NCBI GenBank assembly: GCA_965208835.1
Contig: OZ242358.1
Coordinates: forward strand, 4,640,001-4,704,000
Direction of reading: 5' to 3'
DNA length: 64,000 nt
Source of the DNA: Candidatus Latescibacterota bacterium
Lineage (GTDB): Bacteria > Latescibacterota > UBA2968 > GCA-2709665
Shown: one piece after another, positions 1-64,000 of the stretch
How the letters are laid out: every line of letters starts with the position of its first letter
Position numbering within the stretch: the stretch's first letter is position 1
Position numbers and translations under genes: made by a program
Notes under the pieces: model-generated
Seen by the model: the letters and a program-made list of their open reading frames with translations, nothing else
The model's database searches: none
Told to the model about the DNA's origin: nothing

Positions 1-109
1 ATAGCGGCCATCTTCACGAAAGTCAATAGTCTTCACACGACAATCTCACACCGTCCGGGATGCGTTTCGACTGATCGTCCCCTGGTACCATGCACGGTCG
101 GCGACTACA

Positions 110-295
110 GAAGCTGTCTTAAAATTCCCAGCGGTCTTCGCGCGGCTGCAAAAGCGCCGGTCGGCGTTGGTCAAACCCACCCGGCGTACGAGATCGAGGC
201 TGCGCTTGCTCGCCTCTCCTAGCCGGATTTGCCCGCCTTGACCGCCACTTTTTCGCTCGCGCTCGGGAACTCACCGGTAAATTTAATACAGCTTC
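110..295. mobile_element. MITE-like element family A, copy A1 (full length, variant inner hairpin)
   Basis: TIRs GAAGCTGTCTTAAAATT / AATTTAATACAGCTTC; arms near-identical to copies at 50223 and 56727; flanks ACA/TCA. Confidence 0.85.
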
Positions 296-460
296 TCAGA
301 TTCTGCTTGGGCATGGTGGAGAAAAACACATATCATCCACGTGTCCGATCACGGGACTGCGTGACGCACGCGCACTCGCTCATCCAGGCGTCCTCCCACC
401 CGGCGGTTGGATATCTATAACGTCGATGTCTCGGCCATCACGTCCCCATTGGATTGCAGC

Positions 461-1549
461 ATGACACGTGCCGATTCCATAACAGCCATCTCCCGGCGAA
501 AGCGCCTTATCGTTGACGCGGTTTCTCGACGTTACGATCTCGGTTCGTTGCGCCGTACAGAACGGCTGACAGGCGGCGTGCTCAATGAAGTTTATCTGAC
601 TGAAACGTCGCACGGAGAATTCGTTATACGGGTAAATCGCGTCCGAAGGTCCATCGCCGAAATTGAACGACTGTCGACCTTCCTGTCGCACCTGCGCAAT
701 CGCGGCATACCCGCGGACGAACTGGTTCCGGCGGACGACGGACGGGTCGCCGCGGAGATGGATGGCGAGCTGCTTTCCGTTCACCGAGTCATCCCTGGGA
801 CGGTACACGCCTCTCCGGCAGAGCTGAGCGAATCTCAGACCGCGAAATTGATGCGATTTCTCGCGTACTTCCATTCCGCGGCCGGGGAGTATCGAACCGA
901 CGGTGGACTCTCCGCCCGGGATGAAATGCTCCCTGTCATGTACACCGACGATCCGGACCGTCTCCGGGGGCGGTTGAAGCGCCTCCCGAAAATGGCGAAG
1001 GTGGAAGCATCGGCCGTTAACCGTGCAATCGACCGGCTGGCCTCGTTCTTTGCTTCAGGTGCATACAGGGAACTCAAACGGACCTGGGTCCACGGTGACT
1101 ATAGATTATGCAACGTGGCATTCGATGCAGACAGAGTGAGCGGACTGTTCGATTGGGACCTGCTATGCGAAGGCCCGCGGCTGTTCGACGTCGTGGTTGC
1201 GTCCGCGGACCTGGCCAGGACGAACGCCGGTCCCCTGTCCAGCAATCCCGAAATGTGGCAGGAGGACTTCCGGCGTCATCTCGCAGCCTACCGGAAGGAA
1301 GCGCGGCGACGCGGGGCCGACATGACCGAGTCCGAGGTCAGGTCGATTCCATACATGCTGCTGGCCGACGCCGTGCTCAGCGGCGTATTTTTCGCGTTGC
1401 ACTTGAGACAGTTGCCGCTGAAGCCGGGTGAATCCGCGTCCCAGCGTCTACGACTTTCGGACAGGCTCCTCGCGGAGTCCGTAACCGACCTCGCTGCGAT
1501 CGACAGTCAAATCGCCAATGGGGATGCGACCATGTCCCGCGACACATAA
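461..1549 (+). CDS. Phosphotransferase (APH / homoserine kinase type II family)
   Basis: HGDYRLCNV catalytic loop and downstream DWD motif; start at 461 (ATG) chosen over upstream TTG at 407. Confidence 0.8.
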   Translation: MTRADSITAISRRKRLIVDAVSRRYDLGSLRRTERLTGGVLNEVYLTETSHGEFVIRVNRVRRSIAEIERLSTFLSHLRNRGIPADELVPADDGRVAAEMDGELLSVHRVIPGTVHASPAELSESQTAKLMRFLAYFHSAAGEYRTDGGLSARDEMLPVMYTDDPDRLRGRLKRLPKMAKVEASAVNRAIDRLASFFASGAYRELKRTWVHGDYRLCNVAFDADRVSGLFDWDLLCEGPRLFDVVVASADLARTNAGPLSSNPEMWQEDFRRHLAAYRKEARRRGADMTESEVRSIPYMLLADAVLSGVFFALHLRQLPLKPGESASQRLRLSDRLLAESVTDLAAIDSQIANGDATMSRDT

Positions 1550-1608
1550 AATCGCCGACCCCTTGCGCGGCGTGAGCTTCAACTCTTGACCTATCATTTT
1601 ACGATATT

Positions 1609-1643
1609 TAGGCTATTTCAAAGTCTGATATTGACATAGACTG
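1609..1643. repeat. 35-bp imperfect palindrome (14-7-14), site D1
   Basis: TAGGCTATTTCAAA-GTCTGAT-ATTGACATAGACTG; TTAGGCTATTTCAAAGTCT (19 bp) is repeated exactly at 2877-2895. Confidence 0.75.
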
Positions 1644-1659
1644 TATATTTCGTTATTTT
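1631..1659 (+). promoter_or_regulatory. sigma70-like promoter, probably giving a leaderless mRNA
   Basis: TTGACA-17 nt-TATTTT with ATG 6 nt downstream and no Shine-Dalgarno. Confidence 0.6.
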
Positions 1660-1665
1660 CACGGT

Positions 1666-2880
1666 ATGATTATACGTGAACTGATGCCCAGACTGAAGAA
1701 GGCCGCGGGAGCTTTCCCCGCCATTACGCTTACCGGTCCCCGGCAAAGCGGCAAGACGACGCTTTGTAAGGCCGTATTTCCCGAGCACAGGTATACAACA
1801 CTCGAGTCTCCGGACGTTCGCGCTTTTGCGGTAGAAGATCCACGTGGCTTTCTGGCTCAGTTTCCGGCCGGCGCCGTCATCGACGAGGTACAGCGAGCCC
1901 CGGACCTGCTTTCCTACTTGCAGGGCATCATCGACGATGACCCGGCACCCGGACGCTGGATCCTGACAGGATCGCAGAACCTCGCCCTGCTCGATTCGGT
2001 CAGCCAGTCGCTGGCAGGAAGGACCGCAGTATACTACCTGTTGACGCTTACCCGGGGGGAAGTGGAACGGTTCCGCATGTTTCCCGAGAGTCTGGAAGCG
2101 TCCCTCTTTGCAGGATCATATCCCCGCATATTCAACGATGGTCTGGACCCATCCGACTGGATTCGTTCCTATGTCGCCACCTATATCGAACGCGACGTGC
2201 GGACGATCAGCAACGTGGGAGACCTTGGCACATTCCAGCGATTTGTGGAATTGTGCGCCGGCCGCACAGCTCAATTGCTCAACATCTCCTCGCTGGCCGA
2301 CGACTGCGGAATTTCCCAGCCAGGCGCAAGAGCCTGGCTCAGCATCCTGGAGACCAGTTTCATCACCTTCAGGCTACCTGCATTTCACGCCAACCTTCGC
2401 AAACGTCTCGTCAAGATGCCCAAACTGCACTTCTACGACACCGGGCTCGTCTGCTGGCTGCTTGGTATCCGCACACCTGAACAGCTACGCAATCATCCGC
2501 TTCGCGGCCCGATTTTCGAGACCTGGGTCGTTTCTGAAATTGCAAAACACCGAACCAACCGCGGAGAAATGGGCGGCCTGTCGTTTTACCGGGACCGAAA
2601 CGGAGCTGAGGCCGACCTCGTCATCGAGCACCCATCCCATATCGCGCTTGTCGAGGCCAAGTCCGCCAATACAGCGTCGTCGAGCCTGTTTAACAGCATC
2701 GGTCGCGTGCAGAAACATCTCACACGGTTACCCTTGCCTGCTTCCGTCTTCGTCGTATACGGCGGTAACGAACGCCAGCGCCGGACGCAAGGCAGCCTGA
2801 TTCCGTGGCGAGACCTCCACGAAACGGCGTTTCAGATCAACCGATCGGAAGACGAATCTGCGAATACACGGACATATTAG
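1666..2880 (+). CDS. AAA+ ATPase (AAA_14 + DUF4143) with C-terminal PD-(D/E)xK-like segment
   Basis: Walker A GPRQSGKT, Walker B VIDEVQ, LTGS, KLHFYDTG, EADLVIE...VEAK. Confidence 0.9.
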   Translation: MIIRELMPRLKKAAGAFPAITLTGPRQSGKTTLCKAVFPEHRYTTLESPDVRAFAVEDPRGFLAQFPAGAVIDEVQRAPDLLSYLQGIIDDDPAPGRWILTGSQNLALLDSVSQSLAGRTAVYYLLTLTRGEVERFRMFPESLEASLFAGSYPRIFNDGLDPSDWIRSYVATYIERDVRTISNVGDLGTFQRFVELCAGRTAQLLNISSLADDCGISQPGARAWLSILETSFITFRLPAFHANLRKRLVKMPKLHFYDTGLVCWLLGIRTPEQLRNHPLRGPIFETWVVSEIAKHRTNRGEMGGLSFYRDRNGAEADLVIEHPSHIALVEAKSANTASSSLFNSIGRVQKHLTRLPLPASVFVVYGGNERQRRTQGSLIPWRDLHETAFQINRSEDESANTRTY

Positions 2881-2912
2881 GCTATTTCAAAGTCTAGTTT
2901 TAAATTAGCCTA
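2878..2912. repeat. 35-bp imperfect palindrome (14-7-14), site D2
   Basis: TAGGCTATTTCAAA-GTCTAGT-TTTAAATTAGCCTA; first TAG is the ATPase stop codon. Confidence 0.75.
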
Positions 2913-3000
2913 CTAATGTGCGTGCCGACACCGTACGGAAGCGCGCCTCGGTCCCTGGCGCGTACACCTATTGATCGGATTGAGTATCGGAAAAGCGGAT

Positions 3001-4269
3001 ATGGATCTGAACCGGGTGGTATTGGATCTGGATATCGCGCAGAGTCGAAGGGTCCTTGAGTCGTCGTGGGAGGCCTCCCGGAGCTCGATGCCGGACGGGG
3101 GTGTCCCGTTTCTGTCAACGGACTTCGTGAGCGAGGCCTGCCGGGGAATTTTTCTCCCGGAAGACATCGTGAAGGCTGCCGTCGCCGCGGCGGATCTTGT
3201 GGCGCGAGTCCCCGCGTTGTGCGCGCTGGCGTGGCATTGCCACTGGTGTCTCTACCATGTGAAAGGATATTCCAGCCGCCTGGCGGACGACTGGCCCTGT
3301 ATGAAGGGACCACTGGGAGAACGGGCAGGTCTCTTCTACCTGCTGGTGCTGCTGTCGCGGTTTCACGAAATGCGATCGGTACATCGGGCGCACGGGATTC
3401 CCGAACGGGTTGTACGGGACAGTATGGAACAGATTTATCTGAGGGGCGAAACCTGCAGTGAAATCTTCGGCCGGTGGGGCCTGGACGGACATGGTGCCCG
3501 CTGGCTGGCCAATTTCCTCCGCGGAGACATCTACGCACTGGGCCGTCTTGAACACCAGTTCAATGTGATGAACGACCCGTTTCGCGTCTATCGGCACAGG
3601 GAAGCGTCCACGGTCATCGCGCTGAGCGAAGAAGGCGTCGCCTATCGACGCGACGGCCAGCGGCACAGAGGCGGAGATGCCCCGGCCGCGTGGACCTCCC
3701 GGCTCCGCATCACGGGAGACAGGATTGCCGGCCACCCCCTCCTTCCGACCGGTCGAGCATCCGAAGAAATGGTGACGCTCGCCGCGGCCGACTGGGTTCC
3801 TGTACTCGAACCGGGGGACCCCGTCCTGTATTTTCATATTCCCGGAGGAATACCGCTGGACCACGGCGCCTGCGGGGACTCTTTCAGGGCGGCGATGGAT
3901 TTCTTCCCTCGACATTTTCCCGAACGCCCGTACAAGGCGTTCTTCTGTGGTTCGTGGTTGCTGGATACGCAGTTGGAAGACTGGCTGCCGTCCGAATCGA
4001 ATCTGGTGCGTTTCATGCGGGAATTCTACCTGGTACCCGGCGGCATCTCGGAACGGTCGATTCTGCAGACGGTGTTCGGGAATGCGGCGGATGACCTGAG
4101 AAACGCGCCCGGCGACACGTCGCTGCAGCGGGCAATAAGGGACCATGTCTCCGCCGGCGGCCCGATCGACCCCCGCGCCGGCAAATGCTTTTTGTTCCCT
4201 GACGATCTGGATTGGGGCCGACAGGTATACCGAACATCGAAGTTTCCCTGGCATCTGGTCGGTTGTTGA
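3001..4269 (+). CDS. DUF5596-like acyltransferase-domain protein
   Basis: LGRLEHQ, HIPGGIPLD and CGSWLLD motifs typical of this family. Confidence 0.7.
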   Translation: MDLNRVVLDLDIAQSRRVLESSWEASRSSMPDGGVPFLSTDFVSEACRGIFLPEDIVKAAVAAADLVARVPALCALAWHCHWCLYHVKGYSSRLADDWPCMKGPLGERAGLFYLLVLLSRFHEMRSVHRAHGIPERVVRDSMEQIYLRGETCSEIFGRWGLDGHGARWLANFLRGDIYALGRLEHQFNVMNDPFRVYRHREASTVIALSEEGVAYRRDGQRHRGGDAPAAWTSRLRITGDRIAGHPLLPTGRASEEMVTLAAADWVPVLEPGDPVLYFHIPGGIPLDHGACGDSFRAAMDFFPRHFPERPYKAFFCGSWLLDTQLEDWLPSESNLVRFMREFYLVPGGISERSILQTVFGNAADDLRNAPGDTSLQRAIRDHVSAGGPIDPRAGKCFLFPDDLDWGRQVYRTSKFPWHLVGC

Positions 4270-4343
4270 GCGGAAAGACGCGGCGTTACCGCGCTGCGAC
4301 GCGGTCGACCGCTGGTTGAGAGCGGAAACACAAGGAGGGCAAT

Positions 4344-5474
4344 ATGGAGCGTTTCGGACAGCTCGAGCTGGACTACCTGGCGAAAGTGATCGCCAGCGGC
4401 ACGCTGAATAGCAAGACAGGGAAATTCACGACACGACTGGAGGAGCGATTCGCAGAGTGGGTGGGGGCGGAATACGCTGTGGCGATGAACAGTGCGATGA
4501 GCGTGCTGCACACGGCTGTGGCCGCGGCCGGTGTTGGACCTGGCGTGGAAGTCGCTTGCGATCCCGTGGTCCACTTCGGCGGCGCGGCGGTGATGTATCA
4601 CAACGGGGTGCCTGTATTCTGCGACATCGATGAGGACAGCTGGAATATGGACCCCGATTCGCTTGAGGCGTGCATCACGGAACACACGGGCGCCGTCATC
4701 TGCACGCCGATGTGGGGAAACCCCCCGGATTACGACGGGATTCTCCGGGTGGCAGACAGATACGGGCTTCCCGTGATCGAAGACGTGGCGCACGGTGTCG
4801 GGGGATCTTACAGAGGCAGGCCCCTGGGAACGCTGGGGTCGATCGGTTCATACAGTTTTCAGGAGGCCAAACATCTCACCAGCGGAGACGGCGGCATGGC
4901 GGTGACCAACCGGGCCGACATGGTCGAGAAAATGCTGGAAATGAGAATCATCAAGACGACCCTTGGCTGGAATTACCGCATGACCGAACTGCAGGCCGGG
5001 GTGATGCTGGCGCAGATGGACAGGGCCGACGGGATTATCTCCGCGCACCACAAGGCGGGTGCGCTCTACCGCGAAGCCGCCAGGGAGACGCCGTGGCTGG
5101 TGCCGCAGCGCGTGGCGGATGGGTGCGTCAACGCGTATCACGCGGTCGCGTTCCGATTCGAAGGCGATCGCGAGGGCATTTCGGTGGAGCGTTTTCAAAA
5201 AACCATGGTCGCACACGGATGTCCGGTTTCGATCGGGTACAAGCGACGTTCCGCCGCCGAAGATCCTATATTCACGGAGGTCCTGGCGTACGGCAAGGGG
5301 TGCCCCATCCGGTGCCCCCATTACAAGGGCCGCGCGCGCTACGGAAAGGGCGTGACGCCGGTGGCCGATCGCGCGGTGCCGCGGATGGTCGTGATGCCGA
5401 TGGACGTGTATACACCCGGGAAGACTGAGGAATATTCGGAGATGATCCGCGCGGGACTGAAGGCGCTCGCGTAG
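4344..5474 (+). CDS. DegT/DnrJ/EryC1/StrS PLP-dependent aminotransferase
   Basis: VIEDVAH, SYSFQEAKHLTSGDGG (PLP lysine), GWNYRMTELQA; SD AAGGAGG. Confidence 0.92.
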   Translation: MERFGQLELDYLAKVIASGTLNSKTGKFTTRLEERFAEWVGAEYAVAMNSAMSVLHTAVAAAGVGPGVEVACDPVVHFGGAAVMYHNGVPVFCDIDEDSWNMDPDSLEACITEHTGAVICTPMWGNPPDYDGILRVADRYGLPVIEDVAHGVGGSYRGRPLGTLGSIGSYSFQEAKHLTSGDGGMAVTNRADMVEKMLEMRIIKTTLGWNYRMTELQAGVMLAQMDRADGIISAHHKAGALYREAARETPWLVPQRVADGCVNAYHAVAFRFEGDREGISVERFQKTMVAHGCPVSIGYKRRSAAEDPIFTEVLAYGKGCPIRCPHYKGRARYGKGVTPVADRAVPRMVVMPMDVYTPGKTEEYSEMIRAGLKALA

Positions 5475-5549
5475 AAGACGATCGTCACCGGGAAATGCGC
5501 ACGGTTGATCTGAATTGCCCGGAAATGCGGCTGGAGAGAGCGGGAGGGT

Positions 5550-6437
5550 TCAATGCCCGTGCTGCGCTTCCGTTCCATGAACGGCAGAGGATTCGACGAA
5601 GTAGAGGCCGTAGGCGAGAGCGATTCCCACGAGAAGGGATGCGATGAGTTTGCCGCGGTCGTGACTGTGGAATTGGATTTCGGGCAGCAGATCGCTCAGC
5701 GCAATGCACAGAAACACGCCAGCGGCAAACGCAAGCACATAGCCGATGACCGAGCCGTCGTCCTGGCCGAGCAGCCCCGCGCCCCAGAAACTGGCAAGAG
5801 CGACCAGCGGGCACAGCAAGGCAAAAGCGGTGTTGGCCGCCGCTCGCGCGCGCGCGCTGTATCCCCCGAACTTCATCATCCCGATGATGGAGTAAGCATC
5901 GAGCGGCTTGTGAAGAAGGATGGCGAGGAATACGCCGAGGGCGGGCAACGCGCCTCCGTCTTCGTGAGGCGAGCTGATCCGCATACTGGTACCCAGGGCG
6001 ACGCCTTCGGTTACGGTATGCACGCCCAGGCCCATGGCAACCCCAACCAGACTGCCCGAGTGCGCGCCGGAGTTTCCGTGGTCACGATGCTCGTACAGCT
6101 TGCCGGCTTCAGTGCTGAAGTCGTGCTGATGGAAATGAAAGACGCGGAGCAGAAAAATCATCAGGATCATGCCGAAAACCACCCACGCGACGGCTTTCTC
6201 CACGTTTCCCGGTCCGGAAATCCGTTCGAGACTGTGTGGCAAGAGGTGGTACATGGCGATGCCGAGGATAAAACCCGCTACGAGGCTCATCAGTATTTGA
6301 ATCTTGGTGTGGGTCATGGATCCCAGAACCGCCAGTTTCCCGCCGGCAAAGGAAACTGCGAAGATGCCCAGTGAATATCCCGTTATGATGAGCAGACTGT
6401 CTGAATCCACGATGACCCGACCTTGGATTGGCTTCAT
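5550..6437 (-). CDS. ZIP-family divalent metal transporter
   Basis: Multiple TM helices, HTVTEG and HKPLD metal motifs, His-rich loop FHFHQHD, SDLLPE; start uncertain (6437 or 6410). Confidence 0.88.
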   Translation of the reverse strand: MKPIQGRVIVDSDSLLIITGYSLGIFAVSFAGGKLAVLGSMTHTKIQILMSLVAGFILGIAMYHLLPHSLERISGPGNVEKAVAWVVFGMILMIFLLRVFHFHQHDFSTEAGKLYEHRDHGNSGAHSGSLVGVAMGLGVHTVTEGVALGTSMRISSPHEDGGALPALGVFLAILLHKPLDAYSIIGMMKFGGYSARARAAANTAFALLCPLVALASFWGAGLLGQDDGSVIGYVLAFAAGVFLCIALSDLLPEIQFHSHDRGKLIASLLVGIALAYGLYFVESSAVHGTEAQHGH

Positions 6438-6646
6438 CCCGTCCTGTTCAACACCTGTGGACGACGTTCCCTGACGTGAGCGAGTGTTGCGTCGAATTCC
6501 AGGTGGCATGCACATTCGCAACTGTTCGGTAGATCGGCCAACCGATCGAGCAAAGCGCTGAACCACGGGAATTTTTCAGGGGCAACCCCACTTCCCGCGC
6601 TGGGCCGCCCCCTTACGACTATTGTCCTTTTTCGACCCCAGGCGAC

Positions 6647-7135
6647 TCAGAAGAAAAGCATGAGGAGCAGGATACTGCTCAGCCCGCCCAGCATAAACCC
6701 GCCTATGCTGACCGCGCCCGAGAACAATGAATAGTCGGCGATCCGAAACGTCTGTCCGCCCAGTGTGAAGAGCACCTGGCTGCGGGTGATCTCACCGTCG
6801 ACGAATCGCTTGAGCCCCTCCTCGGCGCTGTGGGCCTCCTTTACGGAGACCATGGCCACCAGAATCATCGTCAGCGCGGATGCAAGGGTCCCCAGTGCAA
6901 ATATGAGCAACGTTCCCAGGGCCACCCAGTGGTACGCGGCGTCTTCGTTTCCTGAAGGCGAACTCATGAATCCGATTATCAGCGCCGCACCGCCGGCATT
7001 GCCGAGCAGCATGAGTCTGGCCGATTCGGTGATCAGCCTGAACATCGTGCCGCGCCGCATGTGGACAACCTTGTAGAGTTCGCGCAACCACTCTTCGCCG
7101 ACTTCCTCAGCGGAAAATTCGTCCACCTTTTTCAA
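6647..7135 (-). CDS. Small membrane protein of unknown function (about 3 TM)
   Basis: Three hydrophobic segments; starts 3 nt after the upstream SBP stop, with an SD (GGAGG) inside the SBP end. Confidence 0.7.
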   Translation of the reverse strand: MKKVDEFSAEEVGEEWLRELYKVVHMRRGTMFRLITESARLMLLGNAGGAALIIGFMSSPSGNEDAAYHWVALGTLLIFALGTLASALTMILVAMVSVKEAHSAEEGLKRFVDGEITRSQVLFTLGGQTFRIADYSLFSGAVSIGGFMLGGLSSILLLMLFF

Positions 7136-7138
7136 CGG

Positions 7139-8293
7139 TCAATCTCCTCCGAGATCGATCAACCGGACGTAGTGCGAACCCGTGTTGGTTCCAGGCTCGA
7201 AGGCGAGCGTCCAATCGTCAATCGCTACCGGTCCGGACGACAATGCCTGCTGCAGAAAATGCTCCCGAGTCATTGTCTCGCCCATTCGCTCCAGTACCTC
7301 GATGACGAAGCGACCCAGGATGTATCCCTCCAGGGACACCTCGTTGACGCCGTATTTCCCGTCGTCTGCGCCGTTTACCGCATCCACGGCCTCCAGCGCA
7401 CGATGAAAGCTTGTGACCACCCGCATGCCGGCGTCGTCTGCATCGGGCACCACTTCGGAGACCAGTATTCTGTCGTTCGGCGCATCGATCCTTTTCTTCA
7501 ACTCGTAGGACAGAACGAAAGACAGATTGGCCATTATGTATCTGTGGCCGAGAGAGTGCGCCAGATTGATAATTTCAGAGTTGGACGCATACGCGCCGAC
7601 GATCATGATAGCGTCCAGGTCGGCTTTGGCCAGGGCGAACAGACTGGCCTGGACGGCATGTGTGTTTCGAGAGAACGCGGTTTTCGCCAGAATGGGAATG
7701 CCCTTGCCGTCGAGAACCGACTTGTAGTTCGTCAGGACGGAACGCCCGAACGCGTCGTCCTGATAGATGATGCCGAACCGCTTTTTACCTCTCTTCCTCA
7801 GAATGTGGTTTACCAGAACGCGGGTCTCGTCCAGATAGCCTGCTCGCAGGTTGACGACGTTCGGGAACCGCCTTGCGTTGCGCAGGAACGCCGCGCCGGT
7901 AAAGGGTCCCACAAAGGGAATCTTCGCTGTCTTCAACACCGGAGCAATGCGTTTCGCCGTTGGCGTACCCACACCGCCGATAACGGCGAAAACGTCGTCC
8001 TCCGAAACGAATCGTTCCGCATTGGCGGCCGCAAGATCGGGCTCGTAGGCGTCGTCGAGGGAAATCAGCTTCAGCGTTCTGCCGTTAACGCCGCCGCTGC
8101 GGTTCGCTTCGAGAAGGGCCGCGCGAATACCGGCCCGGTAGTTGAGTCCCAATTGTCTGTTCGGCCCGGAGAAACAGGCGCTCTGACCGAAAACAATCGT
8201 CGTACCGCTGACACCTTTTGCCGCATGGGACGTCGCGACAGGCAGCAGGGCGAGCCAGGATGCCAATAGCCCACTGATGATGTATGCCGCCAT
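7139..8293 (-). CDS. Periplasmic substrate-binding protein, type I (LivJ / branched-chain amino acid-like)
   Basis: Signal peptide, FGQSACFSGP, GGVNGR, LDDAYEP, IGGVGTPT, YQDDAFG. Confidence 0.85.
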   Translation of the reverse strand: MAAYIISGLLASWLALLPVATSHAAKGVSGTTIVFGQSACFSGPNRQLGLNYRAGIRAALLEANRSGGVNGRTLKLISLDDAYEPDLAAANAERFVSEDDVFAVIGGVGTPTAKRIAPVLKTAKIPFVGPFTGAAFLRNARRFPNVVNLRAGYLDETRVLVNHILRKRGKKRFGIIYQDDAFGRSVLTNYKSVLDGKGIPILAKTAFSRNTHAVQASLFALAKADLDAIMIVGAYASNSEIINLAHSLGHRYIMANLSFVLSYELKKRIDAPNDRILVSEVVPDADDAGMRVVTSFHRALEAVDAVNGADDGKYGVNEVSLEGYILGRFVIEVLERMGETMTREHFLQQALSSGPVAIDDWTLAFEPGTNTGSHYVRLIDLGGD

Positions 8294-8323
8294 TCGCTAC
8301 CCTCTTCCCGAGGCGTGTCAGAT

Positions 8324-9778
8324 CTACTCCGACGAGGCGCCAGCCTCCCCCGTCTTTCCCGATTTGTCGGCAGCCGCTTCCTGCTTCCCCTGCTTGACGT
8401 CGGCCTTCGTTTTCTTCCCCTGTCTGGCCCCTTCCTTCTTCCTGGACGGGGCGACGGACTCTGCTTTCTTCCCGGATTTGACGCCGGGCGTTGCCTGCGT
8501 CGCCGGCTTGCCATCCTCCTCGGGGAGTACCTCCACCATGGGCTTTTCCTGCTCCTGCCGGCTGAATCGTTTGCCACGCGCGACGTGGCTATGGGAGAAT
8601 ATCGAAGGTGTGTCGAATATGAGCGACCGGGGGTTGGCCACGTCCAGGTGATCGCGCTCCGCGCGCACTCTGTGAAATTGGCCGTCCAGCGTGAGTCTGT
8701 CCTCATCGACGTTTTCTATCTTATGTACATCGGGCATTTGCGTTGACGATAACGCCATCCTGCCGGCCGCCGCGCCGGTTCCTGTGGGCGGCTCCGCCAG
8801 CGCCAGGTCCGCCGGCGTAAATCCATCGCCGACGCCGTCTATCATGTTAATGTCGATGGCCGACTGATTGGCCGGGTTGACCGCCGCCAGGCTCGCTTCG
8901 GAGAAGATCTTCCGCATGCGATCCCAGTAGCGCGTGATACGTACGTGCGACGGCTGTTTCCTGTATTCGCCCAGCAGCGCGGAGAACGCTTCGGCGCTGC
9001 TTTTGGCCTGCACGACGCGTTCTCCTGCCCTGGCTCTTGCCTCCAATACGAGCGCTTCGGCCTGTCCCCGGCTGCGCGCAATCAGCTGCTCCTTCTGTCG
9101 GTTCGCGTCGCTTACCGCTTTCACCCGCTCTGCAAATGCGTCGCTGACGTCCCGAAACGCGGCGATGGTTTCCTCGATGGGGCGCACGTCGACGATGTCG
9201 AGCGAGACGAGCTCTATGCCTATGTCGCGGTAATCAAGCCAGGCGGTAATCCTGTCGAACAGCCTGCTTTGAATGATGTTCCGATTCGATGTCAGAATCA
9301 GGTCGATGAAATTCTCACCGAGGACGTCGATAAGTTCTTCTCTGGTGTAAACGGTCAACATCGCGATCGGATCGCTGGAGACGAACAGGAAATCTCCGAG
9401 ATTACCGATCCGGTACTGAAGCGCGACGTCCACTTCAAGCAGATTCACGTCGCCGGATAATATCGTGAAGTTGACCTTGTTGCCTTCCCTGCTGGAAACC
9501 TGGTATCGGGTAACCCGCTTGACCTTGCGGATGTATACCTTGTCGATTACCGGAATGCAATAGCGTATTCCGGGCCGGACGTTGTCGTTTGCTAACCTTC
9601 CGAACCGGAGGACGACGCCATGTTCTTCCTTCTTCACGATGTAAAATCCGCTGGCCAGGATGCACACGAGAACCGCAGCTACAGTCCTGAGCAAGATTCG
9701 CCGCTGGTGTTTCGAAAAATAATCGAACACGGCGTAGATGATCCGCGTACTCGGCGGCAATGATGTCGGTTCACTCAT
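8324..9778 (-). CDS. hflK: HflK-like SPFH/band-7 protein with long His/Lys-rich C-terminal extension
   Basis: TM then SGFYIVKKEEHGVVLRFG, LSGDVNLLEV, AAFRDVSDA, ARSRGQAE coiled coil; a paralogue, not necessarily the FtsH-associated copy. Confidence 0.8.
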   Translation of the reverse strand: MSEPTSLPPSTRIIYAVFDYFSKHQRRILLRTVAAVLVCILASGFYIVKKEEHGVVLRFGRLANDNVRPGIRYCIPVIDKVYIRKVKRVTRYQVSSREGNKVNFTILSGDVNLLEVDVALQYRIGNLGDFLFVSSDPIAMLTVYTREELIDVLGENFIDLILTSNRNIIQSRLFDRITAWLDYRDIGIELVSLDIVDVRPIEETIAAFRDVSDAFAERVKAVSDANRQKEQLIARSRGQAEALVLEARARAGERVVQAKSSAEAFSALLGEYRKQPSHVRITRYWDRMRKIFSEASLAAVNPANQSAIDINMIDGVGDGFTPADLALAEPPTGTGAAAGRMALSSTQMPDVHKIENVDEDRLTLDGQFHRVRAERDHLDVANPRSLIFDTPSIFSHSHVARGKRFSRQEQEKPMVEVLPEEDGKPATQATPGVKSGKKAESVAPSRKKEGARQGKKTKADVKQGKQEAAADKSGKTGEAGASSE

Positions 9779-9796
9779 TTCGTACGGGCTCCCGGT

Positions 9797-10687
9797 CTAT
9801 CGGGGCGTGGTCCTGCTGTTGAGGTATTTGAACAGCTCGTTGTCGGCCGGCAGCATCAACGTCGTGTTCCGGTCGATGATCAGGTCGTAGCTGTCCAGCG
9901 CACGGATGAAGCTGTAGAACTCCGGGTCCTGCCGGTATGCCTTGCCCAGCACCGCCATGGCCTCGGCCTCGGCCTTGCCGAGAATGGCGGTTGCTTCCGC
10001 ATGGGCGTCGGCCAGCAGCTTTTCGTGTTCGTTAATGGCCAGGGCCTCGATACGCAGCGCCATTTCCTCGCCCTCGCTGCGATACCGCGCGGCAATACGG
10101 GCCCGTTCCGCGATCATGCGCCGAATGACGCTCGGTCGGTTCTCCGTGGGCAGCGTGTATTCCACGATTCCCGCTTCGATGACCTCGATGCCGTAGCTCT
10201 CTCTGGCAATTGGCGCGATTCTGGCGTGTATTTCACGCGAAGCCTCGTTCAGGTCTTCGTGTTCCAGCCCCAACCCGATAAAGGCGTCGAGAGCCTTGTT
10301 GCTGATGATGATCCCGCTGCTGGACAGATAGAGGTCCTGCAAGCGCTCAACGGCGTTCTTCCCGGTGCGAATCGCCTCGACGAACAAAATGGGGTCCACC
10401 GTCCGCCAGAGCAGGTACCCGTCGACGCGTACGCTTTTCTGATCGTCGGTGATCAGTTCGTGAGGCATGTCGGTCAACGTATGAATACGCCGGTCCACCT
10501 TGTAAATCCTGGAGATCGGCCGAGGCCACTTCAGGTGTAACCCCGGTTGTCTCACCGGCGCCGAAATCCTGCCGAAGTGAGTCAATACGCCCTGCTGGGT
10601 TTCGTGGATAATATAGATGCTGTCGTAGACGATTGCACCGACGATCACAACGAGGGCGGCGGTCATCGTGGCTTTTTTGAGCGTCAT
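9797..10687 (-). CDS. hflC: HflC-like SPFH protein
   Basis: SIYIIHETQQGVLTHFG, PGLHLKWP, RMIAERARIAARYRSEGEE, DPEFYSFIRALDSY. Confidence 0.88.
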   Translation of the reverse strand: MTLKKATMTAALVVIVGAIVYDSIYIIHETQQGVLTHFGRISAPVRQPGLHLKWPRPISRIYKVDRRIHTLTDMPHELITDDQKSVRVDGYLLWRTVDPILFVEAIRTGKNAVERLQDLYLSSSGIIISNKALDAFIGLGLEHEDLNEASREIHARIAPIARESYGIEVIEAGIVEYTLPTENRPSVIRRMIAERARIAARYRSEGEEMALRIEALAINEHEKLLADAHAEATAILGKAEAEAMAVLGKAYRQDPEFYSFIRALDSYDLIIDRNTTLMLPADNELFKYLNSRTTPR

Positions 10688-10838
10688 TAGCTTTACCTCG
10701 TCGGGAAGGGCGTAAAGGTCGCGTGCGTGAGGTCGGCCCGCTGACCCGATGTTATTCTGATCTATCGGCCGCCATCAGATTGGCGTGGTTTCCGGCGATC
10801 CGTACGGAATATGGATTGCGTGCCGGAAATTACCGCGT

Positions 10839-13139
10839 TCACTTTCTTGCGGCCTTTTTCTTGTGGCCCGACGGCGCGCCATGGTTTGATTCGCCGGTCC
10901 TTTTCTTCCACAGCGCGACCTTTTCAAGGCTTTTCTTGTTGGGAACGATTATCTTGGGATTGCCGGCCAACGCCGTCTCCAGTTTTTCCCGCCAGAGCAT
11001 GTTCCTGAGAACGCCAGGCGCGGTTCTGACGGCCCTGGATACCGTGGAAATGGCATCGGCCTCAGCGGCAGACGTCTTCACTTTCCGATAGGCCTCGCCG
11101 TCGGCCTGTTGCACCTCCCACGCCGCGTTTCCGTGCGCCTGTGGCACCAGCGATACAAGGAAGCGCTGTGCATTGACGATAATCCGCTCCCGGTCTTCCT
11201 GGGCGCTGGAAACGTCCCGGAAAGCACTCATGGTTTCCGCCACGGGACTGACACCCAGCAGGTTGACCTTGACGACTTCAACTGTTTTCAGTACCGGATT
11301 CGAGAGATGCAGGTCCCCGTCGAAGTACTTGGTGATATGATCTTCAAGCGTTGCGCGATGCACGTTCAGCAATTTTTCAAGGCCCCGGGCGGAAACGAAG
11401 GAACGCACGTGGGCCTTGACGAAGTCGGAAATGACATTCTGCGGATCCTCCGTGCGATAATGATAGACGTAGGGGTCCTTGACCCGGTATTGCACGTTGA
11501 CGGTGAGGGAAATCAGATTGAGGTCGCCCGACACGTATTCTTCAGGCGTTTCGCACAGAATGGACTTCACTTCCCTGACCGGCCATTTGTCGACTTTGAC
11601 GAAGGGCCAGGGGGCGAGATAGCTCAACCCAGGCTGAATGTCACGCCAGTAGACCTCACCCATAAGCCGGCCGTAGCCCACCGAATCGGGGGGTATGGTT
11701 GTGAATCCGCTGGCCAGGAACAGGAGGAGGAGAAACCCCCAAAACATCTTTCCCAGTGGCGTGGCGGGAGAAAACATCCCCCTGAAGCTTCGCTTGCGCG
11801 TCAGGCGCTCCCAGACCTGACCCCAGGACTTTGCAAGGGGCCGCACGTTGAGAAGCAGATCCTCCCAGCCACTGCGGAGCGCGCCCGCGCGGAAACGCCA
11901 GACTATAAGAGCAATGAGAACCAGCGCGGAGCCCCACTGCAGGAACTGTATCGTCGGCGACTCGGACGGGCCGAGGTACACCGGAATCGTCAGACCCGTG
12001 GCCAGGAGCAGCGCGTCGATCACAATGCCGAGAGCGACTGTGACCGCGATGACCGCAGCTACGTAAATGGTTGCGAAGCGGGCGCCGAACTGGCTGACGA
12101 TGATTGCGATCGTACCGGTGTTGGTGGCCGGCCCGGTCATTAGAAAAATCAGCGCCGCGCCGGGGCTGAATCCCTTGGCAACGAGGGCTGCGGCGATCGG
12201 CGTACTGGCCGATGCGCAGATATAGAGGGGAACGCCGACAAGCACCATCACGGGATAGGAGACCCAGCGGGCATATTCGTTTGTCATCAGGTCGCCCGGT
12301 ATCACCAGGAAGAGTACTCCGCCCAGGGCCACGCCAACCAGAAGCGCAAAGAGGATATCGTCCGCAATCTCCACGAATCCGTAGTGAAAGACATGCTTCA
12401 CGAGCCTTTTAAAGTCGAGCGCGGGACCCTCCGCGGGCTTGTCTCCCGGGGAAGCCTTTCCGGCCTCCTCAGCCTCCAGCGCGTCACGGTAGAACGCCGG
12501 TTTCACCCAGGAAAGGGACTTCCAGCGTCCTGCGACCGTGACGACGCTCTTCAGCCATTGTAAGAAAAGCCCCTTCAATCTCGAAAAGCTGACGTAGCAG
12601 TCGTCAGTTTCCGGAATCAGGGGTTCGTGACAACCGTGATCGTGGTCGTGATCGTGCCCATGGCCATGGTCGTGGTCGTGTTCATCGTGGCCATGGTCCG
12701 ACACGGTTTCTTCGTGGCCGTTACGTATCAGACCGATACAAAAGATGCCGGCGACGACGGCGGTGATGAAGCTGATTACCGGACGGACGACCGCGGCAAT
12801 AAAACCGAAGAAGGCGTTTGTGACCAGAATCGAGTCCGCACCCGTCTCCGGTGCGGTTATCAGGAAGGACATGCAGGACGATCGGGATGCGCCCTTCCTG
12901 CGCATCTCGGCAACCACGGGCACAACGGAACAACTGCACAGCGGCACGGGTACGCCCACGGCCGAACTCACGGCAACGGATTTCAGGCTGTCGTCCTTGA
13001 GCCACCTGAGGATGGCCTCGCGGGAAATAAATACATGGATCAGCCCCGAAAGGAACAGCCCCAGCAACAGCATTGGCGCCAGGAGTAATCCGGACATCCA
13101 GAGAAAATCGAAGAAACTGAACAGCGTCTGCTGTACCAC
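10839..13139 (-). CDS. DUF318/SO_0444-type metal permease fused to C-terminal HflK-like SPFH domain
   Basis: GVPVPLCSCSVVP and PLYICASASTP motifs, FLMTGPATN, His/Asp-rich loop DHGHDEHDHDHGHGHDHDHDHGCH; C-terminal SGFTTIPP...VSGDLNLI...SAFRDVSSAQEDRER...PQAHGNA; GTG start with GGAGG SD. Confidence 0.85.
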   Translation of the reverse strand: MVQQTLFSFFDFLWMSGLLLAPMLLLGLFLSGLIHVFISREAILRWLKDDSLKSVAVSSAVGVPVPLCSCSVVPVVAEMRRKGASRSSCMSFLITAPETGADSILVTNAFFGFIAAVVRPVISFITAVVAGIFCIGLIRNGHEETVSDHGHDEHDHDHGHGHDHDHDHGCHEPLIPETDDCYVSFSRLKGLFLQWLKSVVTVAGRWKSLSWVKPAFYRDALEAEEAGKASPGDKPAEGPALDFKRLVKHVFHYGFVEIADDILFALLVGVALGGVLFLVIPGDLMTNEYARWVSYPVMVLVGVPLYICASASTPIAAALVAKGFSPGAALIFLMTGPATNTGTIAIIVSQFGARFATIYVAAVIAVTVALGIVIDALLLATGLTIPVYLGPSESPTIQFLQWGSALVLIALIVWRFRAGALRSGWEDLLLNVRPLAKSWGQVWERLTRKRSFRGMFSPATPLGKMFWGFLLLLFLASGFTTIPPDSVGYGRLMGEVYWRDIQPGLSYLAPWPFVKVDKWPVREVKSILCETPEEYVSGDLNLISLTVNVQYRVKDPYVYHYRTEDPQNVISDFVKAHVRSFVSARGLEKLLNVHRATLEDHITKYFDGDLHLSNPVLKTVEVVKVNLLGVSPVAETMSAFRDVSSAQEDRERIIVNAQRFLVSLVPQAHGNAAWEVQQADGEAYRKVKTSAAEADAISTVSRAVRTAPGVLRNMLWREKLETALAGNPKIIVPNKKSLEKVALWKKRTGESNHGAPSGHKKKAARK

Positions 13140-13299
13140 TCAATTGCCTCCAGTGCATTGGATGATTCGAATCTTCACCTGGAAGGCATCTCAGAAACAG
13201 AAAACGAACGGCGCCGCAAACCACGCCAGACACGACGCTGTGCCGACCGTCAGTTTCGCCGTCACAATAGTCCGATTCACTTCAGGGATCGGAGCGGAA

Positions 13300-13328
13300 A
13301 TGATACTGACTATCAGATATTAAATCAA
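13300..13328 (-). promoter_or_regulatory. sigma70-like promoter overlapped by a Fur-family box
   Basis: Minus strand TTGATT-17 nt-TATCAT; 13301-13315 TGATACT-G-ACTATCA matches the 7-1-7 Fur consensus TGATAAT-N-ATTATCA at 12/14. Confidence 0.7.
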
Positions 13329-13520
13329 GCACTATATATGTACTAAATATATACTAATACGTGTATTCCATCACCTCGACAAGGGGTCGATATCCGCCTG
13401 GAAAAACGTCGTTTTGGCCGCCCTGACCGAACAGCGGCGTCAGGCCGTTCGCAGCGACGAATCACGCTCCAGGCTGAGCGCTGCCTGGGGCAACGCTCGA
13501 CGTCGGTACAGCGTTTGTTT

Positions 13521-14309
13521 TCAGGGCCTGGAAGGACCGGGGTCGCGGTCGGTCCGGCCCGTACTCCTGACATAGCGCGGGCGGTTGTGTACGGGACGGA
13601 ATCCGACCCTCCTGTAGACCCTTTCGGCGGCGCTGCCGGCCACCACTTCGAGGCCGGTCCATCGATTTCCCATCGAATGTGAATCAACCACCGCGCGGGC
13701 GGTCACGGCGGACGCGACCCCTCTGCGGCGGTATTGAGGCAGCGTACCGATAAAGTCGACACAACCCAAACCGTATTTGGAGTAAAGCAAAGCGGTTCCC
13801 GCAGGCTCGCGATTCAAGTACGCGAGGTAGAGACGGACTTCCGGTATATCCAGAACCCGTCGTCCAATGGCGCCCACGGCGGCCGGAAAGTCAAAGCTGC
13901 GACACATGGTTGTTGCCCAGACTTCGTACCGTCCCGGATCGAGTTCCTCGACCTCAACGGCTTTGGAGCAAGAGGGCCGGACGTCCCGGTCGCAGAGCAT
14001 CGCCACGGCCTGTAAATCAAACGCGAATCCACGTCTTTTCAGCCGTTCGGCCAGATCAGCGGGGCGGTCCAGCGGCGACAGGGTGAACGCACAATCGAAG
14101 TTTCTTTCCGTGAAATGGGCGAGGGCACGGTCGATCATTGGGTCCACCATTGAATCGGGCACGTCAATCTGTACGACGCGATGCAGCATGGGCACTTTGA
14201 CGCTCTTCTTGCTGAATGCGGTAGCCCCGTCCAGGTCGTGGCTATCGCACCAGCTTGCCCGGAACCCGATCCAGAGTTTTTCGAATGTTGTCGTGAATTG
14301 GTCAGACAT
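13521..14309 (-). CDS. GNAT-family N-acetyltransferase
   Basis: IGTLPQYRRRGVAS acetyl-CoA motif, VYRRVGF; start set at MSDQF. Confidence 0.85.
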   Translation of the reverse strand: MSDQFTTTFEKLWIGFRASWCDSHDLDGATAFSKKSVKVPMLHRVVQIDVPDSMVDPMIDRALAHFTERNFDCAFTLSPLDRPADLAERLKRRGFAFDLQAVAMLCDRDVRPSCSKAVEVEELDPGRYEVWATTMCRSFDFPAAVGAIGRRVLDIPEVRLYLAYLNREPAGTALLYSKYGLGCVDFIGTLPQYRRRGVASAVTARAVVDSHSMGNRWTGLEVVAGSAAERVYRRVGFRPVHNRPRYVRSTGRTDRDPGPSRP

Positions 14310-14592
14310 GGGACTGGAAGTCCTCCGGAATCTGTTTCGCTTCCTGAAATACGCATAGGAAATGCGCGTAATCGCCTGCCCCGACGTTGACCTCCTGTCA
14401 GGTTTTAACCGACATCCTTTGCGATAATCCACCAGATTCGTATATTGTCTTTCCTCTGAAAACGGGTCATACATCGGGGAATTGCAACTATTCGCCCTGA
14501 GTTCCGTATAATGATCGTATCGGGCGATTGCTCCTCCGCGTGGACTGATTCACCGGAGCCTTTTGCGAGCGCTGAAGATGAGGTTTTGCACA

Positions 14593-15561
14593 ATGAGGTA
14601 TATCGTTACGGGCAGCAACGGTTTTGTCGGTCAGAGTACATGCCGTCGTCTCACAGAACTCGGACATCACGTTATCGGTGTTGACGATCTGTCTTCCGGA
14701 ACGCCTGCCAACGGCGTGGAGGGCGTTCGATATCACGCCCACAGCGTCGTGGATGCGGACTGGTTTGTGCGACTTCTCAAAAACACGATACCGGACGCGG
14801 TCCTTCACCTGGCGGCGAAGCCGCGCGTTCCGTACTCGGTGCGGAATCCATTGCGCAGCGCGGAGGCGAATGTGATGGGAACACTGTCTGTTCTCAATGC
14901 GATTCTCAAATCCGGGCTGGCGGAGAGGACGCGCTTGGTGTTCGCCAGCAGCAGTGCGGTGTGCGGCGAGGCTTCGGTCCTCCCCACACCGGAAGCCTGC
15001 CCCTCGAACCCGCAGTCGCCCTACGCGCTCGCGAAGTTGCACGGCGAGCAGTGGTGCGACTTGTTTCATCGATTGTACGGGCTGGACGCGGTGAGCCTTC
15101 GATACTTCAACGTCTTCGGACCGGGCGCGCTATTTGGCGGCGCCTATTCGACCGTATTGTCGGCATGGCCTTATGCTCTGTTCGTGGACCCGTCGTACCA
15201 GCCGTTCCTGGAAGGCGACGGTACCCAGACACGGGACTTTTGCTTTATCGACAACGTTGTGGATGCGAATATCGCGGCTGCGACCCGGGAACGCGGATTT
15301 GCGGCGGACGTGCTGAACGTGGGCCAGGGCGAAGCCCACTCCATGCTTGAGGTTAAAGACGTTCTTGAACAGATTGCCGGAAGAGAACTCCGGCTTGAAC
15401 GCCGACCGCCCCGCGCCGGCGACGTCGCTCACACCCTGGCCGACATCTCCCGGGCCCGGCAGGAACTCGGGTTCGAGCCGTCGACGGACTTTTGCAGCCA
15501 GGTTGAACGTACTGCGAAGTGGTACCGCGATGGTTACCCCGAACTGACGGCTGAGCGCTGA
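14593..15561 (+). CDS. NAD-dependent epimerase/dehydratase (extended SDR, nucleotide-sugar)
   Basis: VTGSNGFVG, HLAA, ASSSAV, SPYALAK, LRYFNVFGP, GDGTQTRDF. Confidence 0.92.
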   Translation: MRYIVTGSNGFVGQSTCRRLTELGHHVIGVDDLSSGTPANGVEGVRYHAHSVVDADWFVRLLKNTIPDAVLHLAAKPRVPYSVRNPLRSAEANVMGTLSVLNAILKSGLAERTRLVFASSSAVCGEASVLPTPEACPSNPQSPYALAKLHGEQWCDLFHRLYGLDAVSLRYFNVFGPGALFGGAYSTVLSAWPYALFVDPSYQPFLEGDGTQTRDFCFIDNVVDANIAAATRERGFAADVLNVGQGEAHSMLEVKDVLEQIAGRELRLERRPPRAGDVAHTLADISRARQELGFEPSTDFCSQVERTAKWYRDGYPELTAER

Positions 15562-15812
15562 TGTGCGAAAGAGCGAAACTGAGAGAACCACAAGGAGCCC
15601 ATCCGTCTGATGCGCTCCTTTGCCCTCACCATTGGTCGCGAATTCTCAAAGGGTAATTGTCCCGTTAATCTCGGCACAGAGGGTGTTGTTGCGCAAATGG
15701 TTTTGTGCGTCCAACCGAGTCCACATTTTTCAGTGAGCGGATGTCCGCGTCGGGCACACGGGTATGAAGCTTCTACAAGAGAAGGGTGCCCGGCGGCGTA
15801 TACCGCCAACTC

Positions 15813-15967
15813 GTGTTCTGTCCCGGAAATAAGTTGGCTAAATTCGACCGCTGAGTCGCCCGGCTCGCAAGGCGCCTCCGACCTGCGTATGGTCGGCGAG
15901 CGAGGGGAACGTAGCGAGAAGGGATGAATCGGCGGTCGAATGGTGAGAAATTTTCGGGACAGGACAC
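15813..15967. mobile_element. MITE-like element family C, copy C1 (full length)
   Basis: TIRs GTGTTCTGTCCCGGAAA / TTTTCGGGACAGGACAC; colinear homologue at 48930-49083. Confidence 0.8.
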
Positions 15968-16068
15968 TTACACTGAAGCTCCGAGTTCACTGCGAGAATT
16001 TTACTGGTTGCGGGTAGACGGTTCCTTCGCCTGGGAAGCGAAACCGCAAAGCAAGGAGGGGGTTCAAC

Positions 16069-17439
16069 TTGAGGCTGTGGATGGATGTCATGCGCGATTT
16101 GGAAAGCGTGATGAATGATCACGAGCGCATACTCGACGCCTGGGCTGAGGGCGGCGTGGACGGCGTCGTGTTCGGTCCGCTCGTTTTCGGAACGGCAAGG
16201 CTCTCGAAGCACGCTTTGCCCGCACCCACCGGCGACATTGTGGCGGAGGCCTACGATCCGAATCCGGCTGTGTACGCGCGACTCGGGGTCGAACCGCCGT
16301 CGCCGCCGGAACAGAAGCTGCCCGAGAAAAGGGCCCTGCTGGAAAGGACGATGAACGCCGCCAAGGACCGCGGCATGCAGGTGTATTGCATGTACGCCGA
16401 CGGTGGTGCGGGTCCAGGGGGAAAGGGCCATCAGCTGCACGACGACAGGACGCTGGCATCCCGGGTGGCACGCATGGTCGATACGCTCGAGCACTTCCCA
16501 ATGGCGGACGGCGCCGTGATGGACGGGCCGGAGTGGGGATACGAAATCGCACCTCATCACATGGCCCAACGCTCCTGCTTCTTCCAAGACCTGCCGGAAT
16601 CTGCGGCACCGATGGCCGCGGATCTGGGGTACGACTACGTGGCCATGGTGGCCGCGAAAGACAGGCTGTTGGACCTGTTCCACAATCTCGACCCGGTGCG
16701 CATCCGCGGACACGCCCGGGGCGGACTGGTCGGTGCCCACCGCATGCTGGGTGCCGATTCCGACCTGATGGCTTGGTTGTCGTTCCGCACAGACTCGCTG
16801 ACGCGCTATTTTCGCCGCATCCGGGAAGGCGTCGCCGCCGAACTGGAGCGCCCGGTGCGCCTGGGATGCGGCCCACGCTCGGCGGCCTTCGCGCCCTTGT
16901 GCGGATACGACTTCGTCGATCTGGCCGGGTTCATGGATTTCCTGCTGCCAAAGCACTATTTCTTTCACCGCGGCTTCGACGGCTTCATTGGCACGGTCTA
17001 TCGCTACTCACAGACGCTTTTGGAATGGAATACGGGGATCAGTGTAACCGACACCCTCGATGTTATGCAGGCCCTCTTCGGCATTGTCCTTCCGGGTGTC
17101 GGCGACGATCTGCTCGATTTTGAGAGCGCCCTCAATCCGGAGTTTTTCGAGCAGGTTGTCACGCAGGAGACCCGAAGGGCGCTGGCCTCGGTGGACGACC
17201 CGGAGCGCATCGTGCCCTGGCTTGACACCGGCCGCTTGCCCCACGATGGCGACCCAATGTCGGCGCGCGACCTCAAGATGTTGCTGGACGCCGCCGAGGC
17301 TGCAGGGCTCAGGCGCTTCAACTACCACCACCAGGGCAACCTCAGTGCGGGTGAATGGGTGGTCATCAGCGACAAATGCGGAACCCGCTGGGACCCGCGC
17401 AAAAGCGACTACCAGCCGCCCGACGAGCTGGTGTTGTAG
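16069..17439 (+). CDS. Uncharacterised protein, possibly TIM-barrel / glycoside-hydrolase-like
   Basis: 456-aa ORF, strong SD AAGGAGGGG before TTG; GVDGVVFG and DGAVMDGPEWG segments suggest a barrel; function not recognised. Confidence 0.7.
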   Translation: MRLWMDVMRDLESVMNDHERILDAWAEGGVDGVVFGPLVFGTARLSKHALPAPTGDIVAEAYDPNPAVYARLGVEPPSPPEQKLPEKRALLERTMNAAKDRGMQVYCMYADGGAGPGGKGHQLHDDRTLASRVARMVDTLEHFPMADGAVMDGPEWGYEIAPHHMAQRSCFFQDLPESAAPMAADLGYDYVAMVAAKDRLLDLFHNLDPVRIRGHARGGLVGAHRMLGADSDLMAWLSFRTDSLTRYFRRIREGVAAELERPVRLGCGPRSAAFAPLCGYDFVDLAGFMDFLLPKHYFFHRGFDGFIGTVYRYSQTLLEWNTGISVTDTLDVMQALFGIVLPGVGDDLLDFESALNPEFFEQVVTQETRRALASVDDPERIVPWLDTGRLPHDGDPMSARDLKMLLDAAEAAGLRRFNYHHQGNLSAGEWVVISDKCGTRWDPRKSDYQPPDELVL

Positions 17440-17593
17440 GACGGCACTACGCTTTTCCGGTTTGAGTTCCGGTCACCGCGGCCTCTGGATTGATTCACAC
17501 CCTTCCAGTAACTTTCCAGCTCAGTTTCCCATGCCGGTTCCAAGCGCCGACTCCTTCTCCCGGCGATTCGCGCCATGCTTGGCGCACACAAGA

Positions 17594-17630
17594 AAGGGAT
17601 TATGTCAAAACGACATAATCCCTTGTTTTT
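17594..17630. terminator. Bidirectional intrinsic terminator downstream of tRNA-Val
   Basis: 13-bp stem AAGGGATTATGTC/GACATAATCCCTT, 5-nt loop, T-rich tails on both strands. Confidence 0.85.
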
Positions 17631-17633
17631 AAA

Positions 17634-17710
17634 TGGTGGGCGATACTGGATTCGAACCAGTGACCTCCTGCTTGTAAGGCAGGCGCTCTAACCAGCTGAG
17701 CTAACCGCCC
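17634..17710 (-). tRNA. tRNA-Val (anticodon UAC)
   Basis: GGGCGGTTAGCTCAGCTGGTTAGAGCG-CCTGC-CTTACAA-GCAGG-AGGTC-ACTGGTTCGAATCCAGT-ATCGCCCACCA; cloverleaf with encoded CCA. Confidence 0.97.
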
Positions 17711-18012
17711 ACGGACTTGTCGGATGCCTCGTCGGTCGGTTTTTTCGATTCGCCCAGCAGCAGGCCGAGAGGTATCAGCACGCAATACCCGATGACCAGC
17801 AGAACAGGCGCAAGCGTAAGTGACAGGAAGCCGTCGACGGGCGGTTGGGACAGGCACAGGTAACCGATCAGGATCGTGCCCACGCCGGCGCCAAGAAAGG
17901 TCCAGTTCCTGCGCGAATAAGGCAGCGGACTCCGGGCCGGTTCCCCCCGTTGTGCCTGACTCCTGCGCCCCGCGCGGCCGCGCGGGTGTCTTCCCGTATT
18001 ACGTGTCGCCAT
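17701..18012 (-). CDS. DUF3098-like small two-TM membrane protein
   Basis: PYSRRNW-TM-DGFLSLTLAPVLLVIGY pattern; follows rplS; stop codon lies inside the tRNA. Confidence 0.72.
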   Translation of the reverse strand: MATRNTGRHPRGRAGRRSQAQRGEPARSPLPYSRRNWTFLGAGVGTILIGYLCLSQPPVDGFLSLTLAPVLLVIGYCVLIPLGLLLGESKKPTDEASDKSVGG

Positions 18013-18033
18013 CCGGTTCACCAATCGCGTATC

Positions 18034-18387
18034 TTAAACGCCCCGTTTTTCCTCAATTCTGGCGGCTCTGCCCTGCAGTTCGCGCAAATAGGTAATGCGC
18101 GTCCTGCGGACCTTGCCGCTGCGAATCAATTCGACCTTCGCCACCCGAGGTGAATGGACCGGAAAAATCCGCTCGACACCCACGCCGCCAACCACCATCT
18201 TTCGTACCGTGAAGGTCTCGTGTATTCCGTGGCCCCGGCGCTGGATAACCACGCCCTCGAACATCTGCGTGCGTTCCTTCTCGCCTTCAACCACACGTAC
18301 GTGCACCCGCACCGTGTCCCCGGCGTCGAATGCCGGGAGGTCGGACTTGATTTGTTCTTCCGTTAAGGATTTCAACAACGCATCCAT
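18034..18387 (-). CDS. rplS: 50S ribosomal protein L19
   Basis: [38 protein letters not shown]; SD AGGAG. Confidence 0.98.
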
Positions 18388-18483
18388 GGAAACACTCCTG
18401 GAACGATGAACGACTCCTGAGGGAAATACCACCGCCCTCATTCGTCCATTTATGCACGGAAATAACCCCGCGACCGGCGGCCG

Positions 18484-19221
18484 TTATTTTCCGCGCCCGT
18501 CAACATCCTCGTTTTCCGGGCCGGCCGTGTCGCCGGCTTCGATTTTTTCGTAAAGATCCGTACGCCGTTTTCGGGTCCGTTGCACGGCCATGTCGTGTCG
18601 CCAGCCTGCAATCCGCTGATGGTCTCCGCTCAGCAGAACATCGGGAACCCGCAACCCCTCGAACTCCCTGGGCCTCGTATACCACGGACAATCCAGAATC
18701 CCGTTCTGGAATGAATCCTCCAGGGCGGATTCCGCGTCTCCCATCGCCCGCGGGATCAATCGCACGACGGCATCCATCAACACCAGTGCCGGTAATTCGC
18801 CGCCACTCAGGACGTAATCGCCGACCGAAATCTCCTCGGTAACATACAACTCGCGAACGCGTTCGTCAATACCCCGGTACCGTCCGCACAAGAGTACCAG
18901 TCCGGGCGCGATGGAAAGTCGGTTTACCGTCTTCTGATCCAGCTGATGTCCGTCGGGCGTCAGGAAAATCACGTGCTCAAGCGGCCGTCCGGCGTCCTGA
19001 ACGGCGGCCAGCGCACGGGCGATCGGTCCCGGCTTGAAAACCATTCCGGCTCCGCCGCCGTAGGGTGTATCGTCCACCGTACGGTGAGCGTCATCGGCAT
19101 AATCCCGCAAATCGTGCGCGATGACGTCTACCAGACCGGTACGGATCGCACGCCCCGTAATACCATAAGCAGCCGCATCCCGGATCAGATCGGGAAATAT
19201 CGTGAGAAAGTCGATATGCAT
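18484..19221 (-). CDS. trmD: tRNA (guanine-N1)-methyltransferase
   Basis: VDDTPYGGGAGMV, CGRYRGIDERV, SVGDYVLSGGELPA. Confidence 0.98.
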   Translation of the reverse strand: MHIDFLTIFPDLIRDAAAYGITGRAIRTGLVDVIAHDLRDYADDAHRTVDDTPYGGGAGMVFKPGPIARALAAVQDAGRPLEHVIFLTPDGHQLDQKTVNRLSIAPGLVLLCGRYRGIDERVRELYVTEEISVGDYVLSGGELPALVLMDAVVRLIPRAMGDAESALEDSFQNGILDCPWYTRPREFEGLRVPDVLLSGDHQRIAGWRHDMAVQRTRKRRTDLYEKIEAGDTAGPENEDVDGRGK

Positions 19222-19223
19222 GG

Positions 19224-19280
19224 CAGTCCGCTGATAAAGTCGCTCCGCAGGCGAGCCCGGATGGGCCTTTCAACGGGCTG
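19224..19280. mobile_element. MITE-like element family B, internally deleted copy B3
   Basis: CAGTCCGCTGATAAAGTCGCTCCGCAGGCGA joined to GCCCGGATGGGCCTTTCAACGGGCTG; matches both ends of 44914-45067. Confidence 0.75.
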
Positions 19281-19319
19281 ATATACCCTGTCCAGTCGCA
19301 TCGCAGCATTTCCCGGCGA

Positions 19320-19850
19320 TCAGTCCAGGAGTCCGTCCACGTTCTTCACGAACAGACGCCCGCCCGCCAGGTCGATCCGAACCAGATCCCTCGCGGCGGG
19401 TATCAACGACTCGCCCCCATCCTCTCTCCTGACAACGTAAATATCATTTGCGGGATGGGTAATCACATCAACCACACGCCCGACTTCCGGGCCGGCTTCC
19501 GTGACAACCTTCAATCCGACGATCTCAAACACATAATACGTATCATCGGGAAGCGGAAACACCTCGTCGGCCGGGACGAGCAATTCGCTTCCGCGAAACG
19601 GCGCAACCTTCTCGGGCGTATCGATATCGAGGAACTTTATGGCCATCCGCCGTCCACAGTTACGTACCCGGTCGATCCCAAGTGTCACCCGGTTCCCGTC
19701 CGGCTTTTCGACCAGCGCCTTCCTGAGAACCTGAAACCGTTCCGGAAAATCCGTGAGAGGATGCAGAAAGGCCTCGCCACCGAGGCCCCTGGGCTTAAGC
19801 ACCCTGCCGATGGCGACGTATCGTTCCCGATGAACCGGACCTGGGGACAA
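19320..19850 (-). CDS. rimM: Ribosome maturation factor RimM
   Basis: AIGRVLKPRGLGGE, YYVFEIVGL, ANDIYVV, LIP; position between rpsP and trmD. Confidence 0.95.
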   Translation of the reverse strand: MSPGPVHRERYVAIGRVLKPRGLGGEAFLHPLTDFPERFQVLRKALVEKPDGNRVTLGIDRVRNCGRRMAIKFLDIDTPEKVAPFRGSELLVPADEVFPLPDDTYYVFEIVGLKVVTEAGPEVGRVVDVITHPANDIYVVRREDGGESLIPAARDLVRIDLAGGRLFVKNVDGLLD

Positions 19851-19853
19851 GGA

Positions 19854-20159
19854 TTATTCCTCGGCTTCAGCGTCGGCTTCGTCCGTTTCGCCCGTATCGG
19901 CCTCGGGCAGCTTGTTCTCGCTCAGAATTCCCTGCTGCCGAAGCAGACTCATCACCGTTCCGGACGGCGAAGCGCCCAGATCCAGCCAGTGGCGCGCCCG
20001 CTCAGCATTGAGCTGCACAACCTGCGGACTCACGGTTGGATCGTAGTACCCGAGGCTTTCGATGAACCGACCGTCCCTGGGGGACCTGCTGTCCGCGACC
20101 ACAACCCTGTAGAACGGCGCATTCCTGGCGCCCTTTCGTGTCAATCGAATCTTTACCAA
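19854..20159 (-). CDS. rpsP: 30S ribosomal protein S16
   Basis: VKIRLTRKG...[27 protein letters not shown]; TTG start after AGGAGG. Confidence 0.98.
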
Positions 20160-20266
20160 AAATACAACCTCCTTTTTAATGAACAACACATCCGGGAACT
20201 TTCATCGTGTGGGAAATCAACCCCGGTTTCTGTCGGCCGCCGACACCATCCCGGACACACGCCTCC

Positions 20267-21595
20267 TCAACCCGGAAAGGGCACAGGCGCGCCGCGGCCC
20301 TGCTTCTCCATCCTCGTCATCCGTTTCATCATCTTCCGCATCATGCCGAACTGCTTTACGAGCCTGTTGACTTCCTGGATGCTGCACCCGCTGCCCTTTG
20401 CAATACGACGGCGCCTGCTGCCGTTCAGGATCTGGGGATTGCCCCGCTCCTGCCGAGTCATTGACAGGATGATCGCTTCGGTATGCACGAACGCGTCGTC
20501 ACCCACCTGCAGTCCCTTCATTGCCTTTCCGGCCCCGGGTATCATGTCCATAATCTGGCTGAGGGGCCCCATCTTGCGAACCTGGTCCAACTGCTGCAGA
20601 AAATCATCGAACGTAAACGCGGCGCTTCGCAGTTTCTTCTCCAGCTTCTGCGCCTGCGTCACGTCCACCGCATCCTGCGCACGCTCCACCAGCGTCACAA
20701 CGTCGCCCATGCCCAGAATGCGGGAGGCCATCCGGTCCGGATGAAACGGCTCTATACCGTCCACTTTCTCGCTGACGCCCGCGTACTTGATGGGAACACC
20801 CGTGACTTCACGGATGGATAGCGCCGCGCCGCCGCGCGTATCGCTATCCAGGCGAGTCAGAACGATTCCCGTAAAGTTGAGTTGTTCGTAGAACGCCGTC
20901 GCCGCAGATACCGCATCCTGCCCTGTCATCCCGTCGGCGACGAACAGAATCTCACCGGGCGTAACCGCTTCACGTATCTTCTTCAATTCCTCCATCCGCA
21001 CATCATCAATGTGCAGACGGCCAGCCGTATCCAGAATAACGGGGTCCATGCCGTCCGCTCGTGCAAGGTCCACCGCCCCGGCGCAAATCAACGCCGGATC
21101 CGTCCCCTCCGGCGCACGGTGGACCGGGACGTCTATTGACGCGCCCAGTACGCAAAGCTGGTCGATGGCTGCCGGACGGTAGATATCGGCCGCCACTAGG
21201 AGCGGCCGCCGGCCCTTCCCTTTGAGGAGTCTCGCAAGCTTGGCGCACAGTGTCGTCTTGCCCGATCCCTGCAGACCGGCTACCATGACGACATTTGGCG
21301 CCGGTCCGGTCAGATTCAGCTCCCGGTGCTCGTCTCCAAGGAGGTGAATCAACTCGTCGTGCACGACCTTGACGACCTGCTGCCCGGGCGTAATGCTTCG
21401 CAACACCTCCTGCCCGATCGCCCGATCCCTTACACGGGCAACAAAGCTCCTCGCTACCTTATAGTTGACGTCCGCCTCCAGAAGCGCGCGGCGCACGTCT
21501 CTCAGCGCTTCATCGATATTGGCTTCGGCCAACCTGCCGCGGCCGCGCAGTTTCTTGAAAACCCCTTCCAGCTTTTCCGTGAGATGATCGAACAT
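20267..21595 (-). CDS. ffh: Signal recognition particle protein
   Basis: ALLEADVN, GLQGSGKTT, DTAGR, DRMASRILGMGD, SRRRRIAKGSG. Confidence 0.98.
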   Translation of the reverse strand: MFDHLTEKLEGVFKKLRGRGRLAEANIDEALRDVRRALLEADVNYKVARSFVARVRDRAIGQEVLRSITPGQQVVKVVHDELIHLLGDEHRELNLTGPAPNVVMVAGLQGSGKTTLCAKLARLLKGKGRRPLLVAADIYRPAAIDQLCVLGASIDVPVHRAPEGTDPALICAGAVDLARADGMDPVILDTAGRLHIDDVRMEELKKIREAVTPGEILFVADGMTGQDAVSAATAFYEQLNFTGIVLTRLDSDTRGGAALSIREVTGVPIKYAGVSEKVDGIEPFHPDRMASRILGMGDVVTLVERAQDAVDVTQAQKLEKKLRSAAFTFDDFLQQLDQVRKMGPLSQIMDMIPGAGKAMKGLQVGDDAFVHTEAIILSMTRQERGNPQILNGSRRRRIAKGSGCSIQEVNRLVKQFGMMRKMMKRMTRMEKQGRGAPVPFPG

Positions 21596-21752
21596 GGGGC
21601 AGACCTGGGGTTAATCGTCAAAAGGGAAACAGACCTGTAAAAATACGGGACGACAGCAATTTACGCAACAAAAAACTCCTGAATCAGGCGCCGCCGCGGC
21701 AGTCCACCGCTTCAGAGCCCGCGGGGTTAGAGGACTGTTGGAACCGGCAATT

Positions 21753-22421
21753 TTACTGCCCCAGTCCAGTCAGTCCCGCACGCCGTAACGCAGCCAGGTT
21801 TTCTACCACCTTGCCGTCACGAAACGCGGACGATCCGGCCACCAGCACGTCCGCCCCCGCCGCTACGGCATGTCCGGCGTTTTCGAGCCCGATACCCCCG
21901 TCGATTTCTATCTCGGCATTCACACCCTGGCGCTCAACCTCCGCCCGCAATTCCCGCACCTTTTCCAGGGACTCGGGCATAAATGCCTGACCGCCGAATC
22001 CCGGCTCGACCGACATCACGAGCGCAAGATCAAGGGACGGCAATAGTGGATACAACGCCTCCACGGGTGTTGCGGGCTTCACCGTGGCGCCCGCACGCAT
22101 TCCTGTCCTCCGGATTTCCCGCAGAAGTGCGTGCAAATCAGCATTGACCTCTACGTGTATAGTACAGATGTCGGCCCCGCTGTCCGCGAACGCCCTCAGA
22201 TACTTGCCCGGTTCGGAAATCATGAGATGCACATCCAGGGTCAACGCTGTCGTTTTGCGAATGGCTTCCACAACCATCGGACCGAAGGTGATATTCGGCA
22301 CAAAATGCCCGTCCATCACATCCAGGTGAATATAGTCCGCGCCGGCTGCTTCCACGGCCCGAATCTCGCGTTCGAGCACGACAAAATTCGCTGCCAGGAA
22401 GGATGGGGCGATTTTGACCAT
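21753..22421 (-). CDS. rpe: Ribulose-phosphate 3-epimerase
   Basis: IHLDVMDGHFVPNITFG, DVHLMI, MSVEPGFGGQ, IDGGI. Confidence 0.97.
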   Translation of the reverse strand: MVKIAPSFLAANFVVLEREIRAVEAAGADYIHLDVMDGHFVPNITFGPMVVEAIRKTTALTLDVHLMISEPGKYLRAFADSGADICTIHVEVNADLHALLREIRRTGMRAGATVKPATPVEALYPLLPSLDLALVMSVEPGFGGQAFMPESLEKVRELRAEVERQGVNAEIEIDGGIGLENAGHAVAAGADVLVAGSSAFRDGKVVENLAALRRAGLTGLGQ

Positions 22422-22503
22422 GAAAATATCCACCAACTTTCACGAAGGGGGTACCGAAGGGCGGGGCTTCAGGCGGAAACCAGTGTGCGGCGACAACCAT
22501 CCG

Positions 22504-23238
22504 TTACAACTTACTCACTACCAGCCGCACCCGCGTCCCCTGTTTCACGTCTTCACCTGTCATGGGCACATGCCGGATCACCACGTTCAACAGATGCTGG
22601 GTACTGAATTCATATCTGATATCCCGCACCTGGAGCCCGGCTTCCTCCAACGCGACGCGGGCATTCTCAAGGGTCTTGCCGATCAGATCCGGCATCGGGA
22701 ACATTTCGCCCGGTAGACCGTTGCTGATAGTTACCGCTATCGGTGTTCCGATCTGTACCTGTAGTCCCGGACGCGGGTCCTGGCTGATTATCAAACCCTC
22801 CTCGACAGTTTCAGACGCATCTTCAAGCGTATCTCCCATGGCCATGCCCGCCTGTGCAATCCACAACTGGGCCTGGCGCAGGGACTTCTCCCGAAGATCC
22901 GGCACTTCGTATAGCCGGACCCCGCGACTCGGAACTGCGTAAACCGTCCGGTTGATCTTCACGTGCGAATGCGCAAGCGGATTCTGTTGCACTATCCTGC
23001 CTTCGGCAATGGACGTGTCCCAGCGTGCGGGCTGCAGCTTCAACCTCAGCCCCCGCTGAGACAGTGCACGGCCGGCGTCTTCGGGTTTGAGATTGACGAT
23101 GTCGGGGACCTCAACACGCTGGCCGGCCCGGACCAGGCGCGGCATGATGAATCGATCGAGCAGGATCAGCCCCACGACACCGGTGAGTACGGCGCAACCC
23201 GCGAATAACGCCGCCTCTCGGAGAAACCTCTTGACCAT
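22504..23238 (-). CDS. Membrane-anchored protein with three PASTA domains (no kinase domain)
   Basis: N-terminal TM; repeats VPDIV, VPDLR, MPDLIG each with Q-x-P-type segments. Confidence 0.88.
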   Translation of the reverse strand: MVKRFLREAALFAGCAVLTGVVGLILLDRFIMPRLVRAGQRVEVPDIVNLKPEDAGRALSQRGLRLKLQPARWDTSIAEGRIVQQNPLAHSHVKINRTVYAVPSRGVRLYEVPDLREKSLRQAQLWIAQAGMAMGDTLEDASETVEEGLIISQDPRPGLQVQIGTPIAVTISNGLPGEMFPMPDLIGKTLENARVALEEAGLQVRDIRYEFSTQHLLNVVIRHVPMTGEDVKQGTRVRLVVSKL

Positions 23239-23360
23239 CCGTCTTTTTCCCGCCTGTTTCGTAACGAAATTCCGCACGCTGAACCGGGGTCCGAGATTTG
23301 AGGACAGGGTGCGAATCAAAAATAGGACAACATCATCGCGGTGTCAAGATCGCGCACCCT

Positions 23361-24293
23361 TCAATGTCCCATCGTCAGCGAGACCCGGTATGACAGCCCC
23401 AATACAGTATGATACAGTGTCGCATAGTCAATTCGTAAGCCGCGATGAATCACACCCGCCCCCACAGACAATCGCTCGGCCCTCCCTCCGGCGCCCATCC
23501 GAAGCATGACCCTGCGGGCGGGGACATATTCCACACCCGCGCTCACCCCCGTGGGCCGGCCGGCCTCCTTGCGGACATCCAGGACCAGCACCAGATTCGG
23601 TACGACCTGAAACCCCAAGCCCGCCGTACCACCCTGGCCCAGTACATCCACGGACTTACCGCCGGCATTCCATGTTGACAACCCCAATATGAACTTTGGC
23701 CCGAATACTATTCTGGCGCCCAGATCGAAAGCCGTCCACGCGCGGTTGGCGCCGCCGGCAACCAACAATTGCATGCGTCGGATCCTCAACCCGAGACCCA
23801 GCCTGGATGCCACACGCAAGCCGACTGCCAGCCCTGTAGTCCGCTCTCGATACAGGCTGAATCCGTATTTCAGGTAGCCCAACCCGACGGCCATCCTGCC
23901 GGTAGATGCGAGTGTCCCGATCGCATGGGCATCCATCGCCGCCATACCGAACGGCCGTTCATAGCCTCCCGTAACACTGACACCCTTGCCCCAGGCTAGC
24001 GCGCCCGGATTCCAGAAGACGCCTTCGACGCCTTCCGCCCAACCCGCGAATGTGTCCCCCAACCCGCCGGGCCGGGCGCCCACCGCCTGAAATTCGAATG
24101 CCGCGTCAGCCTGAACAGGGATCATGGAAACACACAGGAGCCCGCAGCAGGCCGCCAGCGCGACCCCCGCCCGGAAGACACCGCACCACGCCGCTCGACC
24201 AGGCCTCCCGCCGTAACCTGTTACAGCGAACGGACGCCGCTCCGGGAGAACATCGTCGATCAGGCGCGCCGCGTTTTGTGGAAGAAATCCCAT
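23361..24293 (-). CDS. Outer-membrane beta-barrel, PorV/FadL-like
   Basis: GARPGGLG...GVFWNPGALA N-terminal motif, alternating beta strands, IDYA...LGLSYRVSL C-terminus; start uncertain. Confidence 0.7.
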   Translation of the reverse strand: MGFLPQNAARLIDDVLPERRPFAVTGYGGRPGRAAWCGVFRAGVALAACCGLLCVSMIPVQADAAFEFQAVGARPGGLGDTFAGWAEGVEGVFWNPGALAWGKGVSVTGGYERPFGMAAMDAHAIGTLASTGRMAVGLGYLKYGFSLYRERTTGLAVGLRVASRLGLGLRIRRMQLLVAGGANRAWTAFDLGARIVFGPKFILGLSTWNAGGKSVDVLGQGGTAGLGFQVVPNLVLVLDVRKEAGRPTGVSAGVEYVPARRVMLRMGAGGRAERLSVGAGVIHRGLRIDYATLYHTVLGLSYRVSLTMGH

Positions 24294-24552
24294 TCCGTCG
24301 GGATCTGTTCCGCAATTGCTGTGCCTTACTCGATATCCACACGGTGGAAAAGAACTATCATTCCAATTATCATCAACTTGAGACGCGTCAGTCGAGATTT
24401 CGCCCGATCCGGGGACCCTCAGTCGCCGTGTCGTACACTACAGTACACATCGGTGTTGTCGTCCGTGAGACGACAGGAACGGCCCGCGGGCAGACACCCG
24501 CGGGCGCGATTGCGATAGATTGCACCGATCTGCAGTGTTATATTTCACACAT

Positions 24553-25554
24553 ATGCGCGAAAGCACGGAAGTAAACCACGGTTGGAACTACAAAAACCAC
24601 ATTCAGCCGGATGCAGCAGGGGAAACCGTTCTTCAGTTCTATCTCCGGCGCTATCCGCACTCGTCCGCGGAAGCCTGGCGGAAACGTATCCTGTCCGGTG
24701 AAGTAAGGCTGAACGACCGGCCGACCACGCCCGAAACCCTGCTCTCCACGGGACAGCGGCTCACTTACCACCGGAAGCCATGGCCGGAACCGGACGCGCC
24801 AGTTTCGTTTGCGTTACTCTACGAAGACGAACACCTCATCGCCGTAGCCAAACCCGCCGGCCTCCAGGTGCTGCCCGGCGGCCAACACCTTCGGAACACA
24901 CTGCTCGCCCGGGTCCGGGAACGCTATCCGGAAACCCCGGGACCCGCGCCCCTCCATCGCCTCGGGCGGGGAACTTCGGGTGTGGTCCTGTTCGCCCGTA
25001 CCGAATTGGCGAGACGAGTCCTTTCAGATGATTTCCGAAACCGGAGGATATGCAAGATCTACCGCGCACTCGTCGCCGGCACCGACATGCCCGATCGGTT
25101 TACGGTGGATGTACCCATCGGGCGGATACCGTATCCCCCGACCCGGTACCTGCACGCGGCAACGAGCGAGGGAAAACCGGCCCGGACGGAATGCCGGGTC
25201 CTCAACCGCATCCCGGACGGCAATCGGAGCCTGATCCGCGTCAATCTCATCACCGGCCGCGCACACCAGATCCGGATTCACCTTGCCGCGGCCGGTCATC
25301 CGCTAGTTGACGACCCCCTTTATCGCTCCGGCGGCCTTCCGGCAGTTCCAACCGCCGGAAGTCGGGCGCCGCTGCCTGGAGACATCGGATACCACCTTCA
25401 CGCCCAGGAACTCCACTTCACGCACCCCACGACAAGCCGGATCGTACATCTGGCGTGCCTGCCGCCGCCAATTCTCCGTACGCCGGTGGAAGTGGCCGGA
25501 CAGAACAGCCCTCCGCAACTACCTGAATCCCGAACCTGTAGAGTCAGACGTTAA
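24553..25554 (+). CDS. RluA-family RNA pseudouridine synthase
   Basis: AVAKPAGL, HRLGRGTSG, TGRAHQIRIH, GHPLVDDPLY. Confidence 0.88.
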   Translation: MRESTEVNHGWNYKNHIQPDAAGETVLQFYLRRYPHSSAEAWRKRILSGEVRLNDRPTTPETLLSTGQRLTYHRKPWPEPDAPVSFALLYEDEHLIAVAKPAGLQVLPGGQHLRNTLLARVRERYPETPGPAPLHRLGRGTSGVVLFARTELARRVLSDDFRNRRICKIYRALVAGTDMPDRFTVDVPIGRIPYPPTRYLHAATSEGKPARTECRVLNRIPDGNRSLIRVNLITGRAHQIRIHLAAAGHPLVDDPLYRSGGLPAVPTAGSRAPLPGDIGYHLHAQELHFTHPTTSRIVHLACLPPPILRTPVEVAGQNSPPQLPESRTCRVRR

Positions 25555-26333
25555 TCCCGGATCCTGGTCGTCTCATCCGTACGCGCCTGCTCGATATGCC
25601 TGCCGGTAAAACCCACGGCATTTCGGAGATCGGCGCCGCGCAGGTCTGTATTCTGTAGATTGGCCTTATAGAGGTCGGCGTTCTGCATTCGGGCTTTGGT
25701 TAACCTCGCGCATCTGAGGTCTGCCTGTACCAGGTCTGAATTCTGAAGCCTCGCGCTCTGCAGATCGGCATTCCTCAGGTCGGCCCCCTGAAGATTCGCA
25801 CCCTGAAGGTTTGCGCCCCGCAGATTGGCGCCCCCCAGGTCGGCGTTGAGAAGGTTCGCGTCCTGGAGGTCCGCCCTGCGCAAATCCGTTCCGCCGAGCG
25901 TGGCATCGCGCAGGTTCGCGGCCCGCAGTGTGGCTCTCTGCAGCCGGGCGCCGGAGAGATCGGCATTCGATAGATCGGCGAGTTCCAGGTCTGCCGGCGC
26001 CAGATTGGCGCACCTAAGGTTCGCGCCCCGGAACAGGGCGCGCTGGAGAGGGGCGCCCGAGAAATCGGCTTCCTGAAGGTTTGCATCGCGGAAGTTGGCT
26101 TCGTAGAGCCTGGCGCGCTGGAGGTTGGCGCCCCTAAGGTCTGCATTCTGAAACCGCACGCCGCTGAGGATGGCTTCGCTCAGATCCGCGTACTCGAGCC
26201 TGGCATCCTGAAGTTCCGCCCGGTTCAGGTTTACGCCGGACATTTCGGCCCGTTCTCCCGCTGCCCCTCCGGAATCGAGCCACACACGGTGCCGGTCGAT
26301 GACAAGGCGCAGTTCTGAGGGTGACAATGGCAT
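25551..26333 (-). CDS. Pentapeptide-repeat protein
   Basis: Long run of A(D/N)Lxx pentapeptides after the H.xWL...G.RA N-terminal cap. Confidence 0.93.
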   Translation of the reverse strand: MPLSPSELRLVIDRHRVWLDSGGAAGERAEMSGVNLNRAELQDARLEYADLSEAILSGVRFQNADLRGANLQRARLYEANFRDANLQEADFSGAPLQRALFRGANLRCANLAPADLELADLSNADLSGARLQRATLRAANLRDATLGGTDLRRADLQDANLLNADLGGANLRGANLQGANLQGADLRNADLQSARLQNSDLVQADLRCARLTKARMQNADLYKANLQNTDLRGADLRNAVGFTGRHIEQARTDETTRIRD

Positions 26334-26377
26334 TTCAGATCCCTTTCAGACCAAGAAAGCCAACTGCCATCAGGATT

Positions 26378-26947
26378 TCACACACGGCCCGTCGAGTGAA
26401 TTCCAGACTCTGTGACGATCAGGTCCATCGGGATATCACGAGGGCCGGCCGGCAGACGATCGAAGAGCTGAAAGTCGTACGCGAGGCCAATTTTGAATGC
26501 GGGAGCCCGCAAAAGGAAACGGTCGTAGTACCCCGCGCCGAAACCCACGCGATTTCCCGCGTGGTCGAACGCCAGACCGGGTACGAGGACGACATCGAAC
26601 GTGTCGGGCGGGACCACGGCGCCGACCTCGCAGAGCGGCTCCAGAAGGCCGAAACTCGAAGGTGTCAATTCAGCGCGGCTGCGAACTTCCCTGTGGATCA
26701 GCGTCCGGTTCGGCTTGACAACAGGCACCGCAACCCGCTTGCCGCTATCCAGGGCAAGATCGATGAGGATGAGCGTGTCGACTTCGTTCGCGATCGAAAC
26801 ATAGCTGGCCAGGCATCCGGCGCGGCGGTAGACCTCCTGGCCGGTCAGACGCGCGATTATGCGTTCGCTCCGGGCGTGGACCTCCCGCGACGACAGTTCG
26901 GACCGGCGTTTCTTCATGGTATTTCGGATTTGCTTTTTGGATGGCAT
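26378..26947 (-). CDS. 5-formyltetrahydrofolate cyclo-ligase
   Basis: NEVDT, VLVPGLAFD, RVGFGAGYYDR, DIPMDLIVTE. Confidence 0.93.
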   Translation of the reverse strand: MPSKKQIRNTMKKRRSELSSREVHARSERIIARLTGQEVYRRAGCLASYVSIANEVDTLILIDLALDSGKRVAVPVVKPNRTLIHREVRSRAELTPSSFGLLEPLCEVGAVVPPDTFDVVLVPGLAFDHAGNRVGFGAGYYDRFLLRAPAFKIGLAYDFQLFDRLPAGPRDIPMDLIVTESGIHSTGRV

Positions 26948-26993
26948 CGTAGTCAATTCGACTTGAAACCCTTCCCCGCTGTCGGAGTTACTA

Positions 26994-27022
26994 ACTATAC
27001 CTCGAGGGTGGCGGGATGTCAA
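26994..27022 (-). promoter_or_regulatory. sigma70-like promoter of the cyclo-ligase gene
   Basis: Minus strand TTGACA-17 nt-TATAGT. Confidence 0.7.
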
Positions 27023-27088
27023 GACGGGAGCGGCATGGAATACAGGCATTGCGTGCAAGAACAGGCGTGGTCAGACGGAAAAGTTCGC

Positions 27089-27117
27089 TTGACTTTGACT
27101 GTGCGGGCTTTTAAATT
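27089..27117 (+). promoter_or_regulatory. sigma70-like promoter of the uppS operon
   Basis: TTGACT-17 nt-TAAATT. Confidence 0.5.
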
Positions 27118-27155
27118 TCAAATGCCGAAATTTTAAGTAATAACGGCAAATTTCA

Positions 27156-27223
27156 ATGTCCTGTCCCGGAAGATAGTTCGCCTGACTTCGGCCGAGTGTT
27201 TGGATGTTTCCGGGAAAGGACGC
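27156..27223. mobile_element. MITE-like element family C, internally deleted copy C3
   Basis: ATGTCCTGTCCCGGAA / TTCCGGGAAAGGACGC ends; interior resembles the left part of C2. Confidence 0.65.
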
Positions 27224-27235
27224 GAAGAGGGAATC

Positions 27236-28063
27236 TTGGATCGTCACGACGTGAATATTCAGGATGAATTGAAGGCGGATGGCAATCTCCCGGGGCACGT
27301 GGCAATCATCATGGACGGGAACGGCCGTTGGGCGCAGAAGCACGGCCTTGTGAGGACCCAGGGTCACCGTTCCGCACGTAAAGTTGTGCGTGATATCGTG
27401 CGGGCCTGCGGCGAACTGGGCATCGATATTCTAACTCTGTTTGCATTCGGAACGGACAATTGGCGACGCCCGTGGTCGGAAGTCCTTTCGCTGATGCAAT
27501 TGCTGCGAGACGTTGCTGTTGAAGAACTGAAGGAACTCCTCGAGAATAACGTACGTCTGATTGCAACCGGTGATACGGATCGCCTGGCAAGGCAGGCGCG
27601 GCATGCGATGAAATACGCCATGTACAGGACCTCGGAAAACACCGGGCTGACGCTGAATCTGGCGATGAGTTACGATGGCCGCAGCGATATTCTTCAGGCC
27701 GTCAGACGTATCGCCTCCGCGGTGGAACAGGGAAGTGTTAACAGCGACGGGATCGACGGAAAGCTGTTTTCCAGGATGCTTTACACCACCGATCTGCCCG
27801 ACCCCGATTTGCTGATCCGCACAAGCGGGGAGTTTCGTCTGAGTAATTTCATGCTCTGGCAGTGCGCGTACACGGAATTCTGGTTCACGCCGGTCTTGTG
27901 GCCCGATTTCAGGCGCGAGCATCTGTACGAAGCGATTCGGGCGTATCAGTCCAGGGAGCGTCGTTTCGGAAAGACCAGCGCGCAGGTCCGTTCTTCGGCG
28001 ATCGGCGCCGGGAACGGGGTTGCAAAGCGGATGGGCGCGGCGACGGGAGTGAAGCCCGCGTAA
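27236..28063 (+). CDS. uppS: Undecaprenyl diphosphate synthase
   Basis: HVAIIMDGNGRWA, NWRRP, PDPDLLIRTSGEFRLSNFMLWQ, RERRFG. Confidence 0.97.
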   Translation: MDRHDVNIQDELKADGNLPGHVAIIMDGNGRWAQKHGLVRTQGHRSARKVVRDIVRACGELGIDILTLFAFGTDNWRRPWSEVLSLMQLLRDVAVEELKELLENNVRLIATGDTDRLARQARHAMKYAMYRTSENTGLTLNLAMSYDGRSDILQAVRRIASAVEQGSVNSDGIDGKLFSRMLYTTDLPDPDLLIRTSGEFRLSNFMLWQCAYTEFWFTPVLWPDFRREHLYEAIRAYQSRERRFGKTSAQVRSSAIGAGNGVAKRMGAATGVKPA

Positions 28064-28107
28064 CGGGATTCACTCGAACTCTCGCTTCCGTCCAGGCAGG
28101 GGTGGTT

Positions 28108-28938
28108 TTGGCGGTACAGTCGAATCTGTTTTACCGGGTTTCAGCGGCGGCGGTCTTCGGGCCGCTTTTTCTGGTTTTGTTCTGGGTTGGTGGAATACCG
28201 CTCCTGATCGGCGTGTGCGCGGTGGCCGCGTGTGGCACGTGGGAATACTGCCGGATGCAGAGAAAGCGGGGGCTGCATCCCTGGACGAGAGTCGGGGTTG
28301 CGGCCTCTTTGACTTGGTGTCTCTGGTTGTACGGGTTCGTAGATCGACTCTGGCTGGTTCCGTTTGTGGTGATTCTCCTTGTTCTGCTGACCCTGGCACT
28401 GGGAAACAGGGAGGGCCGGTTTCGATTGGCGGATGCCGAAGCAACCTTCGTCGGCACGTGCTATGTCGGATTACTGTCCGGCTTTGCGCTTCTGGTTCGG
28501 AACTATTCCGGATTCGAACCCGCTGAAGCGGGCGCGAGGTGGTTTGCCGTTCTGGTACTCCTGGGAATCTGGGGCACGGATATTTTCGCCTACTTTGCGG
28601 GGCGCCTTTGGGGGAAACGACGTCCATTCCCGCGTATCAGCCCCCGGAAGACCGGGGCAGGTTTCGCGGGTGGAATCACCGGGGCGATGGCGGTTATGCT
28701 CGCCGGCGGCAACGTCTTGAAGTTATACAGCCTGCCTGCCGGTATCGCACTGGGAATCGTGGTGGGGCTGGGGGCGCTATGGGGAGATCTGGTCGAATCG
28801 ATGATCAAGAGAAACGCGGGAGTCAAAGATGCTTCCGCCCTGATTCCCGGACACGGCGGCGTGCTGGACCGGTTCGACAGCTTTCTGTTTGTGTACCCAC
28901 TGGTATATCTCTACCTCCGACTGTTTCATCAGACGTAG
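28108..28938 (+). CDS. cdsA: Phosphatidate cytidylyltransferase
   Basis: DIFAYFAG, ISPRKT, GDLVESMIKRNAGVKDASALIPGHGGVLDRFDS; start approximate. Confidence 0.95.
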   Translation: MAVQSNLFYRVSAAAVFGPLFLVLFWVGGIPLLIGVCAVAACGTWEYCRMQRKRGLHPWTRVGVAASLTWCLWLYGFVDRLWLVPFVVILLVLLTLALGNREGRFRLADAEATFVGTCYVGLLSGFALLVRNYSGFEPAEAGARWFAVLVLLGIWGTDIFAYFAGRLWGKRRPFPRISPRKTGAGFAGGITGAMAVMLAGGNVLKLYSLPAGIALGIVVGLGALWGDLVESMIKRNAGVKDASALIPGHGGVLDRFDSFLFVYPLVYLYLRLFHQT

Positions 28939-29000
28939 ACGATCTTGCCTTCCACGAACCTTTGATTACGTTCACCCGTTGACATGAACGGGATTTGTGT

Positions 29001-30158
29001 ATGAAGCGGGTTTCGCTGCTAGGGTCGACGGGATCTATCGGCACCAGTACGCTGGACGTACTGGCAGGTCTGCCTGAACGGTTCGAAGTGGAATGCCTCA
29101 GCGCGGGAAGCAACATCGATCTGCTCTGCGATCAGGTCACGCGTTTCAGGCCCAAGCGGGTCTGCGTGGGAGAAGAGTACGCAAGAGACGCGGGCGAGAG
29201 GCGTGAGTTGATGGGTGTGGAGATCTTACACGGTTCCGACGGGCTTCTTGCATTGGCGACCGATTCCGAGGTGGATCTGGTAATCAACGGGCTGGTTGCT
29301 GGGGTAGGGCTGCGGCCAACCCTGGCGGCGGTAGAGTCCGGTAAAGACGTCGCCATTGCAAATAAGGAAACGCTGGTCGTAGCCGGCCATCTGATAACGG
29401 ACCTCGCGGCGCGCAACGGCGTACGGTTGATCCCGCTGGACAGCGAACTCACACCCCTATGGCAGAGCCTTCAGGAAGTTTCGCCTCAGCAGGTGACCCG
29501 CATCGTGCTTTCCGCCTCCGGAGGCCCGTTCTTCGATATGTCGATTGACGAGATGGCCCGCGCGACACCTGACGAGGCCCTCCGTCATCCGACGTGGCGG
29601 ATGGGACCGAAGATCACGATCGATTCCGCGACGTTGATGAACAAGGGTTTCGAGGTGATCGAGTCACGCTGGTTTCTTGGGCTCGACATCGAACAGATCG
29701 ACGTCGTGATTCACAGACAGTCGATCGTGCATTGTCTGGTGGAGTTCCTCGACGGAAGCCTGACCGCTCATCTGAGCCGCCCCGATATGCGCCTGCCCAT
29801 TCAGCAGGCGCTGACCCATCCGGACCGGCTGCCGACTCTCGTCCCTTCGCTGGACCTGGTGTCCACGGGTTCGTTGAGCTTTCACGCGCCGGACCTGGAG
29901 CGGTTTCCCTGTCTTGGGCTTGCGTATGAGGCGTGCCGCGCGGGAGGTACGGCGACGGCGGTACTGAACGCGGCCAACGAGATTGGCGTCTATTCCTTTC
30001 TGGAAGGGCGCATCGGGTTTCTGGATGTGCCGGACGTCGTTCGCCGGACACTCGATGCGCACGACAATACGTCAGGGGCGAATCTGAATGCGGTGTTCGA
30101 AGCGGACCGCTGGGGGCGGGAGAAAGCGCGGGAGGCCGTGGCAGGCCTGAACAGATAG
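29001..30158 (+). CDS. dxr: 1-deoxy-D-xylulose 5-phosphate reductoisomerase
   Basis: LGSTGSIG, ANKE, SGGPF, HPTWRMGPKITIDSATLMNKGFE, NAANE. Confidence 0.97.
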   Translation: MKRVSLLGSTGSIGTSTLDVLAGLPERFEVECLSAGSNIDLLCDQVTRFRPKRVCVGEEYARDAGERRELMGVEILHGSDGLLALATDSEVDLVINGLVAGVGLRPTLAAVESGKDVAIANKETLVVAGHLITDLAARNGVRLIPLDSELTPLWQSLQEVSPQQVTRIVLSASGGPFFDMSIDEMARATPDEALRHPTWRMGPKITIDSATLMNKGFEVIESRWFLGLDIEQIDVVIHRQSIVHCLVEFLDGSLTAHLSRPDMRLPIQQALTHPDRLPTLVPSLDLVSTGSLSFHAPDLERFPCLGLAYEACRAGGTATAVLNAANEIGVYSFLEGRIGFLDVPDVVRRTLDAHDNTSGANLNAVFEADRWGREKAREAVAGLNR

Positions 30159-30183
30159 GCAGAAAAAACAGGAGTTTAGCGCA

Positions 30184-31491
30184 TTGGAATTTCTGGAAAC
30201 CATATTCTATTTCATTCTGGTATTGGGCGTGCTGGTTTTCGTCCACGAATTCGGTCACTTCATCGTGGCCAAAAAGTCGGGCATTCGCGTGGAGCAGTTC
30301 TCGCTGGGATTCCCGCCCAAGGCGTTCGGCATAACGGTTGGCGAGACCGAATATTGCATTTCCTGGCTACCCATCGGAGGGTACGTGAAGGTAGCGGGAA
30401 TGTCGGATTTCGGCAGTGCGGAAGTCAAGCGGGAGCCGTGGGAATTTCAGTCGAAGCCGAGAGGCATTCAGATGGCAGTAATGGTTGCGGGACCCATTAT
30501 GAATTTCCTGCTTGGCTTCATGCTCATTTTGGGGCTGCGTCTGGCCCTGGGTGACTATGTTTTGCAGACGACAAGGATTGGCCGGATCGACGCGACGTCC
30601 CCGTTTTTCGAAGCGGGTCTGCGCGCGGACGACCGCATCCTCGCAGTCGACGGGAACCCGGTTCAGAACTGGAACGTGATGATAGAGGCGTTGAACGCGA
30701 GCGGCGACGCGGATCTCGCTCTGGACGTTGCTCGTGGAAGCGAAGTGCTATCCTTCGCGGTGCCATTCATCTCGGGACAGGAGTTGGGTTTCGATCCATT
30801 CCTGCCTTCGACTGCCGGATCGGTGACGCCTGGCTATCCGGCTGCCAGAGCGGGGATGGAGCCCGGCGACCGTGTGCTGTCGATCGCCGGTGAATCCGTG
30901 AGCGGATGGGACGAGATGAGAGAGAAGATTTCCGCGAGGCCGGGGCTGGAGACAGAGATCCGGTGGTTGCGCGGCGAAGAGGAGATGGCGGCGCGTATCG
31001 CGCCTCAACCCCAGCAGGGCGGGGGGCGAACCATCGGTGTGATCGGCATCGGCCCGTCCTTTGAGCCGAGGGCGCGGGTGCCGGTGACGATCGCTACCGC
31101 CGTTGAACGCAGCGGACGTGACCTCGTGGGCTACACCACGCTCATTTTCACGTTAATCAAACGCCTGGTCCTTGGTGAGATTTCAGGAAGGATGATCGCG
31201 GGACCGGTCGGCATCGCACAAATGGCGGGAAGCAAAGCGCGCGAAGGGTGGGAAGCATTGCTTGACTTCATGGCGATGTTGAGTATCAACCTCGCCGTCC
31301 TGAACCTGTTGCCGATTCCAGCGCTGGACGGAGGTCATCTGATGATCCTGAGCGTGGAAGCCATAACGCGACGGTCGCTTTCCACACGTCAGAAAGAGCG
31401 GCTCCAGCAGATCGGGTTCGTTTTTCTGCTCGGACTTATGGTGTACGTGACTTTCGGTGACATCGGCCGGATCTGGGGTCTGTTCTACTGA
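30184..31491 (+). CDS. rseP: Intramembrane zinc metalloprotease RseP (two PDZ domains)
   Basis: HEFGH, PIGGYV, AGPIMN, NLLPIPALDGG; TTG start after AGGAG. Confidence 0.96.
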   Translation: MEFLETIFYFILVLGVLVFVHEFGHFIVAKKSGIRVEQFSLGFPPKAFGITVGETEYCISWLPIGGYVKVAGMSDFGSAEVKREPWEFQSKPRGIQMAVMVAGPIMNFLLGFMLILGLRLALGDYVLQTTRIGRIDATSPFFEAGLRADDRILAVDGNPVQNWNVMIEALNASGDADLALDVARGSEVLSFAVPFISGQELGFDPFLPSTAGSVTPGYPAARAGMEPGDRVLSIAGESVSGWDEMREKISARPGLETEIRWLRGEEEMAARIAPQPQQGGGRTIGVIGIGPSFEPRARVPVTIATAVERSGRDLVGYTTLIFTLIKRLVLGEISGRMIAGPVGIAQMAGSKAREGWEALLDFMAMLSINLAVLNLLPIPALDGGHLMILSVEAITRRSLSTRQKERLQQIGFVFLLGLMVYVTFGDIGRIWGLFY

Positions 31492-31518
31492 GCCGGACCG
31501 GTCTGCTTCGTAATTGCG

Positions 31519-31561
31519 AAAAAATGAGGGCGGGTTTTCGAACCCGCCCTCATTTTTTTTT
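31519..31561. terminator. Bidirectional intrinsic terminator
   Basis: AAAAAATGAGGGCGGGTT-TTCG-AACCCGCCCTCATTTTTT between convergent genes. Confidence 0.92.
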
Positions 31562-31915
31562 GTCCGCCCTGCGCCGGCTGCCAGTGGTTCTTCTCTTCGC
31601 GGTCTTCTTCCAGTGAACGAAAATGCTGTCGGCTTCGAGGGTGTCCATCAGACTGGCGGTCAGCGCCTCCAGGGCTCCGGGGTTTGACTTCCATGTTGCG
31701 GTAAGCCGTTCGAGGTCCTTTTCGGTGAATCCGATTTCCGCAAGAACGGCCTTTCGCTTGCTGGCGAGACTGTCGGGATGTTCCGCATACCGTTTGTGCA
31801 GGTGGATGACCTGGAGAACGACGTGTGCCAGTTGGCGTTCGTCGGGTGCGGATCCATTCCGTGCCGTACACGCCAGAATTCCGAAGAACAGGAGCATTGG
31901 TATCGTCCGTTTCAT
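31550..31915 (-). CDS. Putative lipoprotein (DUF4296-like)
   Basis: MKRTIPMLLFFGILAC lipobox; small helical domain; divergent from mraZ. Confidence 0.6.
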   Translation of the reverse strand: MKRTIPMLLFFGILACTARNGSAPDERQLAHVVLQVIHLHKRYAEHPDSLASKRKAVLAEIGFTEKDLERLTATWKSNPGALEALTASLMDTLEADSIFVHWKKTAKRRTTGSRRRADKKK

Positions 31916-32144
31916 TTCGAGAAAGATATCCGTACAAGACGGAGAGGTCAAGGCACAACAGCCCGCAATGCAGACAGCGGCCGGAAAGCGCGTGCGCCTC
32001 TGCACAACATCTGGTATTAATTTCGCGCCTTCCGCTCCATACCCACCACATTTTCCCGGGATGCGTGGTTCTGCCGTGTACATGCACACATGGTCACGGG
32101 GTTGTTTTTTTTAGAGATATGGGAAAAAATCGCCTAGAAATCCC

Positions 32145-32173
32145 TTGACTTTTGTATGTCCTGGCCCTAATTT
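32145..32173 (+). promoter_or_regulatory. dcw (Pmra) promoter
   Basis: TTGACT-17 nt-TAATTT directly before the MraZ boxes. Confidence 0.7.
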
Positions 32174-32175
32174 TG

Positions 32176-32201
32176 GTGGTGGAAAGTGGTGGAAAGTGGT
32201 G
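32176..32201 (+). promoter_or_regulatory. MraZ binding repeats
   Basis: Three GTGGTG units at 10-bp period (GTGGTGGAAA x2, GTGGTG) upstream of mraZ, like the known GTGG(G)-N5 boxes. Confidence 0.85.
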
Positions 32202-32375
32202 TATCAGGGAGGACACGGAAGTTTCCGAAGACATCGATTGAGGAGGACAAGCCCCGGCAAGTCAGTCGGGGCTTTTCTCCCGATTCTGTTCCTGGCGGGA
32301 GCGCCTTCGAAACGCCTCTGTTGTCAATCGTGGATCATGCCGATGTAGAAGCTGTTTAACCTCCGAGCGCCACCC

Positions 32376-32831
32376 ATGTCGGACGAAACGCCATTGTTCA
32401 TTGGAGAATATGAGGATATTCCCGTCGATAACAAGGGTCGGCTGATTGTCCCCGCCGCCATTCGCCGGGTATTGCCTACTCATGTGACTTCACTCGTCAT
32501 TGCCAGGTGGTTCGACGGCTGCCTGGCCGGATTCGACCCCATTGGGTGGCAACAGGTTTTGCAGCAGATAAGGGACGGGAGCCACAAAGGCAGGGTAAAA
32601 CGTCAGATCGCACGTTGGGTGATGGGGGGCGCCGCGGAGACGAGAATCGACCGGCAGGGGCGTCTGCTGGTACCCCGTAAGCTGCTCGATACATCTGAAA
32701 TCTCGGATCGTGCGACGCTCAGCGGCGTGGGCAACAGGATAGAAATCTGGAATCCTGAGCGATACACGGCGGATATGAGCGACGTCGGCGAGAATCTGGA
32801 AGCATTCGCCGAAGACCTCGACATTCTCTAG
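32376..32831 (+). CDS. mraZ: Transcriptional regulator MraZ
   Basis: FIGEY, VDNKGRLIVP, IDRQGRLLVP, GVGNRIEIW. Confidence 0.96.
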   Translation: MSDETPLFIGEYEDIPVDNKGRLIVPAAIRRVLPTHVTSLVIARWFDGCLAGFDPIGWQQVLQQIRDGSHKGRVKRQIARWVMGGAAETRIDRQGRLLVPRKLLDTSEISDRATLSGVGNRIEIWNPERYTADMSDVGENLEAFAEDLDIL

Positions 32832-32841
32832 TATTTCGTCA

Positions 32842-33777
32842 ATGTCCGGGGCCGCGGAATTCCATACACCGGTTTTGGGACCGGAAACTGCCCTTCAGGT
32901 GGTCAACGACCCGAACGGTGTGTACGTCGATGGCACGGTAGGAGGCGGGGGCCACGCTGAGCATATGCTGGAGCGGATGGGCAGGCGTGGACGACTGATT
33001 GGAATTGATCGGGATCCAGAGGCGGTTCAGGCCGCCGCCCTTCGGCTGCGGCGATTCTCCGAACGGCTGGACATCATCGAGGCGTCTTATCGGGAACTGC
33101 CGGGGGTCCTGGAAAAATTGGAGGTCGATCGGATCTCGGGCGCGCTCTTCGACCTCGGCGTTTCTTCCCATCAGATCGATGAGCCCTCCCGCGGTTTCAG
33201 CTACCTGCGAAACGGGCCCCTGGATATGCGTATGGGACCCGACGCACTCCGGTCGGCGAAGGACATTGTGAATGCCTACTCTCAGAAGGAGCTGACCCGG
33301 ATTTTCAGGGACTTCGGAGAAGAACGCGTCTCCGGGCGGATCGCCCGGGCCATTTGCCGCCGGCGGGTCCGACAGCCGTTGAAAGACACATCCGAACTGG
33401 CAGCGCTGATTTCGGAGACCACGCCGGGATCTCAAACCACGAAAACCCTTGCCAGGATCTTCCAGGCGATCAGGATTGAGGTAAACGGCGAACTGGATCA
33501 GCTTCACGAAACACTTGAGTACACAATCGGCAAGTTGACGAGTGCCGGACGTATCGGCGTTCTATCCTATCACTCTCTTGAAGATCGTACGGTAAAGAAG
33601 GTCTTTCGTTCGGCTGCTCTGGGTTGCGTCTGCCCGCCGAATCTACCCGTTTGCGGATGTGGACGGATCCCGCAAGTGCGGGTGCTGGCCCCCGGAGGCA
33701 TACGACCGGAACCGGAAGAGCGCCAGCACAACCCGCGATCCAGAAGTGCGACGTTGAGGGTTGCGGAGAGATTGTAA
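32842..33777 (+). CDS. rsmH: 16S rRNA m4C1402 methyltransferase
   Basis: HTPVL, DGTVGGGGH, DLGVSSHQ, PLDMRM, FQAIRIEVNGEL, HSLEDR, NPRSRSA. Confidence 0.98.
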   Translation: MSGAAEFHTPVLGPETALQVVNDPNGVYVDGTVGGGGHAEHMLERMGRRGRLIGIDRDPEAVQAAALRLRRFSERLDIIEASYRELPGVLEKLEVDRISGALFDLGVSSHQIDEPSRGFSYLRNGPLDMRMGPDALRSAKDIVNAYSQKELTRIFRDFGEERVSGRIARAICRRRVRQPLKDTSELAALISETTPGSQTTKTLARIFQAIRIEVNGELDQLHETLEYTIGKLTSAGRIGVLSYHSLEDRTVKKVFRSAALGCVCPPNLPVCGCGRIPQVRVLAPGGIRPEPEERQHNPRSRSATLRVAERL

Positions 33778-33783
33778 GGTTAA

Positions 33784-33867
33784 GAAGGTGTCTTAAAATT
33801 CCCAGCGGTCTTCGCACGGCTGCAAAAGCGACGGTCGGGAGCTCACCGGTAATTTTAAGACAGCCTT
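33784..33867. mobile_element. MITE-like element family A, internally deleted copy A2
   Basis: TIRs GAAGGTGTCTTAAAATT / AATTTTAAGACAGCCTT; flanked by TAA...TAA duplication. Confidence 0.85.
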
Positions 33868-33891
33868 TAACGGTCTGGAGTGACTTGGTGA

Positions 33892-34230
33892 ATGCATATG
33901 AATACCCGTTCCGATATGAAGACGTCGGGTGGTTATCGATACGTACTCCTTACCCTGGCGCTCGTCGTTCTGGGTCTTCTGGGTTATCTGTGGGCCCAGG
34001 CGCAGACCGTAAGGCAGGGTGACGATATCTCGCGGCTTCGAATCGAACACCAGCAGCTTCTCCGGCAGCAGGAGCGTCTCCGGGCGGAAATCTCGGGACT
34101 CCGAAGAAGCAGCAGAATCCGGGAGATCGCCACCAACAGACTTGGGATGGTATTTCCTCAGGGACCGCCGCAGAATCTCTACCTGGGTCGGCACCCGGAC
34201 CACCACGCTCTTTCCGACCACAAAAACTGA
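33892..34230 (+). CDS. ftsL: Cell division protein FtsL
   Basis: TM + leucine zipper + RIREIATNRLGMVFP; between rsmH and ftsI. Confidence 0.88.
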   Translation: MHMNTRSDMKTSGGYRYVLLTLALVVLGLLGYLWAQAQTVRQGDDISRLRIEHQQLLRQQERLRAEISGLRRSSRIREIATNRLGMVFPQGPPQNLYLGRHPDHHALSDHKN

Positions 34231-34233
34231 ACC

Positions 34234-36330
34234 ATGCGGATAGAAGTGCGCCACATTCGCCGGCAGAAAGCCATCTGCCTGCTGGGCGGTATCTTCGTTC
34301 TGATCTTGACCTGCAGACTGGCTGCGCTTCAGGTGTGGACGGGTGACGTTTACAGCGCCCGTGCGAAGAGGCAGCACGAAATGCGGACTGTATTGCAGGC
34401 GAACCGCGGTCGTATTCTGGACCGCAAGGGCAGGCTGCTCGCAACGAACCTGGAAGCCCAATCGTTCTTTGTCAACAAGGTTGCCGGGTTGGACAGCCTC
34501 CGTTCCATCGCCGTGCGGTTTTCCGGTCGCGATGGCGCGGAGAATGCCGCGCTGCTGCGACGGCTGCAAGAGAAGCGTTTTGTCTGGCTGGCTCGAAAGG
34601 TGTTCAGCGACCCGCGACAGGATCCGCTGCCGAAGGGTGTCGGTCGCATTGTCGAGATGAGGCGAACCTATCCGATGGGAGAGCTTGCCGGACAGGTTCT
34701 GGGGTACACCGACATCGACAATCTGGGCATCGAGGGCGTGGAGCTGGCTTGCAATTTGCTGCTGGAGGGCGAACACGGGGATATGACGTCCAGGCGGGAC
34801 GCGCGCGGCGAAGCACTGGGCGCCTTGGGCGTTGTGAGGAGAATGCCCGAGGACGGCGAGGATGTGATGTTGACCCTGGACGTCGATTATCAGTCGATCG
34901 TCGAAGAGGAGTTGGCTGCCGCGGTGTCGCAATTCCGGGCGGTAAACGGTATTGTTGTCGTCACCTCGCCCCGGTCAGGTGAAATCCTGGCAATGGCCAA
35001 TGTGCCGCTGTACGATCCCAATCACTTCGGCAAATACGATGCGGCGTTCCGGCGCAATCGCGCGGTGACCGATATCTTTGAGCCGGGATCCACGTTCAAG
35101 GCGATCGCTGTAGCGGGGGGGTTGGAGGAAGGCCTCTGGCGCCGGGAGGATCGGATCTTTTGTGAGTTCGGACGGATGCAGGTTCCCGGCGGCGTGATTC
35201 GAGACACACATCCGTGTGGATGGCTGACGGTCCAGCAGGTTGTCGAAGAGTCCAGCAACATCGGTACCGTGAAAATCGCCCGGAAACTGGAACAGGCGGG
35301 TCTGTATAAATATGTCCGGCTCTTCGGATTTGGAAACAAGACAACCGTGGACCTGCCGGGTGAAGTGGCCGGAAACGTGAAAAAACCGACACGATGGTCC
35401 GGAAGAACGCTGGCGTCAATGTCGATCGGACAGGAAATCGGCGTAACGGCATTGCAGATGGCGATGGCTTACGGCGCAATCGCCAACGGCGGTCGCCTAA
35501 TGGCCCCGCGCATCTATCGCCGCCGATCGCCGGACGGTGTCTGGGAGTCCAAACGGCCCCATGTGCTGCGCGACGTCGTCTCCGAGGAGACGGCAGGAAA
35601 CATCGCCGAAATCCTCGAAGGGGTGGTTCTGCGAGGCACGGGCAAAAACGCACAGGTACCAGGTTATCGCGTGGCTGGAAAAACGGGCACTGCGCAGAGG
35701 GCAAAGGAGGGTGGAAGGGGCTATGATCCAAACCGGTATGTTTCCTCGTTCATCGGCTTTTTGCCGGTAGAGCGCGCCGAGTTCGTATGTATCGTGATTG
35801 TGGACAGCCCGAAGGGTATTCGCTGGGGCAGCAAGGTGGCGGCGCCGGTTTTCAGCCGCATCATGCAACGCATACTGAGTCTGCGGGACACGGAAATGCG
35901 ACACCGGGCAGTGGCTGAATCCCGGGGGGACGAAGCCGACAAGGCATCCAGGCCCGTATTGGCGGGATTGACCCGCAAGATAGCGAAACGGGTAATGGAT
36001 CGACAAGGTATCGAGCCGATCCAGGTGCACGAGGGCTCACGATTATCGGTCGGCCCTCGAGCCCGGTCGACCGGGAACCTTGAATCGCGGCACGAGGCCG
36101 TTGAAGCAGACTCCGGGAAGACCGGGGATTATATCGCGACGCCCAATGTGTTGGGAGTTCCATTGCGCCAGGCTGTGGTACAATTGACATCGTCAGGATT
36201 GGCGGTTAGCGCCTCGGGCAGCGGGCGAGTCGTCTCTCAGACCCCCGGCGCCGGGATGCCGGTTGCCCGCGGCACGACCTGCAACGTCGTATGCAGCCCG
36301 CAGCACACGCCAATTCCGAACGACCTGTGA
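34234..36330 (+). CDS. ftsI: Class B penicillin-binding protein FtsI with C-terminal PASTA
   Basis: RGRILDRKG, RTYPMG, EPGSTFK (SxxK), SSNIG (SxN), KTGTAQ. Confidence 0.96.
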   Translation: MRIEVRHIRRQKAICLLGGIFVLILTCRLAALQVWTGDVYSARAKRQHEMRTVLQANRGRILDRKGRLLATNLEAQSFFVNKVAGLDSLRSIAVRFSGRDGAENAALLRRLQEKRFVWLARKVFSDPRQDPLPKGVGRIVEMRRTYPMGELAGQVLGYTDIDNLGIEGVELACNLLLEGEHGDMTSRRDARGEALGALGVVRRMPEDGEDVMLTLDVDYQSIVEEELAAAVSQFRAVNGIVVVTSPRSGEILAMANVPLYDPNHFGKYDAAFRRNRAVTDIFEPGSTFKAIAVAGGLEEGLWRREDRIFCEFGRMQVPGGVIRDTHPCGWLTVQQVVEESSNIGTVKIARKLEQAGLYKYVRLFGFGNKTTVDLPGEVAGNVKKPTRWSGRTLASMSIGQEIGVTALQMAMAYGAIANGGRLMAPRIYRRRSPDGVWESKRPHVLRDVVSEETAGNIAEILEGVVLRGTGKNAQVPGYRVAGKTGTAQRAKEGGRGYDPNRYVSSFIGFLPVERAEFVCIVIVDSPKGIRWGSKVAAPVFSRIMQRILSLRDTEMRHRAVAESRGDEADKASRPVLAGLTRKIAKRVMDRQGIEPIQVHEGSRLSVGPRARSTGNLESRHEAVEADSGKTGDYIATPNVLGVPLRQAVVQLTSSGLAVSASGSGRVVSQTPGAGMPVARGTTCNVVCSPQHTPIPNDL

Positions 36331-36343
36331 CAAAAGCCATGTT

Positions 36344-37789
36344 ATGCGGCTGGTCGACTTCATTTGCCGGATTCCTGGAGCGCAAAGGCTTCATCCGGGC
36401 AATCCCCGGGTTACGGGTCTCGCCACGGATTCGCGCAAGGTTCGACCGGGCGACTTGTTCGTCGCCATCAGAGGCGGACAGCTTGAAGACCGGCATGACT
36501 TCGTACCGCAGGCGATCGCTGCAGGGGCCGTGGCGGTTGTTGTTGAAGAGCCGGTCCAGGCGGACATAGCCGTTGTCCGGGTGCCGTCAACGCGGGAGGC
36601 GCTGGGCGTATTCGCGGAACATTTCTACGGGTCGCCGTCGCGAAAGCTGCGGATGGTGGGCGTAACGGGGACAAACGGGAAAACCACGACGGCAATGCTG
36701 ATACACGCGTCGCTGGAGGCAGCCGCCGGCGATTGCGGGTTGATCGGGACGGTTGAAACCCGGGTGGGTGGCCGCCGGATGCCGTCGTACATCGGAACTC
36801 CTGAAGCGCACGACCTGCAGCGGTTGTTGAAGAAAATGACGGACAGCGGCTGCACAGCGGCCGTGATGGAAGTTACGTCGCATGGGCTGGCACTCGACCG
36901 CGTATACGGTATCGCGTTCAATACAGCGGTTTTTACGAATTTTTCTCGGGACCATCTGGATTTCCATGGTTCGTTGGAGTCCTACCTGGCCGCCAAGAAG
37001 CTGCTCTTTGACAACTTGAACCCGGATGCGCGTGCGGTGGTCAACGCGGACGACGTGGCGACCGGCCGCCTGTTGAGCAACTGTTGCGCGACAGTTGTGT
37101 CATACGGCCGATCCACGACCGCCGACGTACGAATCGAAAACGCGGAAACAGACGATCGCGGGACCCGCATGGACCTGGAAACGAGATGGGGATCGCTGGA
37201 ACTCAACCTGGCGCTGCGGGGCCGTTTCCATCAGATGAACGCCGCCGCTGCGATTGCGGCGGGGCTGGCAATGGATGTCGACGCGGAAACGATTGCCGAT
37301 GCCATCCGGGACGTACAGGTGCCTGGCCGTTTCGAGAGCATTCAGGAAGGGCAGGATTTCAGTGTGATTGTGGACTACGCGCATACACCGGACGCGCTTG
37401 GAAATGTCCTTCGGGCCGCCCGCGAGTTTACGGAAGGCCGATTGATCTGCGTGTTTGGATGCGGCGGCGATCGTGATCGCGGAAAGCGCCCGCAAATGGG
37501 ACGGATTTCCGCGCGGATGTCCGATCTGACCATCGTGACTTCTGACAATCCCAGGACCGAAGCCCCGGACTCGATTCTCAGAGACATCGTGGCGGGAGTC
37601 GGCGGTGCGGACCACCTCGTGGAAGTTGACCGACGGAAGGCGATTTCACTGGCCATTGAAAACGCTTCCGGCGGCGATCTTGTCGTCATTGCGGGCAAGG
37701 GACATGAAGATTACCAGGATATCGGCGGACGGAAGATCCACTTTGACGACCGGCTGGTCGCAAGGGACATCCTGAGCGGCCGGGTATGA
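36344..37789 (+). CDS. murE: UDP-MurNAc-Ala-Glu:meso-DAP ligase
   Basis: GVTGTNGKTT, MEVTSH, DHLDFH, DYAHTPD, DNPR (meso-DAP motif), AGKGHE. Confidence 0.97.
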   Translation: MRLVDFICRIPGAQRLHPGNPRVTGLATDSRKVRPGDLFVAIRGGQLEDRHDFVPQAIAAGAVAVVVEEPVQADIAVVRVPSTREALGVFAEHFYGSPSRKLRMVGVTGTNGKTTTAMLIHASLEAAAGDCGLIGTVETRVGGRRMPSYIGTPEAHDLQRLLKKMTDSGCTAAVMEVTSHGLALDRVYGIAFNTAVFTNFSRDHLDFHGSLESYLAAKKLLFDNLNPDARAVVNADDVATGRLLSNCCATVVSYGRSTTADVRIENAETDDRGTRMDLETRWGSLELNLALRGRFHQMNAAAAIAAGLAMDVDAETIADAIRDVQVPGRFESIQEGQDFSVIVDYAHTPDALGNVLRAAREFTEGRLICVFGCGGDRDRGKRPQMGRISARMSDLTIVTSDNPRTEAPDSILRDIVAGVGGADHLVEVDRRKAISLAIENASGGDLVVIAGKGHEDYQDIGGRKIHFDDRLVARDILSGRV

Positions 37790-37847
37790 CCGGAATCCAG
37801 TTGCCAAGGGGATACAGACTCCCGGACCTTCACCCGGATTGCTGCGT

Positions 37848-39281
37848 ATGGAAGGGATGACACTCGTTGAAGCGGCCGATGCAATGGGCGGAGAGCTCGT
37901 TGGCGCCGTCGATCCTGCAATCTGTCCAGTTGGAGGCTGCATCGACTCACGAGTGTTGAATGCGGGGGAACTGTTCTTCGCACTTGAAGGAGAGCGCGCA
38001 AACGGAAATCGGGATGGACATCGTTTTGTGGAAGATGCCCTCGAGAAGGGTGCATCGGCGGCTGTCGTCTCGAGGCACTGGGCTGAAGACCGGAAACGCC
38101 GAAGCCTGTCCGGAACGATGATCGTCGTCGAGACACCAGGCACGGCGCTTGGCGCTCTCGGAAGAACGTACCGCCGGCGTTTCCGGATTCCGGTGGTGGG
38201 CATTACCGGCAGCAGTGGAAAGACAACCACCAAGGATATGGCTGCCGCCGTGCTGAGCACCCGGTACCGAGTGCTGGCTACGGAAGGCAACCTGAACAAC
38301 TGGCTTGGAGTCCCGCTGACCCTGCTGCGACTCTCGAAAACCTGCGAAGCCGCAGTGATCGAAATGGGCATCAGCGAACACGGCGGATTGAAATACCTGT
38401 GTGAAATTGCCGATCCTACGATCGGCGTCATTACCAATATCGGACCTGCACATCTGGAGTTTTTAGGCTCTGTAGAGGGGGTGGCCAAAGCCAAAGGGGA
38501 ACTCCTGGATCATCTTGAAGAGTCTTCAATGGCTATCTTGAATCTCGATGACCTGTTCGTGTCCAAGGAGCGAGCAAGACTAAAGGGGAGACTCCTGGGC
38601 TTTGGTATCGAGAAGATATGTCAGTTTCGTGGGGAGGGACTTGTCATAGACCAGGAGGGCTGCGGTCATTTCTCTCTGCAGGGCCGTTTTTTTCATCTGG
38701 CTGTTCCCGGCCGGCATCACGTGTACAACGCACTTGCCGCAACGGCGGTGGGCGCGGCACTGGATGTGCCGGTTGAACAGGCCGCTAAAGCGCTCGGCGC
38801 GTTTCGGCCTTCGAAGCTGCGCGGCCAGATCGTCGAATGGAACGGAATCCGTCTATTAAACGACACGTACAATGCCAATCCGGCCTCGATGCGGGCGGCC
38901 CTGGAAACGCTGGCGCGGATGTCCGTCTCGGAAGGCGGGCGCCGGGTGGCTGTGCTGGGCGATATGCTGGAACTGGGCGCGTCGGCCGTTCAGAGCCACG
39001 AGCGTCTTGGAGAACTTGCCGCCGGTATCGGGATGGACGCCATCTTTGCGCTCGGCGACATGTCAGGTCACGTGTCCCGGGGGGGCATATCGGGAGGTCT
39101 GCCTTCCGACAGGTCGCGGGCATTCAAAGACCGTGAATCCCTGGTGACGGATCTCAGGGCATTTCTCAAACCGGGCGATCTCGTACTGATGAAGGGCTCT
39201 CGCGGCGTGGCGATGGAGACAACCGCGGAAGCACTGGGATTCGAGACAACTTCTGAACGAAGCCATGCCGTCGAGGGATGA
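37848..39281 (+). CDS. murF: UDP-MurNAc-tripeptide:D-Ala-D-Ala ligase
   Basis: GITGSSGKTTTK, GNLNNWLGVP, DTYNANP, GDMLELG, KGSRG. Confidence 0.97.
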   Translation: MEGMTLVEAADAMGGELVGAVDPAICPVGGCIDSRVLNAGELFFALEGERANGNRDGHRFVEDALEKGASAAVVSRHWAEDRKRRSLSGTMIVVETPGTALGALGRTYRRRFRIPVVGITGSSGKTTTKDMAAAVLSTRYRVLATEGNLNNWLGVPLTLLRLSKTCEAAVIEMGISEHGGLKYLCEIADPTIGVITNIGPAHLEFLGSVEGVAKAKGELLDHLEESSMAILNLDDLFVSKERARLKGRLLGFGIEKICQFRGEGLVIDQEGCGHFSLQGRFFHLAVPGRHHVYNALAATAVGAALDVPVEQAAKALGAFRPSKLRGQIVEWNGIRLLNDTYNANPASMRAALETLARMSVSEGGRRVAVLGDMLELGASAVQSHERLGELAAGIGMDAIFALGDMSGHVSRGGISGGLPSDRSRAFKDRESLVTDLRAFLKPGDLVLMKGSRGVAMETTAEALGFETTSERSHAVEG

Positions 39282-39398
39282 ATTCTTTTGTCGTCGTCAT
39301 CGTAATTTGCGATTCCGTTCGTCAAGGCACTGACCCGGTTTCCGGCAACCGTTCCCGGAGTTCGTTTCAGGATCCTTTTTTCAGACAAGCAGATTCAT

Positions 39399-40574
39399 AT
39401 GTCGACCTCAGGAGCAGAGCGGCAGACCTACCTGCTGTTATTGCTGGTCGTCGGGCTGGTGGGTTTTGGCCTGGTAATGGTATACAGTGCCAGCACGGCG
39501 TTGGGTCACGTGCGTTTTGAGAGCGACCACTTTTTCTTGAAGCGGTCAGCGGTGCGTACGGCGGTCGGTCTTTTTGCGATGCTTTTGATCATGCGGGTTG
39601 ACTATCGCGTCTGGGCGCGTTTCGCCAAGGTCCTTCTCGCCATCGGTTTCCTGGGACTGGCGGTTGTCCTGGTATTCAAAATCGCGGGCTTCGGCAAAGT
39701 TCGCGGCGCGTATCGATGGATTCCATTGCCCGGCGGCGCCTTTCAACCTGCGGATCTGATGCGACTCGCGCTCGTGGTCTATCTGGCGGAATCCTTGAGC
39801 CGGCGCCAGGGACTGGTAAAGGACCTGGTTCAGGGTTACCTCCCCCATATCGCCATAATCGGCCTGGCGATGGGTATGGTTATGTTCCAGCCAGACCTCG
39901 GTACGGCGCTGGCGATCGGCCTGACCTGCACGCTGATGCTATATCTGGCCGGTGTCCGGGTCAAGCACCTGGCCGGCACCGGGATCGTCCTTCTGCCGGT
40001 GCTATTCATCGTTGTATTCGTTCTTGGATATCGAAAAGAACGAATGACGGCGTTCTTCAGTCCCACGGACGACGTCCAGGGCGCCGGATATCATGTAATG
40101 CAGTCATTGCTGGCGCTGGGCAGCGGAGGATGGTCCGGCGTGGGTCTTGGACAGAGCCTTCAGAAATATCTCTTCTTGCCGGAGCCTCATACCGACTTTG
40201 TGTTCAGCATTGTCGGAGAAGAGCTGGGATTGCTCGGCACGGCTGGCGTGGTGATCTGTTTCGTCATATTCGCACGGTGTGGTTTTCAGATCGCCCGTCG
40301 CGCACCGGACCTGCACGGGTTCTTTCTGGCGTCAGGCATCACATTCATGATTCTGGTCTATGCGTTTGTAAACATGGGGGTGTGCACCGGGCTGATACCG
40401 GCCACCGGGCTTCCCCTTCCCTTTATCAGCTACGGTGGAACTTCCATGCTGTTCACACTGCTTGCCGTGGGTATTCTGATCAACATCGGCCGGCGCGGAT
40501 CGGCCGACCCTGGAGCGCTTCCTCAGCGGACCGGTGCCGTCAGAATGTACCGGAGAGGAGATCGCAGGTTCTGA
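39399..40574 (+). CDS. ftsW: SEDS peptidoglycan polymerase FtsW
   Basis: GLVMVYSAS, QPDLGT, FLPEPHTDFVFSIVGEELG, PFISYGGTS. Confidence 0.96.
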   Translation: MSTSGAERQTYLLLLLVVGLVGFGLVMVYSASTALGHVRFESDHFFLKRSAVRTAVGLFAMLLIMRVDYRVWARFAKVLLAIGFLGLAVVLVFKIAGFGKVRGAYRWIPLPGGAFQPADLMRLALVVYLAESLSRRQGLVKDLVQGYLPHIAIIGLAMGMVMFQPDLGTALAIGLTCTLMLYLAGVRVKHLAGTGIVLLPVLFIVVFVLGYRKERMTAFFSPTDDVQGAGYHVMQSLLALGSGGWSGVGLGQSLQKYLFLPEPHTDFVFSIVGEELGLLGTAGVVICFVIFARCGFQIARRAPDLHGFFLASGITFMILVYAFVNMGVCTGLIPATGLPLPFISYGGTSMLFTLLAVGILINIGRRGSADPGALPQRTGAVRMYRRGDRRF

Positions 40575-41680
40575 TGCCATTACGCCTGTTGTTTGCCGTT
40601 ACCCTGACCGGCGGCCACACGGTGCCCGCGCTGGGTGTAGCGGCCGCAGTCCGACAGCGGCGCCCTGCGACGAAAATCAGATTCGCAGGTGTTGCGCGGG
40701 GCGTTGAAGCCAGGCTGATTCCGCGTGCCGGCTACGTCCTGGAGACCTTGCCGGTCATAGGCCTTAAACGCCGCCTCCATCTGGATCTGTTGCAATTCCC
40801 GTGGTCGCTCCTGAAGGGTATCTGTTCAGCATTCCGAATCCTCGTTGCGTTTCATCCCCACGCGGTGATTTGCACGGGGGGCCATGTCAGCGGTCCGGTG
40901 GGCGTTGTCGCGCGGGTGCTTGGTATTCCGCTGGTTCTGCACGAGTCGAACAATTACCCCGGGCTCACCGTTCGCCTGTTGTCCCGGGCAGCCCGGCAGG
41001 TCTATCTGGCGTTTGAAGGGGCAAGGCGCCGCGTAGGCGGCCGTGAGAAGCATGTCGTGGGCAACCCGATTCGGGAGGGATGGCGGCGCGTGGACAGGGA
41101 AGCAGCTCGCCGGCGGTTTGGTCTGGACGTCGACCGGGTCACGCTGTTTGTGACCGGAGCCAGCCAGGGATCAATGGGAATCAACCGCGCCGTGGCTGAG
41201 GCGCTGCCGGTACTGACGAAACGTGGCTATCAGATTCTGTGGCAGACCGGCAAGGTGGGTTACGACGCCGCGGCATCCGCGGCCCGCCCCTGTGGAGACC
41301 GCGTGGTCGTCAGGGAATTCATCGACGAAATGGCGGTGGCTTACAGCGCGGCGGACCTCGCGTTGACCCGGGCGGGCGCAATAACGGTAACGGAAATGAC
41401 GCAACTGGGTGTGCCCGCATTGATGGTGCCACTGCCGCTCGCGGCCGAGAACCATCAGGAATACAATGCAAAGGCCGTTGTTCGAGCGGGGGCCGCGCGC
41501 ATGGTGCGCGAATCGGAACTTAGCGCGGAAAGACTGGTGCAGGAAGTGTCCGTGATGATCGATTCTAACGGGCTTCTTTCGGAAATGTCCCGCCGCAGCC
41601 GCGCGGTGGCGGTTCCTGACGCGGCTGTGCGGATGGTGGAGGGAATGGCGCACAGCGGACTGCTGCGCGGTGAGCGGTAG
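40574..41680 (+). CDS. murG: MurG glycosyltransferase
   Basis: TGGH..P, TGGHVSGP, HESN, GNPIR, GASQG, RAGAIT..E, HQEYNA; TGATG overlap with ftsW. Confidence 0.95.
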   Translation: MPLRLLFAVTLTGGHTVPALGVAAAVRQRRPATKIRFAGVARGVEARLIPRAGYVLETLPVIGLKRRLHLDLLQFPWSLLKGICSAFRILVAFHPHAVICTGGHVSGPVGVVARVLGIPLVLHESNNYPGLTVRLLSRAARQVYLAFEGARRRVGGREKHVVGNPIREGWRRVDREAARRRFGLDVDRVTLFVTGASQGSMGINRAVAEALPVLTKRGYQILWQTGKVGYDAAASAARPCGDRVVVREFIDEMAVAYSAADLALTRAGAITVTEMTQLGVPALMVPLPLAAENHQEYNAKAVVRAGAARMVRESELSAERLVQEVSVMIDSNGLLSEMSRRSRAVAVPDAAVRMVEGMAHSGLLRGER

Positions 41681-41702
41681 AACATCAGGGGATGGATGCC
41701 GC

Positions 41703-43091
41703 ATGTTGAAACTGAAACCGGGTTGCCGGGTTCATTTTGTGGGCATCGGTGGAGTGGGCATGAGCGCGGTTGCTGAACTGCTGTTTCAGCAGAAATGCAT
41801 TGTAACCGGATCCGACCGTGAGGCCTCCGCGTTGACCGACCGGTTGGGGTCGCTGGGAATTCCCGTTCGGATCGGACATGCGTCGGAGGCAGCAGAAAAC
41901 ACAGACCTGGTTGTATACACTCCTGCCGCGGAACCGGAAAACGTCGAATTGAAACGAGCCCGGTCGAGAGGGATTCCAACGGTCAAGCGGGCGTCGCTTC
42001 TTGGTCAATTGACGGCAGGACATCGGGTCGTAGGGGTTACCGGCACACACGGGAAGACAACGACAACAGCGATGGTTGGCGGGGTTCTCGAGGCGGCGGG
42101 TCTGGATCCCACGGTTTTGGTGGGCGGGATCGTTCGTGGCCCTGAGAGAAACCTGCGCCCCGGCTCACGAACGCTGTGGGCGGTAGAGGCCGATGAATTC
42201 GACCGCTCCTTTCTGACATTGCGTCCCGAGGTCGCAGTCGTAACGTCACTCGAGGAGGATCATCTCGATACTTACGGGAACATGGAGGGCCTCTTTCGAG
42301 CGTTTCAGCAGTTTCTGGATCAGACAAGCCGAAGCGCGGTGATGGCCTACGATGGACCGTTCGTGAGGCGATTGAACGCTGGACATCTTGAGGTTTTCTC
42401 GTTTGGTCTGGAGTACGAAACGAGGATCTCCGCACGGTCCGTGCTCCAGGACGGCATCGAAAGTCGGTTTCAGGTGGTCGATCGCGGAAAACCACTCGGG
42501 GATATTGTCCTCCAGGTTCCAGGCCGTCACAATGTGAGCAATGCGTTGGCCGCTGTGAGTGTGGGCCTGGCCCTGCAACTGCCCTGGAAAGCAATCCGCA
42601 CGGGACTGGAGAACTTCCGGGGTGTGAGACGCCGGCTGGAGGTACTCGGCGATCCAGGCGGTGTCTGTGTTGTGAACGACTACGCCCACCATCCAACCGA
42701 GGTTCGTGCCGCCATCGAGACGATCAGGGCGGGATGGCCGGGCCGACTGGTAGCTGTTTTCCAGCCGCATCTGTACTCTCGAACCCGGGATTTCGCTGTT
42801 GAGTTCGGAAGGGCGCTGAGTGAAGCCGACCAGGTCTGGGTAGCCGACGTCTACGCCGCTCGCGAGGACGCGATTCCCGGTGTGACCGGCGAGACGGTGG
42901 CAGGTCAGGTACGCAATGCCGGCTGTTCCAACGTATTGTATGTCTCGGGCCTGCAGGATCTGGAACTTTGCCTGTTGAGAGCGCTTGCGCCGGGTGATCT
43001 CGTATTGGTGATGGGCGCCGGAGACGTGGAACAGGTTGCATACGGGCTCATTGACCGGTTGTCCGAGGGAGCGTCGCGGGCCGATGCCTGA
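41703..43091 (+). CDS. murC: UDP-MurNAc:L-alanine ligase
   Basis: HFVGIGGVGMS, GTHGKTTT, EADEFD, DYAHHPTE, FQPHLYSRT. Confidence 0.97.
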   Translation: MLKLKPGCRVHFVGIGGVGMSAVAELLFQQKCIVTGSDREASALTDRLGSLGIPVRIGHASEAAENTDLVVYTPAAEPENVELKRARSRGIPTVKRASLLGQLTAGHRVVGVTGTHGKTTTTAMVGGVLEAAGLDPTVLVGGIVRGPERNLRPGSRTLWAVEADEFDRSFLTLRPEVAVVTSLEEDHLDTYGNMEGLFRAFQQFLDQTSRSAVMAYDGPFVRRLNAGHLEVFSFGLEYETRISARSVLQDGIESRFQVVDRGKPLGDIVLQVPGRHNVSNALAAVSVGLALQLPWKAIRTGLENFRGVRRRLEVLGDPGGVCVVNDYAHHPTEVRAAIETIRAGWPGRLVAVFQPHLYSRTRDFAVEFGRALSEADQVWVADVYAAREDAIPGVTGETVAGQVRNAGCSNVLYVSGLQDLELCLLRALAPGDLVLVMGAGDVEQVAYGLIDRLSEGASRADA

Positions 43092-44022
43092 TGTTTCGAA
43101 TCGGAATCTGCTCGCCCGGGAAATCCGGGCGCGATGCAGGGGCGAACTCCTGGTTGATGAACCCTTGAAGAAGCATACCCATTTTGGCCTGGGTGGACCC
43201 GCGGACCTGTTCTTCCGGCCTGCGAATATGGAAGACCTGATTACTGCCGTGCCACTCGTCCTGGATTCCGAACAGCAGGTGTTACCCGTGGGCGGCGGAA
43301 CCAATATGCTGGTGAGCGAAGCCGGTTTCAGAGGACTGGTAATCTGTTTGGCCGGCGGACTATCGGATATGGCGGTTGAATCGAATCTGGGCATTGCGCA
43401 GGCGGGCGCGAGCCTGCAGGTGTTTTCCAGACGCTGCCAGCGCGCCGGGCGTACCGGAATGGAGTTCGGCTGCGGAATTCCCGGAACCGTGGGGGGCGCA
43501 ATAAAGGGCAACGCCGGTGCGTGGGGAGGGCAGATCATGGAGCGGACGGCGTGGCTGAGAGTTCTGGACCTCCGATCTGGAGAAGCGCTGGAATTGCAGA
43601 GAGATTCGATATCGTTCTCGTACCGTCGCACGGACCTTCCGGCAGGATTCCTGATCGTGGAGGCGGGTTTCATTCTCGAGGAGGACGATCCGGGACCGGT
43701 CCAGGCACGCATGGACGAGATGCTGGCCAACCGGAGAAGCTCCCAGCCTCTGTGGGCGCGCAACGCCGGCTGCATTTTCAAGAACCCTCCCGGGACTTCG
43801 GCAGGGCTGCTCATCGACAGAGCCGGATGCAAAGGGCTATCCGTGGGCGATGTGGAAGTGTCCGATGTCCATGCCAATTTTATCGTGAATCGCGGCGGCG
43901 GCACCGCGGCGGATGTGCTCTCGCTGGTGCGAACGGTTCAGGAGAGAGTACGGAAGGCCTTTGGCATTGAAATGAACATGGAAGTTCGCGTTGTCGGCGA
44001 GCAGGGAATTGAGAACCCGTGA
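43084..44022 (+). CDS. murB: UDP-N-acetylenolpyruvoylglucosamine reductase
   Basis: GGPAD, GGGTNML, GIPGTVGGA, AGCIFKNP, HANFIVN. Confidence 0.96.
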   Translation: MPDVSNRNLLAREIRARCRGELLVDEPLKKHTHFGLGGPADLFFRPANMEDLITAVPLVLDSEQQVLPVGGGTNMLVSEAGFRGLVICLAGGLSDMAVESNLGIAQAGASLQVFSRRCQRAGRTGMEFGCGIPGTVGGAIKGNAGAWGGQIMERTAWLRVLDLRSGEALELQRDSISFSYRRTDLPAGFLIVEAGFILEEDDPGPVQARMDEMLANRRSSQPLWARNAGCIFKNPPGTSAGLLIDRAGCKGLSVGDVEVSDVHANFIVNRGGGTAADVLSLVRTVQERVRKAFGIEMNMEVRVVGEQGIENP

Positions 44023-44118
44023 ATCAGGGTGTCGCAACACGTCGCTGCCACGGATTCCCGCGAATGGCACCGGCCGCGGAACAGGATTGCCCGATTCTTA
44101 CGAAACGACGGAGGTTAT

Positions 44119-44913
44119 ATGTCCAGACATAGACCGATCTATTCACGGACGCAGGAACGTCAGCGGATTCATCACGAGGAGGCGGAACCGCGATCGTCGG
44201 CCCGCGTATTGCGGTGGATTGTCATTCTGGCGCTCGTTGGATTGCTGTTTTTCGGGATTCAGAACGCATATTCGGCACTCACCGATTCCGACCTGTTTCG
44301 TCTGGGCCATATTACCGTGGTCGGCAACCAGTTCCTGAAGGAAAGCGAAGTCGAGGTCCTGTCCGGTCTGAAAATCGGCGTCAATCTGTTTGCGGCCGAT
44401 CTTAGGGCGGCGACGCAACGGTTGGTGGCAGACCCTTCGATCAGGGACGCGATGTTACTGAGACAACCTCCGAACGGGCTTCTCATCGAACTGCAGGTGA
44501 GGCGCCCGCTTGCGCTGGCCGCAGTGTCGGAGAGATTGTTCGTGCTGGACGGGGATGGCGTGCTCTTTCCGCTGCCTCAGGCGCCGTTAGACCTGCCGAT
44601 CGTGACCGGCATTGAAACAGTCGTAGACACACCGGGGGTCTATCGATTTTCCCACCTCGTGGCATTCCTGGATCAGCTTCGGTCAAACGCGCCGGCGTTT
44701 CTGGACGACGTCTCCGAAGTAAACCTGGTCTCCGCCACGGAGGCGCGGGTCTATCTGGTGGGAGACGGGCTGACGCTTCTCATGCGACTTGAAGATGCGA
44801 CTGACCAGGTCCGTCGGTTTGATGCGTTTTTAAAGGCGGGAGCGCACAGAGTTCGGACGCCGTCCTACGTCGATCTCCGGTTTTCAAATCAAGTCGTTGT
44901 GGGCACAGGGTAA
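44119..44913 (+). CDS. ftsQ: Cell division protein FtsQ/DivIB
   Basis: TM + POTRA (ITVVGN...), LDGDG, LPIVTG, YVDLRF; SD GGAGG. Confidence 0.9.
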   Translation: MSRHRPIYSRTQERQRIHHEEAEPRSSARVLRWIVILALVGLLFFGIQNAYSALTDSDLFRLGHITVVGNQFLKESEVEVLSGLKIGVNLFAADLRAATQRLVADPSIRDAMLLRQPPNGLLIELQVRRPLALAAVSERLFVLDGDGVLFPLPQAPLDLPIVTGIETVVDTPGVYRFSHLVAFLDQLRSNAPAFLDDVSEVNLVSATEARVYLVGDGLTLLMRLEDATDQVRRFDAFLKAGAHRVRTPSYVDLRFSNQVVVGTG

Positions 44914-45067
44914 CAGTCCGTTGACAAAGTCGTTCTGCTGGCGAGGCGTTTTGGACGAAGACAAAGCGCGCGACTGAGCCCCATCCAACGATTCGGCGAG
45001 GGAGCGCAACGCAGGTTTTCGACCGCAGGGGTCGGCCGCAGCCCGGATGGACTTTTCCAACGGGCTG
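44914..45067. mobile_element. MITE-like element family B, copy B1 (full length)
   Basis: TIRs CAGTCCGTTG / CAACGGGCTG; flanks GTAA/CTAA; begins immediately after the ftsQ TAA. Confidence 0.8.
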
Positions 45068-45135
45068 CTAAGCACCAGGAGTTTCGCGAACCGGTATCAG
45101 GCACCCTTCATGCAGTAGCCGGAAAGGAAGCGAGG

Positions 45136-46371
45136 ATGGCCAGAGGGGATCAGATCGTTGGATTGGATATTGGAACGACCAAGATCTGTGTGGTCGTGGC
45201 CGACGTGGAGGAAGACGATCAGCTCAGGATTGCGGGTATTGGCACAAGTCCTTCCAACGGGCTGAAACGCGGCGTCGTGGTAAATGTCGCCCAGACGGTC
45301 CAATCCATTGAGCGCGCCGTCGAAGAAGCCGAACAGGCCTCGGATGTACGTATCGGGGCGGTCTACGCCGGCATCGCGGGCGATCACATTCGCAGCCTCA
45401 ATTGCCGGGGGGTGATCGCAGTTTCAGGAAATGACAATGAGATTACAGCTCAGGATGAAGCGCGTGTGATTGAAACAGCCAAGGCGGTTTCGATACCCAT
45501 GGACCGGGAAATCATCCACGTGCTGCCCCAATCTTTCGCGGTGGACGATCAACCCGGTGTCAAGAATCCGATTGGAATGTCGGGAGTTCGTCTCGAAGCC
45601 GACGTGCACATGGTGACCGGTGCCGTGACGTCGGCACAGAACATATGCAAGAGCATCCGAAGGGCAGGTGTGGAGGTTGTGGACCTCGTGCTGGAACCGT
45701 TGGCATCCAGCTACGCCGTATTGTCGCCCGAGGAAGAAGAGATGGGCGTAACGCTGGTCGACATTGGCGGCGGTACAACCGACGTCGCGGTCTTTTACGA
45801 CGGGAGCATCCGGCATACGGCGGTCGTGGGACTGGGAGGCGAGAATGTAACCAGCGACATTTCAATCGGATTGAGAACACCCCTGGCACAGGCGGAAACC
45901 ATCAAGCGCTCTCGGGGCTGTTCGTCGCGCTCAATGGTCGAAAAGGACGAGACCATCCACGTGCCGGGAATAGGCGGACGGCCCTCTTTCGAAGTGCCGC
46001 GAGAGGAGCTGTCGGCGATTATCGAAGCGCGCATGGAGGAGATCTTCACCCTGGTCCATCGGGAAATCCGAAGGACCGATTATGCCGATCTGCTGGCGGC
46101 AGGCGTCGTTATCACCGGCGGCGGATCGATGCTCGAGGGGACGGCCGAGCTGGCCGAGAGGGTGTTCGGAATGCCGGTCAGCGTCGGCACGCCGAACGGC
46201 GTTGCCGGCCTTTCGGACGACGTCACCGAGCCCATCTACGCGACCGGTGTCGGCCTCGTGAAGTTCGGTCTGCAGCATCAGGAATTCGGTGGCGCGTTGA
46301 GCGCTGGCGGCAACGGTTATTTCGGATCGATTCTGGGCAGGATGAAAGCGTGGGTGAAGGACTTTTTCTAG
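45136..46371 (+). CDS. ftsA: Cell division protein FtsA
   Basis: GLDIGTTKI, IIHVLPQ, GMSGVRLE, DIGGGTT, VITGGG, C-terminal amphipathic helix. Confidence 0.98.
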   Translation: MARGDQIVGLDIGTTKICVVVADVEEDDQLRIAGIGTSPSNGLKRGVVVNVAQTVQSIERAVEEAEQASDVRIGAVYAGIAGDHIRSLNCRGVIAVSGNDNEITAQDEARVIETAKAVSIPMDREIIHVLPQSFAVDDQPGVKNPIGMSGVRLEADVHMVTGAVTSAQNICKSIRRAGVEVVDLVLEPLASSYAVLSPEEEEMGVTLVDIGGGTTDVAVFYDGSIRHTAVVGLGGENVTSDISIGLRTPLAQAETIKRSRGCSSRSMVEKDETIHVPGIGGRPSFEVPREELSAIIEARMEEIFTLVHREIRRTDYADLLAAGVVITGGGSMLEGTAELAERVFGMPVSVGTPNGVAGLSDDVTEPIYATGVGLVKFGLQHQEFGGALSAGGNGYFGSILGRMKAWVKDFF

Positions 46372-46535
46372 CAGCCCGTTGATGAAGTCGCTCTGCAGGC
46401 GAGGCCGAGCCATTGTGGCCGAAGACAAGGCGCGCAACCGAGTCCCATCCTGCGATTCGGCGAGGGAGCGCAACGCAGTATTTCGACCGCAAGGGCCGGC
46501 CGCACGGCAATCGCGAATTTTAACGGATGGGACTG
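46372..46535. mobile_element. MITE-like element family B, copy B2 (right end degenerate, boundary approximate)
   Basis: Left TIR CAGCCCGTTGATGAAGTC directly after the ftsA CTAG; interior colinear with B1. Confidence 0.75.
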
Positions 46536-46584
46536 ACCGACGGCGTTCGCCCACTCCACAACGCGAATTTATAGGAGGAGCTAA

Positions 46585-47748
46585 ATGGTCACGTTTTCAA
46601 TAGTCGATAATGACAATCAGGCGAAGATGCGGGTTGTGGGGGTTGGCGGCGCGGGGGGCAACGCGGTAAACCGGATGATCGCCGCAGATCTCAAGGGTGT
46701 GGAATTTATCGCGGTTAACTCCGATTTGCAGGATCTGGACAAATCCGAGGCGTCAAAACGGGTGCAAATTGGGGAGGCGATCACAAAAGGACTCGGCGCG
46801 GGTGCCAATCCGGAAATCGGACGGCAAGCCATGGAGGAAGACCGTGACCACGTCACGGAGCTTCTGGCCGGTTCGGATATGGTTTTCGTGACAGCCGGTA
46901 TGGGTGGCGGTACCGGGACCGGCGCTGCGCCAGTGGTGGCGGAAATCGCTAGAGATGCCGGCGCACTGACGGTAGGTATCGTGACCAAACCGTTCAAAAT
47001 GGAGGGCGTGCCCCGGTTGCGAAACGCGGAGATGGGCATCACTCAATTGAAGGATTCCGTGGACACGCTCATCGTCATTCCAAACCAGCGCCTCCTTGAC
47101 GTCTGCTCCGAGGAGACGACGCTGCGCGAGGCTTTTAGAGTTGCCGACGACGTCCTACTGCAGGCCACGCGCGGAATCTCGGACCTGATTGCGATGCCTG
47201 GCGAAGTCAATCTGGACTTCAATGACGTGCGTACGGTAATGCGGCAAGGGGGAGACGCGTTGATGGGAACCGGCACGGCCACCGGGGAGGGCCGCGCATT
47301 ACATGCTGCCGAGGCAGCCATCAGGAGCCCGTTGCTGGAAGATCTTTCGATCGACGGCGCACGGTTCGTGCTGATAAATATCGCCGCCGGCAGCGACTTG
47401 AAACTCTTTGAAGTCGATGAATCGGTATCTACCGTCACCAAGGCGGTCGGCTCCGAGGCGAACATAATCTGGGGTACAGTATTGGATGACGGGCTTAGCG
47501 ATGAGCTGCGGGTAACGGTGATTGCCACCGGCTTCGCCGAGCAAGAGAACGTCGCAGGAACGAAAGCGTCGCGAGTACCGATGGACAACCCGATCGGCCT
47601 GGACGTCCCGGCATATATGCGCAAAGCCGATGCCGCCCAGGTTACGGAGCCCCCTGTCGCGCCGGAGGAGAACGCTGAGGGGGATATTTCACTCGACGAC
47701 CTGGAAATCCCGTCGTTTCTGAGGCGGCGCCTGAAGGATACGGCCTGA
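46585..47748 (+). CDS. ftsZ: Cell division protein FtsZ
   Basis: GVGGAGGNAV, GGGTGTG, NLDFNDV, LEIPSFLRR. Confidence 0.99.
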   Translation: MVTFSIVDNDNQAKMRVVGVGGAGGNAVNRMIAADLKGVEFIAVNSDLQDLDKSEASKRVQIGEAITKGLGAGANPEIGRQAMEEDRDHVTELLAGSDMVFVTAGMGGGTGTGAAPVVAEIARDAGALTVGIVTKPFKMEGVPRLRNAEMGITQLKDSVDTLIVIPNQRLLDVCSEETTLREAFRVADDVLLQATRGISDLIAMPGEVNLDFNDVRTVMRQGGDALMGTGTATGEGRALHAAEAAIRSPLLEDLSIDGARFVLINIAAGSDLKLFEVDESVSTVTKAVGSEANIIWGTVLDDGLSDELRVTVIATGFAEQENVAGTKASRVPMDNPIGLDVPAYMRKADAAQVTEPPVAPEENAEGDISLDDLEIPSFLRRRLKDTA

Positions 47749-47832
47749 GAAGCTGTTTTATAACTCCCAGCGGTCTTCGCGCGGCTGCGAGAGCGCCGGT
47801 CGGGAACTTACCGGAAACTATAAAACAGCTTC
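47749..47832. mobile_element. MITE-like element family A, internally deleted copy A3
   Basis: Perfect 14-bp TIR GAAGCTGTTTTATA / TATAAAACAGCTTC; TGA...TGA duplication where the left TGA is the ftsZ stop. Confidence 0.87.
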
Positions 47833-47893
47833 TGACGCCCCGCTTCGCTTCGTCCCGATGAATGATACATCGGGATTACAGAGGATCAGAGAC

Positions 47894-48883
47894 ATGGAGT
47901 GCGTGCGATGGGGTATCGTTGGATGTGGCGATGTCACCGAGGTGAAGAGCGGACCTGGATTTCAAAATGCGAACGCGTCGAAGTTGATGGCGGTGATGCG
48001 GCGGGACGTGGACAAGGCGGCCGATTACGCGAACCGGCACTGCGTGCCCCGGCATTATGGCCATGCGGATGCATTGATTGAGGATGCCGGGGTCGATGCC
48101 GTGTATGTGGCGACCCCGCCTTCTTCGCATCTGGATCTGGCCTTGAAGGTGGCGCAGGCCGGAAAACCATGCCTTGTCGAAAAGCCGATGGCGATGAATC
48201 ACAGCGAATGCCGGCAGATGGCGGCGGCCTTCCGGAAAACTGGACGGCCGCTTTTCGTGGCATACTACCGGCGGGCGCTGCCTCGATTTCTGCGCGTCCG
48301 GGAGTTGCTCCGGGAAGGAGCGATCGGTGAGTTGAGTTCGGTTCATATTACACATTACGATCAGCTCGCCCGGGGTGAAGCGGCGAATGGCTGGCGATTC
48401 AGACCGGAGATATCGGGCGGGGGGTTGTTCATGGACCTGGGATCTCATGGCCTGGATTTGCTGGATTATCTCGTGAGTCCGATCAAGCGGGTCTGGGGAT
48501 GCGCGGCGAACACGGGAGGCACGTATAAGGCCGAGGACACGGTCGCGGCCAGCTTTGAGTTTGAATCCGGGATTGTGGGAACAGGCGTCTGGAACTTCAA
48601 CGCGGATTTTTCCGAAGATCGAATGACGTTTACCGGCTCCGACGGTGAGATGCAATGTCCTGTTTTTTCGGATACCGATATTCTGGTCACGAGAGGCGGG
48701 GCAACAACCACCCTGGAATTCAGGAATCCGCCTCATGTACATCAGCCGCTGATCCAGACGGTGGTGGATGAACTCCTGGGCTGGGGGACGTGCGAGTCAA
48801 CGGGCGAGAGCGCGGCGCGGACGGGATGGGTGATGGATCGATGCCTGCGATCGTACTACGAAGAACCCGACTCGACGTCTTGA
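47894..48883 (+). CDS. Gfo/Idh/MocA-family oxidoreductase
   Basis: WGIVGCG, VYVATPP, VEKPMA, GGLFMDLGSH. Confidence 0.92.
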   Translation: MECVRWGIVGCGDVTEVKSGPGFQNANASKLMAVMRRDVDKAADYANRHCVPRHYGHADALIEDAGVDAVYVATPPSSHLDLALKVAQAGKPCLVEKPMAMNHSECRQMAAAFRKTGRPLFVAYYRRALPRFLRVRELLREGAIGELSSVHITHYDQLARGEAANGWRFRPEISGGGLFMDLGSHGLDLLDYLVSPIKRVWGCAANTGGTYKAEDTVAASFEFESGIVGTGVWNFNADFSEDRMTFTGSDGEMQCPVFSDTDILVTRGGATTTLEFRNPPHVHQPLIQTVVDELLGWGTCESTGESAARTGWVMDRCLRSYYEEPDSTS

Positions 48884-48929
48884 GGAACACGCGCCGGTCC
48901 GCGAAGATCGCCTTTGCGTCAACGGACCG

Positions 48930-49083
48930 GTGTCCTGTCTCGGAATAGGTTGCCTAAATTCGGCCGTCGAGTCGCCCGGCTCGCAGGGCGCCTCTGACCT
49001 GCGTAAGGTCGGCGAGCGAAGGCAACGCAGCGAGACGGGATGAATCGGCGGGAGAATGGTGAGAAATCTCCGAGAAAGGACTC
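48930..49083. mobile_element. MITE-like element family C, copy C2 (full length)
   Basis: TIRs GTGTCCTGTCTCGGA / TCCGAGAAAGGACTC; colinear with C1; between convergent genes. Confidence 0.8.
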
Positions 49084-49104
49084 TGCAACTGTCCGGAAGG
49101 ACAG

Positions 49105-50202
49105 TCAGGCGGTCCTCCCGGTTTGAAGATATGCCTTTAGTTCGCATGGGTCCATCCCGGCGATACCAAGATCACTCACGTCTCTGCCTGAAGTCCAGCC
49201 GTCATCTCCGATGACGATAGATCCGATGTCGACCATCGCGCGAATGGTGGGTGCGGGTACATTGTACTGTGTACCGACCGAGTGCCACGCCGCCAGTCCA
49301 TAGGGAATGTCTTCCGTGAGCCAACGGCTGTCCATGGACCCCGGCGCTTTAAGCCTGGTGAGCATGTAACTGCCGTTAATGGTAGCCCAGAGATCTCCTT
49401 CCGGTCCGAAGCCGGCGCGATGAAAGGCGACATTCGCCGGGCACAGGTTGTAACCGAGTTGACTGGCAATCGCGCGGCGTTCACCGTCTACCTGCATGAT
49501 CACTCTGGCCACGGTTGGCGTGACGCCCTCTTCGTAAAAGTAAAACTCGCCGTGTGAATATTCCACGCGGCCGGCGTTAAGCAGGACGCCGGCGGGATGA
49601 ACCACAGGGTTCATTGCGGCCAGGCCGCAGGCCATCACGTCAGGATATCCCGTTATGCCCGGAAAGAGGGTATCCAGCCGTTCGCGCACGTGTTCGAATT
49701 CGCAGGCAGGAAAGACACCCAGGCCCATGCCTGTGACGATTCCCCAAATGGTTGCCGTGTCCGGCGCCGTCTTTCTGCAAACGAAAGGCGCTGTGTCCAC
49801 TTCGGCGAGAACGACGCCCCCGGTGCCGGCTTCCCTGAGGAGACGCGCCCATTCGAGGGTACCGAGGGTGCCGGGCATGATGACGACGGTCTGATCCGGT
49901 CGCAGGTGCGGCGCACAGACTTCGGCAAAGGGTTTGTGCGCATACGCAGGTACGATGAGCAGGATGATATCCGGCGATTCAAGTGCCTCCTCGACATCGG
50001 TGGTGATGCAATGGATCCTGGCCGCACCCTGTCCACCTGCACCGAGCAGATGGATGATGCCGTCGTCCACAACCGGATCCAGAGACTCCTTGAAACCGGG
50101 AATCTCATAGAGCGTAATCTGAAAACCCTTCAGACTGAGGTTGGCGGCCACGGCAAAAGCTGTGTTTCCACCACCAAGAACGGTTATGTTCTTCAGGGAC
50201 AT
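49105..50202 (-). CDS. NAD/NADP octopine/nopaline (opine) dehydrogenase family protein
   Basis: VLGGGN, NPVVHP, FYFYEEGVTP, DGERRAI, RWLTEDIPYGL. Confidence 0.88.
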   Translation of the reverse strand: MSLKNITVLGGGNTAFAVAANLSLKGFQITLYEIPGFKESLDPVVDDGIIHLLGAGGQGAARIHCITTDVEEALESPDIILLIVPAYAHKPFAEVCAPHLRPDQTVVIMPGTLGTLEWARLLREAGTGGVVLAEVDTAPFVCRKTAPDTATIWGIVTGMGLGVFPACEFEHVRERLDTLFPGITGYPDVMACGLAAMNPVVHPAGVLLNAGRVEYSHGEFYFYEEGVTPTVARVIMQVDGERRAIASQLGYNLCPANVAFHRAGFGPEGDLWATINGSYMLTRLKAPGSMDSRWLTEDIPYGLAAWHSVGTQYNVPAPTIRAMVDIGSIVIGDDGWTSGRDVSDLGIAGMDPCELKAYLQTGRTA

Positions 50203-50222
50203 TTCAAACGCCTCTCAGGTAA

Positions 50223-50384
50223 GAAGCTGTCTTAAAATTCCCAGCGGTCTTCGCGCGGCTGCAAAAGCGCCGGTCGGCGTTGGTCAAACCCACCCGTATA
50301 GACAAATATGGGAGGGTTTTCCCGCCTTGACCGCCACTTTTTCGCTCGCGCTCGGGAACTCTCTGGTAATCTTAAAACAGCTTC
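50223..50384. mobile_element. MITE-like element family A, copy A4 (full length)
   Basis: TIRs GAAGCTGTCTTAA / TTAAAACAGCTTC; flanks TAA/TGA. Confidence 0.87.
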
Positions 50385-50579
50385 TGAACAAACGCGTCGC
50401 GTAAATGGATTTTCCTATTGATTCGGATTCGGACTCGCGAACCGGCTTCTGTCCACTTCAGGCACCAATATAAACCCCCCGCAGTACTGGGACAAGACCG
50501 GATTCGTTGAGTTCGCGCGGCCGGATTGATCGATCTGCCGGCGCATGCCCCGCGACCGCTCAACACGAGGAGGAACGCA

Positions 50580-51089
50580 TTGCCCTATCAGGACCATAAA
50601 AAGCAGGCAGAGGGCGCCGTATGCTGTGCCGTACTCACCATCAGCGACACACGGACCGAAGCCGACGACAGGAGCGGCCGGATAATCAGGGATCTTCTCG
50701 AGGCGGGTGGCCACACGACCGGCTTCTACCAGGTGGTCCCCGACGATCCTGCCCGCATTCGTGACCTTGTCATGCGGATTATCGAAAAAGGCGACTGCCA
50801 GGCGATTCTGACGAGCGGCGGCACGGGTATCGCCGCCAGGGACACGACCTACGAAGCCGTGACGGGCCTGCTTGAAAAGCGGCTGGACGGGTTCGGCGAA
50901 CTCTTCCGTTTCCTGAGCTGGGATGACATCGGCTCCGGCGCCATGCTCTCGCGCGCCGTGGCCGGCGTCTACCGCGACACGATGATATTCTGCATGCCCG
51001 GATCTTCCGGCGCCGTCCGCCTCGCAATGGAAAAACTGATCGTTCCCGAACTGTCACACCTTGTGTGGGAAATCTGGCGTCAGAAGTAG
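50580..51089 (+). CDS. moaB: Molybdenum cofactor biosynthesis protein MoaB/Mog family
   Basis: LTISDTR...DRSG, VPDD, TSGGTGIAARDTT, GFGELFR, AMLSRA, PGS; TTG start after GAGGAGG. Confidence 0.9.
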   Translation: MPYQDHKKQAEGAVCCAVLTISDTRTEADDRSGRIIRDLLEAGGHTTGFYQVVPDDPARIRDLVMRIIEKGDCQAILTSGGTGIAARDTTYEAVTGLLEKRLDGFGELFRFLSWDDIGSGAMLSRAVAGVYRDTMIFCMPGSSGAVRLAMEKLIVPELSHLVWEIWRQK

Positions 51090-51252
51090 CCTTCGATCCG
51101 TCGGTCAGCCTGGAGCCCGCAGTAGCCCCGTCGAAATCCTCACATAAACCGGGGAAATCGGGAATCGGGGATATGGACTGTCGCACCCGCATTCGACCAG
51201 CCGAAGGGCAAGGCCGTGAACACGGGAACCGCGTTTGAATCCGTTCCCATAG

Positions 51253-51293
51253 GCGTTTTGTCCTTAAGATGAGATATTTCAGGGACAGGACAC
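51253..51293. mobile_element. MITE-like family C minimal remnant C4 (little more than two ends)
   Basis: TGAGATATTTCAGGGACAGGACAC matches the C1 right end; degenerate left arm GCGTTTTGTCCTTAA. Confidence 0.55.
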
Positions 51294-51309
51294 TGAATCC
51301 GGAGGGACA

Positions 51310-52260
51310 ATGCCAAGGGTGGGGCTGATCGCGCATCCAGACTTTTCACGGCATGACACCGGCTTCGGACACCCGGAACGACCCGGGAGGCTCCACGCCA
51401 TCCGGAGCCGGCTGGAAGAGACTGGTCTCGGAAACCGGCTGCTCGACATTGCGCCCAGAATGCTCGAACCTGACTGGCTGGAAAAAGTCCATACTTCCCG
51501 GCATATCGCGGATGTACAACGCCGGTGCGAGCAAAACACGCGCCTCATGGACGCGGGGGACACCTTTATCTGTCCTGCATCCTTCGAAGTTGGCCGCCTG
51601 GCGGCTGGGGCGGCCTGCGAGGCGGCGGACGCCGTCATGGATGACCGTGCAGACGCCGTATTCTGTGCCACACGTCCACCGGGCCACCATGCGGAACGGG
51701 ATAATGCGATGGGCTTCTGCCTTTTCAACAACGCGGCCGTTGCCGCCCGATACATCCAGGCCGCCCATCGGCTGGAGCGAATCCTCATCGTGGACTGGGA
51801 CGTACATCACGGAAACGGTACGCAGCACATCTTCGAGGAAGACCCCACGGTTTTCTATTTCAGTGCCCATCAGTACCCGCACTATCCGTGGTTCAGCGGC
51901 AGCAGCGAAGAAACGGGAATCGGCGCCGGAACGGGAACGAACCTGAACGCGCCCCTGCCCGCGGGCGCGGGGGACGAACAATTCCTTCGTGCATTCGACG
52001 AACTCCTGGTGCCCGAAATGGAACGTTTCCAGCCGGAATTCGTCATCGTCTCAGCCGGTTTCGACGCGCACGTCGACGACCCTCTTTCCGGTACCAGCGT
52101 CACGGAGGACGGATTCGCCGGAATGACGCGAAGGGCCCTTCAAATCGCAAGGCTGTACGCAAACGATCGCTTCATCTCGGTTTTGGAAGGCGGTTACGAC
52201 CTCAGCGGCCTCGCCCGTTGCGTCGAATACCATTTGAGCGCCCTGTTGGATAGCGGTTAG
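51310..52260 (+). CDS. Histone-deacetylase-family (zinc-dependent) amidohydrolase
   Basis: HPERPGRL, RPPGHHA, GFCLFNN, DWDVHHGNGT, SAGFDAH, LEGGY. Confidence 0.95.
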   Translation: MPRVGLIAHPDFSRHDTGFGHPERPGRLHAIRSRLEETGLGNRLLDIAPRMLEPDWLEKVHTSRHIADVQRRCEQNTRLMDAGDTFICPASFEVGRLAAGAACEAADAVMDDRADAVFCATRPPGHHAERDNAMGFCLFNNAAVAARYIQAAHRLERILIVDWDVHHGNGTQHIFEEDPTVFYFSAHQYPHYPWFSGSSEETGIGAGTGTNLNAPLPAGAGDEQFLRAFDELLVPEMERFQPEFVIVSAGFDAHVDDPLSGTSVTEDGFAGMTRRALQIARLYANDRFISVLEGGYDLSGLARCVEYHLSALLDSG

Positions 52261-52396
52261 CGCACAACCGCGGTCATGCTTCCGGACTCCGGACGCCGGC
52301 CGCCGGAACCTTTGACACAATCCGGTCGTCTACCCCTCGGATACCCCACTTCGGCCTACACGCACCGTATGCGTCGATTCCGTTCATGGAGGAAAA

Positions 52397-53266
52397 GTGA
52401 GTTCTAGAGATCCCGTCGTCGCATTCCAGGGTGAAATGGGCGCATTCAGCGAAATGGCCGCCCGCAGTTATTTCTGTGAGCAGGTTTGCGTGGTCCCGCA
52501 GGCCGATTTCGAAGGTCTCTTCAACGCCGTCTCCGGCGGTGTCTGCTCGCACGGCATGGTACCCATTGAGAATTCCCTCATGGGGAGCATTCACGAGAAC
52601 TACGATCTGCTCCTCCGGCAGGAACTGTACATCGTCGGCGAAATCAAGCTGCGAATCGTGCACAACCTTATTGTAAATCCGGGTGTCAGGATGGAAGACG
52701 TGAGGCAGATCTACTCACAGGCGCCTGCGCTCGCGCAGTGTACCGAGTTCATTCGATCCACCGCGGGCGTGGAAGCCGTGGTCGCGAACGACACGGCAGG
52801 CGCCGTCAAACAGATCAAGGAAGAGAACGCGAGAGATGCCGCCGCCATTGCCAGCGCACAGGCGGCCGTCGACTACGATCTGGAGATTCTCCGGGAAGGC
52901 CTCGAAAACGACCACCGGAATTATACCCGGTTTCTGGTCGTGGCCTCCGAACCCGCTGATCCTGTCGATCCCGCCAAAACCACCGTCGTCTATACCCTGG
53001 ATCACATCCCCGGAGCCCTGTTTAAAAGCCTGGGCGTATTTGCAATGCGGGATATCAACCTCCTCAAGATCGAATCGCGCCCCTTGAGCGGTCGACCCTG
53101 GGAATACGTCTTCTACCTGGATTTCGAAGGTCACATGTCCAGTGAAGAATGCCGGCAGGCGGTTGATCACCTTGAAAAAATGGCCAGCTTTCTCAAGATC
53201 CTCGGATCCTATGCGCTGGGCAAGACGGTCGAAGGCCGTTTGCGGGAGAAGAGGGTGGCCCCATGA
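52397..53266 (+). CDS. pheA: Prephenate dehydratase (with ACT domain)
   Basis: FQGEMGAFSE, PIENS, NYTRF, PGALF, LLKIESRP, YVFYLD. Confidence 0.95.
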   Translation: MSSRDPVVAFQGEMGAFSEMAARSYFCEQVCVVPQADFEGLFNAVSGGVCSHGMVPIENSLMGSIHENYDLLLRQELYIVGEIKLRIVHNLIVNPGVRMEDVRQIYSQAPALAQCTEFIRSTAGVEAVVANDTAGAVKQIKEENARDAAAIASAQAAVDYDLEILREGLENDHRNYTRFLVVASEPADPVDPAKTTVVYTLDHIPGALFKSLGVFAMRDINLLKIESRPLSGRPWEYVFYLDFEGHMSSEECRQAVDHLEKMASFLKILGSYALGKTVEGRLREKRVAP

Positions 53267-54432
53267 ATCTGGCGCACAGGATGGACAACCTCGGTACAGA
53301 GTCCGCTTTCGAAGTACTCGTGAAGGCGCGAGACCTCGAAGCCCGCGGCAGAGACGTAGTCCACCTTGAAATCGGCGAGCCCGATTTCGATACACCTGCC
53401 CACATCGTCAATGCGGCCGGACAGGCGCTTCGTTCGGGTTATACCCATTACGGTCCCCCGGTGGGTCTGCCGGAACTTCGCGAGGCCATCGCTGACGACG
53501 TCTCCCGGTTCCGTGGAATCCCGGTCAATCCGGATCAGGTTGTGGTCACCCCCGGCGCCAAACCGATTATGTTCTACGCCATTCTGGCCCTCGCGCAGGC
53601 GGGAGACGAGGTGATCTATCCCGATCCCGGATTTCCCATCTACGAGTCCGTAATCAGATTTGCGGGCGCCCGGCCGGTGCCCATTTCGCTCACGGAAGAA
53701 CGCGACTTCAGTCTCGACGTGAATGAACTTGCGGACCTGATCAACGACCGCACCCGGCTTCTCATCATCAATTCCCCGCAAAACCCCACCAGTGGAATCA
53801 TCCCTCCGGCAGACCTGAAGGCGATCGCGGATATCGTCGTGGACAAGGGAATCCCGGTACTCGCCGACGAGATCTACTCCCGGATCCTGTACGAAGGCGC
53901 ATTCCACAGTATCTCGGTGTACGACGGTATGCAGGACCAGACCATCATTCTGGATGGCTTCTCCAAGACGTACGCGATGACGGGATGGCGAATCGGGTAC
54001 GGTGTGATGCCGCAAAGTCTGGCGGAAAAGTTCGGACTCCTGATGGTCAACAGCAACTCCTGTACCGCGACGTTCACCCAAAGGGCCGCACTGGCCGCAC
54101 TTCAGGGCCCTCAGTATGACGTCCAGGCGATGGTGGCTGAATTCAAACGCCGGCGGGACATCTTCGTCACGGGACTCCGCGAAATCCCGGGCATTCGCTG
54201 CCCGCTCCCGGGTGGCGCGTTTTACCTCTTTCCGAATGTTTCGGACCTGGGACTCTCCTCTCAGGAATTCGCTGATTACCTTTTGTACGAAGGAAACGTC
54301 GCGGCTCTCTCCGGCCATGGCTTCGGCGCGTTCGGAGAAGGGCACATCCGCTTTTCCTTCGCCAATTCGGTCGAAAACATCCAAAAGGCGCTGAATCGTA
54401 TCGCGGTGTGCGTGCGGAACATCCGGCGATGA
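53263..54432 (+). CDS. Class I/II PLP aminotransferase (aspartate/aromatic type)
   Basis: IGEPDFDTP, NSPQNPT, DEIY, GFSKTYAMTGWRIG, GAFY; ATGA overlap with pheA. Confidence 0.93.
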   Translation: MNLAHRMDNLGTESAFEVLVKARDLEARGRDVVHLEIGEPDFDTPAHIVNAAGQALRSGYTHYGPPVGLPELREAIADDVSRFRGIPVNPDQVVVTPGAKPIMFYAILALAQAGDEVIYPDPGFPIYESVIRFAGARPVPISLTEERDFSLDVNELADLINDRTRLLIINSPQNPTSGIIPPADLKAIADIVVDKGIPVLADEIYSRILYEGAFHSISVYDGMQDQTIILDGFSKTYAMTGWRIGYGVMPQSLAEKFGLLMVNSNSCTATFTQRAALAALQGPQYDVQAMVAEFKRRRDIFVTGLREIPGIRCPLPGGAFYLFPNVSDLGLSSQEFADYLLYEGNVAALSGHGFGAFGEGHIRFSFANSVENIQKALNRIAVCVRNIRR

Positions 54433-54566
54433 CACGCGGCTCGTGACGGCCGTAAAATAACCCCGGTGAAGAATCGTCATCGGGGCATCTTGTATTCGAT
54501 GTGGAAGTGTCATTCAGACGCACGGAGGGCAGGATACCCCCCGCATAAGACTGACCTTCCCGCTTT

Positions 54567-56681
54567 CTACCACATCACGCGAAATGACGTGGCCGTACTC
54601 ACTTCCTGCCGGCTGTTCAAATCGAAAACTTTCACACGGAAATCCCTGGGGCCGGGAAACATCTCCAGTTTCAACACCTGGTATATCGGCTCCCAAGCCT
54701 GCGAACCCTTGTGGGTATAGGAGACCGCCGTTGTCCATTCCGGCTCCGCCTCCGCGTCGTCTTCCTTCAAGGTCCGGATCTGGTAGGTTACCTGATAGTT
54801 GGTTGCGCCGAAGCGGTCCTTCTGAAGGTTGTAGACTTCATAGTAGAAGTAAGCCTGTGCGCCCTGTCGATACTGTTTGAGCGGATTGGGCAGAATGAGA
54901 TACCGATCCCGTCCGTAAGGCGCCTGCTCCCTTTCGACGATCCTTCGCGCAAGCAACATGTCGCTCACGCTCAGCGAATCGTATCCAAATTCCCCAATCT
55001 GCAGGACGCTCCGGAACGTACCTATCGAATTTGTCTTCCTGTCCTCGGCCTCCGCCGCTATGAAATACTTCCCCGGCGACAACATCAGCTTCTCGCCGGT
55101 AAACAGATACCCTTCCCGGGTTGCTTCATACTGTACCCACGGCATGACATCAACCCTTCCGATATCCTTCCTCAGCGTATCCCAATCCGCGTCGAACAGG
55201 AACAGTCCCTGCCGGATTTCCACGGCCTGCGCCCCGGCCTGCACCTCTTTGTGTTGTACTTCCTCTCCAGGAAGCGCGTAGTATACCTCCACTCTGGCCT
55301 TGTCGCCTTCCCCGCGAAACCGGGCCATCTGGTACGGGGCATCGTAGCGCTCCCATTTGTATGGATCCTTATAGTACTCGGGCACCCTTGTCGTCAATGC
55401 CTCCAGATCCATCGGTCTCCTTCCCAACCAGCCCACGCGATAGCGCCAGGTATCCCGCGTATCCGTATTTGCAAATAACAGCCGAAACCCGCCGTAGTCC
55501 CACATCTCAAGACGGGGACGGTGTTTGAACGGCGTCGTCCCCTGCTGAGTCAGCCAGTACAGATGGTCCTGGTACCACGTCGGTTCATCCAGACCTGTAT
55601 CGATCTCGGGCGGGCGGACGCTTCTTGCCTCCGGACGTCCATAACGGATGTACGCCTGACCCTTGTCCGTCGTCCAGCCCGCTATTCCGCGTTCCGGATC
55701 TCCGAAACGAAGGTTGGCGTATGCCACCCTTCCACAGTGTTCCATCAGGCGCTCGTTAACCGGCGTGAGGAACAACGGATCGCGGCCGGTCCAGAATGCC
55801 CGCAACGCCTCTTCATCCGGGAGATCTTCGCCCGCCTCCATGCCCTGTTTGCCCACCAGCATGAATACCGACATCATGAACTGCTGTTCCCGCGCCGACA
55901 TCCGGCTTAATCCGTTCACGTAGGCCGGATAGGCGCGCTGGAGTTCTTCCTGCGCCTGGTATGCCAGTCCCAGGAAGAAATGGACGTCGGGATCGTCCGG
56001 GCGGCGCTTCAGGAAGTCCTCGAAAAGCACCGCCATCTTTTCCGGCATCAGGGCTTCGTAATACACCAGTCCCAGCAGCAGCAGCGAAGGTCTGTGCTCG
56101 GGATCGACATCCAGCGCCCTGGTCAGGTATCCGATCGCCTGGTCCCGGTCCTTCTCCCCGAATCTTTCCAGACTGAACGATCTCATTCGCCGATTGCCCA
56201 GGTCATCGTATTGATAATCGATGCGCTCGCTTTCGAGGTAACGCGACATCTGCCACGCCGCGTACCGGCCGGCCAGGTACAAGGCGCCGACGTGGTTCGG
56301 GTTCATGTCAATTGCCTTTTTCGCATTCTTGTAGGCGTGGCCTCTTCTGCCCAGCGCCCACAATACCCTCGCATATTCGATTCGAAAGTCGATATTCGAC
56401 TTGTCTTTCCGCATCGCCCGTTGCAGCCACGTCGAGGCCTGTCTGCGCGTACCCTGCGTGCTTTCATCGCTGTAGAGCCGGGCGAGTTCGTACATTGCCC
56501 ATCCTGTGTCATCGAACCGGATCGCCTCTTTCAAAAGTCTGGTGCGTTTCCCGTATTCGACGGTTGTATCCGACGCCGCCGCAAGGAGCGAGTCCACACG
56601 CATCGAAACCGCCCGTGCGGCTTCGACGTGCGCCGCACAGACCGGAATGGCTGCCAGAATCACAAGAAGCATTGCCCGCAT
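54567..56681 (-). CDS. Secreted TPR + GWxTD domain protein
   Basis: Signal peptide, TPR-like helices, FWTGRDP...NE...H..R..YA..F...GWTTDKG..YIRYGRP, YYEVYNL. Confidence 0.88.
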   Translation of the reverse strand: MRAMLLVILAAIPVCAAHVEAARAVSMRVDSLLAAASDTTVEYGKRTRLLKEAIRFDDTGWAMYELARLYSDESTQGTRRQASTWLQRAMRKDKSNIDFRIEYARVLWALGRRGHAYKNAKKAIDMNPNHVGALYLAGRYAAWQMSRYLESERIDYQYDDLGNRRMRSFSLERFGEKDRDQAIGYLTRALDVDPEHRPSLLLLGLVYYEALMPEKMAVLFEDFLKRRPDDPDVHFFLGLAYQAQEELQRAYPAYVNGLSRMSAREQQFMMSVFMLVGKQGMEAGEDLPDEEALRAFWTGRDPLFLTPVNERLMEHCGRVAYANLRFGDPERGIAGWTTDKGQAYIRYGRPEARSVRPPEIDTGLDEPTWYQDHLYWLTQQGTTPFKHRPRLEMWDYGGFRLLFANTDTRDTWRYRVGWLGRRPMDLEALTTRVPEYYKDPYKWERYDAPYQMARFRGEGDKARVEVYYALPGEEVQHKEVQAGAQAVEIRQGLFLFDADWDTLRKDIGRVDVMPWVQYEATREGYLFTGEKLMLSPGKYFIAAEAEDRKTNSIGTFRSVLQIGEFGYDSLSVSDMLLARRIVEREQAPYGRDRYLILPNPLKQYRQGAQAYFYYEVYNLQKDRFGATNYQVTYQIRTLKEDDAEAEPEWTTAVSYTHKGSQAWEPIYQVLKLEMFPGPRDFRVKVFDLNSRQEVSTATSFRVMW

Positions 56682-56726
56682 ACGCCCTCCAGTTACACGT
56701 GACGTCAAGTATCCCGACACCTTTAC

Positions 56727-56887
56727 GAAGCTGTCTTAAAACCCCCAGCGGTCTTCGCGCGGCTGCAAACGCGTCGGTCTGCGTTGGTCAAATCCACCCG
56801 TATACCCAAATATGGGCGAATTTGTCCGCCTTGACCGACACATTTTCGCGCGCGCTCGGGACTCACCAGGAATTTTAAAACTGCTTC
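56727..56887. mobile_element. MITE-like element family A, copy A5 (full length)
   Basis: TIRs GAAGCTGTCTTAAAA / TTTTAAAACTGCTTC; colinear with A4; flanks TAC/TAA. Confidence 0.85.
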
Positions 56888-56909
56888 TAACATCGCCACA
56901 AATGGCAGT

Positions 56910-56938
56910 TTGACAATGAAATAAATGCCCGGTATCAT
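56910..56938 (+). promoter_or_regulatory. sigma70-like promoter
   Basis: TTGACA-17 nt-TATCAT. Confidence 0.65.
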
Positions 56939-57118
56939 GTATACGAACGATCGGCGGAAAAGTTCTCCGGTCCTGCCATCAGCCCGATATGCAAACTGAA
57001 AGAACGTGGATCGGCTTTCGTATTGCTGCGGGCCGAAGACGGGAATGCATCTCCGGTGCGGAGCCGCATATCGACGATCACGTTTAGACTCTTGGCAGCG
57101 CGATTCCTGGAGATTTCG

Positions 57119-58189
57119 ATGGCGAACCCTTACAGTCGACCAGCTGAAACCGTCAGCCGCTGGATCAGCGACCGTCAGCGCCTGCTTCGAAACGAGACTG
57201 AAGACCATCTCCGCAACGAAGTCCTGAACTATGGCCCGCGGCAGGCCGCGCACTGGAACCGGGACTACGGCTCGGTCGAGGCCTTCGAGCGTTCGGTCGA
57301 AACCAACCGCCGCCGCTGGCGGGAAACGATCGGCATCTTCGAGTTCGACGGCACCCCGCTCGAACCGGTGCTGGATCCGTGGTACGAAAACGACAGGTTC
57401 ACGGCCTGGTGGATTACCATCGGATTGCTGGGCAACCTGAGAGGCCGCGGTATACTCGCCCTGCCCAAGGGCGCGGATGGTCCCGCACCGCTTGTCATCG
57501 CCCAGCACGGTATCGGGTCGTCGCCCGAAAAGGCATTCGGCCTGGATGACCCGAACGATACCTACAAATCCTACGCCCGTCGCCTCGCGGAAGAAGGTTT
57601 CGCGGTGATCGCTCCGATGAATATCACGGGCGGCCCTGCCCGGGCGCGTCAGGAACGCCTCTGCAAGCTCCTTGGCAAAACCCTGTGGGGTCTCGAGATC
57701 TTCCGTACGCAACGGCTTCTGGACTACCTTGAGACCCGCCCCGAAATCGATATCGAACGCACCGCCATGTATGGAATCAGCCTCGGGGGCGCCTACACCA
57801 TGTTCACGACTCCGGTCGAACCCCGCATCCGGGCCGCCGTGGTATGCGCCTGGTTCAACCACAGGCGAAACAAAATGGCCGTGGACGACCCAAGGTACAG
57901 CTGCTTTCTTTCCGTCAACGAGGAGCACGTCTGGATTCCCGGCTGGCTGAGCGCGTTCACCGACAGTGACCTCGTTTCGCTCATCTGTCCCCGTCCCCTG
58001 CTGGTTGAGCAGGGCAAGGCCGACGGAATCGCCTGGTGGCCCATGATGCTCGATGAGTATCACCAGGCCTGCGAACACTACGCCAAACTCGGATTATCCG
58101 AGAATATCGAGATTGATCTTCACGAAGGCGGCCACGAGATCCGGCTCGACAAGAGCCTTCAGTTCCTCAGGAAATGGTTGACGCCATAG
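57119..58189 (+). CDS. Alpha/beta hydrolase (dienelactone hydrolase / acetylxylan esterase-like)
   Basis: AQHG, YGISLGG nucleophile elbow, LICPRPLL, EGGHE. Confidence 0.87.
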   Translation: MANPYSRPAETVSRWISDRQRLLRNETEDHLRNEVLNYGPRQAAHWNRDYGSVEAFERSVETNRRRWRETIGIFEFDGTPLEPVLDPWYENDRFTAWWITIGLLGNLRGRGILALPKGADGPAPLVIAQHGIGSSPEKAFGLDDPNDTYKSYARRLAEEGFAVIAPMNITGGPARARQERLCKLLGKTLWGLEIFRTQRLLDYLETRPEIDIERTAMYGISLGGAYTMFTTPVEPRIRAAVVCAWFNHRRNKMAVDDPRYSCFLSVNEEHVWIPGWLSAFTDSDLVSLICPRPLLVEQGKADGIAWWPMMLDEYHQACEHYAKLGLSENIEIDLHEGGHEIRLDKSLQFLRKWLTP

Positions 58190-58252
58190 AAGGTTACCTG
58201 CGGATTGTCGGAGGCTTGACATGACAAAATACATTACAGGAAGGGAATTAAC

Positions 58253-59260
58253 ATGGTAAAACTCGGTGTCTTCGGATGCGCGGGCATTTCTACCCATCAG
58301 CTGAGTTCCGTGTGGGACGACAACTGCTTCCAGGTGGTCGCGGGCGCGGATGTCCGTCCGGCGCAGCTCGACCATTTCAGGGAGAGATTCGACATGCGGC
58401 AGGGGTACGCCGATTATCGCGTTCTGCTTGATGAAGCCGACGTCGAGGCCGTCATGATCTGCACGCCCACCTTTCTCCATCCGGAGATGGCGATTGCGTC
58501 CGCGGAGGCCGGCAAGGACATCTTCTGCCAGAAACCCATGGCGATGAATTCGTACGACTGTTACCGCATGATCCAGGCGTGCCGCAGAAATGACGTTAAG
58601 CTCCAGATCGGTTTCGTGCGTCGCTTCGACAACGACTGGGGTACGGTCAAAAAGGTCGTCGAATCCGGCCGTCTCGGCAGCCCTGTTCTCTGGCGGCAGA
58701 TCTCCGGCGGACCGCCCCCGGGCAGCCCGTTCTTCATGGACCGCTATCAGGGCGGCGGGCCGATGATCGACGGCATGGTACACAACTACGACTTCGCGGT
58801 CCACTGTTTCGGTGAACCCGTGGAAGTCAAGTCGATGCCAATGAAAATCCACCACACGTCCACGGCCTGGGATACGGGCACCGTCCTCGTACGCTTTGAA
58901 CGGGGCGACGCCATTATGTGCTCATGGACGTGGGGACTGCCGTCCGGCGTTCGACCCGGAGGAGGTACCGACATTATCGGTCCCAACGGCGTACTCATGT
59001 TTCCCGGGAACTACGATCCGAATAAGGTCGAAGGCAAGTACGACGCGGACACCCAGGGTGCCTACCTCCTTTCCCTGGCTGACGGCGAAGAGGAAGTCAT
59101 CCCGTTTGAAAAGAAGAATATGTTCCGGGACGAAATGCTGCATTTTGCCGAATGTGTTCAAAGTGGAACGGGCCCGCTCGTTACCGGTGAAGACGGCCTG
59201 CGCGCCACCCGGATCGCCGAACTCGCGCTCAACGGCGGCGGACTGTATCAACCAGCGTGA
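58253..59260 (+). CDS. Gfo/Idh/MocA-family oxidoreductase
   Basis: GVFGCAGI, ICTPTFLH, CQKPMA, GFVRRFD, GGGPMIDGMVH. Confidence 0.9.
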   Translation: MVKLGVFGCAGISTHQLSSVWDDNCFQVVAGADVRPAQLDHFRERFDMRQGYADYRVLLDEADVEAVMICTPTFLHPEMAIASAEAGKDIFCQKPMAMNSYDCYRMIQACRRNDVKLQIGFVRRFDNDWGTVKKVVESGRLGSPVLWRQISGGPPPGSPFFMDRYQGGGPMIDGMVHNYDFAVHCFGEPVEVKSMPMKIHHTSTAWDTGTVLVRFERGDAIMCSWTWGLPSGVRPGGGTDIIGPNGVLMFPGNYDPNKVEGKYDADTQGAYLLSLADGEEEVIPFEKKNMFRDEMLHFAECVQSGTGPLVTGEDGLRATRIAELALNGGGLYQPA

Positions 59261-59353
59261 AAATTGCCGCGGAAATCCTCACAGGATGCGATGAGACCGG
59301 CGAAATTCAAGGGAATCAACTGATTTCAAGAACACCTCGAGCAAGAGATTTAT

Positions 59354-60238
59354 ATGACCCTGTTACGCATCGCCCTGGCGCAGACAAGGCAGACCTCGGA
59401 TCGAGAGGACAACCGCCGCGCCATTCTCGATGCCATCGACCGCGCGGCTTCCCGGAACGTGCAGATCCTGTGTTTTCCCGAGACGCAAACAATCGGGTAC
59501 CGGGTGGACATCGCTTCCGCCGACGCGCCGGTGCCCGCCGGCTGGCTCGATGAGGTCCACAGTGAGGTTGCGGCACGGTGCGCGAAGCACGGCATCGCCT
59601 GCATCCTGGGTACTGAAGCCGCGTCCGACGGCGGAAGGCCTTACAACACCGCGCTCGTAATCGATAAGCAGGGGAACTTCCTGGGTATGCATCACAAGAC
59701 GATGCTGACGCCGCTGGACGCCATGGCCTACGAGCGTGGAAACGCACAGCATACGTTCGATCTTGCCGGCGTGCGTATCGGCGTGGTCATCTGCTTCGAG
59801 GCGCTGCGCTTTGCTGAAACGACGGCCGAATGCGTACGCCGCGGCGCACAGGTCGTCTTCCATCCGCAGAACAACACGACCCGTCCGAACGACTGGAAGA
59901 TCCCCATCCACCATGCCATGATCGTCACTCGGGCCGCCGAGAACACCGTCTGGTTCGCTTCCTGCAACGCCTGTCTCCCGCACCAGAACAGCCGCAGCCT
60001 GATTGTCGCCCCCGACGGCCGTATACACGGGCAGACGGAACTGAGGCAGGAGGAACTGCTGGTGCGCGACATCGACGTCCGGAAGGCAACGCGTGCCATG
60101 TTTCGCCTTGGAGAAGACAGCCCGGCCGCAGGTGCGCTGGAACAAAGCGCAAGCCTGCTGTTCGCCGACACGGTGAAGACGGAAGAGTATGCCGCCGCGC
60201 TCGAAGCGGGCAAGTCCCCGACCAGAGCCACGCAATGA
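59354..60238 (+). CDS. Carbon-nitrogen hydrolase (nitrilase superfamily)
   Basis: Catalytic triad motifs FPE, HHK, ICFE; RAAEN, APDG. Confidence 0.9.
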   Translation: MTLLRIALAQTRQTSDREDNRRAILDAIDRAASRNVQILCFPETQTIGYRVDIASADAPVPAGWLDEVHSEVAARCAKHGIACILGTEAASDGGRPYNTALVIDKQGNFLGMHHKTMLTPLDAMAYERGNAQHTFDLAGVRIGVVICFEALRFAETTAECVRRGAQVVFHPQNNTTRPNDWKIPIHHAMIVTRAAENTVWFASCNACLPHQNSRSLIVAPDGRIHGQTELRQEELLVRDIDVRKATRAMFRLGEDSPAAGALEQSASLLFADTVKTEEYAAALEAGKSPTRATQ

Positions 60239-62268
60239 TCGCTCGAACCATCCTGATTGTAGTCGTTCTCCTCTGTACGGCCACGACGCATTGCAGCGAG
60301 GCGCCGCCGGAAGCCGACTTCAACGGCGACAATACCGTCGACTTCCAGGATTTCATCCTGTTTGCAAAGGCCTTCGGCTCCGGACAGGCCCTTTACGACC
60401 TGGACCGGGACGGCAGTGTTTCCTTTGGTGACTTCCTGCTCTTCGCCCGATCGTTCGGCCGGACCGGCGAGCCGACGCTTCGGGTCCTGGATATCGGGAT
60501 CCCGGTACGTTCCGTAAACTGGGTCCGCCTTCATCCGGGCACGGACAGTGAAAACCGTCCGCGCGTGTACGTCACCATGGGGCAGCAGGCCGACAACCTG
60601 TTCGTCCTGCAGGTCGACCCGGAAACCGGGGCGTTCAAACAGTTTGTCTCCCAGGTACCGCGATCCAACTACCCCACCGCCACCCTGATGAGCCGTTCCG
60701 GCCGGCTCTACATCGGATCCGCGTACGCCGGCCATCTCCTCTGCTTCGATCCCCGTCTGAACGCCCTTCTGGACCTCGGCGCCATCAATCCGGGCGCCGC
60801 AACGTTCCCGTGCCGAATGGACGAAGACGTGAACGGACGCATCTGGATCGGCAGCTACCCGGGGGCCGACCTGACGGTCTACGACCCCAAAACCGGCGAG
60901 TTCACGCGCTACGGCCGCATGTCAAACGTGGACAAGTACAACTATCCCCTGGTCGCTCCTGACGGAAAGATCGCGTGCCTCATCAGACAGACGCGGCCTC
61001 ACGTCGTCGTCTTCGATCCTTCAACACAGGAGCGTTTTCTCGCAGGACCGATCACGTTCAAGGGTCAGGGCTCGCTTAAGCTGGAGAGGCGGCGGGACGG
61101 CAACCTCTACGTCATCACGTCGGACCACGGAAACTTCCTGATTTCCGGGAACGAAGGCATCGCCGTTGCGACGCTTCCGGGCAAAATGCCGCGTCCTGCG
61201 CTTCCCGACGGCAGCACCTTCGCTTTCTCCGACGGCACGGAACAGATCTATCGCACACTCAGCATCCGCCGTCCCTTCGGCAGCGTCCGAACGTTCGAAC
61301 TCGGTTACGAGGCCAGCGGCACTGACATTTTCTACGTTCACACGGGCCCGGACGGCTTGATTTACGGATCGAGCATCCTGCCGCTGCACCTCTTCAGATT
61401 CAATCCCCTCGCCAGTGAACTGGTCGACCTGGGCAAGTGTTCCCGTTCCACCGGCGAAGCCTATTCGATGGCAAACCTGAATGGGAAGCTTTACATCTCC
61501 TCCTATCCGGCGGCTCGCATTTCGGTGTACGACCCTGCCCTTCCCTACCAGTATGGCACAAGCCCTGACGCCAACCCCCGCGAGCTGGGCCGGCTGGATG
61601 ACATCTCCTACAGGCCGCGTTCAACGCTCGCCGGTCCAATGGGCAGGGTCTGGATTGCTTCGGTGCCGGACTACGGCCGGTGGGGAGGACCCCTCGCTTA
61701 CTACGATCCCGGAACGGGTGAAAGGAAGTCCTATAAACGCATCGTGGGAGATGCGAGTTGTTATACCCTCGCCCACCTCGAATCGCAGAACCTCATTGCC
61801 GTGGGCACGACGATCCGCGGCGGCAGCGGGACGGATCCCAAAGTCAGCGTAGCCACCCTCTTTCTCTGGGACTATCACGCCGAGATAAAAACCTGGGAGG
61901 GAACAATCGAAGGTCGAAGCTCGCCCGTAACCGCCTTCAATGCGCTGCTCCCGGGGCCCGACGGCCTGCTTTATGGCACGGTTCAGGGGGGCGGCGATGA
62001 ACTCTTCGTGTTTGATCCCGATACCCGCGCCTTCATCCACCGCGCTCCTCTGCCCGCGGGACGTGCTCTGGATCTGGGCATGCAAAACGGGCCGGACGCC
62101 AAGATCTACGGTTTCACCTCGTCACTCATCTATCGCCTCGACCCAGCCACCCGTCAGGTCGAGGAGGTCCTCAGCGTGGATGACGGTATCGGTATCGCAG
62201 GGCCGATTCTGGGCGAAGAGATTTATTTCGCGACCGGCGCCGTGCTTCGGTCGGCTACGATCTTCTGA
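60235..62268 (+). CDS. Secreted beta-propeller-like protein with N-terminal dockerin/EF-hand pair
   Basis: Signal peptide; DFNGDNTVDFQDFILF...DLDRDGSVSFGDFLLF; repeated (F/Y)DP and GxIYG blades; ATGA overlap with the upstream gene. Confidence 0.82.
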   Translation: MIARTILIVVVLLCTATTHCSEAPPEADFNGDNTVDFQDFILFAKAFGSGQALYDLDRDGSVSFGDFLLFARSFGRTGEPTLRVLDIGIPVRSVNWVRLHPGTDSENRPRVYVTMGQQADNLFVLQVDPETGAFKQFVSQVPRSNYPTATLMSRSGRLYIGSAYAGHLLCFDPRLNALLDLGAINPGAATFPCRMDEDVNGRIWIGSYPGADLTVYDPKTGEFTRYGRMSNVDKYNYPLVAPDGKIACLIRQTRPHVVVFDPSTQERFLAGPITFKGQGSLKLERRRDGNLYVITSDHGNFLISGNEGIAVATLPGKMPRPALPDGSTFAFSDGTEQIYRTLSIRRPFGSVRTFELGYEASGTDIFYVHTGPDGLIYGSSILPLHLFRFNPLASELVDLGKCSRSTGEAYSMANLNGKLYISSYPAARISVYDPALPYQYGTSPDANPRELGRLDDISYRPRSTLAGPMGRVWIASVPDYGRWGGPLAYYDPGTGERKSYKRIVGDASCYTLAHLESQNLIAVGTTIRGGSGTDPKVSVATLFLWDYHAEIKTWEGTIEGRSSPVTAFNALLPGPDGLLYGTVQGGGDELFVFDPDTRAFIHRAPLPAGRALDLGMQNGPDAKIYGFTSSLIYRLDPATRQVEEVLSVDDGIGIAGPILGEEIYFATGAVLRSATIF

Positions 62269-62332
62269 TCCGCGTCGGGCGGAATTTAGCGCAGACATCC
62301 CCGGTGAAGCCCGCCCGGGTCGTTTTTTCGTG

Positions 62333-62361
62333 TTGCATGTCGTCGGATGACGAGATATAGT
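62333..62361 (+). promoter_or_regulatory. sigma70-like promoter
   Basis: TTGCAT-17 nt-TATAGT. Confidence 0.55.
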
Positions 62362-62432
62362 AGGGCATTCAGCCTTCCGAACGACGTTCTCGGTCTCTCA
62401 ACAAGATACCCCACTTCAGCCTGGCATAGCGA

Positions 62433-63497
62433 ATGGCCGACTCCAGCAAGAGAAAGCTCCGAATCGCCTTCATCGGCGCCGGGGGCATCGCCGGTACCCA
62501 GATGCGTTGTTTCAAGGAGATGGACGACGTCGAAATGGTCGCAATCGCGGATATATCGGAGACGGCGCTTGAAAGTCGCTCCACGGAATACAACATTGCC
62601 GAATGCTTTGCGGACTACGAGTCCATGTTGAGCAAAGTCAGCCCCGATGCCGTAAGCGTCTGCACGCCGAACGGCCTTCACGCGCCCGCCACCATTGCCT
62701 CCCTCTCGGCGGGTGCGCACGTCATCGTCGAGAAACCCCTGGCCATGAATGCCCGCGAAGGGAAAGCCATGCTCGACGCTGCCGGGAACCATCGGCGCAA
62801 GCTGGTGATCGGCTTCCAGCAGCGCTTCGACCCCAGAGCCCAATTCATCAGGAAGGCCGTTGACAGCGGCCGGCTGGGAAGAATACTGTTTGGCCGGGTA
62901 CAGGCCCTGCGCAGGCGGGGGATTCCGAACTGGGGGGTTTTCGGCAGGAAGGAACTCCAGGGTGGCGGCCCGCTCGTCGACATTGGCGTACACGTGCTGG
63001 AGGCCGTCCACTACATCATGGGCGCACCCAGACCCGTCGCAGCCAGTGGAAACGTCTTTACGTACGTCGGCGACAGGAAGTCCGAAACGGTCTGCAGGTG
63101 GCCCGATTGGGACCACGAGACGTACACCGTCGAAGACCTGGCGGTGGGCCAGGTCCGCTTTGAAGACGGCGCCGTCATTCACGTGGAATCCAGCTTTGCC
63201 GCACACATCCAGGCCGACGTCTGGAACTTTCAGCTTATGGGCGACAAGGGCGGCGCCACCTGGGATCCACTCTCAATCGCACGTGATGACAACGGATATA
63301 TGGTGAACACCGAACCGGGTTGGCTGCACAAATCCGGATTCGAATCCACCTTCGGCGCCAAACTGCGCAATTTCGTCGACCACGTGCTTTATAACAAGCC
63401 CACGCTCGCACCAGCCGAACATGGGCTGATGGTGCAGAAGATGATGGATGCGATTTACCTGTCGGCTGAAAAGGGCCGGGAAGTGGACATTGAATAG
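62433..63497 (+). CDS. Gfo/Idh/MocA-family oxidoreductase
   Basis: FIGAGGI, VCTPNGLH, VEKPLA, RRRGIPNWGVF, GGGPLVDIGVH. Confidence 0.93.
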   Translation: MADSSKRKLRIAFIGAGGIAGTQMRCFKEMDDVEMVAIADISETALESRSTEYNIAECFADYESMLSKVSPDAVSVCTPNGLHAPATIASLSAGAHVIVEKPLAMNAREGKAMLDAAGNHRRKLVIGFQQRFDPRAQFIRKAVDSGRLGRILFGRVQALRRRGIPNWGVFGRKELQGGGPLVDIGVHVLEAVHYIMGAPRPVAASGNVFTYVGDRKSETVCRWPDWDHETYTVEDLAVGQVRFEDGAVIHVESSFAAHIQADVWNFQLMGDKGGATWDPLSIARDDNGYMVNTEPGWLHKSGFESTFGAKLRNFVDHVLYNKPTLAPAEHGLMVQKMMDAIYLSAEKGREVDIE

Positions 63498-63531
63498 CAG
63501 TCCGCTTTTCCTGAGATAACCGGAAGACAGC

Positions 63532-64000
63532 ATGAAAAACCCGCTCAATACCGAAGACGTCGTGGCCGCATCGCGTCACCTATGGCAAAGCTACTTCCAC
63601 GGTGAGCAGCCCGATAAACCCCCGATGACGATTACGCACGGCGACGGCCTGTACATCTACGACACCGAGGGCAATGAATACCTGGACACCTTCGCCTCGC
63701 TGCTCACGACCCTGTGCGGGCACGGCCGTACCGAAGTCATCGACGCGGTCACGAGGCAGATGGAGAAACTGGCCTATTTCCCCGGCGGCCAGGAACACGT
63801 GATCGAGCCGGCCGCCAGGCTGGCCGCGAAACTGGCCGAGATCGCCCCAGGCGGCCTCTCGGTCTCCTTCCTTGTCAACGACGGTTCTGAGGCAAACGAG
63901 GCGGCCATTAAGCTGGCGCGCAGCTATTACTGGGCCAAAGGCGAGAAAAACCGCTACAAGGTCATATTCCGACGGGGCTCATATCATGGCGCCACACTCG
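63532..64000 (+). CDS. Class III PLP aminotransferase, truncated by the window end
   Basis: Not in the ORF track (no stop); translates MKNPL...GDGLYIYDTEGNEYLD...GHGR...NDGSEANEAAIKLAR...SYHGAT. Confidence 0.9.
   Translation, partial: MKNPLNTEDVVAASRHLWQSYFHGEQPDKPPMTITHGDGLYIYDTEGNEYLDTFASLLTTLCGHGRTEVIDAVTRQMEKLAYFPGGQEHVIEPAARLAAKLAEIAPGGLSVSFLVNDGSEANEAAIKLARSYYWAKGEKNRYKVIFRRGSYHGATL

Follow-up and report, generated by a model that had tools for sequence, protein, structure and literature searches.

The window analysed here, a stretch of 64,000 nucleotides from an uncultured, sponge-associated Latescibacterota lineage, contains seven full-length and two short copies of three repeat families, A, B and C. 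Every full-length copy carries a central module delimited by two short words, and copies were scored with two covariance models, R1 and R2, which were built without any family A sequence. The elements are the following:

110-295, minus strand: A1, MITE family A in its long form of about 186 nt; module 162-240, words 240-234 and 169-162; partial match to R1 at 9.9 bits.
15813-15967, plus strand: C1, MITE family C; 47-nt variant module 15868-15914, words 15868-15874 and 15907-15914, the second being GAACGTAG; R1 53.8 bits, R2 49.5 bits.
33784-33867, minus strand: short family A copy, about 84 nt, from which the whole module is missing.
44914-45067, plus strand: B1, MITE family B; module 44962-45014, words 44962-44968 (CAAAGCG) and 45007-45014; R2 62.1 bits.
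46372-46535, plus strand: B2, MITE family B, its right arm diverged; module 46426-46478, words 46426-46432 and 46471-46478; R2 67.8 bits.
47749-47832, minus strand: short family A copy, 84 nt, without the module.
48930-49083, plus strand: C2, MITE family C; module 48984-49030, words 48984-48990 (CAGGGCG) and 49023-49030; R2 57.2 bits.
50223-50384, minus strand: A4, family A in its medium form of 162 nt; module 50275-50329, words 50329-50323 and 50282-50275; R2 27.3 bits; z-score of the single-strand DNA fold, -7.4.
56727-56887, minus strand: A5, family A in its medium form; module 56779-56833, words 56833-56827 and 56786-56779, the second being CAACGCAG; R2 30.2 bits (E 8.9e-5, a rough value).

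The initial annotation had placed one word pair in each of the seven full-length copies. Checked base by base, all seven pairs (14 motif coordinates) were exact, and the variants CAAAGCG, CAGGGCG, GAACGTAG and CAACGCCG read as given there.

Inverted repeats, copy number, target duplications and empty sites identify A, B and C as MITE families. The elements have terminal inverted repeats, are about 85-190 nt long, lack coding capacity and occur in many intergenic copies, with about 160 (A), 153 (B) and 89 (C) loci in the 5.18-Mb genome. Family A is flanked by a 3-bp TNA target duplication, exact in 39 of 74 pairs. The flanks of B are TA-centred in 49 of 102 pairs, its short copies showing a 4-bp NTAN target duplication, and the consensus flanks of C are of the CTAG type, although the test for exact duplication failed for this family. 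B1 was missing in contigs of runs X6 and X7 (joint 44911>45077), C2 was skipped in contigs of X5 (joint 48937>49099) and X7 (record 15), and A4 was missing in X5, X6 and X8 (joint 50219>50385). Since these three elements are missing in related-strain contigs, they show the presence/absence polymorphism, with empty sites, that characterises MITEs. At the B2 site, runs X6 and X7 have 10 different letters instead of the element (joint 46371>46495).

The initial annotation had suggested looking for autonomous IS with the same ends. A candidate partner was found for B, whose 16-bp ends match those of a 1552-bp IS encoding a 448-aa DUF772 transposase (L066, in the congener G001), but none was found for A or C in the own genome and 20 IS loci. 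The module is present neither in the IS matching B nor in any of the 23 transposase loci sampled. Within the own genome, family-end pairs 0.3-4 kb apart enclosed just ordinary genes or nested MITEs, and PF01609 and PF05598 were absent. Two DDE_3 genes of this genome were rejected as partners because their ends are unrelated to the families, and seeming A ends beside IS in L071 and L079 turned out to be false matches. The own genome gave no match to the IS200-type Y1 transposase (PF01797), and the IS91-type Y2 transposase (PF04986) gave a single weak partial match among 15 genomes of the genus. Orientation relative to replication was at most weakly biased (64 versus 57 for A, 22 versus 28 for C and 39 versus 65 for B, p=0.014). 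An origin as REP/RAYT or IS200/IS605-derived palindromes was therefore dropped, there being no Y1 (HUH) gene in the own genome and no strong replication bias, as was an IS91-type rolling-circle element, since the genus is essentially without a Y2 gene.

At the centre of every lineage, each with inverted-repeat ends and arms of its own, lies the same module of about 53-55 nt. A closing C:G pair at its base extends the family-specific outer stem, and the foot consists of 5' CAAGGCG and 3' (C/G)AACG(C/T)NG, with a possible GCG:CGC helix and unpaired AA or CAA. Above the foot, a hairpin of about 20 pair positions is modelled, which in B and C starts with a stem of 3 bp, followed by a tandem G·A/A·G, 2 bp and another tandem G·A/A·G, and ends in an apical stem of 8 bp, free in sequence yet complementary, with a 5-nt loop. 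In family A, ordinary pairs occupy the positions of the B/C G·A oppositions, and there is no double G·A motif.

The hairpin had been described as variable in sequence; covariation was present. In 37 sequences, 14 of the 25 modelled pairs vary on both sides (160 cells); the covariation score was reached by none of 500 shuffles, and slid controls dropped to 28-40% paired. Four oppositions are non-standard in 33-35 of the 35 sequences with letters there, and by eye they are G·A or A·G. The apical stem shows 3-5 pair types per position in B-like and C-like lineages, while 24 of 71 alignment columns are conserved at 90% or more. The sequences of alignment A2 were gathered by a pattern that includes the words, and the copies are related rather than independent; covariation among palindromic elements anchored on common words can arise without functional selection. 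When copies were picked by the interior framework alone, 35 matches were obtained against 0 in the control, spanning at least seven apical stems, and CAAGGC was present in 34 and AACGCNG in 32 of these 35. For the GCG:CGC helix of the initial annotation, 100% of the cells are paired and the 3 variant cells are all of the G-U type, but the columns hardly vary, so the alignment is compatible with the helix rather than probative, and RNAalifold favours a slightly different register. With RNA parameters, the word strand folded better than its complement in 40 of 41 (A), 57 of 81 (B), 26 of 33 (C) and 20 of 22 (other genera) distinct units, an asymmetry also seen in 5 of 7 chance matches and lost for B with DNA parameters. 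A kink-turn has a three-nucleotide bulge followed immediately by tandem G·A pairs. Judged by eye, this assignment was rejected, since the model has three standard pairs between the CAA bulge and the nearest tandem G·A and puts both G·A steps within a symmetric internal loop.

Unrelated arms, as claimed at the outset, were corroborated by Smith-Waterman comparison of the family consensuses, which gave no significant A-B or A-C match; B and C aligned over a 57-nt core only, with a score reached by 2 of 500 shuffles. The three families do not align end to end as one diverged family, and a profile HMM of each core matched its own family only, besides weak C-to-B matches. At the sequence level, B and C have a homologous centre of 53-55 nt, whereas A has in common with them just the end words, the length and the hairpin geometry, its interior being different. 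It could be argued that the module belongs to B and C only and that A merely has two short GC-rich words at the tip of a foldback that is unrelated. The unlike interior of A, the lack of a double G·A and the 9.9 bits of the long A1 form agree with such a coincidence, as do the permutation tests. The observed value for loose word pairs was reached in 309 (A-B), 131 (A-C) and 67 (B-C) of 400 shuffles, none of them significant, and the exact three-way score of 12 in 724 of 2000, again not significant, with 13 or more in 161 and 15 or more in 5 of 2000; the observed three-way value is reached in 8-36% of shuffles. Position 7 of word 2 is variable inside each family.

Against a coincidence stand the searches from which A was withheld. 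A descriptor drawn from B and C only (word 1, 30-43 nt, SAACGYNG) matched 177 times in the genome. B accounts for 93 of these matches, A for 43 and C for 34, while 7 fall elsewhere, the background thus being 7 matches in about 10.4 million positions. At least 3 of 4 flanking bases per side were complementary in 43 of 43 A matches and in 0 of the 7 outside matches. Unit length also agrees, with 55 nt in A (41 of 43), 53 nt in B (86 of 93) and 55 or 47 nt in C. The best non-training matches in the window were A5 and A4 with both models: 20.3 and 18.0 bits with R1, against a background of 13 or less, and 30.2 and 27.3 bits with R2 (E 8.9e-5 and 4.1e-4, both rough), against 15.8 or less. In an extra 100 kb picked for 25 copies of other repeat families, no model match fell on these copies and the best background score was 15.2 bits. 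In a whole-genome R1 search the best 150 candidates were all B or C, and R1 with default filters over 1.2 Mb overlooked a known A copy and is unusable as a background estimate. Moreover, A-like copies of two other genera mostly keep the words and show compensatory stem changes. We therefore regard a chance resemblance of A as rather unlikely.

The module was also found outside the genus. Descriptor matches were enriched over a reversed control in G107 (47 versus 1), G125 (43 versus 3) and G104 (36 versus 3), and to a smaller extent in G075, G091 and G092; G016 has 3 module copies, and G033, from another family of the phylum, has 2. By eye, the shells around the modules of other genera are B-like or of at least six more inverted-repeat types, every type having an apical stem of its own, and many of these extra shells are related to family C, diverged from it but with inner arms in common too. 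In these genera the apical stem covaries heavily, the four G·A oppositions are kept and the end words are nearly invariant. The distribution is patchy even inside one genus. In the own genome the module was never found outside a MITE, neither free-standing nor in tandem clusters. The initial view of the core as cargo in different shells thus holds in that one structured core is accompanied by different ends, but "cargo" overstates its independence, since the module never leaves the MITEs and many extra shells are relatives of C.

Forms without the module are themselves repeated. At least 9 copies of B of about 107 nt have one common junction, with 4-bp flanks that mostly match and differ per locus, and 4-5 copies of A of 84 nt have the junction seen in the short A copy at 33784-33867; in 18-22 further A copies word 1 is replaced. 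Since these module-less derivatives have multiplied, the module is not required for transposition. Such dispensability would also be expected if the module were a neutral passenger, that is, filler from one ancestral MITE centre or a segment swapped by nested insertion and later deletion. Complementarity of its stems would be maintained because poor foldbacks fail to transpose or because the arms correct each other, and the words and G·A oppositions would be frozen accidents of young, horizontally spreading families. Nesting and amplification are real, as there are 10 occurrences of a 324-nt B element into which a C is nested, and elements have often lost internal segments at short direct repeats. 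The patchiness inside one genus is what selfish bursts would give, no orientation bias is seen, and conservation within the genome is uniform, with a per-column identity of 0.84-0.90 and no more conservation in the words than in other parts of the elements. However, the unpaired words are identical though the arms of A, B and C have fully diverged, and they were kept when they played no part in the selection of copies. Similarly, the apical stem changes its pairs at every position while a third of the alignment columns stay nearly fixed, and arm correction would be expected to remove mismatches, yet the four G·A oppositions persist in almost every sequence. A neutral passenger is, in our opinion, an unlikely explanation, though one of some weight.

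Less probable still, we believe, is a structured RNA, in which the MITEs would be transcribed and the module would be a motif of the transcript. It might signal processing or stability, form a small regulatory RNA or adopt a ribozyme-like fold not described before, and its reader would be an RNA-binding protein or a nuclease, in line with the proposal for Correia/NEMIS RNA and RNase III. The strand-specific fold, the tandem G·A and the many G-U type pairs are consistent with this, and, according to parts of the Delihas review (PMC2229807), bacterial MITE RNAs can serve as RNase III substrates. On the other hand, no sigma-70-like promoter or intrinsic terminator was detected in the five elements within 44800-50500, and orientation was not biased relative to crude gene calls for neighbouring genes (35 versus 38 for A, 32 versus 25 for B and 20 versus 15 for C). 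The search of Rfam 15 for an already described motif gave no match: only one tRNA reached the gathering score in the whole window, and the cores within 44850-50450 gave nothing at E up to 10. Nor was a description of the module found in the literature at abstract level or in parts of PMC2229807 and PMC11602168.

Several known systems resemble these elements in part. IS5/IS1182-type bacterial MITEs are likewise about 85-190 nt long, with terminal inverted repeats, 3-4-bp TA-centred duplications and hundreds of intergenic, strain-polymorphic copies, and the match of the B ends to an IS with a DUF772 transposase fits this type. They differ in that here three lineages with unrelated ends hold one internal structured module, which is absent from the IS and the 23 sampled transposase loci. 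Integron attC sites share the one-strand fold, the conserved foot, the unpaired bases between helices and the variable terminal stem, but were rejected because the modules are single, at dispersed MITE loci, and do not form cassette arrays; the module words presumably do not fit attC core sites either, judged by eye. REP/BIME elements are short hairpins, rich in GC, whose stem has a conserved word at its foot; they are mosaic or nested in layout and bound by host proteins. The module resembles REP/BIME and RAYT systems in hairpin, foot word and layout and differs in being always inside a DDE-type MITE, in a genome without a Y1 gene. In the Correia/NEMIS elements of Neisseria, as described in parts of PMC2229807, what sets the 155-bp form apart from the 107-bp form is an internal segment of about 50 bp with an IHF site, and the RNA hairpin is a substrate of RNase III. 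The short A and B forms here similarly lack the central segment. In contrast to what those parts of the review describe, no IHF-like site was spotted here by eye against the IHF consensus, and the module spans unrelated end types and genera and has conserved G·A oppositions.

Taken together, the reading that we favour, with about even confidence, is that all seven copies are non-autonomous DDE transposons (MITEs) from three lineages, the centre of which is a selected, cis-acting module folding on one strand. The conservation in other genera and the non-Watson-Crick oppositions, which make sense on one strand only, fit a folded, recognised single strand, and we infer that the module is under selection, acts in this form and is read by a putative protein. 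It would fold on one strand only, as single-stranded DNA or RNA; within the favoured reading we give a modest share to the DNA form, a smaller one to the RNA form and the remainder to either of the two without preference. The module would be a property of the MITEs and not of their parent insertion sequences, most likely an architectural or protein-recognition site in cis that aids the persistence or spread of the element, although it is not strictly necessary for mobilisation. More tentatively, and with somewhat less than even confidence, we propose an undescribed class of strand-specific hairpins of about 54 nt, with the foot CAAGGCG ... CAACGC and a double tandem G·A, kept or exchanged by unrelated MITE lineages across genera for a putative host or transposon protein reader, the hypervariable paired apical stem setting lineage specificity.

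MITEs are usually viewed as transposon ends around arbitrary filler. A single non-Watson-Crick hairpin with unrelated ends over several genera points instead to an internal function that is shared or traded by these parasites, which might be a protein handle, a fold bringing the two ends together or a structured transcript. If confirmed, the module would be a structured nucleic-acid motif beyond Rfam 15, a sequence marker by which the exchange of elements between sponge symbionts could be followed, and a case in which selection inside non-coding mobile DNA can be tested.

The initial annotation had described the paired words of one module, a hairpin centre of about 53-55 nt with word 1 (CAAGGCG) and word 2 ((C/G)AACG(C/T)NG) on the word strand, in seven copies of three MITE families (A1, A4 and A5; B1 and B2; C1 and C2). 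Each copy was read, and all word pairs lie at the positions and have the variants described; this account of the sequence content is correct. The window additionally contains two family-A copies of 84 nt that lack the centre. The module matches no Rfam family, the sole match at gathering score in the whole window being a tRNA gene at 17637-17710 (-; RF00005, 75.2 bits). Degenerate direct repeats at window 25742-26189, spaced by multiples of 15 nt within a long ORF (25551-26333, -), look like a pentapeptide-repeat-type coding region.

When the pairing of the initial annotation was applied to 18 B and C sequences, 96% of the cells were paired and 9 of 15 pairs had changed on both sides. For 37 sequences that represent at least four genera, RNAalifold predicted 16 pairs, and 12 of these had double changes. 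A 25-pair model had double changes in 14 pairs and 160 cells, counted over copies that are related to each other and not as independent events; its score was reached by none of 500 shuffles, and slid partners, taken as a control, gave 28-40% pairing. Four oppositions were non-standard in 33-35 of the 35 sequences with letters at those positions. Inspection of the alignment by eye shows G·A or A·G at these places, in two tandem steps that flank two ordinary pairs, and the complementary strand would have pyrimidine clashes there. The word strand folds better than its complement in most units; fold asymmetry between strands was also observed in 5 of 7 chance matches, and was absent from B under DNA parameters. 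Since the sequences of the cross-genus alignment had been gathered with a pattern that includes the words, conservation of the words across genera is carried by a set chosen through the interior framework, of B-type mid-stem only, in which CAAGGC was present in 34 and AACGCNG in 32 of 35 copies with at least seven apical stems (the variable terminal 8 bp of the hairpin).

Some tests give no sign that the shared core exceeds chance. Two collinear shared words of such total length were reached pairwise by 309, 131 and 67 of 400 shuffles, and such word pairs are therefore common between unrelated sequences. The observed 12 for words common to all three consensuses was reached in 724 of 2000 shuffles (13 in 161 and 15 in 5). 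In this genome, conservation of the words does not exceed that of the sequence around them, and position 7 of word 2 is variable in every family. Profile HMMs built per core did not find the other families, save weak C-to-B matches. Other tests point to more than chance. The B-C alignment spans exactly the word-bounded stretch, with a score reached by 2 of 500 shuffles. A descriptor from B and C alone had 177 matches in the genome, 170 of them within A, B or C; the remaining 7 have flanks that are hardly complementary. Family A units measure 55 nt and B units 53, and C has units of 55 or 47. Two covariance models trained without family A, with rough E-values owing to short calibration, both gave A5 and A4 the highest scores of any window position outside the training set (20.3 and 18.0 bits versus a background of at most 13; 30.2 and 27.3 versus at most 15.8). 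None of 25 copies of other repeat families, in 100 kb chosen for them, was matched, and the long A1 form fitted poorly (9.9 bits). Family A probably has the module in common with B and C, and doubt on this is a separate question from whether the module is a selected fold or a passenger.

Each of the 14 congeners searched was enriched for the strict motif, and in the 16 other relatives its frequency matched that of the reversed control. Sampling 121 genomes across the phylum revealed more enrichment, in certain genera that belong to a different family within the same class (47 matches versus 1 in the control in G107, 43 versus 3 in G125, 36 versus 3 in G104; weaker in G075, G091 and G092), with patchy presence inside a genus. 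In 23 loci from G104, G107 and G125 the module is held by B-like shells (ends and arms) and at least six other inverted-repeat types, assigned by eye without clustering, each with its own apical stem; many of these types are C-like, with the inner arms of C also present. Three copies were found in G016 and two, in C-like shells with CTAG flanks, in G033, a member of a different family in the phylum. The words are mostly retained by the A-like copies of G015 and G021, whose stem changes are compensatory. No occurrence of the module outside MITEs was found.

With the nine window copies as BLAST queries, 402 merged loci were obtained in the genome (160 A, 153 B, 89 C; full-length 121, 95 and 48). 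The window covers positions 4,640,001-4,704,000 of a single contig, of 5.18 Mb and 59.5% G+C. Most of the DNA runs containing the window stretch are sponge metagenomes. A 3-bp TNA duplication borders the family A copies, with exact agreement in 39 of 74 end pairs; B flanks are TA-centred in 49 of 102, seen as 4-bp NTAN duplications in short copies, and those of C are CTAG-type in the consensus only. Contigs of other runs join straight across B1, C2 and A4, which indicates recent mobility in all three families. A composite of 324 nt, made up of a B element and the C element nested in it and hence holding two modules (e.g., G000 C1:1313-1636, C1: denoting the contig of the own genome, G000), occurs 10 times genome-wide at the same length and was thus amplified as a unit. 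The genome also holds other abundant repeat families that lack the module, among them one of roughly 186 nt with about 149 copies and one of roughly 202 nt, with TTAA ends, in about 67 copies. By home-made, crude, GC3-based gene calls, MITEs favoured divergent intergenic regions over convergent ones (A 34 versus 10, B 26 versus 11; all spacers, 419 versus 385), as noted under window positions 44800-50500. Replichore bias is at most weak, in B. Some C elements contain 22-23-nt pieces of an abundant short repeat unit (15-nt word, 128 occurrences), inserted directly 3' of CA in word 1 and in word 2, so that the insertion point seems to be equivalent in the two words; in other genomes of the genus, arms of B and C copies contain a small nested palindrome, GC-rich and about 30 nt long.

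Examples of sequences inserted in the elements
G000 C1:4731270-4731456, 22-23-nt insert
G000 C1:878327-878535, 22-23-nt insert
Loci L110, L113 and L136, 22-23-nt insert
L133:6955-7158, palindrome of about 30 nt
L139:10493-10702, palindrome of about 30 nt
L136:18785-19065, palindrome of about 30 nt

The own genome yielded no PF01609 or PF05598 transposase and no Y1 gene, and the genus essentially lacks Y2 genes. Two intact-looking DDE_3 (IS630-type) frames of 368 and 389 aa (G000 C1:4422160-4422597 and C1:4436844-4437281) are the sole DDE transposases found in the own genome; their ends are unrelated to A, B and C, and no end words of these families lie near them, save one chance C anchor word each. 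A 1552-bp element of the congener G001, encoding a 448-aa DUF772 transposase, has the 16-bp ends of family B, beyond which it has no likeness to B and neither module word inside. None of 23 transposase loci contained the module. A B form without word 1 and hairpin occupies at least nine loci, each with its own duplications, the 84-nt A form 4-5 loci, and in an A subfamily of 18-22 copies a nested insert replaces word 1; because these forms multiplied, the module is non-essential for mobility.

That the module is a neutral passenger, spread through nesting and deletion, appears rather unlikely; it is hard for drift alone to yield that mix of conserved and covarying features. A purely RNA-level role, a sub-case of the selected-fold reading, is less probable still; no sigma-70-type promoter or intrinsic terminator was detected in the five elements scanned, and the elements had no orientation bias relative to the crude GC3-based gene calls. 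Unpaired bases that stay fixed, G·A oppositions that are kept and stems that covary freely, in elements whose arms are otherwise unalike, favour a selected fold. Judging from these sequence comparisons, we see an about even chance that the module would be a selected, strand-specific fold, of ssDNA or RNA, which may serve its elements in cis.
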